The translations under genes were made by a program, and so were the position numbers. From contig JASTWF010000330.1 of assembly GCA_030390025.1 (NCBI GenBank), positions 434,001 to 498,000 of the forward strand: DNA of 64,000 nucleotides, written 5' to 3'. Shown here in pieces: positions 1-64,000 of the stretch (positions are counted from its first letter, which is position 1; every line of letters starts with the position of its first letter). This DNA comes from Squalus acanthias (lineage: Eukaryota). Under the pieces are notes generated by a model. That model had not been told where the DNA came from and ran no database searches. It saw nothing but the letters and a program-made list of their open reading frames with translations.

Positions 1-3000
1 GGAACTGTGTCCCACTCCCCTCAGGAACTGTGTCCCACTCCCCTCAGGAACTGTGTCCCACTCCCCTCAGGAACTGTGTCCCACTCCCCTCAGGAACTGT
101 GTCCCACTCCCCTCAGGAACTGTGTCCCACTCCCCTCAGGAACTGTGTCCCACTCCCCTCAGGAACTGTGTCCCACTCCCCTCAGGAACTGTGTCCCACT
201 CCCCTCAGGAACTGTGTCCCACTCCCCTCAGGAACTGTGTCCCACTCCCCTCAGGAACTGTGTCCCACTCCCCTCAGGAACTGTGTCCCACTCCCCTCAG
301 GAACTGTGTCCCGTCCCCTCAGGAACTGTGTCCCACTCCCCTCAGGAACTGTGTCCCACTCCCCTCAGGAACTGTGTCCCACTCCCCTCAGGAACTGTGT
401 CCCACTCCCCTCAGGAACTGTGTCCCACTCCCCTCAGGAACTGTGTCCACTCTCCTCAGGAACTGTGTCCCACTCCCCTCAGGAACTGTGTCCCACTCCC
501 CTCAGGAACTGTGTCCCACTCCCCTCAGGAACTGTGTCCCCCTCCCCTCAGGAACTGTGTCCCACTCCCCTCAGGAACTGTGTCCCACTCCCCTCAGGAA
601 CTGTGTCCCACTCCCCTCAGGAACTGTGTCCCACTCCTCTCAGGAACTGAGTCCCACTCCCCTCAGGAACTGTGTTCCACTCTCCTCAGGAACTGTGTCC
701 ACTCCCCTCAGGAACTGTGTCCCACTCCCCTCAGGAACTGTGTCCCACTCCCCTCAGGAACTGTGTCCCACTCCCTCAGGAACTGTGTCCCACTCCCCTC
801 AGGAACTGTGACCTCTCTCCTCAGGAACTGTGTCCACTCCCCTCAGGAACTGTGTCCCACTCCCCTCAGGAACTGTGTCCCACTCCCCTCAGGAACTGTG
901 TCCCACTCCCCTCAGGAACTGTGTCCCACTCCCCTCAGGAACTGTGTCCCACTCCCCTCAGGAACTGTGTCCACTCCCCTCAGGTTCTGCGACTTACTCC
1001 CCTCAGGAACTGTGTCCCTCTCCCCTCAGGAACTGTGTCCCCCTCCCCTCAGGAACTGTGTCCACTCCCCTCAGGAACTGTGTCCCACTCCCCTCAGGAA
1101 CTGTGTCCCACTCCCCTCAGGAACTGTGTCCCTCTCCCCTCAGGAACTGTGTCCCCCTCCCCTCAGGAACTGCGTCCCACTCCCCTCAGAAACTGCGTCA
1201 CACTCCCCTCAGGAACTGTGTCCCACTCCCCTCAGGAACTGTGTCCCTCTCCCTCAGTCTCCACGTACCACTTCCCTCAGTCTCCTCATCCCACTCAACT
1301 CAGACACCTCATCCAACTCTACTCAGAGTCCTCATCCCACTCCCCTCAGACCCCTCATGCCACTCTCCTCAGTCTCCTCATCCCTCTCCCCTCAGTCTCC
1401 TCATCCCTCTCCCCTCAGTCTCCTCATCCCACTCCCCTCAGTCTCCTCATTACACTCCCCTCAGTCTCCTCATTCCACTCCCCGCAGTCTCCTCATCCCA
1501 CTCCCCTCAGTCTCCTCATCACACTCAACTCAGACACCTCATCCCACTCCACTCAGAGTCCTCATCCCACTCCCATCAGACCCCTCATCCCACTCCCCTC
1601 AGTCTCCTCATCCCACTCCCCTCAGTCCCCTCATCCCCATCCGATCAGTCTCCTCATCCCACTCCCCTCAGTCTCCTCATCCCACTCCCCTCTGTCTCCT
1701 CATCCCCTTCCGCTCAGTCTCCTCATCCCACTCCCCTCAGTCTCCTCTTCCCACTCACCTCAGTCTCCTCATCCCACTCCCCTCAGTCTCCTCATCCCAC
1801 TCCCCTCAGTCTCCTCATCCCCATCCGCTCAGTCTCCTCATCACACTCCCCTCTGTCTCCTCATTCCCATCCGCTCAGTCTCCTCATCCCACTCCCCTCA
1901 GTCTCCTCATCCCACTCCCCTCAGTCTCCTCATCCCACTCCCCTCAGTCTCCTCATCGCCATCCGCTCAGTCTCCTCATCCCACTCCCCTCAGTCTCCTC
2001 ATCCCCATCCGCTCAGGCTCCTCATCCCCATCCGCTCAGTCTCCTCATCCCACTCCCCTCAGTCTCCTCATTCCACTCCCCTCAGTCTCATCATCCCACT
2101 CCCCTCAGTCTCATCATCCCACTCCCCTCAGTCTCCTCATCCCACTCCCCTCAGTCTCCTCATCCCACTCCCCTCAGTCTCCTCATCCCACTCCCCTCGG
2201 TCTCCTCATCCCACTCCCCTCAGGATCTACCTCCCACTCCCCTCAGCAACTGTGTCCAACTCCCCTCAGAAACTGTGTCCCATTCCCCTCAGGAACTGTT
2301 TAGAACTCCCCTCAGGAACTGTCTCCCACTCAACCTCAGGAACTGTGTCCCACTCCCCTCAGGAACTGTGTCCCACTCTCCTCAGGAACTGTGTCCCACT
2401 CCCCTCAGGAACTGTGTCCCACTCCCCTCAGGAACTGTGTCCCACTCCCCTCAGGAACTGTGACCCACTCACCTCAGGAACTACCTCCCACTCCCCTCAG
2501 GAACTGTGTCCCACTCCCCTCAGGAACTGCGTCCCACTCCCATCAGGAACTGCGTCCCTCTCCCCTCAGGAACTGCATCCCACTCCCCTGAGGAACTGCA
2601 TCCCACTTCCCTCAGGAACTGTGTCCCACTTCCCTCAGGAACTGTGTCCCACTCCCCTCAGGAACTGTGTCCCACTCCCCTCAGGAACTGTGTCCCACTC
2701 CACACAGGAACTGCGTCCAAATCCCCCGGGAACTGCGTCCCACTCCCCTCTGGAACTGCGTCCCACTCCCCTCCATCTCCACATCACACTCCCCTCAGTT
2801 ACCTCATCCCACTCCCCTCAGTCTCCTCATCCCACACCCCTCAGTCACCTCATTCCACTCCCCTCAGTTGCTCATCCCACTCCCCTCAGTTTCCTCATCC
2901 CACTCCCCGCACTCTCCTTATCCCACTCCCCTCAGTCCCCTCATCCCACTCCCCTCAGTCTCCTCATCCCACTCCCCTCAGTCCCCTCATCCCACTCCCC

Positions 3001-3918
3001 TCAGACTCCTCATCCCACTCCACTCAGTCTCCTCATCCCACTCCCCTCAGTCTCTTCATCCCACTATCTCTCAGTCTCCACATTCCACTCCACTCAGTCT
3101 CCTCATCCAACTCCCCTCTGTCCCCTCATCCCAGTCCCCTCAGTCTCCTCATCCCACTCCTCTCAGTCCCCTCATCCCACTCCCCTCAGTCTCCTCAACA
3201 CACTCCCCTCAGTCTCCTCATCACACTCCCTTCGGTCTCCTCATCCCAGACACCTCATTCTCCTCATCCCACTCCTCTCAGTCTCCTCATCCCACTCCCT
3301 TCAGTCTCCTCATCCCACTCCTCTCAGTCCCCTCATCCCACTCCCCTCAGTCTCCTCATCACACTCCCCTCGGTCTCCTCATCACACTCCGCTCGGTCTC
3401 CTCATCACACTCCCCTCAGTCTACTCATCCCACTCCCCTCAGTCTCCTCATCCCACTCCCGTCGGTCTCCTCATCCCACTCCCCTGTGTCTCCTCATCCC
3501 ACTCCCCTCAGTCTCATCATTCCACTCCCTTCAGTCGCAATACCACGCCACTCAGTCCCCTCATCCCAATCCCCTCAGTCTCCACATCCCACTCCCATCA
3601 GTCTCTTCATCCCACTCCCCTCAGTCTCCTCATCCCACTCCCCTAAGCATCCTCATCCCACTCCCCTCTGTTTCCTCATCCCACTCCCCTCAGTCTCTTC
3701 ATCCCACTCCCCTCAGTCTCCTCATCCCAATTCCCTCAGTCTCCTCATCCCACTCACCTCAATCTCCTCAGCCCACTTCCCTCAGTCTCTCATCCCACTC
3801 CCCTCAGTCACGATACCCACTCCCTCAGTAAGAGATTGGATGAATCTCCGGCAATGAGATTTTCAGGAGTCACATTGAGTGAACAGACTGTAAACAATGC
3901 GCCCCACAAGACAGATAC

Positions 3919-3953
3919 CTGAGGCTGCAGACACTGCTGGGATAGTGGATGAA
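3919..3953 (-). pseudogene. Truncated exon remnant (3' 35 nt plus donor; acceptor side replaced by type A minisatellite)
   Basis: ...AGATAC|CTGAGGCTGCAGACACTGCTGGGATAGTGGATGAAC runs directly into TGTGTCCCACTC; no polypyrimidine tract on the - strand. Confidence 0.7.
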
Positions 3954-6900
3954 CTGTGTCCCACTCCCCTCAGAAACTGTGTCCCACTCCCCTCAGGAAC
4001 TGTGTCCCACTCCGCTCAGGAACTGTGTCCAATCCCCTCAGAAACTGTGTCCCACTTCCCTCAGGAACTGTGTCCCACTCCCCTCAGAAACTGTGTCCCA
4101 CTTCCCTCAGGAACTGTGTCCACTCCCCTCAGGAACTGTGTCCCACTCCCCTCAGGAGCTGTGTCCAATCCCCTCAGAAACTGTGTCCCACTTCCCTCAG
4201 GAACTGTGTCCCACTCCCCTCAGGAACTGTATCCCACTTCCCTCAGGAACTGTGTCCCACTCCCCTCAGAAACTGTGTCCCACTCCCCTTAGGAACTGTG
4301 TCCCACTTCCCTCAGGAACTGTGTCCCAGTCCCCTCAGGAACTGTGTCCCACTCCCCTCAGGAACTGTGTCCACTCCCCTCAGGAACTGTGTCCCACTTC
4401 CCTCAGAAACTGTGTCCCACTCCCCTCAGGAACTGTGTCCCACTCCCCTCAGGAACTGTGTCCCACTCCCCTCAGGAACTGTGTCCCCCTCCCCTCAGGA
4501 ACTGTGTCCCACTCCCCTCTGGAACTGTGTCCCAGTCCCCTCAGGAACTGTGTCCCACTCCCCTCAGCAAACTGTGTCCCCCTCCCCTCAGGAACTGTGT
4601 CCCACTCCCCTCAGGAACTGTGTCCACTCCCATCAGGAACTGTGTCCCACTCCCCTCAGGAACTGTGTCCCACTCCCCTCAGGAACTGTGTCCCCCTCCC
4701 CTCAGGAACTGTGTCCCACTCCCCTCTGGAACTGTGTCCCAGTCCCCTCAGGAACTGTGTCCCACTCCCCTCAGGAACTGTGTCCCACTCCCCTCAGGAA
4801 CTGTGTCCACTCCCATCAGGAACTGTGTCCCACTCCCCTCAGGAACTGTGTCCAACTCCCCTCAGGAACTGTGTCCCACTCCCCTCAGGAACTGTGTCCC
4901 ACTCCCCTCAGGAACTGTGTCCACTCCCCTCAGGAACTGTGTCCCACTCCTCTCAGGAACTGTGTCCACTCCCCTCAGGAACTGTGTCCCACTCCCTCAG
5001 GAACTGTGTCCCACTCCCCTCAGGAACTGTGTCCCACTCCCCTCAGGAACTGTGTCCACTCCCCTCAGGAACTGTGTCCCACTCCCCTCAGGAACTGTGT
5101 CCCACTCCCCTCAGGAACTGTGTCCCACTCCTCTCAGGAACTGTGTCCCACTCCCCTCAGGAACTGCGTTCCACTCCCCACAGAAACTGTGTCTCACTCC
5201 CCTCAGGATCTGTGTCCCACTCCCCTCAGTCTCCTCACACACTCACCACAGTCTCCTCATCCCACTCCCCTCAGCCTCCTCATTCCACTCCGCTCAGTCT
5301 CCTGACCCCATCACATCAGTCTCCTCATCCCACTCCCATCTGTCTCCTCATCCCACTACCTTCAGTCACCTCATTGCACTCCCCTCAATTCCCACATCCC
5401 ACTCCCCTCAGTTCCCACATCCCACTCCCCTCAGTCTCCTCATCCCACTCCCCTCAGTCTCCTCATCCCACTAACCTCAGTCTCCTCATTCCACTCTCCT
5501 CCGTCTCCTCATCCCACTCCCCTGAGTTCCCTCATCCTACTCCTAACAGTCTTCTGTGTCCCATTCCCCTCAGGAACTGTTTAGAACTCCCCTCAGGAAC
5601 TGTGTCCCACTCCCCTCAGGAACTGTGTCCCACTCCCCTCAGGAACTGTGTCCCACTCCCCTCAGGAACTGTGTCCAACTCCCTTCAGGAACTGAATCCC
5701 ACTCCCCTCAGGAACTGTGTCCCACTCCCCGCAGGAACTGTGTCCCACTCCCCTCAGGAACTGTGTCCCCCTTCCTTCAGGAACTGCATCCGACTCCCCT
5801 CAGGAACTGTGTCCCACTCCCCTCAGGTTCTGTGTCCCACTCCCCTCAGGAACTGTGTCCCACTTCCTTCAGGAACTGCATCCGACTCCCCTCAGGAACT
5901 GTGTCCCACTCCTCTCAGGAACTGTGTCCCACTCCCCTCAGGAACTGTGTCCCACTCCCCTCAGGAACTGTGTCCCACTCCGCTCAGGAACTGTGTCCCA
6001 CTCCCCTCAGGAACTGTGTCCCACTCCCCTCAGGAACTGTGTCCCACTCCCCTCAGGAACTGTGTCCCACTCCCGTCAGGAACTTCGTCCCACTCCCCAA
6101 GGAACTGTGTCCCACTCCCCTCAGGAACTGTGTCCCACTCCGCTCAGGAACTGTGTCCCACTCCCCTCAGGAACTGTGTCTCACTCCCCTCAGGAACTGT
6201 GTCCCACTCCCCTCAGGTGCTGCGTCCACTCCTCTCAGGAACTGTGTCCCACTCCCCTCAGGATCTGTGTCCCACTCCCCTCAGGAACTGTTTCCCACAC
6301 GCCTCAGGAACTGTGGGCCACTCCCCTGAGGAACTGTGTCCAACTCCTGTCAGGAACTGTGTCCCACTCCCCTCAGGAACAGTGTCGCACTCCCCTCAGG
6401 AACTGTGTCCCATTCCCTTCAGGAACTGTGTCCCACTCCCCACAGGAACAGTTTCCCACTCCACTCAGGAACTGTGTCCCACTCCCCTCAGTAACTGTGA
6501 CTCACTCCTCTCAGGAACTGTGACTCACTCCTCTCAGGAACTGTGTCCCACTTCCCTCAGAAACTGTGTCCCACTCCCCTCAGGAACTGTGACTCACTCC
6601 TCTCAGGAACTGTGTCCCACTCCCCACAGGAACAGTGTCCCACTCCCCTCAGGAACTGTGTCCCACTCCCCTCAGGAACTGTGACTCACACCTCTCAGGA
6701 ACTGTGACTCACTCCTCTCAGGAACTGTGTCCCACTTCCCTCAGAAACTGTGTCCCACTCCCCGCAGGAACTGTGACTCACTCCTCTCAGGAACTGTGTC
6801 CCACTCCTCTCAGGAACTGTGTCCAACTCCCCACAGGAACTGTGTCCCACTCCCCTCAGGAACTGTGACTCACTCCTCTCAGGAACTGTGTCCCACTTCC

Positions 6901-9773
6901 CTCAGAAACTGTGTCCCACTCCCCTCAGAAAATGTGTCCCACTCACCTCAGGAACTGATTCCCACTCCGCTCAGGAACTCTGTCCCACTCCCCTCAGGAA
7001 CTGTGTCCCAATCCCCTCAGGAACTGTGTCCAACTCCCCTCAGAAACTGTGTCCCATTCCCCTCAGGAACTGTTTAGAACTCCCCTCAGGAACTGTCTCC
7101 CACTCAACCTCAGGAACTGTGTCCCACTCCCCTCAGGAACTGAATCCCACTCCCCTCAGGAACTGTGTCCCACTCCCCTCAGGAACTGTTTCCCACACGC
7201 CTCAGGAACTGTGGGCCACTCCCCTGAGGAACTGTGTCCAACTCCTGTCAGGAACTGTGTCCCACTCCCTTTCAGGAACAGTGTCGCACTCCCCTCAGGA
7301 ACTGTGTCCCATTCCCTTCAGGAACTGTGTCCCACTCCCCACAGGAACAGTTTCCCACTCCACTCAGGAACTGTGTCCCACTCCCCTCAGTAACTGTGAC
7401 TCACTCCTCTCAGGAACTGTGACTCACTCCTCTCAGGAACTGTGTCCCACTTCCCTCAGAAACTGTGTCCCACTCCCCTCAGCAACTGTGACTCACTCCT
7501 CTCAGGAACTGTGTCCCACTCCCCTCAGGAACTGTGACTCACACCTCTCAGGAACTGTGACTCACTCCTCTCAGGAACTGTGTCCCACTTCCCTCAGAAA
7601 CTGTGTCCCACTCCCCGCAGGAACTGTGACTCACTCCTCTCAGGAACTGTGTCCCACTCCTCTCAGGAACTGTGTCCAACTCCCCACAGGAACTGTGTCC
7701 CACTCCCCTCAGGAACTGTGACTCACTCCTCTCAGGAACTGTGTCCCACTTCCCTCAGAAACTGTGTCCCACTCCCCTCAGAAAATGTGTCCCACTCACC
7801 TCAGGAACTGATTCCCACTCCGCTCAGGAACTCTGTCCCACTCCCCTCAGGAACTGTGTCCCACTCCCCTCAGGAACTGTGTCCAACTCCCCTCAGAAAC
7901 TGGGTCCCATTCCCCTCAGGAACTGTTTAGAACTCCCCTCAGGAACTGTCTCCCACTCAACCTCAGGAACTGTGTCCCACTCCCCTCAGGAACTGAATCC
8001 CACTCCCCTCAGGAACTGTGTCCCACTCACCTCAGGATCTACCTCCCACTCCCCTCAGCAACTGTGTCCCACTCCCCTCAGGAACTGCATCCCACTCCCA
8101 TAAGGAACTGCGTCCCTCTCCCCTCAGGAACTGCATCCCACTCTCCTCAGGAACTGTGTCCCACTCCCCTCAGGAACTGTGTCCCACTCCCCTCAGGAAC
8201 TGTTTCCCACTCCCCTCAGGAACTGTGGCCCACTCACCTCAGGAACTACCTCCCACTCCCCTCAGGAACTGTGTCCCACTCCCCTCGGGAACTGCGTCCC
8301 ACTCCCATCGGGAACTGCGTCCCTCTCCCCTCAGGAACTGCATCCCACTCCCCTGAGGAACTGCGTCCCACTTCCCTCAGGAACTGTGTCCCACTTCCCT
8401 CAGGAACTGTGTCCCACTCCCCTCAGGAACTGTGTCCCACTCCCCTCAGGAACTGTGTCCCACTCCACACAGGAACTGCGTCCAAATCCCCCGGGAACTG
8501 CGTACCACTCCCCTCGGGAACTGCGTCCCACTCCCCTCCATCTCCACATCACACTCCCCTCAGTTACCTCATCCCACTCCCCTCAGTCTCCTCATCCCAC
8601 ACCCCTCAGTCACCTCATTCCACTCCCCTCAGTTGCTCATCCCACTCCCCTCAGTTTCCTCATCCCACTCCCCGCACTCTCCTTATCCCACTCCCCTCAG
8701 TCCCCTCATCCCACTCCCCTCAGTCTCCTCATCCCACTCCCCTCAGTCACCTCATCCCACTCCCCTCAGACTCCTCATCCCACTCCACTCAGACTCCTCA
8801 TCCCACTCCCCTCAGTCTCTTCATCCCACTATCTCTCAGTCTCCACATTCCACTCCACTCAGTCTCCTCATCCAACTCCCCTCTGTCCCCTCATCCCAGT
8901 CCCCTCAGTCTCCTCATCCCACTCCTCTCAGTCCCCTCATCCCACTCCCCTCAGTCTCCTCAACACACTCCCCTCAGTCTCCTCATCCCACTCCCTTCGG
9001 TCTCCTCATCCCAGACACCTCATTCTCCTCATCCCACTCCTCTCAGTCTCCTCATCCCACTCCCTTCAGTCTCCTCATCCCACTCCTCTCAGTCTCCTCA
9101 TCCCACTCCCCTCAGTCTCCTCATCACACTCCCCTCGGTCTCCTCATCACACTCCGCTCGGTCTCCTCATCACACTCCCTTCAGTCTACTCATCCCACTC
9201 CCCTCAGTCTCCTCATCCCACTCCCGTCGGTCTCCTCATCCCACTCCCCTGTGTCTCCTCATCCCACTCCCCTCAGTCTCATCATTCCACTCCCTTCAGT
9301 CGCAATACCACGCCACTCAGTCCCCTCATCCCAATCCCCTCAGTCTCCACATCCCACTCCCATCAGTCTCATCATTCCACTCCCTTCAGTCGCAATACCA
9401 CGCCACTCAGTCCCCTCATCCCAATCCCCTCAGTCTCCACATCCCACTCCCATCAGTCTCTTCATCCCACTCCCCTCAGTCTCCTCATCCCACTCCCCTA
9501 AGCATCCTCATCCCACTCCCCTCTGTTTCCTCATCCCACTCCCCTCAGTCTCTTCATCCCACTCCCCTCAGTCTCCTCATCCCAATTCCCTCAGTCTCCT
9601 CATCCCACTCACCTCAATCTCCTCAGCCCACTTCCCTCAGTCTCTCATCCCACTCCCCTCAGTCACGATACCCACTCCCTCAGTAAGAGATTGGATGAAT
9701 CTCCGGCAATGAGATTTTCAGGAGTCACATTGAGTGAACAGACTGTAAACAATGCGCCCCACAAGACAGATAC

Positions 9774-9808
9774 CTGAGGCTGCAGACACTGCTGGGATAG
9801 TGGATGAA
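9774..9808 (-). pseudogene. Truncated exon remnant (copy 2)
   Basis: Same sequence and junction as 3919-3953. Confidence 0.7.
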
Positions 9809-12800
9809 CTGTGTCCCACTCCCCTCAGAAACTGTGTCCCACTCCCCTCAGGAACTGTGTCCCACTCCGCTCAGGAACTGTGTCCAATCCCCTCAGAAAC
9901 TGTGTCCCACTTCCCTCAGGAACTGTGTCCCACTCCCCTCAGAAACTGTGTCCCACTTCCCTCAGGAACTGTGTCCACTCCCCTCAGGAACTGTGTCCCA
10001 CTCCCCTCAGGAGCTGTGTCCAATCCCCTCAGAAACTGTGTCCCACTTCCCTCAGGAACTGTGTCCCACTCCCCTCAGGAACTGTATCCCACTTCCCTCA
10101 GGAACTGTGTCCCACTCCCCTGAGAAACTGTGTCCCACTCCCCTTAGGAACTGTGTCCCACTCCCCTCAGGAACTGTGTCCCAGTCCCCTCAGGAACTGT
10201 GTCCCACTCCCCTCAGGAACTGTGTCCACTCCCCTCAGGAACTGTGCCCCACTTCCCTCAGAAACTGTGTCCCACTCCCCTCAGGAACTGTGTCCCACTC
10301 CCCTCAGGAACTGTGTCCCACTCCCCTCAGGAACTGTGTCCCCCTCCCCTCAGGAACTGTGTCCCACTCCCCTCTGGAACTGTGTCCCAGTCCCCTCAGG
10401 AACTGTGTCCCACTCCCCTCAGCAAACTGTGTCCCCCTCCCCTCAGGAACTGTGTCCCACTCCCCTCAGGAACTGTGTCCACTCCCATCAGGAACTGTGT
10501 CCCACTCCCCTCAGGAACTGTGTCCCACTCCCCTCAGGAACTGTGTCCCCCTCCCCTCAGGAACTGTGTCCCACTCCCCTCAGGAACTGTGTCCACTCCC
10601 ATCAGGAACTGTGTCCCACTCCCCTCAGGAACTGTGTCCAACTCCCCTCAGGAACTGTGTCCCACTCCCCTCAGGAACTGTGTCCCACTCCCCTCAGGAA
10701 CTGTGTCCACTCCCCTCAGGAACTGTGTCCCACTCCCCTCAGGAACTGTGTCCACTCCCCTCAGGAACTGTGTCCCACTCCCTCAGGAACTGTGTCCCAC
10801 TCCCCTCAGGAACTGTGTCCCACTCCCCTCAGGAACTGTGTCCACTCCCCTCAGGAACTGTGTCCCACTCCCCTCAGGAACTGTGTCCCACTCCCCTCAG
10901 GAACTGTGTCCCACTCCTCTCAGGAACTGTGTCCCACTCCCCTCAGGAACTGCGTTCCACTCCCCACAGAAACTGTGTCTCACTCCCCTCAGGATCTGTG
11001 TCCCACTCCCCTCAGTCTCCTCACACACTCACCACAGTCTCCTCATCCCACTCCCCTCAGCCTCCTCATTCCACTCCGCTCAGTCTCCTGACCCCATCAC
11101 ATCAGTCTCCTCATCCCACTCCCATCTGTCTCCTCATCCCACTACCTTCAGTCACCTCATTGCACTCCCCTCAATTCCCACATCCCACTCCCCTCAGTTC
11201 CCACATCCCACTCCCCTCAGTCTCCTCATCCCACTCCCCTCAGTCTCCTCATCCCACTAACCTCAGTCTCCTCATTCCACTCTCCTCCGTTTCCTCATCC
11301 CACTCCCCTGAGTTCCCTCATCCTACTCCTAACAGTCTTCTGTGTCCCATTCCCCTCAGGAACTGTTTAGAACTCCCCTCAGGAACTGTGTCCCACTCCC
11401 CTCAGGAACTGTGTCCCACTCCCCTCAGGAACTGTGTCCCACTCCCCTCAGGAACTGTGTCCAACTCCCTTCAGGAAGTGAATCCCACTCCCCTCAGGAA
11501 CTGTGTCCCACTCCCCGCAGGAACTGTGTCCCACTCCCCTCAGGAACTGTGTCCCCCTTCCTTCAGGAACTGCATCCGACTCCCCTCAGGAACTGTGTCC
11601 CACTCCCCTCAGGATCTGTGTCCCACTCCCCTCAGGAACTGTGTCCCACTTCCTTCAGGAACTGCATCCCACTCCCCTCAGGAACTGTGTCCCACTCCCC
11701 TCAGGAACTGTGTCCCACTCCCCTCAGGAACTGTGTCCCACTCCCCTCAGGAACTGTGTCCCACTCCGCTCAGGAACTGTGTCCCACTCCCCTCAGGAAC
11801 TGTGTCCCACTCCCCTCAGGAACTGTGTCCCACTCCCCTCAGGAACTGTGTCCCACTCCCGTCAGGAACTTCGTCCCACTCCCCAAGGAACTGTGTCCCA
11901 CTCCCCTCAGGAACTGTGTCCCACTCCGCTCAGGAACTGTGTCCCACTCCCCTCAGGAACTGTGTCTCACTCCCCTCAGGAACTGTGTCCCACTCCCCTC
12001 AGGTGCTGCGTCCACTCCTCTCAGGAACTGTGTCCCACTCCCCTCAGGATCTGTGTCCCACTCCCCTCAGGAACTGTTTCCCACACGCCTCAGGAACTGT
12101 GGGCCACTCCCCTGAGGAACTGTGTCCAACTCCTGTCAGGAACTGTGTCCCACTCCCTTTCAGGAACAGTGTCGCACTCCCCTCAGGAACTGTGTCCCAT
12201 TCCCTTCAGGAACTGTGTCCCACTCCCCACAGGAACAGTTTCCCACTCCACTCAGGAACTGTGTCCCACTCCCCTCAGTAACTGTGACTCACTCCTCTCA
12301 GGAACTGTGACTCACTCCTCTCAGGAACTGTGTCCCACTTCCCTCAGAAACTGTGTCCCACTCCCCTCAGGAACTGTGACTCACTCCTCTCAGGAACTGT
12401 GTCCCACTCCCCACAGGAACAGTGTCCCACTCCCCTCAGGAACTGTGTCCCACTCCCCTCAGGAACTGTGACTCACACCTCTCAGGAACTGTGACTCACT
12501 CCTCTCAGGAACTGTGTCCCACTTCCCTCAGAAACTGTGTCCCACTCCCCGCAGGAACTGTGACTCACTCCTCTCAGGAACTGTGTCCCACTCCTCTCAG
12601 GAACTGTGTCCAACTCCCCACAGGAACTGTGTCCCACTCCCCTCAGGAACTGTGACTCACTCCTCTCAGGAACTGTGTCCCACTTCCCTCAGAAACTGTG
12701 TCCCACTCCCCTCAGAAAATGTGTCCCACTCACCTCAGGAACTGATTCCCACTCCGCTCAGGAACTCTGTCCCACTCCCCTCAGGAACTGTGTCCCACTC

Positions 12801-15447
12801 CCCTCAGGAACTGTGTCCAACTCCCCTCAGAAACTGTGTCCCATTCCCCTCAGGAACTGTTTAGAACTCCCCTCAGGAACTGTCTCCCACTCAACCTCAG
12901 GAACTGTGTCCCACTCCCCTCAGGAACTGAATCCCACTCCCCTCAGGAACTGTGTCCCACTCCCCTCAGGAACTGTTTCCCACACGCCTCAGGAACTGTG
13001 GGCCACTCCCCTGAGGAACTGTGTCCAACTCCTGTCAGGAACTGTGTCCCACTCCCTTTCAGGAACAGTGTCGCACTCCCCTCAGGAACTGTGTCCCAGT
13101 CCCTTCAGGAACTGTGTCCCACTCCCCACAGGAACAGTTTCCCACTCCACTCAGGAACTGTGTCCCACTCCCCTCAGTAACTGTGACTCACTCCTCTCAG
13201 GAACTGTGACTCACTCCTCTCAGGAACTGTGTCCCACTTCCCTCAGAAACTGTGTCCCACTCCCCTCAGCAACTGTGACTCACTCCTCTCAGGAACTGTG
13301 TCCCACTCCCCTCAGGAACTGTGACTCACACCTCTCAGGAACTGTGACTCACTCCTCTCAGGAACTGTGTCCCACTTCCCTCAGAAACTGTGTCCCACTC
13401 CCCGCAGGAACTGTGACTCACTCCTCTCAGGAACTGTGTCCCACTCCTCTCAGGAACTGTGTCCAACTCCCCACAGGAACTGTGTCCCACTCCCCTCAGG
13501 AACTGTGACTCACTCCTCTCAGGAACTGTGTCCCACTTCCCTCAGAAACTGTGTCCCACTCCCCTCAGAAAATGTGTCCCACTCACCTCAGGAACTGATT
13601 CCCACTCCGCTCAGGAACTCTGTCCCACTCCCCTCAGGAACTGTGTCCCACTCCCCTCAGGAACTGTGTCCAACTCCCCTCAGAAACTGTGTCCCATTCC
13701 CCTCAGGAACTGTTTAGAACTCCCCTCAGGAACTGTCTCCCACTCAACCTCAGGAACTGTGTCCCACTCCCCTCAGGAACTGAATCTCACTCCCCTCAGG
13801 AACTGTGTCCCACTCACCTCAGGATCTACCTCCCACTCCCCTCAGCAACTGTGTCCCACTCCCCTCAGGAACTGCATCCCACTCCCATAAGGAACTGCGT
13901 CCCTCTCCCCTCAGGAACTGCATCCCACTCTCCTCAGGAACTGTGTCCCACTCCCCTCAGGAACTGTGTCCCACTCCCCTCAGGAACTGTTTCCCACTCC
14001 CCTCAGGAACTGTGGCCCACTCACCTCAGGAACTGTGTCCCACTCCCCTCGGGAACTGCGTCCCACTCCCATCGGGAACTGCGTCCCTCTCCCCTCAGGA
14101 ACTGCATCCCACTCCCCTGAGGAACTGCGTCCCACTTCCCTCAGGAACTGTGTCCCACTTCCCTCAGGAACTGTGTCCCACTCCCCTCAGGAACTGTGTC
14201 CCACTCCCCTCAGGAACTGTGTCCCACTCCACACAGGAACTGCGTCCAAATCCCCCGGGAACTGCGTACCACTCCCCTCGGGAACTGCGTCCCACTCCCC
14301 TCCATCTCCACATCACACTCCCCTCAGTTACCTCATCCCACTCCCCTCAGTCTCCTCATCCCACACCCCTCAGTCACCTCATTCCACTCCCCTCAGTTGC
14401 TCACCCCACTCCCCTCAGTTTCCTCATCCCACTCCCCGCACTCTCCTTATCCCACTCCCCTCAGTCCCCTCATCCCACTCCCCTCAGTCTCCTCATCCCA
14501 CTCCCCTCAGTCACCTCATCCCACTCCCCTCAGACTCCTCATCCCACTCCACTCAGACTCCTCATCCCACTCCCCTCAGTCTCTTCATCCCACTATCTCT
14601 CAGTCTCCACATTCCACTCCACTCAGTCTCCTCATCCAACTCCCCTCTGTCCCCTCATCCCAGTCCCCTCAGTCTCCTCATCCCACTCCTCTCAGTCCCC
14701 TCATCCCACTCCCCTCAGTCTCCTCAACACACTCCCCTCAGTCTCCTCATCCCACTCCCTTCGGTCTCCTCATCCCAGACACCTCATTCTCCTCATCCCA
14801 CTCCTCTCAGTCTCCTCATCCCACTCCCTTCAGTCTCCTCATCCCACTCCTCTCAGTCTCCTCATCCCACTCCCCTCAGTCTCCTCATCACACTCCCCTC
14901 GGTCTCCTCATCACACTCCGCTCGGTCACCTCATCACACTCCCTTCAGTCTACTCATCCCACTCCCCTCAGTCTCCTCATCCCACTCCCGTCGGTCTCCT
15001 CATCCCACTCCCCTGTGTCTCCTCATCCCACTCCCCTCAGTCTCATCATTCCACTCCCTTCAGTCGCAATACCACGCCACTCAGTCCCCTCATCCCAATC
15101 CCCTCAGTCTCCACATCCCACTCCCATCAGTCTCTTCATCCCACTCCCCTCAGTCTCCTCATCCCACTCCCCTAAGCATCCTCATCCCACTCCCCTCTGT
15201 TTCCTCATCCCACTCCCCTCAGTCTCTTCATCCCACTCCCCTCAGTCTCCTCATCCCAATTCCCTCAGTCTCCTCATCCCACTCACCTCAATCTCCTCAG
15301 CCCACTTCCCTCAGTCTCTCATCCCACTCCCCTCAGTCACGATACCCACTCCCTCAGTAAGAGATTGGATGAATCTCCGGCAATGAGATTTTCAGGAGTC
15401 ACATTGAGTGAACAGACTGTAAACAATGCGCCCCACAAGACAGATAC

Positions 15448-15482
15448 CTGAGGCTGCAGACACTGCTGGGATAGTGGATGAA
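15448..15482 (-). pseudogene. Truncated exon remnant (copy 3)
   Basis: Same sequence and junction as 3919-3953. Confidence 0.7.
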
Positions 15483-17588
15483 CTGTGTCCCACTCCCCTC
15501 AGAAACTGTGTCCCACTCCCCTCAGGAACTGTGTCCCACTCCGCTCAGGAACTGTGTCCAATCCCCTCAGAAACTGTGTCCCACTTCCCTGAGGAACTGT
15601 GTCCCACTCCCCTCAGAAACTGTGTCCCACTTCCCTCAGGAACTGTGTCCACTCCCCTCAGGAACTGTGTCCCACTCCCCTCAGGAGCTGTGTCCAATCC
15701 CCTCAGAAACTGTGTCCCACTTCCCTCAGGAACTGTGTCCCACTCCCCTCAGGAACTGTATCCCACTTCCCTCAGGAACTGTGTCCCACTCCCCTCAGAA
15801 ACTGTGTCCCACTCCCCTTAGGAACTGTGTCCCACTCCCCTCAGGAACTGTGTCCCAGTCCCCTCAGGAACTGTGTCCCACTCCCCTCAGGAACTGTGTC
15901 CACTCCCCTCAGGAACTGTGTCCCACTTCCCTCAGAAACTGTGTCCCACTCCCCTCAGGAACTGTGTCCCACTCCCCTCAGGAACTGTGTCCCACTCCCC
16001 TCTGGAACTGTGTCCCAGTCCCCTCAGGAACTGTGTCCCACTCCCCTCAGCAAACTGTGTCCCTCTCCCCTCAGGAACTGTGTCCCACTCCCCTCAGGAA
16101 CTGTGTCCACTCCCATCAGGAACTGTGTCCCACTCCCCTCAGGAACTGTGTCCCACTCCTCTCAGGAACTGTGTCCCACTCCCCTCAGGAACTGCGTTCC
16201 ACTCCCCACAGGAACTGTGTCTCACTCCCCTCAGGATCTGTGTCCCACTCCCCTCAGTCTCCTCACACACTCACCACAGTCTCCTCATCCCACTCCCCTC
16301 AGCCTCCTCATTCCACTCCGCTCAGTCTCCTGACCCCATCACATCAGTCTCCTCATCCCACTCCCATCTGTCTCCTCATCCCACTACCTTCAGTCACCTC
16401 ATTGCACTCCCCTCAGTTCCCACATCCCACTCCCCTCAGTTCCCACATCCCACTCCCCTCAGTCTCCTCATCCCACTCCCCTCAGTCTCCTCATCCCACT
16501 AACCTCAGTCTCCTCATTCCACTCTCCTCCGTCTCCTCATCCCACTCCCCTGAGTTCTCTCATCCTACTCCTAACAGTCTTCTCATCCCACTCCCCTCAT
16601 TCTCCTCATCGGTCTCCCTTCAGTCTCCTCATCCCACTCCCCTCAGTCTCCTCATCCCACTCCCCTCAGTCTCCTTAACTAACCCCCCTCAGTCTCAGCT
16701 CCCCACTCCCCTCAGTCTCCTCATCCCACTCCCCTCAGTCTCCTCATCCCAATCCCCTCAGTCTCCTGGATCACACTCACATCAGTCTCCTCATCCCACT
16801 CCCCTCAGTCTCCTGATCCCACTCGCCTCTGTCCCCTCATTCCACTCCCCTCAGTTCCCACATCCCACTCCCCTCAGTCTCCTCATCCCACTCCCTTCAG
16901 TCTCCTCATCCCACTCCCCTCAGTCTCCTGATCCCACATTCGCTCAGTCTCCTCATCCCACTCACTTCAGTCTCCTCATCCCACTCCCCTCAGTCTCCTG
17001 ATCCCACATTCCCCTCAGGCTCCTCATCCCACTCCCCTCAGTCTCCTCTTCCCACTCCCCTCAGTCTCCTCATCCCACTCCCCTCAGTCTCCTCAACCCA
17101 CTCCCCTCAGTCTCCTGGATCACACTCCCATCACTCTCCTCATCCCACTCCCCTCAGTCTCCTAATCCCTCTCGCCTTTTTCACCTCAACCCACACCATT
17201 CAGTCTCGTAATCCAAATGCCCTCAGTCTGCTCATGCCACTCCCCTAAGTCCACTCACCTCACTCCCTCAGTCTCCTCATGCCGCTCCCCTCAGTCTCCT
17301 CATCCCACTCCCCTCAGTTCCCTCATCCAACTGCCCTGTGTCTCCTCATCCCACTCCCCTCAGTGTCCTCATACCACACACCGCAGGCTCCTCATCCCAC
17401 TCCCTTCAGTCACGATACTCACTCCCCTCAGTCTCCTCATCCCTCTCCCCTAAGTCTACTCATCCCACTCCCCTCAGTCACGATACCCTTTTCCTCAGTA
17501 AGAGATTGGATGAATCTCCGGGAATGAGGTTTTCAGGAGTCACATTGAGTGAACACACTGTAAACAATGGGCCCCACAAGACAGATAC

Positions 17589-17684
17589 CTGAGGCTGCTG
17601 ACACTGCTGGGATAGTGGATGAACCGTCAGGAGATTCTTCAGTTGGTTGTTCCCCGGATGCCTGATTTGGGGACGTGGCCGGAC
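17589..17684 (-). CDS. Candidate 96-nt exon, GPATSPNQASGEQPTEESPDGSSTIPAVSAAS
   Basis: - strand: tctctcttcctttattgcag|GTCCGG...GCCTCAG|gtatct; 96 nt, open in phase 1. Confidence 0.72.
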
Positions 17685-20072
17685 CTGCAATAAAGGAAGA
17701 GAGAGATTGGAGAGTGGAGGAGTGAAGAACTCCAGAACAGTTCACCAGACTGAGACTAGAGCTGGAGAATGTCAGACACCAATCTTTATATGACCCAGAA
17801 TCATCCAATCCCACTCACCTCAGGAACTGTGTCCCACTCCCCTCAGGAACTGTGTCCCACTGCCCTCAGGAACTGCGTCCCACTCACCTCAGGAACTGCG
17901 TCCCAGTCCCCTCAGGAACTGTGTCCCACTCCCCTCAGTAACTGTTTCCCACTATCCTCAGGAACTGCCTCCCACTCCCCTCAGGAACTGTATCCCACTC
18001 ACCTCAGGAACTGTGTCCCACTCCCCTCAGGAACTGTGTCCCACTCCCCTCAGGAACTGTGTCACACTCCCCTCAGGAACTGTGTCACACTGCCCTCAGG
18101 AACTGCGTCCCACTCCCCTTAGGAACTGCGTACCACTCCCCTCAGGAACTGTGTCCCACTCCCCTCAGGAACTGTGTCCCACTCCCCTCAGGAACTGTGT
18201 CCCACTCACCTCAGGAACTGTGTCCCACTCCCCTCAGAATCTCTGTCCCACTCCCCTCAGGAACTGTGTCCCACTCCCCTCAGGAACTGTGTCCCACTCA
18301 CCTCAGGAACTGTGTCCCACTCCCCTCAGAATCTCTGTCCCACTCACCTCAGGAACTGTGTCCCACTCCCCTCAGAATCTCTGTCCCACTCCCCTCAGGA
18401 ACAGTGTCCCACTCCCCTCATGAACTTTGTCCAACTCCTCAGGAACTGTGTCCCACTCCCCTCTGGAACTGTGTCCCACTCCCCTCAGGAACTGTGTCCC
18501 ACTCACCTCAGGAACTGCATCCGACTCCCCTCGGGAACGGCGTCCCACTCCCCTCAGGAACCGCGTCCCACTCCCATCAGGAACTGTGTCCCACTACCCT
18601 CTGGAACTGTGTCCCACTCCCCTCAGGAACTGTGTCCCACTCCTCTCAGGAACTGTGTCCCACTCCCCTCAGGAACTGCGTTCCACTCCCCACAGAAACT
18701 GTGTCTCACTCCCCTCAGGATCTGTGTCCCACTCCCCTCAGTCTCCTCACACACTCACCACAGTCTCCTCATCCCACTCCCCTCAGCCTCCTCATTCCAC
18801 TCCGCTCAGTCTCCTGACCCCATCACATCAGTCTCCTCATCCCACTCCCATCTGTCTCCTCATCCCACTACCTTCAGTCACCTCATTGCACTCCCCTCAG
18901 TTCCCACATCCCACTCCCCTCAGTTCCCACATCCCACTCCCCTCAGTCTCCTCATCCCACTCCCCTCAGTCTCCTCATCCCACTAACCTCAGTCTCCTCA
19001 TTCCACTCTCCTCCGTCTCCTCATCCCACTCCCCTGAGTTCTCTCATCCTACTCCTAACAGTCTTCTCATCCCACTCCCCTCATTCTCCTCATCGGTCTC
19101 CCTTCAGTCTCCTCATCCCACTCCCCTCAATCTCCTCATCCCACTCCCCTCAGTCTCCTTAACTAACCCCCCTCAGTCTCATCTCCCCACTCCCCTCAGT
19201 CTCCTCATCCCACTCCCCTCAGTCTCCTCATCCCAATCCCCTCAGTCTCCTGGATCACACTCACATCAGTCTCCTCATCCCACTCCCCTCAGTCTCCTGA
19301 TCCCACTCGCCTCTGTCCCCTCATTCCACTCCCCTCAGTTCCCACATCCCACTCCCCTCAGTCTCCTCATCCCACTCCCTTCAGTCTCCTCATCCCACTC
19401 CCCTCAGTCTCCTGATCCCACATTCGCTCAGTCTCCTCATCCCACTCACTTCAGTCTCCTCATCCCACTCCCCTCAGTCTCCTGATCCCACATTCCCCTC
19501 AGGCTCCTCATCCCACTCCCCTCAGTCTCCTCTTCCCACTCCCCTCAGTCTCCTCATCCCACTCCCCTCAGTCTCCTCAACCCACTCCCCTCAGTCTCCT
19601 GGATCACACTCCCATCACTCTCCTCATCCCACTCCCCTCAGTCTCCTAATCCCTCTCGCCTTTTTCACCTCAACCCACACCATTCAGTCTCGTAATCCAA
19701 ATGCCCTCAGTCTGCTCATGCCACTCCCCTAAGTCCACTCACCTCACTCCCTCAGTCTCCTCATGCCGCTCCCCTCAGTCTCCTCATCCCACTCCCCTCA
19801 GTTCCCTCATCCAACTGCCCTGTGTCTCCTCATCCCACTCCCCTCAGTGTCCTCATACCACACACCGCAGGCTCCTCATCCCACTCCCTTCAGTCACGAT
19901 ACTCACTCCCCTCAGTCTCCTCATCCCTCTCCCCTAAGTCTACTCATCCCACTCCCCTCAGTCACGATACCCTTTTCCTCAGTAAGAGATTGGATGAATC
20001 TCCGGGAATGAGGTTTTCAGGAGTCACATTGAGTGAACACACTGTAAACAATGGGCCCCACAAGACAGATAC

Positions 20073-20168
20073 CTGAGGCTGCTGACACTGCTGGGATAGT
20101 GGATGAACCGTCAGGAGATTCTTCAGTTGGTTGTTCCCCGGATGCCTGATTTGGGGACGTGGCCGGAC
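20073..20168 (-). CDS. Candidate 96-nt exon, GPATSPNQASGEQPTEESPDGSSTIPAVSAAS
   Basis: Same as 17589-17684; ttgcag acceptor, gtatct donor. Confidence 0.72.
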
Positions 20169-22555
20169 CTGCAATAAAGGAAGAGAGAGATTGGAGAGTG
20201 GAGGAGTGAAGAACTCCAGAACAGTTCACCAGACTGAGACTAGAGCTGGAGAATGTCAGACACCAATCTTTATATGACCCAGAATCATCCAATCCCACTC
20301 ACCTCAGGAACTGTGTCCCACTCCCCTCAGGAACTGTGTCCCACTGCCCTCAGGAACTGCGTCCCACTCACCTCAGGAACTGCGTCCCAGTCCCCTCAGG
20401 AACTGTGTCCCACTCCCCTCAGTAACTGTTTCCCACTATCCTCAGGAACTGCCTCCCACTCCCCTCAGGAACTGTATCCCACTCACCTCAGGAACTGTGT
20501 CCCACTCCCCTCAGGAACTGTGTCCCACTCCCCTCAGGAACTGTGTCACACTCCCCTCAGGAACTGTGTCACACTGCCCTCAGGAACTGCGTCCCACTCC
20601 CCTTAGGAACTGCGTACCACTCCCCTCAGGAACTGTGTCCCACTCCCCTCAGGAACTGTGTCCCACTCCCCTCAGGAACTGTGTCCCACTCACCTCAGGA
20701 ACTGTGTCCCACTCCCCTCAGAATCTCTGTCCCACTCCCCTCAGGAACTGTGTCCCACTCCCCTCAGGAACTGTGTCCCACTCACCTCAGGAACTGTGTC
20801 CCACTCCCCTCAGAATCTCTGTCCCACTCACCTCAGGAACTGTGTCCCACTCCCCTCAGAATCTCTGTCCCACTCCCCTCAGGAACAGTGTCCCACTCCC
20901 CTCATGAACTTTGTCCAACTCCTCAGGAACTGTGTCCCACTCCCCTCTGGAACTGTGTCCCACTCCCCTCAGGAACTGTGTCCCACTCACCTCAGGAACT
21001 GCATCCGACTCCCCTCGGAACGGCGTCCCACTCCCCTCAGGAACCGCGTCCCACTCCCATCAGGAACTGTGTCCCACTACCCTCTGGAACTGTGTCCCAC
21101 TCCCCTCAGGAACTGTGTCCCACTCCTCTCAGGAACTGTGTCCCACTCCCCTCAGGAACTGCGTTCCACTCCCCACAGAAACTGTGTCTCACTCCCCTCA
21201 GGATCTGTGTCCCACTCCCCTCAGTCTCCTCACACACTCACCACAGTCTCCTCATCCCACTCCCCTCAGCCTCCTCATTCCACTCCGCTCAGTCTCCTGA
21301 CCCCATCACATCAGTCTCCTCATCCCACTCCCATCTGTCTCCTCATCCCACTACCTTCAGTCACCTCATTGCACTCCCCTCAGTTCCCACATCCCACTCC
21401 CCTCAGTTCCCACATCCCACTCCCCTCAGTCTCCTCATCCCACTCCCCTCAGTCTCCTCATCCCACTAACCTCAGTCTCCTCATTCCACTCTCCTCCGTC
21501 TCCTCATCCCACTCCCCTGAGTTCTCTCATCCTACTCCTAACAGTCTTCTCATCCCACTCCCCTCATTCTCCTCATCGCTCTCCCTTCAGTCTCCTCATC
21601 CCACTCCCCTCAGTCTCCTCATCCCACTCCCCTCAGTCTCCTTAACTAACCCCCCTCAGTCTCATCTCCCCACTCCCCTCAGTCTCCTCATCCCACTCCC
21701 CTCAGTCTCCTCATCCCAATCCCCTCAGTCTCCTGGATCACACTCACATCAGTCTCCTCATCCCACTCCCCTCAGTCTCCTGATCCCACTCGCCTCTGTC
21801 CCCTCATTCCACTCCCCTCAGTTCCCACATCCCACTCCCCTCAGTCTCCTCATCCCACTCCCTTCAGTCTCCTCATCCCACTCCCCTCAGTCTCCTGATC
21901 CCACATTCGCTCAGTCTCCTCATCCCACTCACTTCAGTCTCCTCATCCCACTCCCCTCAGTCTCCTGATCCCACATTCCCCTCAGGCTCCTCATCCCACT
22001 CCCCTCAGTCTCCTCTTCCCACTCCCCTCAGTCTCCTCATCCCACTCCCCTCAGTCTCCTCAACCCACTCCCCTCAGTCTCCTGGATCACACTCCCATCA
22101 CTCTCCTCATCCCACTCCCCTCAGTCTCCTAATCCCTCTCGCCTTTTTCACCTCAACCCACACCATTCAGTCTCGTAATCCAAATGCCCTCAGTCTGCTC
22201 ATGCCACTCCCCTAAGTCCACTCACCTCACTCCCTCAGTCTCCTCATGCCGCTCCCCTCAGTCTCCTCATCCCACTCCCCTCAGTTCCCTCATCCAACTG
22301 CCCTGTGTCTCCTCATCCCACTCCCCTCAGTGTCCTCATACCACACACCGCAGGCTCCTCATCCCACTCCCTTCAGTCACGATACTCACTCCCCTCAGTC
22401 TCCTCATCCCTCTCCCCTAAGTCTACTCATCCCACTCCCCTCAGTCACGATACCCTTTTCCTCAGTAAGAGATTGGATGAATCTCCGGGAATGAGGTTTT
22501 CAGGAGTCACATTGAGTGAACACACTGTAAACAATGGGCCCCACAAGACAGTTAC

Positions 22556-22651
22556 CTGAGGCTGCTGACACTGCTGGGATAGTGGATGAACCGTCAGGAG
22601 ATTCTTCAGTTGGTTGTTCCCCGGATGCCTGATTTGGGGACGTGGCCGGAC
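22556..22651 (-). CDS. Candidate 96-nt exon, GPATSPNQASGEQPTEESPDGSSTIPAVSAAS
   Basis: ttgcag acceptor; donor variant CAG|gtaact keeps GT. Confidence 0.72.
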
Positions 22652-24186
22652 CTGCAATAAAGGAAGAGAGAGATTGGAGAGTGGAGGAGTGAAGAACTCC
22701 AGAACAGTTCACCAGACTGAGACTAGAGCTGGAGAATGTCAGACACCAGTCTTTATATGACCCAGAATCATCCAATCCCACTCACCTCAGGAACTGTGTC
22801 CCACTCCCCTCAGGAACTGTGTCCCACTGCCCTCAGGAACTGCGTCCCACTCACCTCAGGAACTGCGTCCCAGTCCCCTCAGGAACTGTGTCCCACTCCC
22901 CTCAGTAACTGTTTCCCACTATCCTCAGGAACTGCCTCCCACTCCCCTCAGGAACTGTATCCCACTCACCTCAGGAACTGTGTCCCACTCCCCTCAGGAA
23001 CTGTGTCCCACTCCCCTCAGGAACTGTGTCACACTCCCCTCAGGAACTGTGTCACACTGCCCTCAGGAACTGCGTCCCACTCCCCTTAGGAACTGCGTAC
23101 CACTCCCCTCAGGAACTGTGTCCCACTCCCCTCAGGAACTGTGTCCCACTCCCCTCAGGAACTGTGTCCCACTCACCTCAGGAACTGTGTCCCACTCCCC
23201 TCAGAATCTCTGTCCCACTCCCCTCAGGAACTGTGTCCCACTCCCCTCAGGAACTGTGTCCCACTCACCTCAGGAACTGTGTCCCACTCCCCTCAGAATC
23301 TCTGTCCCACTCACCTCAGGAACTGTGTCCCACTCCCCTCAGAATCTCTGTCCCACTCCCCTCAGGAACAGTGTCCCACTCCCCTCATGAACTTTGTCCA
23401 ACTCCTCAGGAACTGTGTCCCACTCCCCTCTGGAACTGTGTCCCACTCCCCTCAGGAACTGTGTCCCACTCACCTCAGGAACTGCATCCGACTCCCCTCG
23501 GGAACGGCGTCCCACTCCCCTCAGGAACCGCGTCCCACTCCCATCAGGAACTGTGTCCCACTACCCTCTGGAACTGTGTCCCACTCACCTGAGGAACTGC
23601 ATCCGACTCCCCTCGGGAACGGCGTCCCACTCCCCTCAGGAACCGCGTCCCACTCCCCTCAGGAACTGTGTCCCACTCCCCTCAGGAACTGTGTCCCACT
23701 CCCCTCAGAAACTGCGTCCCACTCCCCTCAGGAACTGCATCCGACTCCCCTCGGGAACTGCGTCCTACACCCATCAGGAACTGCGTCCGACTGCCCTCGG
23801 GAGCTTCGTCCCACTCCACTCAGGAACTGCATCCCACTCCCCTCAGGAACTGCATCCCACTCCCTCAGGAATTGTGTCCCACTCCCCTCAGGAACTGTGT
23901 CCCACTCCCTCACTCTCCGCATTCCACTTCCCTCAGTCTCCACATCCCACTCGCCTCAATCTCCTCACCCCCGTCACCTCTGTCTCCGCATCCCACTCCC
24001 CTCAGTTCCCGCATCCCACTCCAATCCGTCTCCTCATCCCACTCCCCTCAGTCCCCTCATCCCACGACCACAAGTCTCCTCCTCCCACTCTCTCAGTAAG
24101 AGATTGGATGAATCTCCGGGAATGAGGTTTTCAGGAGTCACATTGAGTGAACAGAATGTAAACAATGGGCCCCACAAGACAGATAC

Positions 24187-24282
24187 CTGAGGCTGCAGAC
24201 ACTGCTGGGATATTGGATGAACGGTCAGCAAATTCCTCAGTTGGTTGTTCCTCCGTTTCCTGATTTGGGGACGTTGCCGGAC
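24187..24282 (-). CDS. Candidate 96-nt exon, GPATSPNQETEEQPTEEFADRSSNIPAVSAAS
   Basis: ttacag acceptor, gtatct donor; sequence intermediate between the G-type and D-type exons. Confidence 0.72.
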
Positions 24283-25646
24283 CTGTAATAAAGGAAGAGA
24301 GAGATTGGAGAGTGGAGGAGTGAAGAACACCAGAAGAGGTCACCAGACTGGGAGTAGAGTTGGAGAATGTCAGACACCAGTCTTCACATGACCCAGAATC
24401 ATACAATCCCACTCCCCTCAGGAACTGTGTCCCACTTCCCTCAGGAACTCTGTCCCATTTCCCTCAGGAACTGTGTCCCACTCCCCTCAGGAACTGTGTC
24501 CCACTCCCCTCAGTAACTGTGTCCCACTCCCCTCAGGAACTGTGTCCCACTCCCCTCAGGAACTGAGTCCCACTCCCCTCAGGAACTGTGTCCCACTCCC
24601 CTCAGGAACTGTGTCCCACTTCCCTCAGGAACTCTGTCCCATTCCCCTCAGGAACTGTGTCCCACTCCCCTCAGGAACTGTGTCCCACTCCCCTCAGGAA
24701 CTGAGTCCCACTCCCCTCAGGAACTGTGTCCCACTCCCCTCAGGAACTGTGTCCCTCTCCCCTCAGGAACTGTGTCCCACTCCCCTCAGGAACTGTGTCC
24801 CACTCCCCTCAGGAACTGTGTCCTACTCCCCTCAGGAACTGTGTCCCACTCCCCTCAGGAACTGTGTCCCACTCCCCTCAGGAACTGTGTCCCACTCCCC
24901 TCAGGAACTGTGTCCCACTCCCCTCAGGAACTGTGTCCCACTCCCCTCAGGAACTGTGTCCCACTCCCCTCAGGAACTGTGTCCCACTCCCCTCAGGAAC
25001 TGAGTCCCACTCCCCTCAGGAACTGTGTCCCACTCCCCTCAGCAACTGTGTCCCTCTTCCCTCAGGAACTGTGTCCCACTCCCCTCAGGAACTGTGTCCC
25101 ACTCCCCTCAGGAGCTGCGTCCACTCCCCGCGGGAACTGCGTCCCACTCCCCTCAGGAACTGCGTCCGACTCCCCTCGGGAGATTCGTCCCACTCCCCTC
25201 AGGAACTGCATCCCACTCCCCTCAGGAACTGTGTCCCAATCCCCTCAGGAACTGTGTCCCACTCCCCTCAGGAACTGTGTCCCACTTCCCTCAGGAACTC
25301 TGTCCCACTCCCCTCAGGAACTGTGTCCCACTCCCCTCAGCAACTGTGTCCCAAACCACTCAAGAACTGTGACCCAGTCCCCTCATGAACTGTGTCCCAC
25401 TCCCCTCAGGAACTGTGTCCCACTTCCCTCAGGAACTGTGTCCCACTCCCCTCAGGAACTGTGTCCCACTCCCCTCAGGAACTGTGTCCCACTCCCCTCA
25501 GGAACTGTGTCCCACTCCCCTCAGGAACTGTGTCCCACTCCACTCAGAAACTGTGTGCAACTCCCCTCAGGAACTGTGTCCCACTCCCCTCAGGAACTGT
25601 GTCCCACTCCACTCAGAAACTGTGTGCAACTCCCCTCAGGAACTGT

Positions 25647-26146
25647 NNNNNNNNNNNNNNNNNNNNNNNNNNNNNNNNNNNNNNNNNNNNNNNNNNNNNN
25701 NNNNNNNNNNNNNNNNNNNNNNNNNNNNNNNNNNNNNNNNNNNNNNNNNNNNNNNNNNNNNNNNNNNNNNNNNNNNNNNNNNNNNNNNNNNNNNNNNNNN
25801 NNNNNNNNNNNNNNNNNNNNNNNNNNNNNNNNNNNNNNNNNNNNNNNNNNNNNNNNNNNNNNNNNNNNNNNNNNNNNNNNNNNNNNNNNNNNNNNNNNNN
25901 NNNNNNNNNNNNNNNNNNNNNNNNNNNNNNNNNNNNNNNNNNNNNNNNNNNNNNNNNNNNNNNNNNNNNNNNNNNNNNNNNNNNNNNNNNNNNNNNNNNN
26001 NNNNNNNNNNNNNNNNNNNNNNNNNNNNNNNNNNNNNNNNNNNNNNNNNNNNNNNNNNNNNNNNNNNNNNNNNNNNNNNNNNNNNNNNNNNNNNNNNNNN
26101 NNNNNNNNNNNNNNNNNNNNNNNNNNNNNNNNNNNNNNNNNNNNNN
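25647..26146. other. Assembly gap (500 N)
   Basis: Run of exactly 500 N; repeat and exon orientation invert across it. Confidence 0.99.
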
Positions 26147-26332
26147 CTGTGGGAATGGGATGAGAATACTTTGTGGAGTGGTATGAGGAGACTAGGGCAG
26201 TGGGATGAGGAGACTGGGTGCAGTCGGACGCAGTGAGTGAGTGGGATTGTGATTGGCTCCAGTACCAGCCTGATGACATTTTCTGGTTTTATCCACTCTA
26301 CACTCTCCCCTGTCTCTCTTCATTTATTACAG

Positions 26333-26428
26333 ATCCGGAAACACTCACAGCACAGGAACCCGAGGAACAGTCGACTCGAGAATCCACTGACCGTTCATTC
26401 ACTATCCCAGTGGGGTCTGCAGTCTCAG
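26333..26428 (+). CDS. Candidate 96-nt exon, DPETLTAQEPEEQSTRESTDRSFTIPVGSAVS
   Basis: tctctcttcatttattacag|ATCCGG...GTCTCAG|gtatct. Confidence 0.72.
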
Positions 26429-28364
26429 GTATCTGTCTCGTTCGGTACATTGTGTGAAGTCTGTTCACCCAATGTGACTCCTGAAAAGCTCATCCTGTCT
26501 CTTACTGAGTGAGTGGCTCTTGTGACTGAGGGGAGCGGGATGAGGAGACTGAGGGGAGTGGGATGTTGATATTGAGGGAAGTGGGATGAGGAGACTGAGG
26601 GGAGTGGGAAAAGGAGACTCAAGGGAGTGGGATGAGGAGACTGAGGGGTGTGGAATGAGGAGACTGAAGGGAGTGTGGATGACGAGACTGAAGGGAGTGG
26701 GATGAGGAGACTGCGGGGAATTGGATGAGGAGACTGAGGGGAGAGGTATGTGGAGACTGAGGGGAGTGGGATGAGGAGACTGAGGGGAGTGGGATGAGGA
26801 GACTGAGGGTGGTGGGATGAGGAGACTGAGGGGAGTGGGATGAGGAGACCGAGGGGAGTGGGATGAGGAGAATGAGGGGAGTGGGATGAGGAGACTGAAC
26901 GGAGTGGGATGACGAAACTGAGGGGAGTGGGATGAGGAGATTGGGGGAGTGGGGTTAGGTGACTGAGGGGAATGGGATGAAGGGTCTGAGGGGAGCTGGA
27001 TGAGGAGACTTAGGGGAGCTGGATGAGGAGACTGAGGGGAGTGGGATGAGGAGACTGAGGGGAGTGGGAAAAAGAGACTGAATGGAGTGGGATGAGGAAA
27101 CTGAGGTGTGTGGGATGAGGAGACTGATGGGAGTGGGATGACGAGACTGAGGGGAGTGGGATGAGAAGACTGAGGGGAATGGGATGTGGAGACTCAGTGG
27201 AGTGGGATGTGGAGACTGAGGGGAGTGGGATGTGGAGACTGAGGGGAGTGGGGTGTGGAGACTGAGGGGAGTGGGATGAGGAGACTGAGGGGAGTGGGAT
27301 GTGGAGACAGAGGGGAGTGGGATGAGGAGACTGAGGGGAGTGGGATCAGGAGAATGTGGGGAGTGGGATGATGATACTGATGTGAGTGGGAGCAGGAGGC
27401 TGAGGGGAATGGAATGAGTAGACTGAGGGGAGTGGGATGAGGAGACCGAGGGGAGTGGGATGAGGTGACTGTGGGGTGTGGGATGATGAGACTGAGGGGA
27501 GTGGGAAGAGGAGACTGAGGGGAGTGGGAAGAGGAGACTGAGGGGAGTGGGAAGAGGAGACTGTGTGGAGTGGGATGAGGAGACTGAGGGGAGTGGGATG
27601 AGGAGTCTGTGTGGAGTGGGATGAGGAGACTAAGGGGGAGTGTGATGTGGAGTCTGAAGGGAGTGGTATGAGGAGACTGAGGGGAGCTGGATGAGGAGAC
27701 AGAGGGGAGTGGGATGAGGAGACTGAGGGGGGTGGGATGAGGAGAGTGAGGGGAGTGGGATGAGGAGACCGAGGGGAGTGGGATGAGGAGACTGAGGGGA
27801 GTGGGATGAGGAGACTGAGGGGAGTGGGATGAGGAGACTGACGTGAGTGGAATGAGGAGACTGTGGGGAATGGGATGAGAATACTTTGTGGAGTGGTATG
27901 AGGAGATTAGGGCAGTGGGATGAGGAGACTGAAGGGAGTGGGATTACGAGACTGAGGGGAGTGGGATGAGGAGATTGGGGGAGTGGGGTTTGGTGACTGC
28001 GGGGAATGGGATGAGGAGACTGACGGGAGCTGGATGAGGAGACTTAGGGGAGCTGGATGAGGAGACGGTCGGGAATGGGATGAGAAAACTTTGTGGATTG
28101 GTATGAGGTGATTAAGGGGAGTGGGACACGGTTCCTGAGGGGAGAGGGACACAGTTTCTGTGGGGAGTGGGACGCAGTTCCTGAGGCGTGTGGGACACAG
28201 TTCCTGAGTGGTGTGGGACGCAGTTCCTGAGTGGTGTGGGACGCAGTTCCTGAGGGGAGTCAGAAGGAATGAGTGGGATTGTGATTGGCTTCAGTTCCAG
28301 CCTGATGAACTGTTCTGGTTTTCACCACTCTGCACTCTCCTATGTCTCTCTTCCTTTATTACAG

Positions 28365-28460
28365 ATCCGGAAACACCCACAACACAGGAACCCGAGGAAC
28401 AGTCGACTCGAGAATCCACTGACCGTTCATCCACTATCCCAGTGGGGTCTGCAGTCTCAG
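28365..28460 (+). CDS. Candidate 96-nt exon, DPETPTTQEPEEQSTRESTDRSSTIPVGSAVS
   Basis: ttcctttattacag| ... CAG|gtatct. Confidence 0.72.
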
Positions 28461-29112
28461 GTATCTGTCTCGTTCGGTCCATTGTGTGCAGTCTGTTCAC
28501 CCAATGTGACTCCTGAAAAGCTCATCCTGTCTCTTACTGAGTGAGTGGGTGTTGTGACTGAGGGGAGCGGGATGAGGAGACTGAGGGGAGTGGGAAAAGG
28601 AGACTGAATGGAGTGGGATCAGAAGACTGAGGGGAATGGGATGTGGAGACTGAGGGGAATGGGATGTGGAGACTGAGGGGAATGGGATGAGGAAACTGAG
28701 GAGAGAGGGCTGTGGAGACTGAGGGGAGTGGGATGAGGAGACTGAGGGGAGTGGGATGATGAGACTGAGGGGAGTGTGATGTGGAGTCTGAAGGGAGTGG
28801 TATGAGGAGACTGAGGGGAGCTGGATGAGGAGACAGAGGGGAGTGGGATGAGGAGACTGAGGGGGGTGGGATGAGGAGACATAGGGGAGTGGGATGAGGA
28901 GACTGACGTGAGTGGAATGAGGAGACTGTGGGGAATGGGATGAGAATACTTTGTGGAGTGGTATGAGGAGACTAGGGCAGTGGGATGAGGAGACAGGGTG
29001 CAGTCGGACGCAGTGAGTGTGTGGGATTGTGATTGGCTCCAGTACCAGCCTGATGACATTTTCTGGTTTTATCCACTCTACACTCTCCCCTGTCTCTCTT
29101 CATTTATTACAG

Positions 29113-29208
29113 ATCCGGAAACACTCACAGCACAGGAACCCGTGGAACAGTCGACTCGAGAATCCACTGACCGTTCATTCACTATCCCAGTGGGGTCTGC
29201 AGTCTCAG
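29113..29208 (+). CDS. Candidate 96-nt exon, DPETLTAQEPVEQSTRESTDRSFTIPVGSAVS
   Basis: Canonical ttacag / gtatct flanks, 96 nt. Confidence 0.72.
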
Positions 29209-30757
29209 GTATCTGTCTCGTTCGGTACATTGTGTGAAGTCTGTTCACCCAATGTGACTCCTGAAAAGCTCATCCAGTCTCTTACTGAGTGAGTGGCTCT
29301 TGTGACTGAGGGGAGCGGGATGAGGAGACTGAGGGGAGTGGGATGTTGATATTCAGGGAAGTGGGATGAGGAGACTGAGGGGAGTGGGAAAAGGAGACTC
29401 AAGGGAGTGGGATGAGGAGACTGAGGGGTGTGGAATGAGGAGACTGAAGGGAGTGTGGATGACGAGACTGAAGGGAGTGGGATGAGGAGACTGCGGGGAA
29501 TTGGATGAGGAGACTGAGGGGAGAGGTATGTGGAGACTGAGGGGAGTGGGATGAGGAGACTGAGGGGAGTGGGATGAGGAGACTGAGGGTGGTGGGATGA
29601 GGAGACTGAGGGGAGTGGGATGAGGAGACCGAGGGGAGTGGGATGAGGAGAATGAGGGGAGTGGGATGAGGAGACTGAACGGAGTGGGATGACGAAACTG
29701 AGGGGAGTGGGATGAGGAGATTGGGGGAGTGGGGTTAGGTGACTGAGGGGAATGGGATGAAGGGTCTGAGGGGAGCTGGATGAGGAGACTTAGGGGAGCT
29801 GGATGAGGAGACTGAGGGGAGTGGGATGAGGAGACTGAGGGGAGTGGGAAAAAGAGACTGAATGGAGTGGGATGAGGAAACTGAGGTGTGTGGGATGAGG
29901 AGACTGATGGGAGTGGGATGACGAGACTGAGGGGAGTGGGATGAGAAGACTGAGGGGAATGGGATGTGGAGACTCAGTGGAGTGGGATGTGGAGACTGAG
30001 GGGAGTGGGATGTGGAGACTGAGGGGAGTGGGGTGTGGAGACTGAGGGGAGTGGGATGAGGAGACTGAGGGGAGTGGGATGTGGAGACAGAGGGGAGTGG
30101 GATGAGGAGACTGAGGGGAGTGGGATCAGGAGAATGTGGGGAGTGGGATGATGATACTGATGTGAGTGGGAGCAGGAGGCTGAGGGGAATGGAATGAGTA
30201 GACTGAGGGGAGTGGGATGAGGAGACCGAGGGGAGTGGGATGAGGTGACTGTGGGGTGTGGGATGATGAGACTGAGGGGAGTGGGAAGAGGAGACTGAGG
30301 GGAGTGGGAAGAGGAGACTGAGGGGAGTGGGAAGAGGAGACTGTGTGGAGTGGGATGAGGAGACTGAGGGGAGTGGGATGAGGAGACTGTGTGGAGTGGG
30401 ATGAGGAGACTAAGGGGAGTGTGATGTGGAGTCTGAAGGGAGTGGTATGAGGAGACTGAGGGGAGCTGGATGAGGAGACAGAGGGGAGTGGGATGAGGAG
30501 ACTGAGGGGGGTGGGATGAGGAGACATAGGGGAGTGGGATGAGGAGACTGACGTGAGTGGAATGAGGAGACTGTGGGGAATGGGATGAGAATACTTTGTG
30601 GAGTGGTATGAGGAGACTAGGGCAGTGGGATGAGGAGACAGGGTGCAGTCGGACGCAGTGAGTGTGTGGGATTGTGATTGGCTCCAGTACCAGCCTGATG
30701 ACATTTTCTGGTTTTATCCACTCTACACTCTCCCCTGTCTCTCTTCATTTATTACAG

Positions 30758-30853
30758 ATCCGGAAACACTCACAGCACAGGAACCCGAGGAACAGTCGAC
30801 TCGAGAATCCACTGACCGTTCATTCACTATCCCAGTGGGGTCTGCAGTCTCAG
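30758..30853 (+). CDS. Candidate 96-nt exon, DPETLTAQEPEEQSTRESTDRSFTIPVGSAVS
   Basis: Canonical flanks; duplicate of 26333 (offset 4425). Confidence 0.72.
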
Positions 30854-32787
30854 GTATCTGTCTCGTTCGGTACATTGTGTGAAGTCTGTTCACCCAATGT
30901 GACTCCTGAAAAGCTCATCCTGTCTCTTACTGAGTGAGTGGGTGTTGTGACTGAGGGGAGCGGGATGAGGAGACTGAGGGGAGTGGGATGTGGATATTGA
31001 GGGAAGTGGGATGAGGAGACTGAGGGGAGTGGGAAAAGGAGACTCAAGGGAGTGGGATGAGGAGACTGAGGGGTGTGGAATGAGGAGACTGAAGGGAGTG
31101 TGGATGACGAGACTGAAGGGAGTGGGATGAGGAGACTGCGGGGAATTGGATGAGGAGACTGAGGGGAGAGGGATGTGGAGACTGAGGGGAGTGGGATGAG
31201 GAGACTGAGGGGAGTGGGATGAGGAGACTGAGGGTGGTGGGATGAGGAGACTGAGGGGAGTGGGATGAGGAGACCGAGGGGAGTGGGATGAGGAGAATGA
31301 GGGGAGTGGGATGAGGAGACTGAACGGAGTGGGATGACGAAACTGAGGGGAGTGGGATGAGGAGATTGGGGGAGTGGGGTTAGGTGACTGAGGGGAATGG
31401 GATGAAGGGTCTGAGGGGAGCTGGATGAGGAGACTTGGGGAGCTGGATGAGGAGACTGAGGGGAGTGGGATGAGGAGACTGAGGGGAGTGGGAAAAAGAG
31501 ACTGAATGGAGTGGGATGAGGAAACTGAGGTGTGTGGGATGAGGAGACTGATGGGAGTGGGATGACGAGACTGAGGGGAGTGGGATGAGAAGACTGAGGG
31601 GAATGGGATGTGGAGACTCAGTGGAGTGGGATGTGGAGACTGAGGGGAGTGGGATGTGGAGACTGAGGGGAGTGGGGTGTGGAGACTGAGGGGAGTGGGA
31701 TGAGGAGACTGAGGGGAGTGGGATGTGGAGACAGAGGGGAGTGGGATGAGGAGACTGAGGGGAGTGGGATCAGGAGAATGTGGGGAGTGGGATGATGATA
31801 CTGATGTGAGTGGGAGCAGGAGGCTGAGGGGAATGGAATGAGTAGACTGAGGGGAGTGGGATGAGGAGACCGAGGGGAGTGGGATGAGGTGACTGTGGGG
31901 TGTGGGATGATGAGACTGAGGGGAGTGGGAAGAGGAGACTGAGGGGAGTGGGAAGAGGAGACTGAGGGGAGTGGGAAGAGGAGACTGTGTGGAGTGGGAT
32001 GAGGAGACTGAGGGGAGTGGGATGAGGAGTCTGTGTGGAGTGGGATGAGGAGACTAAGGGGAGTGTGATGTGGAGTCTGAAGGGAGTGGTATGAGGAGAC
32101 TGAGGGGAGCTGGATGAGGAGACAGAGGGGAGTGGGATGAGGAGACTGAGGGGGGTGGGATGAGGAGACTGAGGGGAGTGGGATGAGGAGACTGAGGGGA
32201 GTGGGATGAGGAGACTGAGGGGAGTGGGATGAGGAGACTGAGGGGAGTGGGATGAGGAGACTGAGGTGAGTGGAATGAGGAGACTGTGGGGAATGGGATG
32301 AGAATACTTTGTGGAGTGGTATGAGGAGACTAGGGCAGTGGGATGAGGAGACTGAAGGGAGTGGGATTACGAGACTGAGGGGAGTGGGATGAGGAGATTG
32401 GGGGAGTGGGGTTTGGTGACTGCGGGGAATGGGATGAGGAGACTGACGGGAGCTGGATGAGGAGACTTAGGGGAGCTGGATGAGGAGACGGTCGGGAATG
32501 GGATGAGAAAACTTTGTGGATTGGTATGAGGTGATTAAGGGGAGTGGGACACGGTTCCTGAGGGGAGAGGGACACAGTTTCTGTGGGGAGTGGGACGCAG
32601 TTCCTGAGGCGTGTGGGACACAGTTCCTGAGTGGTGTGGGACGCAGTTCCTGAGTGGTGTGGGACGCAGTTCCTGAGGGGAGTCAGAAGGAATGAGTGGG
32701 ATTGTGATTGGCTTCAGTTCCAGCCTGATGAACTGTTCTGGTTTTCACCACTCTGCACTCTCCTATGTCTCTCTTCCTTTATTACAG

Positions 32788-32883
32788 ATCCGGAAACACC
32801 CACAACACAGGAACCCGAGGAACAGTCGACTCGAGAATCCACTGACCGTTCATCCACTATCCCAGTGGGGTCTGCAGTCTCAG
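32788..32883 (+). CDS. Candidate 96-nt exon, DPETPTTQEPEEQSTRESTDRSSTIPVGSAVS
   Basis: Canonical flanks; duplicate of 28365 (offset 4423). Confidence 0.72.
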
Positions 32884-33344
32884 GTATCTGTCTCGTTCGG
32901 TCCATTGTGTGCAGTCTGTTCACCCAATGTGACTCCTGAAAAGCTCATCCTGTCTCTTACTGAGTGAGTGGGTGTTGTGACTGAGGGGAGCGGGATGAGG
33001 AGACTGAGGGGAGTGGGAAAAGGAGACTGAATGGAGTGGGATCAGAAGACTGAGGGGAATGGGATGTGGAGACTGAGGGGAATGGGATGTGGAGACTGAG
33101 GGGAATGGGATGAGGAAACTGAGGAGAGAGGGCTGTGGAGACTGAGGGGAGTGGGATGAGGAGACTGAGGGGAGTGGGATGAGGAGACAGAGGGGAGTGA
33201 GATGAGGAGACTGAGGCGAATGGGATGAGGAGACTGCGTGGAGTGGGATGAGGAGGCTGTGGGGAATGGGATGTGAATATTTTGTGGAATGGTATGAGGA
33301 GACTTAGGGGAGTGGGACGATGAGACTGAGGATTTTCGGACGCC

Positions 33345-33490
33345 GTGAGTGAGTGGGATTATTATTGGCTCCAGTACCAGCCTGATGAGCTGTTCTGGTT
33401 TTCTCCACTTCTCGTTCGGTACATTGTGTACAGTCTATCCACCCAATGTGACTCCTGAAAAGCTCATCCAGTCTCTGACTGAGTGAGTGG
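33345..33490 (+). pseudogene. Exon-less cassette (acceptor, exon and donor deleted)
   Basis: Upstream flank ...TTTTCTCCACT joins directly to downstream flank TCTCGTTCGGTAC at ~33409/33410. Confidence 0.85.
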
Positions 33491-34354
33491 TTGTTGTGAC
33501 TCAGGGGAGCGGGATGAGGAGACTGAGGGGAGTGGGATGTGGAGACTGAGGGGAGTGGGATGTGGAGACTGAGGGGAGTGGGATGATGAGACTGATGGGA
33601 GTGGGAGCAGGAGGCTGAGGGGAATGGAATGAGGAGACTGAGGGGAGTGGGAGGAGGAGACTAATGGGAGTGGGAGGAGGAGACTGAGGGGAGTGGGAAG
33701 AGGAGACTGTGTGGAGTGGGAGGAGGAGACTGAGGGGAGTGGGATGTGGAGACTGAGGGGAGTGGGATGTGGAGACTGAGGGGAGTGGGATGTGGAGACT
33801 GAGGGGAGTGGGATGAGGAGACTGAGGGGAGTGGGATGAGGAGACTGTGGGGAGTGGGATGATGAGACTGATGGGAGTGGGAGCAGGAGGCTGAGGGGAA
33901 TGGAATGAGGAGACTGAGGGGAGTGGGAGGAGGAGACTAATGGGAGTGGGAGGAGGAGACTGAGGGGAGTGGGAAGAGGAGACTGTGTGGAGTGGGATGA
34001 GGAGACTGAGGGGAGTGGGATGCGGAGACTGTGTGGAGAGGTATGAGGAGACTGAGGGGAGTGTGATGAGGAGACTAAGGGGAGTGTGATGTGGAGACTG
34101 AAGGGAGTGGTATGAGGAGACTGAGGGGAGCTGGATGACGAGACAAAGGGGTGTGGGATGAGGAGACTGTGGGGAATGGGATGAGAATATTTTGTGGATT
34201 GGTATGAGGAGACGTCTGGAAGTGGGACGATGAGACTGAGGGTTTTCGGATGCCGTGAGTGAGTGGGATTGTTATTGGCTCCAGTACCAGCCTGATGACC
34301 TGTTCTGGTTTTCTCCACTCTACACCCTCCCATGTCTCTCTTCCTTTATTACAG

Positions 34355-34450
34355 ATCCGGACACATCCAAAACACAGGAACCTGAGGAACAGTCGACTCG
34401 AGAATCAACTAACCGTTCATCCAATATCCCAGTGGGGTCTGCAGTCTCAG
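34355..34450 (+). CDS. Candidate 96-nt exon, DPDTSKTQEPEEQSTRESTNRSSNIPVGSAVS
   Basis: Canonical flanks; carries an N-R-S sequon in phase 1. Confidence 0.72.
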
Positions 34451-35008
34451 GTATCTGCCTCGTTCGGTCCATTGTGTACAGACTGTTCACCCAATGTGAC
34501 TCCTGAAAAACTCATCCAGTCTCTTACTGAGTGAGTGAGTGTTGTGATAGCGGGGAGTGGGATGAGGAGACTGAGGGGAGTGTGAAAAGGAGACTGAAGG
34601 GAGTGGGATGAGGAGCCTTTTGGTTGTGGAATGAGGAGACTGAAGGGAGTGTGGATGACGAGACTGAAGGGAGTGGGATGAGGAGACTGCGGGGAATGGG
34701 ATGAGGAGACTGACTGGAGTGGATTGAGGAGACTGAGGGGAGTGGGATGAGGAGACTGAGGGGAGTGGGTGGAGGAGACTGAGGGGAGTGGGATGAGGAG
34801 ACTGAGGGGAGTGGGATGAGGAGACTGAAGGGAGTGGGATAACGAGACTGAGGGGAGTGGGATGAGGAGACTGAGGGGAGTTGGATGAGGAGGCTGAGGG
34901 GAGAGGGATGAGGAGACTGAAGGGAGTGGTATAACAAGACTGAGGGGAGTGGGATGAGGAGACTGAGGGGAGTGGGATGAGGAGACTGAGGGGAGTGGGT
35001 GGAGGAGA

Positions 35009-35045
35009 CTGAAAATCTCATTCAGTCTCTTACTGAGTGAGTGGG
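35009..35045 (+). pseudogene. Cassette tail-only remnant (counterpart of exon 41881 deleted)
   Basis: GGAGA-CTGAAAATCTCATTCAGTCTCTTACTGAG matches the tail after exon 41881 (~42029) but follows minisatellite directly. Confidence 0.8.
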
Positions 35046-37835
35046 TGTTGTGACTGAGGAGAGCGGGATGAGGAGACTGAGGGGAATGGGATGTGGAGAC
35101 TGAAGGGAGTGGGAGCAGGAGGCTGAGGGGAATTGGATGAGGCGACTGAGGGCAGCGGGATGAGGAGACTGAGGAGAGTGGGATGTGGAGACTGAGGGGA
35201 GTGGGATGAGGAGACTGAGGGGATGGGATGTGGATATTGAGGGAAGTGAGATGAGGAGACTGAGGGGAGTGGGAAAAGGAGACTGAAGGGAGTGGGATGA
35301 GGAGACTGAGGGGAGTGGGATGAGGAGACTGAGGGGATGGGATGTGGATATTGAGGGAAGTGAGATGAGGAGACTGAGGGGAGTGGGATGAGGAGCCTGA
35401 TGGTTGTGGAATGAGGAGACTGAAGGGAGTGTGGATGACGAGACTGAAGGGAGTGGGATGAGGAGACTGCGGGGAATGGGATGAGGAGACTGACTGGAGT
35501 GGATTGAGGAGACTGAGTGGAGTGGGATGAGGACACTGAGGGGAGTGGGTGGAGGAGACTGTGGGGAGTGGGATGAGGAGACTGAGGGGAGAGGGATGAG
35601 GAGACTGAAGGGAGTGGTATAACAAGACTGAGGGGAGTGGGATGTGGAGGCTGAGGGGAGTGGGATGAGGAGGCTGAGGGGAGTGGGATCAAGAAACTGA
35701 GGGGAGTAGGATGGGGAGACTGAGGGGAGCTGGATGAGGAGACTGACGGGATTGGGATGAGGAGACTGAGGGGAGTGGGATGAGGAGACTGAGGGGAGTG
35801 GGATGAGGAGACTGAGGGGAGTGGTATGAGGAGACTGAGGGGAGTGGGATGAGGAGACTGAGGGGAGTGGGATGAGGAGACTGAAGGGAGTGGGATAACG
35901 AGACTGAGGGGAGTGGGATGAGGAGGCTGAGGGGAGTTGGATGAGGAGGCTGAGGAGAGTGGGATCAGGAGACTGAGGGGAGTGGGATGCGGAGACTGAG
36001 GAGAGCTGGATGAGGAGACTGAGGGGATTGGGATGAGGAGACTGAGGGGAGTGGGATGAGGAGACTGAGGGGATGGGATGTGGATATTGAGGGAAGTGAG
36101 ATGAGGAGACTGAGGGGAGTGGGATGAGGAGCCTGATGGTTGTGGAATGAGGAGACTGAAGGGAGTGTGGATGACGAGACTGAAGGGAGTGGGATGAGGA
36201 GACTGCGGGGAATGGGATGAGGAGACTGACTGGAGTGGGAGCAGGAGGCTGAGGGGAATTGGATGAGGCGACTGAGGTCAGCGGGATGAGGAGACTGAGG
36301 AGAGTGGGATGTGGAGACTGAGGGGAGTGGGATGAGGAGACTGAGGGGATGGGATGTGGATATTGAGGGAAGTGAGATGAGGAGACTGAGGGGAGTGGGA
36401 AAAGGAGACTGAAGGGAGTGGGATGAGGAGACTGAGGGGAGTGGGATGAGGAGACTGAGGGGATGGGATGTGGATATTGAGGGAAGTGAGATGAGGAGAC
36501 TGAGGGGAGTGGGATGAGGAGCCTGATGGTTGTGGAATGAGGAGACTGAAGGGAGTGTGGATGACGAGACTGAAGGGAGTGGGATGAGGAGACTGCGGGG
36601 AATGGGATGAGGAGACTGACTGGAGTGGATTGAGGAGACTGAGTGGAGTGGGATGAGGGACACTGAGGGGAGTGGGTGGAGGAGACTGTGGGAGTGGGAT
36701 GAGGAGACTGAGGGGAGAGGGATGAGGAGACTGAAGGGAGTGGTATAACAAGACTGAGGGGAGTGGGATGTGGAGGCTGAGGGGAGTGGGATGAGGAGGC
36801 TGAGGGGAGTGGGATCAAGAAACTGAGGGGAGTAGGATGGGGAGACTGAGGGGAGCTGGATGAGGAGACTGACGGGATTGGGATGAGGAGACTGAGGGGA
36901 GTGGGATGAGGAGACTGAGGGGAGTGGGATGAGGAGACTGAGGGGAGTGGTATGAGGAGACTGAGGGGAGCTGGATGAGAAGACTGAGGGGAGTGGGATG
37001 AGGAGTCTGTGGGGAATGGGATGAGAACACTTTGTGGAGTGATATGAGGAGAATAAGGGGAGTGTGATGAGGAGACTGAAGGGAGTGGGATGAGGAGACT
37101 GAGGGGAGTGGGATGAGGTGACTGAGGGGAGTTTGAAATGGAGATTGAAGGAAGTGGGATGAGGCGACTGAGGGGAGTGGGAAATGGAGTTTGAAGGAAA
37201 CGGGCTGAGGAGACTGAAGGGAGTGGGATGAGGAGACTGAGGGGAGTGGGAAAAGGAGACTGAACGGAATCGGATGAGGAGACTGAGGGGAATGGGATGA
37301 GGAGACTGAGGGGAGTGGGCTGAGAAGACTGAGGGGAGTGGGAAAAGGAGACTGAGTGTATTGGGATGAGGAGACTGAGGGGACTGGGATGAGGAGACTG
37401 AGGGGAGTGCGATGAGGAAACTGAGGGGAGTGGCATGAGCGACTGAGGGGAGTGGGAAAAGGAGATTGAAGGGAGTGAGATGTGGAGACAGAGGGGAGTG
37501 GGATGAGGAGACGGAGGGGAGTGGGATGAGCAGACTGAGGGGGTGGGATGAGCAGACTGAGCGGAGTGGGATGAGGAGACTCAGGGGAGTGGGATGAGGA
37601 GACGAAGGGGATTGGGATGAGCAGACTGAGGGGGTGGGATGAGCAGACTGAGGGGAGTGGTATGAGGAGACTGAGGGGAGTGGGATGAGGAGACTGAGGG
37701 GAGTGGGATGAGGAGACTGAGTAGAGTCGGACGCAGTGAGTGAGTGGGATTGTGATTGGCTCTAGTACCAGCCGGATGACCGGTTCTGGTTTTCTCCACT
37801 CTGCACTCACCCCTGTCTCTCTTCCTTTATTACAG

Positions 37836-37931
37836 ATCCGGAAACACCCACAGCACAGGAACACGAGGAACAGTCGACTCGAGAATCCACTGACCGTTCA
37901 CACACTATCCCAGTGGGGTCTGCAGTCTCAG
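37836..37931 (+). CDS. Candidate 96-nt exon, DPETPTAQEHEEQSTRESTDRSHTIPVGSAVS
   Basis: Canonical ttacag / gtatct flanks. Confidence 0.72.
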
Positions 37932-39771
37932 GTATCTGTCTCGTTCGGTCCATTGTGTACAGTCTGTTCAACCAATGTGACTCCTGAAAAGCTCATCCTG
38001 TCTCTTACTGAGTGAGTGGATGTTGTGACTGAGGTGAGCGGGATGAGGAGACTGAGGGACTGGGATGAGGAGACTGAGGGGAGCGGGTTGAGCGACAGAG
38101 GGGAGTGATATGAGGAGACTGAGAGGAGTGGATTGAGGAGACTGAGGGCAGCGGGATGAGGAGACTGAGATGAGTGGGATGAGGGGACTGAGGGGAGTGG
38201 GATGAGGAGACTGAGGAGAGTTGGATGAGGAGACTGAGTGGAGTGGGATGAGGAGACTGAAGGGAGTGGGATGACGAGACTGAGGAGAGTGGGATGAGGA
38301 GATGGGGGAGTGGGATGAGGTGACTGAGGAGAATGGGATGAGGAGACTGAGGCGAGCGGGATGAGGTGAATTAGGGGATCTGGATGAGGAGACTGAGGGG
38401 AATGTGATGAGGAGGCTGAGGGGAGTGGGATGAGGAGACTGAGGGGAGTGGGATGATGAGACTGAGGGGAGCTGGATGAGGAGACGGAGGTGAGCTGGAT
38501 GAGGAGACTGAGGGGAGTGGGATGAGGAGACTGAGGGGTGTGGGAAAAAGAGACTGAATGGAGTGGGATGAGGAAACTGAGGTGTGTGGGATGAGGAGAC
38601 TGATGGGAGTGGGATGACGAGACTGAGGGGAGTGGGATGTGAAGACTGAGGGGAATGGGATGTGGAGACTCAGGGGAGTGGGATGTGGAGACTGAGGGGA
38701 GTGGGATGTGGAGACTGAGGGGAGTGGGATGTGGAGACTGAGGGGAGTGGGATGAGGAGACTGAGGGGAGTGGGATGTGGAGACAGAGGGGAGTGGGATG
38801 AGGAGACTGAGGGGAATGGGATCAGGAGAATGTGGGGAGTGGGATGATGATACTGATGTGAGTGGGAGCAGGAGGCTGAGGGGAATGGAATGAGTAGACT
38901 GAGGGGAGTGGGATGAGGAGACCGAGGGGAGTGGGATGAGGTGACTGTGGGGAGTGGGATGATGAGAGTGAGGGGAGTGGGAAGAGGAGACTGAGGGGAG
39001 TGGGAAGAGGAGACTGAGGGGAGTGGGAAGAGGAGACTGTGTGGAGTGGGATGAGGAGACTGAGGGGAGTGGGATGAGGAGACTGTGTGGAGTGGGATGA
39101 GGAGACTAAGGGGAGTGTGATGTGGAGTCTGAAGGGAGTGGTATGAGGAGACTGAGGGGAGCTGGATGAGGAGACAGAGGGGAGTGGGATGAGGAGACTG
39201 AGGGGGGTGGGATGAGGAGAGTGAGGGGAGTGGGATGAGGAGACCGAGGGGAGTGGGATGAGGAGACTGAGGGGAGTGGGATGAGGAGACTGAGGGGAGA
39301 GGGATGAGGAGACTGAGGGGAGTGGGATGAGGAGACTGAAGGGAGTGGGATGACGAGACTGAGGGGAGTGGGATGAGGAGATTGGGGGAGTGGGGTTTGG
39401 TGACTGCGGGGAATGGGATGAGGAGACTGACGGGAGCTGGATGAGGAGACTTAGGGGAGCTGGATGAGGAGACGGTCGGGAATGGGATGAGAAATCTTTG
39501 TGGATTGGTATGAGGTGATTAAGGGGAGTGGGACACGGTTCCTGAGGGGAGAGGGACACAGTTTCTGTGGGGAGTGGGACGCAGTTCCTGAGGCGTGTGG
39601 GGCACAGTTCCTGAGTGGTGTGGGACGCAGTTCCTGAGTGGTGTGGGACGCAGTTCCTGAGGGGAGTCAGAAGGAGTGAGTGGGATTGTGATTGGCTTCA
39701 GTTCCAGCCTGATGACCTATTCTGGTTTTCACCACTCTGCACTCTCCCATGTCTCTCTTCCTTTATTACAG

Positions 39772-39867
39772 ATCCGGAAACACCCACAACACAGGAACCC
39801 GAGGAACAGTCGACTCGAGAATCCACTGACCGTTCATCCACTATCCCAGTGGGGTCTGCAGTCTCAG
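39772..39867 (+). CDS. Candidate 96-nt exon, DPETPTTQEPEEQSTRESTDRSSTIPVGSAVS
   Basis: Canonical flanks. Confidence 0.72.
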
Positions 39868-40304
39868 GTATCTGTCTCGTTCGGTCCATTGTGTGCAGTC
39901 TGTTCACCCAATGTGACTCCTGAAAAGCTCATCCTGTCTCTTACTGAGTGAGTGGGTGTTGTGACTGAGGGGAGCGGGATGAGGAGACTGAGGGGAGTGG
40001 GAAAAGGAGACTGAATGGAGTGGGATGTGGAGACTGAGGGGAATGGGATGTGGAGACTGAGGGGAATGGGATGAGGAAACTGAGGAGAGAGGGCTGTGGA
40101 GACTGAGGGGAGTGGGATGAGGAGACTGAGGGGAGTGGGATGAGGAGACAGAGGGGAGTGGGATGAGGAGACTGAGGCGAATGGGATGAGGAGACTGCGT
40201 GGAGTGGGATGAGGAGGCTGTGGGGAATGGGATGTGAATATTTTGTGGAATGGTATGAGGAGACTTAGGGGAGTGGGACGATGAGACTGAGGATTTTCGG
40301 ACGC

Positions 40305-40450
40305 CGTGAGTGAGTGGGATTATTATTGGCTCCAGTACCAGCCTGATGAGCTGTTCTGGTTTTCTCCACTTCTCGTTCGGTACATTGTGTACAGTCTATC
40401 CACCCAATGTGACTCCTGAAAAGCTCATCCAGTCTCTGACTGAGTGAGTG
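40305..40450 (+). pseudogene. Exon-less cassette (copy 2)
   Basis: Same deletion junction (~40370/40371) as at 33409. Confidence 0.85.
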
Positions 40451-41085
40451 GTTGTTGTGACTCAGGGGAGCGGGATGAGGAGACTGAGGGGAGTGGGATG
40501 TGGAGACTGAGGGGAGTGGGATGTGGAGACTGAGGGGAGTGGGATGTGGAGACTGAGGGGAGTGGGATGAGGAGACTGTGGGGAGTGGGATGATGAGACT
40601 GATGGGAGTGGGAGCAGGAGGCTGAGGGGAATGGAATGAGGAGACTGAGGGGAGTGGGATGAGGAGACTAATGGGAGTGGGAGGAGGAGACTGAGGGGAG
40701 TGGGAAGAGGAGACTGTGTGGAGTGGGATGAGGAGACTGAGGGGAGTGGGATGCGGAGACTGTGTGGAGCGGTATGAGGAGACTGAGGGGAGTGTGATGA
40801 GGAGACTAAGGGGAGTGTGATGTGGAGACTGAAGGGAGTGGTATGAGGAGACTGAGGGGAGCTGGATGACGAGACAAAGGGGTGTGGGATGAGGAGACTG
40901 TGGGGAATGGGATGAGAATATTTTGTGGAATGGTATGAGGAGACGTCTGGAAGTGGGACGATGAGACTGAGGGTTTTCGGATGCCGTGAGTGAGTGGGAT
41001 TGTTATTGGCTCCAGTACCAGCCTGATGACCTGTTCTGGTTTTCTCCACTCTACACCCTCCCATGTCTCTCTTCCTTTATTACAG

Positions 41086-41181
41086 ATCCGGACACATCCA
41101 AAACACAGGAACCTGAGGAACAGTCGACTCGAGAATCAACTAACCGTTCATCCAATATCCCAGTGGGGTCTGCAGTCTCAG
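41086..41181 (+). CDS. Candidate 96-nt exon, DPDTSKTQEPEEQSTRESTNRSSNIPVGSAVS
   Basis: Canonical flanks; duplicate of 34355. Confidence 0.72.
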
Positions 41182-41880
41182 GTATCTGCCTCGTTCGGTC
41201 CATTGTGTACAGACTGTTCACCCAATGTGACTCCTGAAAAACTCATCCAGTCTCTTACTGAGTGAGTGAGTGTTGTGATAGCGGGGAGTGGGATGAGGAG
41301 ACTGAGGGGAGTGTGAAAAGGAGACTGAAGGGAGTGGGATGAGGAGCCTTTTGGTTGTGGAATGAGGAGACTGAAGGGAGTGTGGATGACGAGACTGAAG
41401 GGAGTGGGATGAGGAGACTGCGGGGAATGGGATGAGGAGACTGACTGGAGTGGATTGAGGAGACTGAGGGGAGTGGATGAGGAGACTGAGGGGAGTGGGT
41501 GGAGGAGACTGAGGGGAGTGGGATGAGGAGACTGAGGGGAGTGGGATGAGGAGACTGAAGGGAGTGGGATAACGAGACTGAGGGGAGTGGGATGAGGAGA
41601 CTGAGGGGAGTTGGATGAGGAGGCTGAGGGGAGTGGGATCAGGAGACTGAGGGGAGTGGGATGCGGAGACTGAGGAGAGCTGGATGAGGCGACTGAGGGG
41701 ATTGGGATGAGGAGACTGAGGGGAGTGGGATGAGGAGACTGAGAGGAGTGGAACGATGAGACTGAGGGGTTTCGGATGCCGTGAGTGAGTGGGATTGTGA
41801 TTGGCTCCAGTTCCAGCCTGCTGACCTGTTCTGGTTTTCTCCACTCTACACTCTCCCATGTCTCTCTTCCTTTATTACAG

Positions 41881-41976
41881 ATCCGGAAAAACCCACATCA
41901 CAGGAACCCGAGGAACAGTCGACTCGAGAATCCACTGACCGTTCATTCACTATCCCAGTGGGGTCTGCAGTCTCAG
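41881..41976 (+). CDS. Candidate 96-nt exon, DPEKPTSQEPEEQSTRESTDRSFTIPVGSAVS
   Basis: Canonical flanks. Confidence 0.72.
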
Positions 41977-43648
41977 GTATCTGTCTTGTACGGTACATTG
42001 TGTACAGTTTGTTCACCCAATGTGACTCCTGAAAATCTCATTCAGTCTCTTACTGAGTGAGTGGGTGTTGTGACTGAGGGGAGCGGGATGAGGAGACTGA
42101 GGGGAATGGGATGTGGAGACTGAAGGGAGTTGGGAGCAGGAGGCTGAGGGGAATTGGATGAGGCGACTGAGGGCAGCGGGATGAGGAGACTGAGGAGAGT
42201 GGGATGTGGAGACTGAGGGGAGTGGGATGAGGAGACTGAGGGGATGTGATGTGGATATTGAGGGAAGTGAGATGAGGAGACTGAGGGGAGTGGGAAAAGG
42301 AGACTGAAGGGAGTGGGATGAGGAGACGGAGTGGAGTGGGATGAGGAGACAGAGGAGCCTGATGGTTGTGGAATGAGGAGACTGAAGGGAGTGTGGATGA
42401 CGAGACTGAAGGGAGTGGGATGAGGAGACTGCGGGGAATGGGATGAGGAGACTGACTGGAGTGGATTGAGGAGACTGAGTGGAGTGGGATGAGGACACTG
42501 AGGGGAGTGGGTGGAGGAGACTGTGGGGAGTGGGATGAGGAGACTGAGGGGAGAGGGATGAGGAGACTGAAGGGAGTGGGATAACGAGACTGAGGGGAGT
42601 GGGATGTGGAGGCTGAGGGGAGTGGGATGAGGAGGCTGAGGGGAGTGGGATCAAGAAACTGAGGGGAGTAGGATGGGGAGACTGAGGGGAGCTGGATGAG
42701 GAGACTGACGGGATTGGGATGAGGAGACTGAGGGGAGTGGGATGAGGAGACTGAGGGGAGTGGGATGAGGAGACTGAGGGGAGTGGTATGAGGAGACTGA
42801 GGGGAGCTGGATGAGGAGACTGAGGGGAGTGGGATGAGGAGTCTGTGGGGAATGGGATGAGAACACTTTGTGGAGTGATATGAGGAGAATAAGGGGAGTG
42901 TGATGAGGAGACTGAGGGGAGTGGGATGAGGTGACTGAGGGGAGTTTGAAATGGAGATTGAAGGAAGTGGGATGATGCGACTGAGGGGAGTGGGAAATGG
43001 AGTTTGAAGGAAACGGGCTGAGGAGACTGAAGGGAGTGGGATGAGGAGACTGAGGGGAGTGGGAAAAGGAGACTGAACGGAATCGGATGAGGAGACTGAG
43101 GGGAGTGGGATGAGGAGACTGAGGGGAGTGGGCTGAGAAGACTGAGGGGAGTGGGAAAAGGAGACTGAGTGTATTGGGATGAGGAGACTGAGGGGACTGG
43201 GATGAGGAGACTGAGGGGAGTGCGATGAGGAAACTGAGGGGAGTGGCATGAGCGACTGAGGGGAGTGGGAAAAGGAGATTGAAGGGAGTGAGATGTGGAG
43301 ACAGAGGGGAGTGGGATGAGGAGACGGAGGGGAGTGGGATGAGCAGACTGAGGGGGTGGGATGAGCAGACTGAGCGGAGTGGGATGAGGAGACTCAGGGG
43401 AGTGGGATGAGGAGACGAAGGGGATTGGGATGAGCAGACTGAGGGGGTGGGATGAGCAGACTGAGGGGAGTGGTATGAGGAGACTGAGGGGAGTGGGATG
43501 AGGAGACTGAGGGGAGTGGGATGAGGAGACTGAGTAGAGTCGGACGCAGTGAGTGAGTGGGATTGTGATTGGCTCTAGTACCAGCCGGATGACCGGTTCT
43601 GGTTTTCTCCACTCTGCACTCACCCCTGTCTCTCTTCCTTTATTACAG

Positions 43649-43744
43649 ATCCGGAAACACCCACAGCACAGGAACACGAGGAACAGTCGACTCGAGAATC
43701 CACTGACCGTTCACACACTATCCCAGTGGGGTCTGCAGTCTCAG
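43649..43744 (+). CDS. Candidate 96-nt exon, DPETPTAQEHEEQSTRESTDRSHTIPVGSAVS
   Basis: Canonical flanks; duplicate of 37836. Confidence 0.72.
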
Positions 43745-44706
43745 GTATCTGTCTCGTTCGGTCCATTGTGTACAGTCTGTTCAACCAATGTGACTCCTGA
43801 AAAGCTCATCCTGTCTCTTACTGAGTGAGTGGATGTTGTGACTGAGGTGAGCGGGATGAGGAGACTGAGGGACTGGGATGAGGAGACTGAGGGGAGCGGG
43901 TTGAGCGACAGAGGGGAGTGATATGAGGAGACTGAGGGGAGTGGATTGAGGAGACTGAGGGCAGCGGGATGAGGAGACTGAGATGAGTGGGATGAGGGGA
44001 CTGAGATGAGGAGACTGAGGAGAGTTGGATGAGGAGACTGAGTGGAGTGGGATGAGGAGACTGAAGGGAGTGGGATGACGAGACTGAGGAGAGTGGGATG
44101 AGGAGATGGGGGAGTGGGATGAGGTGACTGAGGAGAATGGGATGAGGAGACTGAGGCGAGCGGGATGAGGTGAATTAGGGGATCTGGATGAGGCGACTGA
44201 GGGGAATGTGATGAGGAGGCTGAGGGGAGTGGGATGAGGAGACTGAGGGGAGTGGGATGATGAGACTGAGGGGAGCTGGATGAGGAGACGGAGGTGAGCT
44301 GGATGAGGAGACTGAGGGGAATGGGATGAGGAGACTGAGGGGAGTGGGCTGAGGAGACTGAGGGGAGTGGGCTGAGGAGACTGAGGGGAGTGGAATGAGG
44401 AGACTGAGGGGAGTGGGATGAGGAGACTGAGGGGAGGGGACTGAGGATACTGAGGGGAGCTGGATGAGGAGACTAAGGGGAGTGGAATGAGGAGAATGAG
44501 GTGAGTGGAATGTGGAGACTGTGGGGAATGGGATGAGAATATTTTGTGGAATATTATGAGGAGACTAAGGGGAGTGGGACGCAGTTCCTGAGGTGAGTCG
44601 GACGCAGTGAGTGAGTGGGATTGTGATTGGCTCCAGTACCAGCCTGATGACCTGTTCTGGTTTTCTCCACTCTACACTCTCCCATATCTCTCTGCCTTTA
44701 TTATAG

Positions 44707-44802
44707 ATCCGGACATATCCAAAACACAGGAACCCGAGGAACAGTCGACTCGAGAATCCACTAACCGTTCATCCACTATCCCAGTGGGGTCTGCATTCTC
44801 AG
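44707..44802 (+). CDS. Candidate 96-nt exon, DPDISKTQEPEEQSTRESTNRSSTIPVGSAFS
   Basis: Acceptor variant ttatag (still YAG), gtatct donor. Confidence 0.7.
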
Positions 44803-45843
44803 GTATCTGTCTTGTCCGGTACATTCTGTACAGACTGTTGTCCCAATGTGGCTCCTGAAAAGCTCATCCACTCTCTTACTGAGTGAGTGGGTGTTGTGAC
44901 TGAGGGGAGCGGGATGAGAAGACTGAGGGGAGTGGCATCTGGATACTGAGGGAAGTGGGATGAGGAGGCTGAGGGGAGTGGGAAAAGGAGACTGAATGGA
45001 GTGGGATGAGGAAACTGAGGTGTGTGGGATGAGGAGACTGAAGGGAGTGGGATGACGAGACTGAAGGGAGTGGGATGAGAAGACTAGGGGAATGGGATGA
45101 GGAGAGTGAGTGGAATGGGATGTGGAGGCTGAGGGGAATGGGATGAGGAGACTGAGGGGAGTGTGATGAGGAAGCTAAGGGGAGAGGGATGAGCGACTGA
45201 GGGGAGTGTGAAAAGGAGACTGAGGGGAGTGAGATGTGGAGACAGAGGGGAGTTGGAAGAGGAGACTGAGGGGAGTGGGATGATGAGACTGAGGGGATTG
45301 GGATGAGGAGACTGAGGGAAGTGGGATGAGGAGACTGAGGGGAGTGGGATGAGGAGAACCAGGGGCGTGGGATGAAGAGAATGAGGGGAGTGGGATGTGG
45401 AGACTGAGGTGAATGGGATGAGGAGACTGAGGGTCTGGTATGAGGAGACTGATGGGAGTGGGATGAGGGGACTGAGGGGTGTCAGATGAGGAGAGTGAGG
45501 GTAATGGGATGTGGAGACTGAGGGGAGTAGGATGAGGAGACTGAGGGGAGTGGGATGAGGAGACTGTGGGGTGTTGGATGAGGAGACTGAGGGGAGTGGG
45601 TTCAGGCGACTGAGTGGAGTGGGATAAAGTTCCTGAGGGGAGTGGGATGCAGTTCCTGAGAAGAGTGGGAAGCAGTTCCTGAGGGGATTGGGACGCAGTT
45701 CCTGAGGGGAGTGGGACGCAGTTCCTGAGGTGAGTGGGACGCAGTGAGTGAGTGGGATTGTGATTGGCTCCAGTACCAGCCTGATGACCTGTTGTAGTTT
45801 TCTCCACCGTGCACTCTCCCATGTCTCTCTTCCTTTATTACAG

Positions 45844-45939
45844 ATCCGGACACATCCACAACACAGGAACCCGAGGAAACATCGAGTCGAGAATCCACTG
45901 ACCGTTCATCCACTATCCCAGTGGGGTCTGCAGTCTCAG
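45844..45939 (+). CDS. Candidate 96-nt exon, DPDTSTTQEPEETSSRESTDRSSTIPVGSAVS
   Basis: Canonical flanks. Confidence 0.72.
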
Positions 45940-46477
45940 GTATCTGTCTTGTTCGGTCCATTGTGTGCAGTCTGTTCACCCAATGTGACTCCTGAAAAGC
46001 TCATCCAGTCTCTTACTGAGTGAGTGGATATTGTGACTGAGGGGAGCGGGAATAGGAGACTGAGGAGGGTGGGAGGAGGTGATTGAGGGGAGTGAGATGA
46101 TGAGACTGAGGGGAGAGTGATGAGGAGACTGAGGGGAATGGGATGTGGCGACTGAGGGGAGTGAGATAAGGAGACTGAGGGGAGTGGGCTGAGGAGACTG
46201 AGGGGAGTGGGATGTGGAGACTGAGGGGAGCTGGATGAGGAGACTAATGGGAGTGGGATGAGGAGAATGAGGTGAGTGGAATGTGGAGACTGTGGGGAAT
46301 GGGATGAGAATATTTTGTGGAATGTTATGAGGAGACTAAGGGGAGTGGGACGCAGTTCCTGAGGTGAGCCGGACACAGTGAGTGAGTGGGATTGTGATTG
46401 GCTCCAGTACCAGCCTGATGACCTGTTCTGGTTTTCTCCACTCTACACTCTCCCATGTCTCTCTTCCTTTATTACAG

Positions 46478-46573
46478 ATCCGGACATATCCAAAACACAG
46501 GAACCCGAGGAACGGTCGACTCGAGAATCCACTAACCGTTCATCCACTATCCCAGTGGGGTCTGCAGTCTCAG
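46478..46573 (+). CDS. Candidate 96-nt exon, DPDISKTQEPEERSTRESTNRSSTIPVGSAVS
   Basis: Canonical flanks; CR1 begins ~40 nt after the donor. Confidence 0.7.
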
Positions 46574-46629
46574 GTATCTGTCTTGTCCGGTACATTCTGT
46601 ACAGACTGTTGACCAATTAGAGTAACTAA

Positions 46630-47362
46630 TTCAGAAGTAGCCCGTGGTCAGGGACAGGAAGGTGTGACTACGAGTGAGGCAGGTACAGGGATCCAGGAGG
46701 TAGTGTTGGAGGAGCCGTAGCCCTTGCTCTTGTCCAACAGGTTCGAGGCTCTTACTCCCTGTGTGAATAGGAGCGGGGACTGCAGGGAGGATGAGCAACC
46801 TGACCACAGCACCGTGGTAAGGGGGGCCATTCAAGTGGGGGGAGTAAAAAGAAATGTTGTAGTGGTAGGGGATAGTATCATTAGGGGGATAGATAGGGTT
46901 CTTTGCAGCCAAGAGCGAGAGTCCCGAAGGCTGTGTTGCCTGCCCGGTGCCAGGGTTAAGGACATCTCCTCTGGGCTGTAGAGAAACTTGGAGTGGGAGG
47001 GGGAGGATCCAGTTGTCGTGGTCCATGTTGGTACCAATGACATAGATAGGACAAGGAAAGAGGTTCTGCTGAGGGAGTTTGAGCAGCTAGGGGCCAAATT
47101 AAAAAGCAGAACCTCGAGGGTAATAATCTCTGGATTACTACCTGAGCCACGAGCAAATTTGGCTAGGGTAAATAAAATCAGGGAGTTGAATGCGTGGCTC
47201 AAAGACTGGTGTGGGAAAAATGGGTTTTGCTTCTTGGGACACTGGCACCAGTACTGGGGCAGGAGAGAGCTGTTCCGTTGGGACGGACTTCACTTGGCCA
47301 GTGCTGGGACTAGTGTCCTGGCGAATCGAACAACTAGGGCTGTGGAGAGGGCTTTAAACTAA
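46630..47362 (+). pseudogene. CR1 ORF1 3' portion, SGNH/GDSL esterase-like domain
   Basis: VVVGDSIIRG ... CLPGARVKD ... VVHVGTND ... DGLHL; in-frame TAG at 46718-46720 and 46979-46981. Confidence 0.88.
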
Positions 47363-47400
47363 TTAGTGGGGGGGAGGTTTCAAGAGAGCAAAAAATAAAA

Positions 47401-50351
47401 ATGACAACAGAGAGGGTCATAGACATAGGTAGCAGTAGGGGAATCACAAATCAGAGCGTGGCAGGAAGGGACAGAGTGTGTGGAGTAAAAGGTAAAGTGG
47501 TAAAAAGTGAAAAAGCAGGAACTAAGTGCCCCAAAGCATATTTGAACGTTCTCTATCTGAATGCACGTAGCATTCGTAACAAAATAGACGAGTTAATGGC
47601 ACAAATAACTACATATGGTTATGATATTGTGGCCATTACAGAAACATGGCTGCAGGGTGACAATGCCTGGGAATTAAACATACCAGGTTATTTACCGATC
47701 AGGAAGGACAGGCAGGAAGGAAGGGGAGGTGGGGTGGCTATGTTAATAAAGGAAGGAATCACTGTAATACAGAGTAATGATATTGGGTCAAAAAATCATG
47801 ATAATGAAACAGTTTGGGTGGAGATAAGGAATAATAAGGGGGAATAAACACTAGTGGGCGTAGTCTATAGGCCTCCGAACAGTTGCAACTCTGTTGGACG
47901 GAGTATCAATCAGGAAATAGTTGAGGCATGTAATAAGGGAACATCTATAATTATGGGGGATTTTAACTATCATATTAATTGGACAAATCAAATGGGGCAG
48001 GGCTGCCTTGAGGATGAGTTCATTGAATGTATTAAGGATGGGTTTCTTGAGCAGTATGTAACTGAACCGACCAGGGGGCAAGCAACCTTAGATCTGGTCC
48101 TGTGTAACGAGACAGGATTAATTAAAAATTTCCTAGTAAAGGATCCCCTTGGAATGAGTGACCATAACATGGTTGAATTCCATATTCAATTAGAGGGTGA
48201 GAAGGTTGGATCTCAAACAAGCGTGCTAAGCTTGAATAAAGGAGACTATGAAGGTATGCGAGCGGAATTGAGTAGAGTGGATTGGGAAAATAGATTAAAG
48301 GGTAAGACGACACATGATCAGTGGTGTACATTCAAGGAGTTATTTTACAACTTCCAAAAAATATATATTCCACTGAAAAGAAAAGGGTGTAAAAGAAAGG
48401 ACAGTCATCCGTGGCTAAGTAAAGAAATTAAGGATAGTATTCGACTAAAAACAAGGGCATATAAGGTAGCGAAATCTAGTGGGAGGACAGAGGATTGGGA
48501 AAACTTTAAAAGGCAGCAAAAAATAACAAAAAGATTGATTAAGAAAGGGAAGATAGATTATGAAAGTAAATTAGCAAAAAATATAAAAACAGATAGTAAG
48601 AGTTTTTATAGTTATATAAAAAGAAAAAGGGTGGCTAAAGTAAATGTTGGTCCCTTAGAGGATGAGACCGGGAAATTAATGGTGGGAAATATGGAGATGG
48701 CAAAAACACTGAATGAATATTTTGTATCAGTCTTTACAGTAGAGGACACTAAGAATATCCCAACACTGGACAAACAGGGGGCTATAGGGGGAGAGGAGCT
48801 AAACACGATCAAAATCACTAAGGAAGTGGTACTCGGTAAAATAATGGGACTCAAGGCGGATAAATCACCTGGACCTGATGGCTTACATCCTAGAGTCTTG
48901 AAGGAAATGGCGGTAGGGATTGTAGATGCATTGGTAATAATTTTCAAAACTCCCTGGATTCCGCTAAGGCCCCGGCAGCCTGGAAAACTGCTAATGTAAC
49001 ACCCTTATTTAAAAAGGGCAGTAGACAGAAGGCTGGTAACTATAGGCCGGTTAGCCTAACATCTGTGGTAGGTAAAATTTTGGAGTCCATTATTAAGGAA
49101 ACAGTAGCAGGACATTTGGATAATCATAATTTAATAGGACAAAGTCAGCATGGTTTTACGAAGGGGAAGTCATGTTTGACAAATTTGCTGGAGTTCTTTG
49201 AGGAAGTAACATATAGAGTGGATAAAGGGGAACCAGTGGACGTAGTGTATTTAGACTTTCAAAAGGCATTTGACAAGGTGCCACACAAAAGATTATTGCT
49301 TAAGGTAAAAAATCACGGGATTGGGGGTAATATTCTGGCATGGATAGAGGATTGGCTATCTAACAGAAAGCAAAGAGTTGGGATAAATGGTTCATTCTCA
49401 AACTGGCAATCAGTAACTAGTGGTGTTCCACAGGGGTCAGTGCTGGGTCCCCAACTCTTTACAATCTATATTAACGATTTGGAGGAAGGGACCAAGTGTA
49501 ACATATCAAAATTTGCAGATGATACAAAGATGGGAGGGAAAGTAGTGAGTGAGGAGGACATAAAAAACCTGCAAGGGGACATAGACAGGCTAAGTAAGTG
49601 GGCAGAGATTTGGCAGATGGAATACAACACTGGAAAGTGTGAGGTGATGCACTTTGGCAGGAAAAATCCTAGAGCAATTTATTATCTTAATGGCAAGAAA
49701 CTGGAGAGTACTGAAGTGCAAAGGGATCTGGGGGTCCTGGTGCACGAAACTCAAAAGGTTAGTATGCAGGTGCAGCAAGTGATTAAGAAGGCAAATGGAA
49801 TGTTGGCATTCATTGCTAGGGGGATAGAATATAAAAATAGGGAGGTATTGCTTCAGTTGTACAAGGTATTGGTGAGACTGCACCTGGAATACTGCATACA
49901 GTTTTGGTGTCCTTACTTAAGCAAAGACATCCTTGCTCTCGAGGCAGTGCTAAAAAGGTTCACTCGGTTAATCCCGGGGATGAGGGGGTGGTCATATGAG
50001 GAGAGGTTGGGTAGATTGGGACTCTACTCATTGGAGTTCAGAAGAATGAGAGGCGATCTTATTGAAACATATAAGATTGTGAAGGGGTTGGATCGGGTGG
50101 ATGCGGGGAGGATGTTCCCGATGACGGGTGAGACTAGAACTAGGGGACATAGTCTTAGAATAAGGGGCTGCTCTTTCAAAACTGAGATGAGGAGGAACTA
50201 CTTCACTCAGAGGGTGGTAGGTCCATGGAATATGCTGCCACAAAAAGCTGTAGAAGCTACATCATTAAATAAATTTAAAACAGAAATAGACAGTTTCCTA
50301 GAAGTAAAGGGCATTAAGGGTTACGGGGAGCGGGCAGGAATTTGGTCATGA
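47401..50351 (+). pseudogene. CR1 ORF2 (apurinic endonuclease + reverse transcriptase), disrupted
   Basis: Premature TAA at 47845-47847 and a 1-nt deletion at ~48945 (restoring it gives IIFQNSLDS...WKTANVTPLFKKG...NYRPVSLTS). Confidence 0.93.
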
Positions 50352-50811
50352 GTCTAGGTTCGGATCGGTCATGGCCCTGTGGGTAGTGGAGCGGACCCAG
50401 GGACCGTGTAGCCTGATTCTGCTCCTATTTCGTGTGTGCAATTCTGTTAGATGCAGGAGATGGTTCTGTGATAGATAGTAGATTGGCGGTAAGGATCAGA
50501 TCAGCCATGATCTTATTGAATGGCGGAGCAGGCTCGAGGGGCCGATTGGCCTACTCCTGCTCCTATTTCTTATGTTCTTATGTTCTTAAAAGGAGACTGT
50601 GGGGAGTGGAATGAGGAGACTGAAGGGAGTGTGGATGACGAGACTGAAGGGAATGGATGAGGAGGCTGAAGGGAGTGAGATGACGAGACTGAGAGGAGTG
50701 GGATGAGGAGATGGGGGGAGTGGGATGAGGTGACTGAGGGGAATGGGATGAGGAGACTGAGGGGAGCTGGATGAGGAGACTTAGGGGAGCTGGATGAGGA
50801 GACTGAGGGGA

Positions 50812-51311
50812 NNNNNNNNNNNNNNNNNNNNNNNNNNNNNNNNNNNNNNNNNNNNNNNNNNNNNNNNNNNNNNNNNNNNNNNNNNNNNNNNNNNNNNNNN
50901 NNNNNNNNNNNNNNNNNNNNNNNNNNNNNNNNNNNNNNNNNNNNNNNNNNNNNNNNNNNNNNNNNNNNNNNNNNNNNNNNNNNNNNNNNNNNNNNNNNNN
51001 NNNNNNNNNNNNNNNNNNNNNNNNNNNNNNNNNNNNNNNNNNNNNNNNNNNNNNNNNNNNNNNNNNNNNNNNNNNNNNNNNNNNNNNNNNNNNNNNNNNN
51101 NNNNNNNNNNNNNNNNNNNNNNNNNNNNNNNNNNNNNNNNNNNNNNNNNNNNNNNNNNNNNNNNNNNNNNNNNNNNNNNNNNNNNNNNNNNNNNNNNNNN
51201 NNNNNNNNNNNNNNNNNNNNNNNNNNNNNNNNNNNNNNNNNNNNNNNNNNNNNNNNNNNNNNNNNNNNNNNNNNNNNNNNNNNNNNNNNNNNNNNNNNNN
51301 NNNNNNNNNNN
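50812..51311. other. Assembly gap (500 N)
   Basis: Run of exactly 500 N; orientation inverts back across it. Confidence 0.99.
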
Positions 51312-51318
51312 CAGATAC

Positions 51319-51414
51319 CTGAGACTGCAGACCACACTGGGATAGTGGATGAACGGTCAGTGGATGCTCGAGTCGACTGTTCCTCGGGTTCCTGTGTTGT
51401 GGGTGTTTCCGGAT
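51319..51414 (-). CDS. Candidate 96-nt exon, DPETPTTQEPEEQSTRASTDRSSTIPVWSAVS
   Basis: Weaker AAG acceptor (ttattaaag), gtatct donor; lies at the contig edge. Confidence 0.58.
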
Positions 51415-52757
51415 CTTTAATAAAGGAAGAGAGACATGGGAGAGTGCAGAGTGGAGAAAACCAGAACAGGTCATCAGGCTGGAACTGAAGCCAATCTCAA
51501 TCCCACTCACGAACTGCGTCCCACTCCCTGAAGGAACTGTGTCCCACTCCCCTCAGGAACGGTGTCCCACTCCCCTCAGGAACTACGTCCCACTCCCTAA
51601 AGGAACTGTGTCCCACTCCCGAAAGGAACTGTGTCCCACTCCAATCAGGAGCTGCGTCCCACTCCCTAAATGAACTGTGTCCCACTCCCCTCAGGAACTG
51701 CATCCCACACCCCTCAGGAACCGTGTCCCACTCCCCTTAATCTCCTCATCCCACTCCACAACGTATTCCCATCCCGTTCCCCACAGTCTCCTCATCCCAC
51801 TCCCCTCAGTCTCCTCATCCAGCTCCACTAAGTCTCCTCATCCAGCTCCCCTCAGTCTCCTCATCCCATTCCCCTCAGTCACTTCATCCCACTACCCCCA
51901 TCTCCTCATCCCACTCCCCTCAGTCTCGTCATCCCACTCCCTTCAGTCTCCTCATCCAGCTCCCCTCAGTTTCCTCATCCCACTCCCCTCAGTCTCCTCA
52001 TCCCACTCCCCTAAGTCTCCTCATCCCACTCCCCTCAGTCTGCACATCACACTCCCCTCAGTTTTCTCATCCCACTCCCTTCAGTCTCCTCATCCCACTC
52101 CCTTCAGTCTCGTCATCCACACTCCCTTCAGTCTCCTCATTCCACTCCCCTCAGTCTCCTTTTCCCACTCCCCTCAGTCTCCTCATCCCACTCCCCTCGG
52201 TCTCCTCATCCCACTCCACTCAGTCTCATTGTCCCACTCCCTTCAGTCTCATTTTCCCACTCCCCTCTGTCTCCTCATCCCACTCCCCTCTGTCTCCTCA
52301 TCCCACTCCACTCGGTCTCCTCATCCCAATCCCTTCAGTCTCCTTTTCCCATTCCCCTCAGTCTCCTCATCGCACTCCCCTCAGTCTCCTCATCCCAGTC
52401 CCCTCAGTCTCCTCATCCCAATACACTCAGTCTCCTTTTCCCGCTCCCCTCAGTCTCCTCATCCCACTCCCCTCAGTCTCCTCATCCCACTCCCCTCAGT
52501 CTCCTCATCCCATTCCGTTCTGTCTCCTTTTCCCACTCCCCTCAGTCTCCTCATCCCACTTCCCTCAGTATCCACATCCCACTTCCCTCAGTATCCACAT
52601 CCCTCTCCACTCAGTCTCCTCATCCCACTCCCTTCAGTCTCCTCATCCCGCTCCCCTCAGTCACAACACCCACTCACTCAGTAAGAGACTGGATGAGCTT
52701 TTCAGGAGTCACATTGGTTGAACAGACTGTACTCAATGGACCGAATGAGACAGATAC

Positions 52758-52853
52758 CTGAGACTGCAGACCCCACTGGGATAGTGAATGAACGATCACT
52801 GGATTCTCGAGTCGACTGCTCCTCGGGTTCCTGTGTTCTGGATATGTCCGGAT
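52758..52853 (-). CDS. Candidate 96-nt exon, DPDISRTQEPEEQSTRESSDRSFTIPVGSAVS
   Basis: Canonical flanks; a small deletion lies in the upstream intron, not in the exon. Confidence 0.72.
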
Positions 52854-55177
52854 CTGTAATAAAGTAAGAGAGACATGGGAGTGTAGAGTGGAGAAAACCA
52901 GAACAGGACATTAGGCTGGTACTGGAGCCAATCACAATCCCACTCACTCACTGCATCCACTCCCTTCAGTCTCCTCATCACACTCCCCCTAGTCTCCTCA
53001 TATCATTCCACAAAATATTGTCATCCCATTCCCCACAGTCTCCACATTCCACTCACCTCTGTCTCCTCATCCCACTCTCCTTAGTTTCCTCAGTCCACTC
53101 CCCTCAGGCTCCTCATCCCTCTCCCCTCAGTCTCCTCATCACACTCCCCTTAATCTCCTCATAACACTCCACAAAGTGTTCTCATCCCATTCCCCCAGTC
53201 TCCTCATCCAGCTCCCCTCAGTCTCCTCGTCCCACTCCCCTCAGTCTCCTCATCCCACTCCACTCAGTCACCTCATCCCACTCCCCTCAGTCTCCTCATC
53301 CCACTCCCCTAAGTCTCCTCATCCCAATCCCCTCAGTCTCCTCATCCCACTCCCCTCAGCCTCCTCATCCCACTCCCCTCAGCCACCTCAATCCACTCCC
53401 CTCAGTCTCCTCATCCAGCTCCACTAAGTCTCCTCATCCAGCTCCCCTCAGTCTCCTCATCCCACTCCCCTCACTCTCCTCCCCCCACTCCACTCACTCT
53501 CCTCCTCCCACTCCCCTCAGTCTCCTCATCCCACTCCCCTCAGTCTCCTCCTCCCACTCTCCTCAGTCTCTTCATCCCACTCCCCTCAGTCTCCTCCTAC
53601 CACTCCCCTCAGTCTCCTCATCCCACTCCCCTCAGTCTCCTCATCACACTCCCCTCAGTCTCCTCATCCCACTACCCTCAGTCTCCTCATCCCACTCCCC
53701 ACAGTCTCATCCCACTCCCCTCAGTCTCCTCATCCCACTCGCCTCAGTCTACGCATCCCACTCCCTTCGGTCTCCTCATCCCACTACACTCAGTCTCCTC
53801 ATTCCACTCCCCTCAGTCTCCTCATCTCACTTCCCTCTTTCTCCGCAACCCACTCCCATCAATCTCCTCATCCCACTCCCCTCAGTCTCCTCATCCCACT
53901 ACCCTGAGGCTCCTCGTCCCACTCCCCTCTGTCTCCTTATCCCCCTCCCCTCAGTCTCCTCATCCCACTCCCCTCAGTTTCATCATTCCACTACCCTCAG
54001 TCACCTCATCCCACTCCCCTCAGTTTCCTCATTCCACTACCCTCAGTCTCCTCATCCCACTCCCCTCAGTCTTCTCATTCCACTACCCTCAGTCTCCTCA
54101 TCCCACTCCCCTCAGTCTCCTCATTGCACTACCCTCAGGCTCCTCGTCCCACTCCCATCAGTCTCCTCATCCCAGTCCCATCATTCTCCTCATCCCACTC
54201 CCCTCAGTCTCCTCATCCCATTCCACACAGTCTCCTCATCCCACTCCCTCAGTCTCCTCATCCCACTCCACACAGTCTCCTCATCCCACTTCCCTCAGTC
54301 TCCTCATCCCACTCCCCTCAGTCTCCTCAACCCACTCCCCTCAGTCTCCTCATCCCAATCCCTTCTGTCTCCTCATCCAACTCCCCTCAGTCACCTCATC
54401 CCACTTGCCTTAGTCCCCACATCCCAAAGCACTCAGTCTCCTCATCCCATTGCCCTTAGTCTCCTCATCCCACTCCCCTCAGTCTCCACATCCCACTTCC
54501 CTCAATATCCACTTACCACTCCCCTCAGTCTCCTCATCCCACTCCCCTCAGTCTCCTCATCCCACTCCCCTCAGTGTCCTCATCCCACTCCCCTCAGTCT
54601 CCTCATCCCACTCCCCTCAGTCTCCTCATCCCACTCCCCTCAGTCTCCTCATCCCACTCCCCTCAGTTTCCTCATCCAGCTCCCCTCAGTCTCCTCATCC
54701 CACTCCCCTCAGTCTCCTCATCCCACTCCCCTCAGTCTCCACATCCCATTCCCCTCAATCTCCTCATCCCACTCCCCTCAGTTTCCTCATCCAACTCCCC
54801 TCAGTCTCGTCATCCCACTCCCTTCAGTCTCCTCATCCCACTCCCCAAAGGCTCCTCATCCCACTTCACTCAGTCTCCTCATCCCACTCCCTTCAGTCTC
54901 CTTTTCCCACTCCACTCAGTCTCCTCATCCCACTTCCCTCAATATCCACTTCCCACTCCACTCAGTCTCCTCATCCCACTCCCCTCAGTCTCCTCATCCC
55001 ACTTCCCTCAGTCTCCTCATCCCACTACCCTCAGTCTCCTCATCCCACTCCCTTCAGTCTCCTCATCCCGCTGCCCTCAGTCACAACACCCACTCACTCA
55101 GTAAGAGACTGGATGATCTTTTCAGGAGTCACATTGGGTGAACAGACTGTACACAATGGACCGAACGAGTCAGATAC

Positions 55178-55273
55178 CTGAGACTGCAGACCCCACTGGG
55201 ATAGTGGATGAACGGTCAGTAGATCCTCGAGTCGACTGTTCCTCGGGTTCCTGTGATGTTGGTGTAACCGGAT
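55178..55273 (-). CDS. Candidate 96-nt exon, DPVTPTSQEPEEQSTRGSTDRSSTIPVGSAVS
   Basis: Canonical flanks. Confidence 0.72.
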
Positions 55274-55580
55274 CTGTAATAAAGGAAGAGAGACATGGGA
55301 GAGTGCAGAGTGGACAAAAGCAGAACAGGTCATCAGGCTGGAGCTGAAGCCAATCACAATCCCACTCAGTCACTGCGTCCGACTCCCCTCAGGAACTGTG
55401 TCCACTCCCCTCAGGAACTGTGTCCCACTCCCCAAAAGGAACTGTGTCCCACTCCCCTCAGGAACTGCATCCCACTTCCCTCAGGAACCGTGTCCCACTC
55501 CCCTTAATCTCCTCATCCCACTTCACACAGTCTCCTCATCCCATTCCCCACATTCTCCTCATCCCACACCCCTCAGTCTC

Positions 55581-56833
55581 AGGAATTTTTTGAGGATGTT
55601 TCCAATAGGGTGGACGGGGGGGAACCAGTAGATGTGGTGTATTTGGACTTTCAGAAGGCCTTCGACCATGTCCCACACAAGAGATTGGTGATCAAAGTTA
55701 AAGCACATGGGATTGGGGGTAATGTGTTGACGTGGATTGAGAACTGATTGGCACACAGGAAACAAAGAGTAGGAGTAAATGGGTACTTTTCAGAATGGCA
55801 GGCAGTGCCCAGCGGGGTACCGCAGGGTTCGGTGCTGGGACCCCAGTTGTTTACATTATATATTAATGATTTGGACGAATGGATTAAATGTAACATCTCC
55901 AAATTTGCGGATGACACTAAATTGGGAGGCAGTGTGAACAATGAGGAGGATGCTAGGAGGCTACAGAGTGACTTGGACAGGTTGGGTGAATGGGCAAATG
56001 TATGGCAGATGAAGTACAATGTGGATAAATGTGAGGTTCTCCACTTTGGTGGTAAAAATAGAGAGGCGGACTATTACCTGAATGGTGGCAGATTAGGGAA
56101 AGGGGAGGTGCAACGAGACCTGGGCGTCATGGTACATCAGTCACTGAAGGTGGGAATGCAAGTGCAGCAGGCAGTCAAGAAAGCAAACGGAATGATGGCC
56201 TTCATAGTAAGGGGATTTGAGTACTGGAGTAGGGAGGTGATGCTGCAGTTGTACAGGGCCTTGGTGAGGCCACACCTGGAGTATTGTGCGCAGTTTTGGT
56301 CTCCTAACTTAAGGAAGGACATTCTTGCTATTGAGGGAGTGCAGCGAAGGTTCACTAGATTGATTCCTGGGATGGCCGGACTGACATATCAAGAAAGATG
56401 GGTCAACTGAACTTGTATCCTCTGGAGTTCAGAAGAATGAGGGGGGATCTTATAGAGACATTTAAAATCCTGACTGGTTTAGACAAATTAGATGTGGGCA
56501 GAATGTTCCCAATGTTAGGGAAAACTAGAACCAGGGGTCACAGTCTAAGGATTATGGGGAAGCCATTTAAGGCTGAGCTGAGGAGGAAATTCTTCACCCA
56601 GAGAGTGGTGAATCTATGGAATTCTCTTCCACAGAAGGTTGTTGAGGCCAGTTCGCTAAATATATTCAAAAGGGAGTTAGATATAACACTTACAACTAGG
56701 GGGATCAAGGGATATGGCGTGAAAGCAGGAATGGGGTACTGAGGTAGCATGTTCAGTCATGAACGCATTGAATGGCGGTGCAGGCACGAAGGACCGAATG
56801 GTATACTCCTGCAACTATTTTCTATGTTTATAT
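55581..56833 (+). mobile_element. 5'-truncated CR1-clade LINE (RT C-terminal part + 3' UTR), decayed, possible 5-bp TSD GTCTC
   Basis: EFFEDV...VVYLDFQKAFD...GVPQGSVLGP...FADDTKLGG; TGA at 55745-55747, frameshift ~56400, stop at 56742; tail TTCTATGTTTATAT; GTCTC at 55576-55580 and 56834-56838. Confidence 0.94.
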
Positions 56834-58058
56834 GTCTCCTCTTCCAGCTCCGCTAAGTCTGCTCATCCAGCTCCCCTCAGTCTCCTCATCCCATTCCCCT
56901 CAGTCACCTCATCCCACTCCCTTCAGTCTCCTCATCCCACTCCCCTCAGTCTCCTCATCCCGCGCCCCTAAGTCTCCTCATCCCATTCCCCTCAGTCACC
57001 TCATCCCACTCCCTTCAGTCTCCTCATCCCACTCCCCTCAGTCTCCTCATCCCACGCCCCTAAGTCTCCTCATCCCACTCCCCTCAGTCTCCTCATCCCA
57101 CTCCCTTCAGTCTCCTCATCCCACTCCCCTCGGTCTCCTCATACCACTCCCCTCAGTCTCCTCATCCCACTCCCCTCGGTCTCCTCATCCCACTCCCTTC
57201 AGTCTCCTCATCCCACTCCCCTCGGTCTCCTCATACCACTCCCCTCAGTCTCCTCATCCCACTCCCCTCGGTCTCCTCATACCACTCCCCTCAGTCTCCT
57301 CATCCCACTCCCCTCGGTCTCCTCATACCACTCCCCTCAGTCTCCTCATCCCACTCCCCTCAGTCTCCTCATCCCACTCCCTTCAGTCTCCTCATTCCAC
57401 AACCCTCAGTCTCCTCATCCCACTCCCTTCAGTCTCCTTTTCCCACTGCCCTCAGTCTCCTCATCGCACTCCCCTCAGTCTCCTCATCCCTGTCCCCTCA
57501 GTCTCCTCATCCCAATACACCCAGTCTCCATTTCCCACTCCCCTCAGTATCCTCATCCCACTCCCCTCAGTATCCTCATCCCACTCCCCTCAGTCTCCTC
57601 ATCCCATTCCGTTCAGTCTCCTATTCCCACTCCCCTCAGTCTCCTCATCCCACTTCCCTCAGTATCTACATCCCACTTCCCTCAGTATCCACATCCCTCT
57701 CCACTCAGTCTCCTCATCCCACTCCCTTCAGTCTTCTCATCCCGTTTCCTTCAGTCTCCATTTCCCACTCCCCTCAGTCGCCTCATCTCACTTCCCTCAG
57801 TCTCCTCATCCCACTCCCCTCAGTCTCCTCATCCCACTCCCCTCTGTCTCCTCATCCCGCTCCCCTCAGTCTCCTTTTCCCACTCCACACAGTCTCCTGA
57901 TACCACTCCTCTCAGTAACCACATCCCACTCCCCTCAGTCTCCTCATCCCGCTCCCCTCAGTCACAACATCCACTCACTCAGTAAGAGACTGGATGAGCT
58001 TTTCAGGAGTCACATTGGGTGAACAGACTGTACTCAATGGACCGAACGAGACAGATAC

Positions 58059-58154
58059 CTGAGACTGCAGACACCACTGGGATAGTGGATGGACGCTCAG
58101 TGGATTCTCGAGTCGACTGTTCCTCGGGTTCCTGTGTTGTGGATGTTTCCGGCT
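58059..58154 (-). CDS. Candidate 96-nt exon, EPETSTTQEPEEQSTRESTERPSTIPVVSAVS
   Basis: ttacag acceptor, gtatct donor. Confidence 0.7.
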
Positions 58155-58829
58155 CTGTAATAAAGGAAGAGAGACATGGGACAGTGCAGAGTGGAGAAAA
58201 CCAGAACAGGTAATCAGGCTGGAACTGGAGCCAATCACAATCCCACTCACTCACTGCGTCCGACTCCCTTTAGTCTCCTCATTCCATTCCACAAAATATG
58301 CTCATCCCATTCCCCACAGTCTCCTCATTCCACTCACCTCTGTCTCCTCATCCCACTCCCCTCAGTCTCCTCATCCAGCTCCCCTCAGTCTCCTCATCCC
58401 ACTCCACACAGTCTCCTCTTCCCTCTCCCCTCAGTCTCCTCCTCCCACGCCCATCAGTCTCATCATCCCACTCCCCAGATTCACCTCATCCCACTCCCCT
58501 CGGTCTCCTCATCCCACTCCCCTCGATCTCCACATCCCACTCCGCTCAGTCTCCTCATCCAACTCCCCTCAGCCTCCTGCTCCCACTCCCCTCAGTCTCC
58601 AAATCACACTCCACTCAGTCTCCACATCCCACTCCCCTCAGTCTCCACATCCCACTCCCCTCAGTTTGCTCATCCCACTCCCCACAGTCTCCTCATCCCA
58701 CTCCCCTCAGTCTCCTCATCCCACTACCCTCAGTCACAACACCCACTCACTCATAAGAGACTGGATGAGCTTTTCAGGAGTCACATCGGTTGAACAGACT
58801 GTACACAACGGACCGAACGAGACAGATAC

Positions 58830-58925
58830 CTAAGACTGCAGACCCCACTGGGACAGTGGATGAACGGTCAGTGGATACTCGAGTCGACTGTTCCTCGGGT
58901 TCCTGTGTTTTGGATATGTCCGGAT
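58830..58925 (-). CDS. Candidate 96-nt exon, DPDISKTQEPEEQSTRVSTDRSSTVPVGSAVL
   Basis: ttacag acceptor, TAG|gtatct donor. Confidence 0.68.
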   Translation of the reverse strand: MRTYPKHRNPRNSRLEYPLTVHPLSQWGLQS

Positions 58926-60166
58926 CTGTAATAAAGGAAGAGAGACATGGGAGAGTGTAGAGTGGAGAAAACCAGAACAGGTCATCAGGCTGGTACTGGA
59001 GCCAATCATAATCCCACTCATTAACTGCGCCCGACTCCCTTCAGTCTCATCATCCCACTCCCCTAGTCTCCTCATACCATTCCACAAAATATTCTCATCC
59101 CATTCCCCACAGTCTCCACATTCCACTCAACTGTGTCTCCTCATCCCACTCCCCTTAGTCTCCTCATCCCACTCCCCTCTGTCTCCTCATCCCACTCCCC
59201 TCTGTCTAATCATCCAGTTCCCCTCAGTCTCCTCATATCACTCCCTTCAGTCTCCTCATCACACTCCCCACAGTCACCTCATCCGACTCCCCTCAGTCTC
59301 CTCATCCCACTCCACACAGTCTCCTCATGCCACTCCCCTCAGTCTCCTCATCACACTCCCCTTAGTCTCCTCATCACGCTCCCCTCAGTCTCCTCCTCCC
59401 ACTCCCATCATCCCACACCCCACAGTCACCTCATCCCACTCCCCTCGGTCTCCTCATCACACTCCCCTCAGTCTCCTCATTCCATTCCCCTCAGCCTCCT
59501 GATCCCACTCCCCTCAGTCTCCTCCTCCCACTCCCATCAGTCTCATCATCCCACACCCCACAGTCACCTCATCCCACTCCCCTCGTTCTCCTTATCACAC
59601 TCCCCTCAGTCTCCTCATCCCACTCCCATCAGTCTCCTTATCCCACTCCCCTCACTCTCCACCTCCCACTCCACTCAGTCTCCTCATTCCATTCCCCTCA
59701 GTCTCCTCCTCCCACTCCCCTCAGTCTCCTCATCACACTCCCCTCAGTCTCCTCGTCACACTCCCCTCAGTCTCCTCATAACCCTCCACACAGTCTCCTC
59801 TTCCCACTCCCCTCAGTCTCCTCATCCCACTCCCCTCAGTCTCCTCATTCAGCTCCCCTCAGTCTCCTCGTCCCACTCCCCTCAGTCTCCTCATCCCACT
59901 CCCCTCAGTCTCCACATCCCACTCCCCACAGTCTCCTCATCCCACTTCCCTCAGTCTCCTCATCCAGCTCCCCTCAGTCTCCTCTTCCCACTCCCCTCTG
60001 TCTCATCATTCCACTCCCCTCTGTCTCCTCATCCCACTCCGCTCAGTCTCCTCATTCAGCTCCCCTCAGTCACAACACCCATTCACTCAGTAAGGGACTG
60101 GATGATCTTTTCAGGAGTCACAATGGTTGAACAGACTGTACACAATGGACCGAACGAGACAGACAC

Positions 60167-60262
60167 CTGAGGCTGCAGACCCCACTGGGATAGTGGATGA
60201 ACGGTCAGTGGATTCTCGAGTCGACTGTTCCTCGGGTTCCTGTGTTTTGGATATGTCCGGAT
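60167..60262 (-). CDS. Candidate 96-nt exon, DPDISKTQEPEEQSTRESTDRSSTIPVGSAAS
   Basis: ttgcag acceptor, donor variant CAG|gtgtct keeps GT. Confidence 0.68.
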
Positions 60263-61371
60263 CTGCAATTAAGGAAGAGAGACATGGGAAAGTGTAGAGT
60301 GGAGAAAACCAGAACAGGTCATCAGGCTGGTACTGGAGCCAATCAAAATCCCACACACTCATTGCGCCCGACTCCCTTCAGTCTCATCATCCCACTCCCC
60401 TAGTCTCCTCATACAATTCCACAAAATATTCCCATCCCATTCCCCACAGTCTCCACATTCCACTCAACTGTGTCTCCTCATCCCACTCCCCTTAGTCTCC
60501 TCATCCCACTCCACTCTGTCTCCTCATCCCACTCCCTTCAGTCTCCTCATCACACTCCCCTCAGTCTCCTCATAACACTCACCACAGTCACCTCATCCGA
60601 CTCCCCTCAGTCTCCTCATCCCACTCCACACAGTCTCCTCATGCCACTCCCCTTAGTCTCCTCATCCCACTCCCCTCAGTCTCCTCATTCCATTCCCCTC
60701 AGCCTCCTACTCCCACACCCCTCAGTCTCCTCATCCCAATCCCCTCAGTCTGCTCATCCCACCCCCTCAGTCTGCTCATCCCACTCTCCACCGTCTCCTC
60801 ATACCACTCCACTCAGTCGCCTCATCCCACCCCCTCAGTCTCCTCATTCCACTCCCCTCAGTCTCCTCCTCTCACTCCCCTCAGTCTCCTCTTCCCACTC
60901 CACACAGTCTCCTCTTCCCACTCCCCTCAGCCTCCTCATCCAGCTCCCCTCATCTCCTCCTCTCACTCCCCTCAGTCTCCTCATTCCACTCCGCTCCGTC
61001 TCCTCATCCCACTCCCCTCAGTATCCTCATTCCATTCACCTCAGTCTCCTACTCCCACACCCCTCAGTCTCCACATCCCACTCCCCACAGTCACTTCATC
61101 CCACTCCCCTCTGTCTCCTCATCCCACTCCCCTCAATCTCCTCATTCCATTCCCTTCAGCCTCCTACTCCCACTCCCCTCAGTCTCCACATCCCACTCCC
61201 CTCAGTCTCCACATCCCACTCCCTTCAGTCTCCTCATCCCACTCCACACAGTCTCCTCAACCCACTACCCTCAGTCACAACAACCACTCACTCAGTAAGA
61301 GACTGAATGAGCTTTTCAGGAGTCACATTGGGTGAACAGTCTGTACACAATGGACCGAACAAGACAGATAC

Positions 61372-61467
61372 CTGAGACTGCAGACCCCACTGGGATGGTG
61401 AATGAACGGTCAGTGGATTCTCGAGTCGACTGTTCCTCGGGTTCCTTTGTTTTGGATATGGCCGGAT
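61372..61467 (-). CDS. Candidate 96-nt exon, DPAISKTKEPEEQSTRESTDRSFTIPVGSAVS
   Basis: Canonical flanks. Confidence 0.72.
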
Positions 61468-62051
61468 CTGTAATAAAGGAAGAGAGACATGGGAGAGTGC
61501 AGAGTGGAGAAAACCAGAACAGGTCATCAGGCTGGTACTGGAGCCAATCATAATCCCACTCACTCACTGCGTCCGACTCCCTTCAGTCTCATCATCCCAC
61601 CCCCCTCAGTCTCCTCATCCAGCTCCCCAAAGTCCCCTCATCCAGCTCCCCTCAGTCTCCTCATCCCATTACCCTCAGTCACCTCACCCCACTCCCCCCA
61701 TCTCCTCATTCCACTCCCCTCAGTCTCCTCATCCCACTCCCCTCAGTCTCAACATCCCTCTCCCCTCCGTCTACTCATCCCATTCCCTTCAGTCTCGTCA
61801 TCCACACTCCCTTCAGTCTCCTCATTCCACACCCCTCAGTCTCCTCATCCCACTCCCTTGAGTCTCCTGTTCCCACTCTCCTCAGTATCCTCATCCCACT
61901 TCCCTCAATATCCACATGCCACTCCCCTCAGTCTCCTCATCCTGCTGCCCTCAGTCACGAAATCCAATCACTCAGTAAGAGACTGGATGACCTTTTCAGG
62001 AGTCACATTAGGTGAACATTCTGTACAAAATGGACCGAACGAGACAGATAC

Positions 62052-62147
62052 CTGAGACTGCAGACCCCACTGGGATAGTGAATGAACGGTCAGTGGATTC
62101 TCGAGTCGACTGTTCCTCGGGTTCCTGTGCTGTGAGTGTTTCCTGAT
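62052..62147 (-). CDS. Candidate 96-nt exon, DQETLTAQEPEEQSTRESTDRSFTIPVGSAVS
   Basis: Canonical flanks; a 1-nt deletion lies in the upstream intron only. Confidence 0.72.
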
Positions 62148-62683
62148 CTGTAATAAAGGAAGAGAGACAGGGGAGAGTGTAGAGTGGAGAAACCAGAACA
62201 GGTCATCAGGCTGGTACTGGAGCCAATCACAATCCCACTCACTCACTGCGTCCGACTGCACTCAGTCTCCTCATCCCACTGCCCTAGTCTCCTCATTCCA
62301 TTCCACAAAATATTCTCATCCCATTCCCCACAGTCTACTCATCCCACTCCCATCAGTCTCATCATCTCACTCCCCACAGTCACATCATCCCACTCCCCTC
62401 GATCTCCTCATCCCACTCCCCTCAGTCTCGTCATCCCACTCTCCTCAGTCTCCTCATCCCACTCCCCTCGGTCTCCTCATCCCACTCCCCTGAGTCTCCT
62501 CATTCCATTCCCCTCAGCCTCCTGCTCCCACTCCCCTCAGTCTCCTCATCCCACTCCCCTCAGTCTCCTCATCCCGCTCCCCTCAGTCACAACACCCACT
62601 CATTCAGTAAGAGACTGGATGAGCTTTTCAGGAGTCACATTGGGTGAACAGACTGAACACAATGGACCGAACGAGACAGATAC

Positions 62684-62779
62684 CTGAGACTGCAGACCCC
62701 ACTGGGATACTGGATGAACGGTCAGTGGATTCTCGAGTCGACTGTTCCTCGGGTTCCTGTGCTGTGAGTGTTTCCGGAT
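62684..62779 (-). CDS. Candidate 96-nt exon, DPETLTAQEPEEQSTRESTDRSSSIPVGSAVS
   Basis: ttacag / gtatct flanks. Confidence 0.72.
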
Positions 62780-63409
62780 CTGTAATAAATGAAGAACGAC
62801 AGGGGAGAGTGTAGAGTGGAGAAAACCAGAACAGGTCATCAGGCTGGAACTGGAGCCAATCACAATCCCACTCACTCACTGCGTCCGAATACCTGCAGTG
62901 TCTTCATCCAGCTCCCCTTAGATTCCTCATACCATTCCACAAAATATTCTCATCCCATTCCCCACAGTCTCCTCATTCCACTCACCTCAGTCTCCTCATC
63001 ACATTCCCCTCTGTCTCTACATCCAACTCCCCTCAGTCTCCTCATCCCACTCCCCTCAGTCTCCTCATTCCATTCACCTCAGTCTCCTACTCCCACACCC
63101 CTCAGTCTCCACATCCCACTCCCCACAGTCACTTCATCCCACTCCCCTCTGTCTCCTCATCCCACTCCCCTCAATCTCCTCATTCCATTCCCTTCAGCCT
63201 CCTACTCCCACTCCCCTCAGTCTCCACATCCCACTCCCCTCAGTCTCCACATCCCACTCCCTTCAGTCTCCTCATCCCACTCCACACAGTCTCCTCAACC
63301 CACTACCCTCAGTCACAACAACCACTCACTCAGTAAGAGACTGAATGAGCTTTTCAGGAGTCACATTGGGTGAACAGACTGTACACAATGTACCGAACAA
63401 GACAGATAC

Positions 63410-63505
63410 CTGAGACTGCAGACCCCACTGGGATGGTGAATGAACGGTCAGTGGATTCTCGAGTCGACTGTTCCTCGGGTTCCTTTGTTTTGGATATGGC
63501 CGGAT
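63410..63505 (-). CDS. Candidate 96-nt exon, DPAISKTKEPEEQSTRESTDRSFTIPVGSAVS
   Basis: Canonical flanks; duplicate of 61372 (offset 2038). Confidence 0.72.
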
Positions 63506-64000
63506 CTGTAATAAAGGAAGAGAGACATGGGAGAGTGCAGAGTGGAGAAAACCAGAACAGGTCATCAGGCTGGTACTGGAGCCAATCATAATCCCACTCA
63601 CTCACTGCGTCCGACTCCCTTCAGTCTCATCATCCCACCCCCCTCAGCCTCCTCATCCAGCTCCCCAAAGTCCCCTCATCCAGCTCCCCTCAGTCTCCTC
63701 ATCCCATTACCCTCAGTCACCTCACCCCACTCCCCCCATCTCCTCATTCCACTCCCCTCAGTCTCCTCATCCCACTCCCCTCAGTCTCAACATCCCTCTC
63801 CCCTCCGTCTACTCATCCCATTCCCTTCAGTCTCGTCATCCACACTCCCTTCAGTCTCCTCATTCCACACCCCTCAGTCTCCTCATCCCACACCCTTGAG
63901 TCTCCTGTTCCCACTCCCCTCAGTATCCTCATCCCACTTCCCTCAATATCCACATGCCACTCCCCTCAGTCTCCTCATCCCGCTGCCCTCAGTCACGAAA

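Follow-up and report, generated by a model that had tools for sequence, protein, structure and literature searches.

A stretch of Squalus acanthias DNA (the window; 64,000 nucleotides, positions 434001–498000 of scaffold C2562) raises the question of whether a 96-nt unit that recurs within a 23-bp satellite belongs to a hidden gene. The original prediction took these units for genuine phase 1-1 coding exons, each encoding one 32-aa Ser/Thr/Pro/Glu-rich repeat, and our analysis leads to the same reading. We propose, with a probability of roughly 0.7, that the 96-nt units are cassette exons of a secreted protein family of cartilaginous fish that consists of a signal peptide, D8C/D10C (the “decoy” fold of uromodulin and GP2) and acidic Ser/Thr/Pro-rich 32-aa repeats, one per exon. 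This proposal is based on the exon structure and phases, homology, an upstream gene part, a sibling gene of which both ends are present, and sequences from public runs that join exon to exon.

The 96-nt units in the window

A BLAST search with one 96-mer as the query gave 31 matches in the window: 28 exon copies and 3 truncated pieces of 39 nt. The copies are distributed as predicted, with 4 on the minus strand (17589–24282), 14 on the plus strand (26333–46573) and 10 on the minus strand (51319–63505), and two 500-N gaps (25647–26146 and 50812–51311) divide the window into the expected three contigs. Each of the 28 is exactly 96 nt long, is preceded by AG (the acceptor variants ttacag, ttgcag, ttatag and ttaaag were all seen) and is followed by GT (gtatct, with gtaact and gtgtct once each). 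In phase 1-1 (frame +2), all 28 are free of stops and translate as DPETPTTQEPEEQSTRESTDRSSTIPVGSAVS and its variants. Frame 0 is likewise open in 27 of the 28, a point absent from the earlier account, and frame +1 contains a stop in every copy. The exon translation is rich in S+T (34%), P (11%) and D+E (20%) and has no Cys.

The copies are of 2 types. Type 2 (G-PATSPNQASGEQPTEESPDGSSTIPAVSAAS) occupies the minus strand of contig 1, at 17589–17684 (96 nt, AG/GT borders, frame +2 open), 20073–20168 (identical to the preceding copy), 22556–22651 (donor gtaact) and 24187–24282 (a variant), the last three assigned by BLAST, borders and frame. By the same evidence, type 1 (D-PETLTAQEPEEQSTRESTDRSFTIPVGSAVS) occupies the plus strand of contig 2, at 26333–26428, 28365–28460 (exactly the type-1 consensus), 29113–29208, 30758–30853 (identical to the 26333 exon, within a 4.4-kb block duplication), 32788–32883 (identical to the 28365 exon), 34355–34450, 37836–37931, 39772–39867, 41086–41181 (identical to the 34355 exon), 41881–41976, 43649–43744 (identical to the 37836 exon), 44707–44802 (acceptor ttatag), 45844–45939 and 46478–46573, and the minus strand of contig 3, at 51319–51414 (acceptor ttaaag, adjoining the N gap), 52758–52853, 55178–55273, 58059–58154, 58830–58925 (ending in ..CTTAG, with frame 0 closed and frame +2 open), 60167–60262 (donor gtgtct), 61372–61467, 62052–62147, 62684–62779 and 63410–63505. 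The 23-bp satellite fills the introns of contig 1 (1–25646, minus strand, G-rich on the exon sense strand), contig 2 (26524–45649, plus strand, GACTGAGGGGAGTGGGATGAGGA) and contig 3 (51501–63994, minus strand). A LINE with endonuclease and reverse transcriptase split over three open frames (46610–50590, plus strand) cuts the downstream intron flank of the 46478 exon; it is an insertion in an intron and not the 3′ flank of the gene.

Some units have decayed. A dead relic on the minus strand (3816–3957) retains the final 39 nt of a type-2 exon, at its 3′ end, and the downstream flank, satellite having replaced the acceptor and the 5′ half, and 2 further 5′-truncated type-2 copies lie on the same strand at 9671–9812 and 15345–15486, with a higher-order period of about 5.8 kb. 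On the plus strand, one cassette has lost its exon, the upstream flank being directly joined to the downstream flank (33376–33490), and a second exon-less copy lies at 40337–40451.

Apparent constraint on the reading frame

The array extends beyond the window, with at least 56 complete exons spread over four contigs between 388 and 506 kb of the scaffold, and all 56 complete copies are 96 nt long, have AG and GT borders and are open in frame +2. When these copies were aligned, no indel event was found in the 96 exon columns and 8 were found in 170 aligned flank bases, in agreement with the earlier claims on exon and flanks. One flank indel lies ~29–30 nt upstream of the exon in one copy and another ~47 nt upstream in two copies (scaffold 496147, which is window 62147, and 498185); these are plausibly the events previously noted near 52880 and 62190. 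Assuming uniform placement of events, the probability of zero exon indels is ~0.03, or (170/266)^8, and assuming independent variants, that of zero stops is ~0.009, since a stop would result from 13 of the 288 possible single changes and none of the 102 distinct exon variants creates one; because the copies arose by block duplication and are not independent, both values are optimistic.

Types 1 and 2 differ at 21 of 96 positions, and both keep the length, the AG/GT borders and the open frame. Purifying selection on residues was not seen among the copies, with a pN/pS of 0.92 when the consensus sequences of the two types are compared, 2.2 among type 1 copies and 1.08 among type 2 copies. The sole exon length variant observed, in the sibling gene described below, is shorter by 15 nt and in frame. 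Judging from the counts of indels, stops and length variants, constraint appears to act on the frame and not on the sequence.

The upstream gene part and the assembled array

Inspection of the flanks, as had been proposed, located a signal-peptide exon (MRTLLLILGYL; C2562 344,363–344,396, gtaagt donor, phase 1) and a three-exon D8C module of the uromodulin/GP2 type (372,279–372,423; 379,931–380,007; 380,101–380,265), all on the plus strand. The module matches Pfam D8C_UMOD with an E value of 8.9e-11 (42.3 bits, cut-off 27), and its exon 1 was found with E values down to 3e-22. Exon 3 ends in ...TATTGCACAG before gt, in phase 1, so that its junction with a repeat exon reads G/AT and gives Asp, as in the “AYCT-DPET...” of homologues, and fits the repeat frame. 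The repeats thus belong to a secreted protein, as the prediction of an extracellular product had it, and they form the interior of a large gene whose 5′ part lies upstream on the same strand in matching intron phase.

That this interior is one gene with a domain of ~900 aa (28 × 32) does not hold in the form proposed: There are at least 56 exons, and the contigs alternate in orientation (+ − + −), with a strand flip at each of three 500-N gaps, so the array as assembled cannot be one transcript. A LINE fragment has split the first repeat exon that follows D8C, and downstream of the array we found no C-terminal exon of either class and no 3′ terminal exon. Pure satellite makes up the last 31 kb of the scaffold and another stretch of 16 kb. 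Identical exon copies recur at fixed offsets (scaffold positions 460333/464758, 462365/466788, 495467/497505, 496147/498185, 496779/498817 and 451684/454168/456651).

The gaps and strand flips, together with the fact that C2562 is a 537-kb scaffold in an assembly of 3,882 contigs and that the D8C exons of C2562:55.9–69.4 kb have mirror counterparts on a second scaffold, C3832, could mean that copy number or the three-contig layout was inflated or scrambled during assembly, for example by haplotype copies or mis-joined contigs. We consider this improbable. Apart from two pure-satellite stretches, the four array contigs share no alignment of at least 700 bp at 95% or more, so none of them is a copy of another; the exon variants, too, vary between contigs, and the sibling gene carries its cassettes on a single gap-free stretch.

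A sibling gene with both ends

The sibling gene lies on the minus strand of the same scaffold, with its array on one gap-free contig, a D8C head and 3′ exons down to the stop. Its D8C exons (262,361–262,723) are followed by 34 complete cassettes from 261.8 to 208.7 kb, 28 of 81 nt and 6 of 96 nt, then by a C-terminal exon with a phase-1 acceptor (178,524–178,409; the best match in the whole genome, E 4.7e-15) and by a terminal exon ending in TGA (157,273–157,175). One of the 34 cassettes has AT in place of the donor GT. The 81-nt exon form was located at C2562:259,190.

Joined exons in public runs

The original prediction called for junction reads, and contigs from public runs do join exons at the predicted borders, including the ...CTCAG/ATCCGG... 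type. In one contig (X1), position 62779 is joined to 62684, a step back of 96 that places the end of an exon, the type-1 copy at 62684–62779, directly onto the start of a like exon. In a second (X2), the same joint contains 19 intervening letters, which are the start of the 81-nt form (sense strand; C2562:259,190). In a third (X3), the loose end immediately past the last base of the exon is the start of the next exon. Loose ends in X1 and a fourth contig (X4) read ...TATTGCACAG followed by ATCC..., which places D8C exon 3 directly before a repeat exon. The 17-nt motif of exon end and exon start has no exact match in the 3.7-Gb assembly. The RNA nature of all four runs is a guess (“RNA?”), and X1, which also spans intron flanks, could be DNA. 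None of these public-run contigs is identical to the exons of the window, the exon pieces being 92–97% alike, and at least one junction contains the 81-nt form of the sibling array; the joined forms are therefore not assignable to these 28 exons. On the proposed reading, the window’s own exons would be transcribed together.

Homologues in sharks and rays

Of 21 candidate homologues, 20 had E values of 0.001 or less; every one of these came from a shark or ray and carried PF23283. Their sequences contain 1–3 D8C domains and then 32-aa repeats, DPETSTSQRPEEQTTRESAESPSSIPAGSPDS being an example. The layout of signal peptide, 1–3 D8C domains and 2 to ~8 homologous repeats is shown by RefSeq models of at least 7 shark and ray species. 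A profile of the 31-aa exon translation, searched against 1.84 billion representatives, retrieved 9 proteins, 8 of them with E ≤ 1e-10 (7e-35 to 5e-13), from Pristiophorus japonicus, Heptranchias perlo and Heterodontus francisci, which indicates that the repeat is conserved across orders. The relatives, whose RefSeq and UniRef names are automatic, include “uromodulin-like, partial” and “serine-rich 25 kDa antigen protein-like” X1/X2 (XP_067836995.1 / XP_067836996.1) of Heptranchias perlo, uncharacterized proteins of Heterodontus francisci (e.g., XP_067883189.1), isoforms of Carcharodon carcharias LOC121274841, Cetorhinus maximus LOC144672830, Amblyraja radiata LOC116975639, and “mucin-5AC-like” and “GP2-like” of Pristiophorus japonicus. 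The models have in common the signal peptide MRTLLLIL..., a D8C ending in ...AYCT and 32-aa DPET..EEQSTRE..STIP.GS repeats, and they share a C-terminal domain (VL.LTDE.CE.V.A.VQVMY.G...) with the sibling gene. In Heptranchias, exactly one repeat (32 aa) distinguishes isoform X1 from isoform X2, a difference that, from the sequences, appears to be exon skipping in a relative.

It could be argued that the 96-nt unit is a non-coding repeat with an open frame and AG/GT borders by accident, given that two of its three frames are open and that residue-level constraint is not seen among copies. This is already very unlikely: The frame +2 translation is what matches the predicted proteins of the other sharks with the E values above, its phase agrees with that of the upstream D8C exon, and joined exons occur in the public runs.

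Among the homologues, we found no model from the Squalus acanthias genome (best D8C identity, 78%), and our literature search found no paper on this shark and ray repeat family. The arrangement of one repeat per exon, unlike a single mucin exon, stands as proposed, but the design is not unprecedented, as 2 to ~8 repeats are annotated elsewhere. What is unusual is the scale, with dozens of exon copies separated by satellite introns in a gene family that automatic annotation has predicted in other sharks. Those models carry 2 to ~8 repeats (no more than 4 stretches matched in the profile search), whereas the two neighboring genes here have at least 56 and 34 repeat exons and introns made of a 23-bp satellite.

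Proposed growth of the array

We suggest a plausible mechanism for the growth of the array. The repeat unit consists of ~70–100 nt of conserved intron flank, the exon, ~95 nt of conserved flank and a variable stretch of 23-bp satellite. Unequal crossing-over inside the intronic satellite may have multiplied this unit and would have produced multi-exon higher-order blocks and, in all, at least 56 complete exons. With all exons symmetric, the length of the encoded stalk can vary through copy number and skipping with the frame intact. Growth of a protein segment by tandem duplication of exon(s) with intron, all exons being symmetric, is known from the PEVK exons of titin and from kringle IV-2 of LPA; these proteins are unrelated to the present ones, which differ in their satellite introns, in a single exon unit of 96 nt (or 81 nt) and in the mucin-like character of the segment. 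Classical mucins also have cysteine-free, Ser/Thr/Pro-rich extracellular tandem repeats, usually within one large exon, whereas each shark repeat has its own exon and the segment is strongly acidic (D+E 20%). No vWD, CysD or SEA domain was found by Pfam in the six D8C-bearing homologue models.

Such growth could also have outrun the gene. A once-real exon may have become part of a runaway higher-order satellite, most copies in the window lying outside productive mRNA and at most a few D8C-adjacent exons still being used; uniform length and AG/GT borders would then reflect recent duplication or homogenization and not selection. The numerous identical copies at fixed offsets, a pN/pS of ~1–2, the dead relics and exon-less cassettes, the 16-kb and 31-kb satellite stretches, the alternating contigs, the 3′ exon not found downstream and the ceiling of ~8 repeats in annotated relatives all agree with this idea. 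We nevertheless regard it as unlikely, since two types that differ at 21 positions have both kept length, borders and frame, stops are absent from all 102 variants and indels from the exon (8 in the flanks), 34 sibling cassettes lie on one strand within a gene that has both ends, and the 81-nt form of that gene is joined exon to exon in public-run contigs.

The predicted protein and its relation to uromodulin and GP2

If the units are cassette exons of the secreted family, the product would be a glycoprotein whose D8C head is carried by a long and extended stalk that is negatively charged and probably O-glycosylated. The mucin-like stalk of the original prediction agrees with the Ser/Thr/Pro/Glu-rich composition, while O-glycosylation is suggested by composition only. 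By analogy with uromodulin, GP2 and the omcins of teleosts, one may guess at a pathogen-binding or lubricating role at mucosae or surfaces. The omcins of zebrafish are described as a lineage-specific, tandemly expanded D10C family, called teleost-specific by the authors; one member, inducible by E. coli, confers protection against infection, and Omc5 has five D10C domains, EGF IV, a ZP module and a predicted GPI anchor (PMC11415648). Omcins are the nearest functional precedent in fish, a tandemly expanded family with D10C domains, and 32-aa exon repeats do not appear among their described features.

In six D8C-bearing shark and ray models, D8C was the sole Pfam family above the cut-off, with no EGF domains and no ZP polymerization module; uromodulin and GP2, for their part, have no Ser/Thr/Pro repeat stalk. 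The shark family member P0026 aligns with human UMOD over residues 170–295 (E 5e-29), and its alignment with the decoy module of GP2 (PDB 7p6r) has an E value of 1e-26. The decoy module is described as offering the bacterial adhesin FimH a high-mannose glycan (PMC8930769). The UMOD N275 sequon (YYVYNLT) reads VYELKP in sharks, and the N-glycan sequon at WLNG[ST] is kept.

Results

Repeat exons within the satellite

Our search of the window confirmed the observation from which the original prediction started, namely 28 cassettes in which exactly 96 nt, free of stops in a phase-1 frame, stand between an AG and a GT. One 96-mer gave 31 BLAST matches in the window, which resolve into 28 exon copies and three 39-nt pieces. 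All 28 copies measure 96 nt, are preceded by AG and followed by GT, and show at the neighbouring bases the variants that had been listed; frame +2, in which one base is carried over from the preceding exon, is open in every copy and reads D-PETPTTQEPEEQSTRESTDRSSTIPVGSAVS or variants of it. Frame 0 is also open in 27 of the 28, which the earlier account did not mention, while frame +1 contains a stop in 28/28. The 23-bp satellite unit around the cassettes is GACTGAGGGGAGTGGGATGAGGA. The window consists of three contigs, split by two 500-N runs at 25647-26146 and 50812-51311, and its GC skew flips sign at both gaps.

The array continues beyond the window. The window corresponds to positions 434001-498000 of the scaffold (C2562; 537,009 bp, within a 3.71-Gb assembly). 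Using BLAST and a cassette profile HMM over 334,001-537,009 of this scaffold, we counted 56 complete exon copies spanning 388.6-506.0 kb on four contigs, along which the strand of the exons alternates + - + -. Every one of the 56 is 96 nt long, has its AG and GT and is open in frame +2. They fall into two subtypes: 44 copies of type 1, and 12 copies of type 2 (G-PATSPNQETEEQPTEESADGSSTIPAVSAAS), all of the latter on the contig at 407-459 kb. Damaged copies occur as well. One exon is truncated where its contig stops, and a LINE fragment (about 780 bp) splits the exon that comes first behind the D8C module (the uromodulin/GP2-type module described below); there are also three exon relics that lack their 5' part (window 3816-3957, 9671-9812 and 15345-15486) and two cassettes from which the exon is deleted (window 33376-33490 and 40337-40451). 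Genome-wide, the exon motif occurs 112 times at no more than one mismatch, mostly on this scaffold, against 0 and 1 occurrences for reversed controls.

Some features of the surroundings deserve separate mention. On contig 1 (window 1-17500) a second 23-bp satellite variant predominates, GGAACTGTGTCCCACTCCCCTCA on the plus strand; it forms higher-order repeats, about 5.8 kb in period, which bear the truncated exon relics. With one mismatch allowed, clusters of the motif also appear at C9:41.87-41.91 Mb (+, 13 copies) and C2450:6.228-6.238 Mb (+, 4 copies), which suggests, from sequence matches, further arrays on other contigs. A LINE on the plus strand at window 46610-50590, with endonuclease and reverse-transcriptase domains over three open frames, sits in an intron, in the flank downstream of exon 46478-46573, and the satellite restarts behind it; window 46.6-50.6 kb is therefore ruled out as a 3' flank of the gene. 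The scaffold end at 506-537 kb is likewise ruled out as a gene flank, being pure satellite without similarity to the 5' flank. Haplotig duplication of the contigs is unsupported: apart from satellite, the four share no alignment of at least 700 bp at 95% identity or higher.

The 5' part of the gene

The original prediction had proposed that the flanks be inspected for signal-peptide and globular-domain exons, and both are there: a signal-peptide exon and three D8C exons lie upstream of the array, all on the plus strand and all in fitting phase. The signal-peptide exon, located by short-query tblastn at C2562:344,363-344,396, begins with ATG, encodes MRTLLLILGYL in agreement with the N-termini of five homologues, and leaves through a gtaagt donor in phase 1. 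D8C exons 1 (372,279-372,423; IAESTLTDPCENHTVLDQPWRSTDC...), 2 (379,931-380,007) and 3 (380,101-380,265) have phases 1-2, 2-1 and 1-1, and a frame read through two of these exons matches Pfam D8C_UMOD (PF23283) with E 8.9e-11. The third ends ...GCT TAT TGC ACA G/gt (AYCT). Since its exit phase is 1, the exon that follows has to open with two bases that complete a codon; G/AT gives Asp and G/GT gives Gly, which is exactly the predicted frame of the repeat exons.

The intron between D8C exons 1 and 2 is filled by about 7 kb of a 49-bp satellite (372.6-379.8 kb; L012:8584-10000 and L013:11-5832 in the fetched pieces of C2562). The first intron holds an 18-kb AT-rich block (346-364 kb, L010-L012; GC about 0.23) that is probably an AT-rich satellite. 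We also note that the D8C module of this gene (L013:5931-6265) has 9 cysteines against 10 in the close homologue P0026, a shark member of the family: the cysteine before ...AYCT is absent (KPTPNWNLAYCT), so that an odd cysteine is left over.

A C-terminal exon for this array, of either of the two classes known from relatives, was found neither downstream within 334-537 kb nor, in the right orientation, elsewhere on C2562. Since the scaffold ends in satellite, that exon may merely be unassembled.

A sibling gene of the same design

A second array lies on one gap-free stretch within the interval C2562:199-265 kb. It belongs to a gene on the minus strand at 208.7-262.7 kb (loci L023, L024 and L027-L031), head-to-head with the gene of the window, with D8C exons at 262,361-262,723 followed by 34 complete cassettes running from 261.8 down to 208.7 kb. 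In 28 of these the exon has 81 nt (27 aa; D-PDTYTTQSTQESTDRSSTIPVGSADS), 15 nt having been lost in frame, and in 6 it has 96 nt; the donor has changed from GT to AT in one of the 34. Further along the minus strand, an exon at 178,524-178,409 that accepts in phase 1 (G-VLHLTDEECEKVSAEVQVMYVGKSNLDTPEKKEAYLRQ) is the best match to the class-2 C-terminal domain genome-wide (E 4.7e-15), and a terminal exon at 157,273-157,175 ends ...KKGK-TGA. As head, array and tail of this sibling all lie on one strand, the genome does contain a gene of such design, with dozens of single-repeat exons. Predicted tryptic peptides such as …ESTDR / SSTIPVGSAVSDPETPTTQEPEEQSTR would distinguish the type 1 repeat from the sibling's 27-aa repeat.

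Exon-exon junctions in public runs

The original prediction had called for reads that join the 96-mers. The run search listed none on record as RNA. Contigs of four public runs (X1 to X4), presumed to be RNA, one run sharing few words (0.06) and three being taken by species label, were aligned to window 61300-63600, with the minus-strand exon 62684-62779 as reference. In X1 the alignment goes back 96 from 62779 to 62684, so that the exon's last base is joined to the first base of a like exon; X1 additionally covers intron flanks. X2 shows the same 62779/62684 joint with 19 letters between, and these letters together with the aligned part match, on the sense strand, the 81-nt exon at C2562:259,190 over its first 33 nt. 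In X3 the loose end directly past the last base of the exon is the start of another exon of the 81-nt type. Both X4 and X1 carry a loose end ...TATTGCACAG followed by ATCC..., in which a repeat exon directly follows the end of a D8C exon 3. A 17-nt motif of exon end plus exon start has no exact match in the assembly and 17 scattered matches at one mismatch, none of them on C2562; the joined form is therefore absent from the assembled DNA. There is thus good support for splicing at the predicted borders in this exon family. The expected joints do occur, in exon pieces only 92-97% like the window and, at one junction, in the exon form of the sibling array, and they are not assigned to the window copies.

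Constraint and growth of the array

What is kept in these exons is the frame. Of the indel events counted, 8 fall in the flanks and none in the exon (P about 0.03), and the sole exon length variant is in frame. None of 102 distinct variants creates a stop, compared with 4.5% of the possible single changes (P about 0.009 if variants are independent, a value that block duplication makes optimistic). At the level of residues there is no constraint among the copies: pN/pS is 0.92 between types, 2.2 within type 1 and 1.08 within type 2. The motif is retained across species and is thus under long-term constraint.

The intron flanks are better conserved than the exon itself. Between the type 1 and type 2 consensus sequences, 75 of 96 exon positions are identical (78%), compared with 60/69 (87%) in the 70 nt upstream and 49/55 (89%) in the first 55 nt downstream. 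The N-terminus of a Heptranchias model contains the upstream intron flank in translated form, which aligns with the flank here and suggests conservation of this flank across species. It is typical of regulated cassette exons that they are symmetric and lie between conserved flanks. The satellite itself is G-rich on the sense strand of the exons in every contig, and its 23-bp unit is 70-79% complementary to the pyrimidine-rich 30 nt before the acceptors (window 46099-46466, every cassette); judging by this complementarity, satellite RNA could pair with and mask the acceptor region. We found no inverted repeats able to pair the two ends of an intron.

Identical exons recur at fixed offsets (scaffold coordinates): about 4.42 kb (460333/464758 and 462365/466788), 2,038 bp (495467/497505, 496147/498185 and 496779/498817) and about 2.48 kb (451684/454168/456651). 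The array has therefore grown by duplication of blocks of several exons. Unequal crossing-over within the intronic satellite would account for these duplications.

Relatives in sharks and rays

When D8C exon 3 was the query of a word-indexed search, 20 proteins were obtained; every one comes from a shark or ray and carries PF23283. They begin with a signal peptide, after which come D8C domains (between one and three, each with ...AYCT at its end), repeats homologous to the 32-aa unit (for example DPETSTSQRPEEQTTRESAESPSSIPAGSPDS in Heptranchias and DPETVATEEPEEQSTRESARGSSSTPAVSGTS in Heterodontus; about eight units in an Amblyraja model) and, behind the repeats, a C-terminal domain, for which there are two classes. 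A profile built from 20 window exon translations found 9 proteins among 1.84 billion representatives; 8 of the 9 have E <= 1e-10 (7e-35 to 5e-13), with at most four matched stretches each, and all 8 are family members. Two Heptranchias isoforms differ in length by exactly 32 aa, one repeat, which fits the skipping of a symmetric exon.

Discussion

Based on these results, we conclude that the units in the window are real exons of a gene for a secreted, D8C-headed, mucin-like protein. The original prediction of one large gene with a domain of 28 x 32 residues holds insofar as the exons are real and a D8C head lies upstream; it does not hold for the assembly as it stands, in which four contigs of alternating strand cannot make one transcript. 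The family is already known as automatic predictions in other sharks and rays, under names such as "uromodulin-like," "GP2-like," "mucin-5AC-like," "serine-rich 25 kDa antigen protein-like" and "uncharacterized." What is new is that satellite fills the introns, and how large the arrays are: two adjacent genes in divergent orientation carry at least 56 and 34 repeat exons. In the literature covered, with subscription journals outside it, we found no paper on this shark D8C/mucin-like family and nothing on mucins built one repeat per exon.

With uromodulin and GP2 the family shares the D8C module. That of one family member aligns with residues 170-295 of human uromodulin (E 5e-29) and with the GP2 decoy module. 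D8C is the sole family above the Pfam cut-off in six D8C-bearing models of the family, in which Pfam detects none of the ZP and EGF modules of uromodulin and GP2; no ZP or EGF domain was found in the open frames of at least 70 aa in the 5' flank of the window's gene either. The uromodulin sequon N275, the high-mannose FimH site, is not conserved in the family (YYVYNLT aligns with shark YFVYELQP/KP), while the sequon at WLNG[ST] is kept. With mucins the shark proteins share Ser/Thr/Pro-rich, cysteine-free tandem repeats (S+T 34%, P 11%, D+E 20% and no Cys over 1,728 residues from 54 exons). They differ in that mucin repeats usually lie in one large exon, whereas here each repeat has its own, and in that the vWD/CysD or SEA/TM modules of mucins are not seen in the shark homologues.

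We suggest a broader reading of the locus, to which we would give a probability of only about 0.2. Each of the two head-to-head genes would give rise to a secreted glycoprotein with a D8C head. Dozens of symmetric single-repeat exons, split by G-rich satellite, would build the stalks, with lengths from about 1,000 to 1,800 residues or more. The conserved flanks and the acceptor-complementary satellite would set exon inclusion, so that one locus could give many stalk lengths and repeat variants, and unequal crossing-over would shift exon number between individuals. The product, specific to cartilaginous fish, would be a mucin-like molecule of defence or of the surface that both splicing and recombination can tune.

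The array shows, in an extreme and clean form, how a protein domain grows when exon-plus-intron units are duplicated in tandem, and the intronic satellite is the likely engine of this recombination. A stretch that seems to be pure satellite, and would be masked as such, can conceal a long protein-coding region, and gene finders that mask repeats or cap the number of exons will overlook or shorten such genes. Automatic annotation evidently struggles with genes of this family; among RefSeq/UniRef models of other sharks, P0007 and P0010 read the repeat exon in the wrong frame (…SQRCLQPQPRDISNSGARG…) or continue into a transposon.

The region links mucin-like stalks to an expansion, both very large and uncharacterised, of D8C genes of the uromodulin/GP2 type in sharks, and so points to a candidate family for mucosal or surface defence. 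For the D8C exon family, a first look at the assembly gave 11,387 candidates, and the 90 candidates scored gave 142 matches, on many scaffolds. Of additional note, the D8C exons of C2562:55.9-69.4 kb have a mirror counterpart at C3832:106-122 kb.
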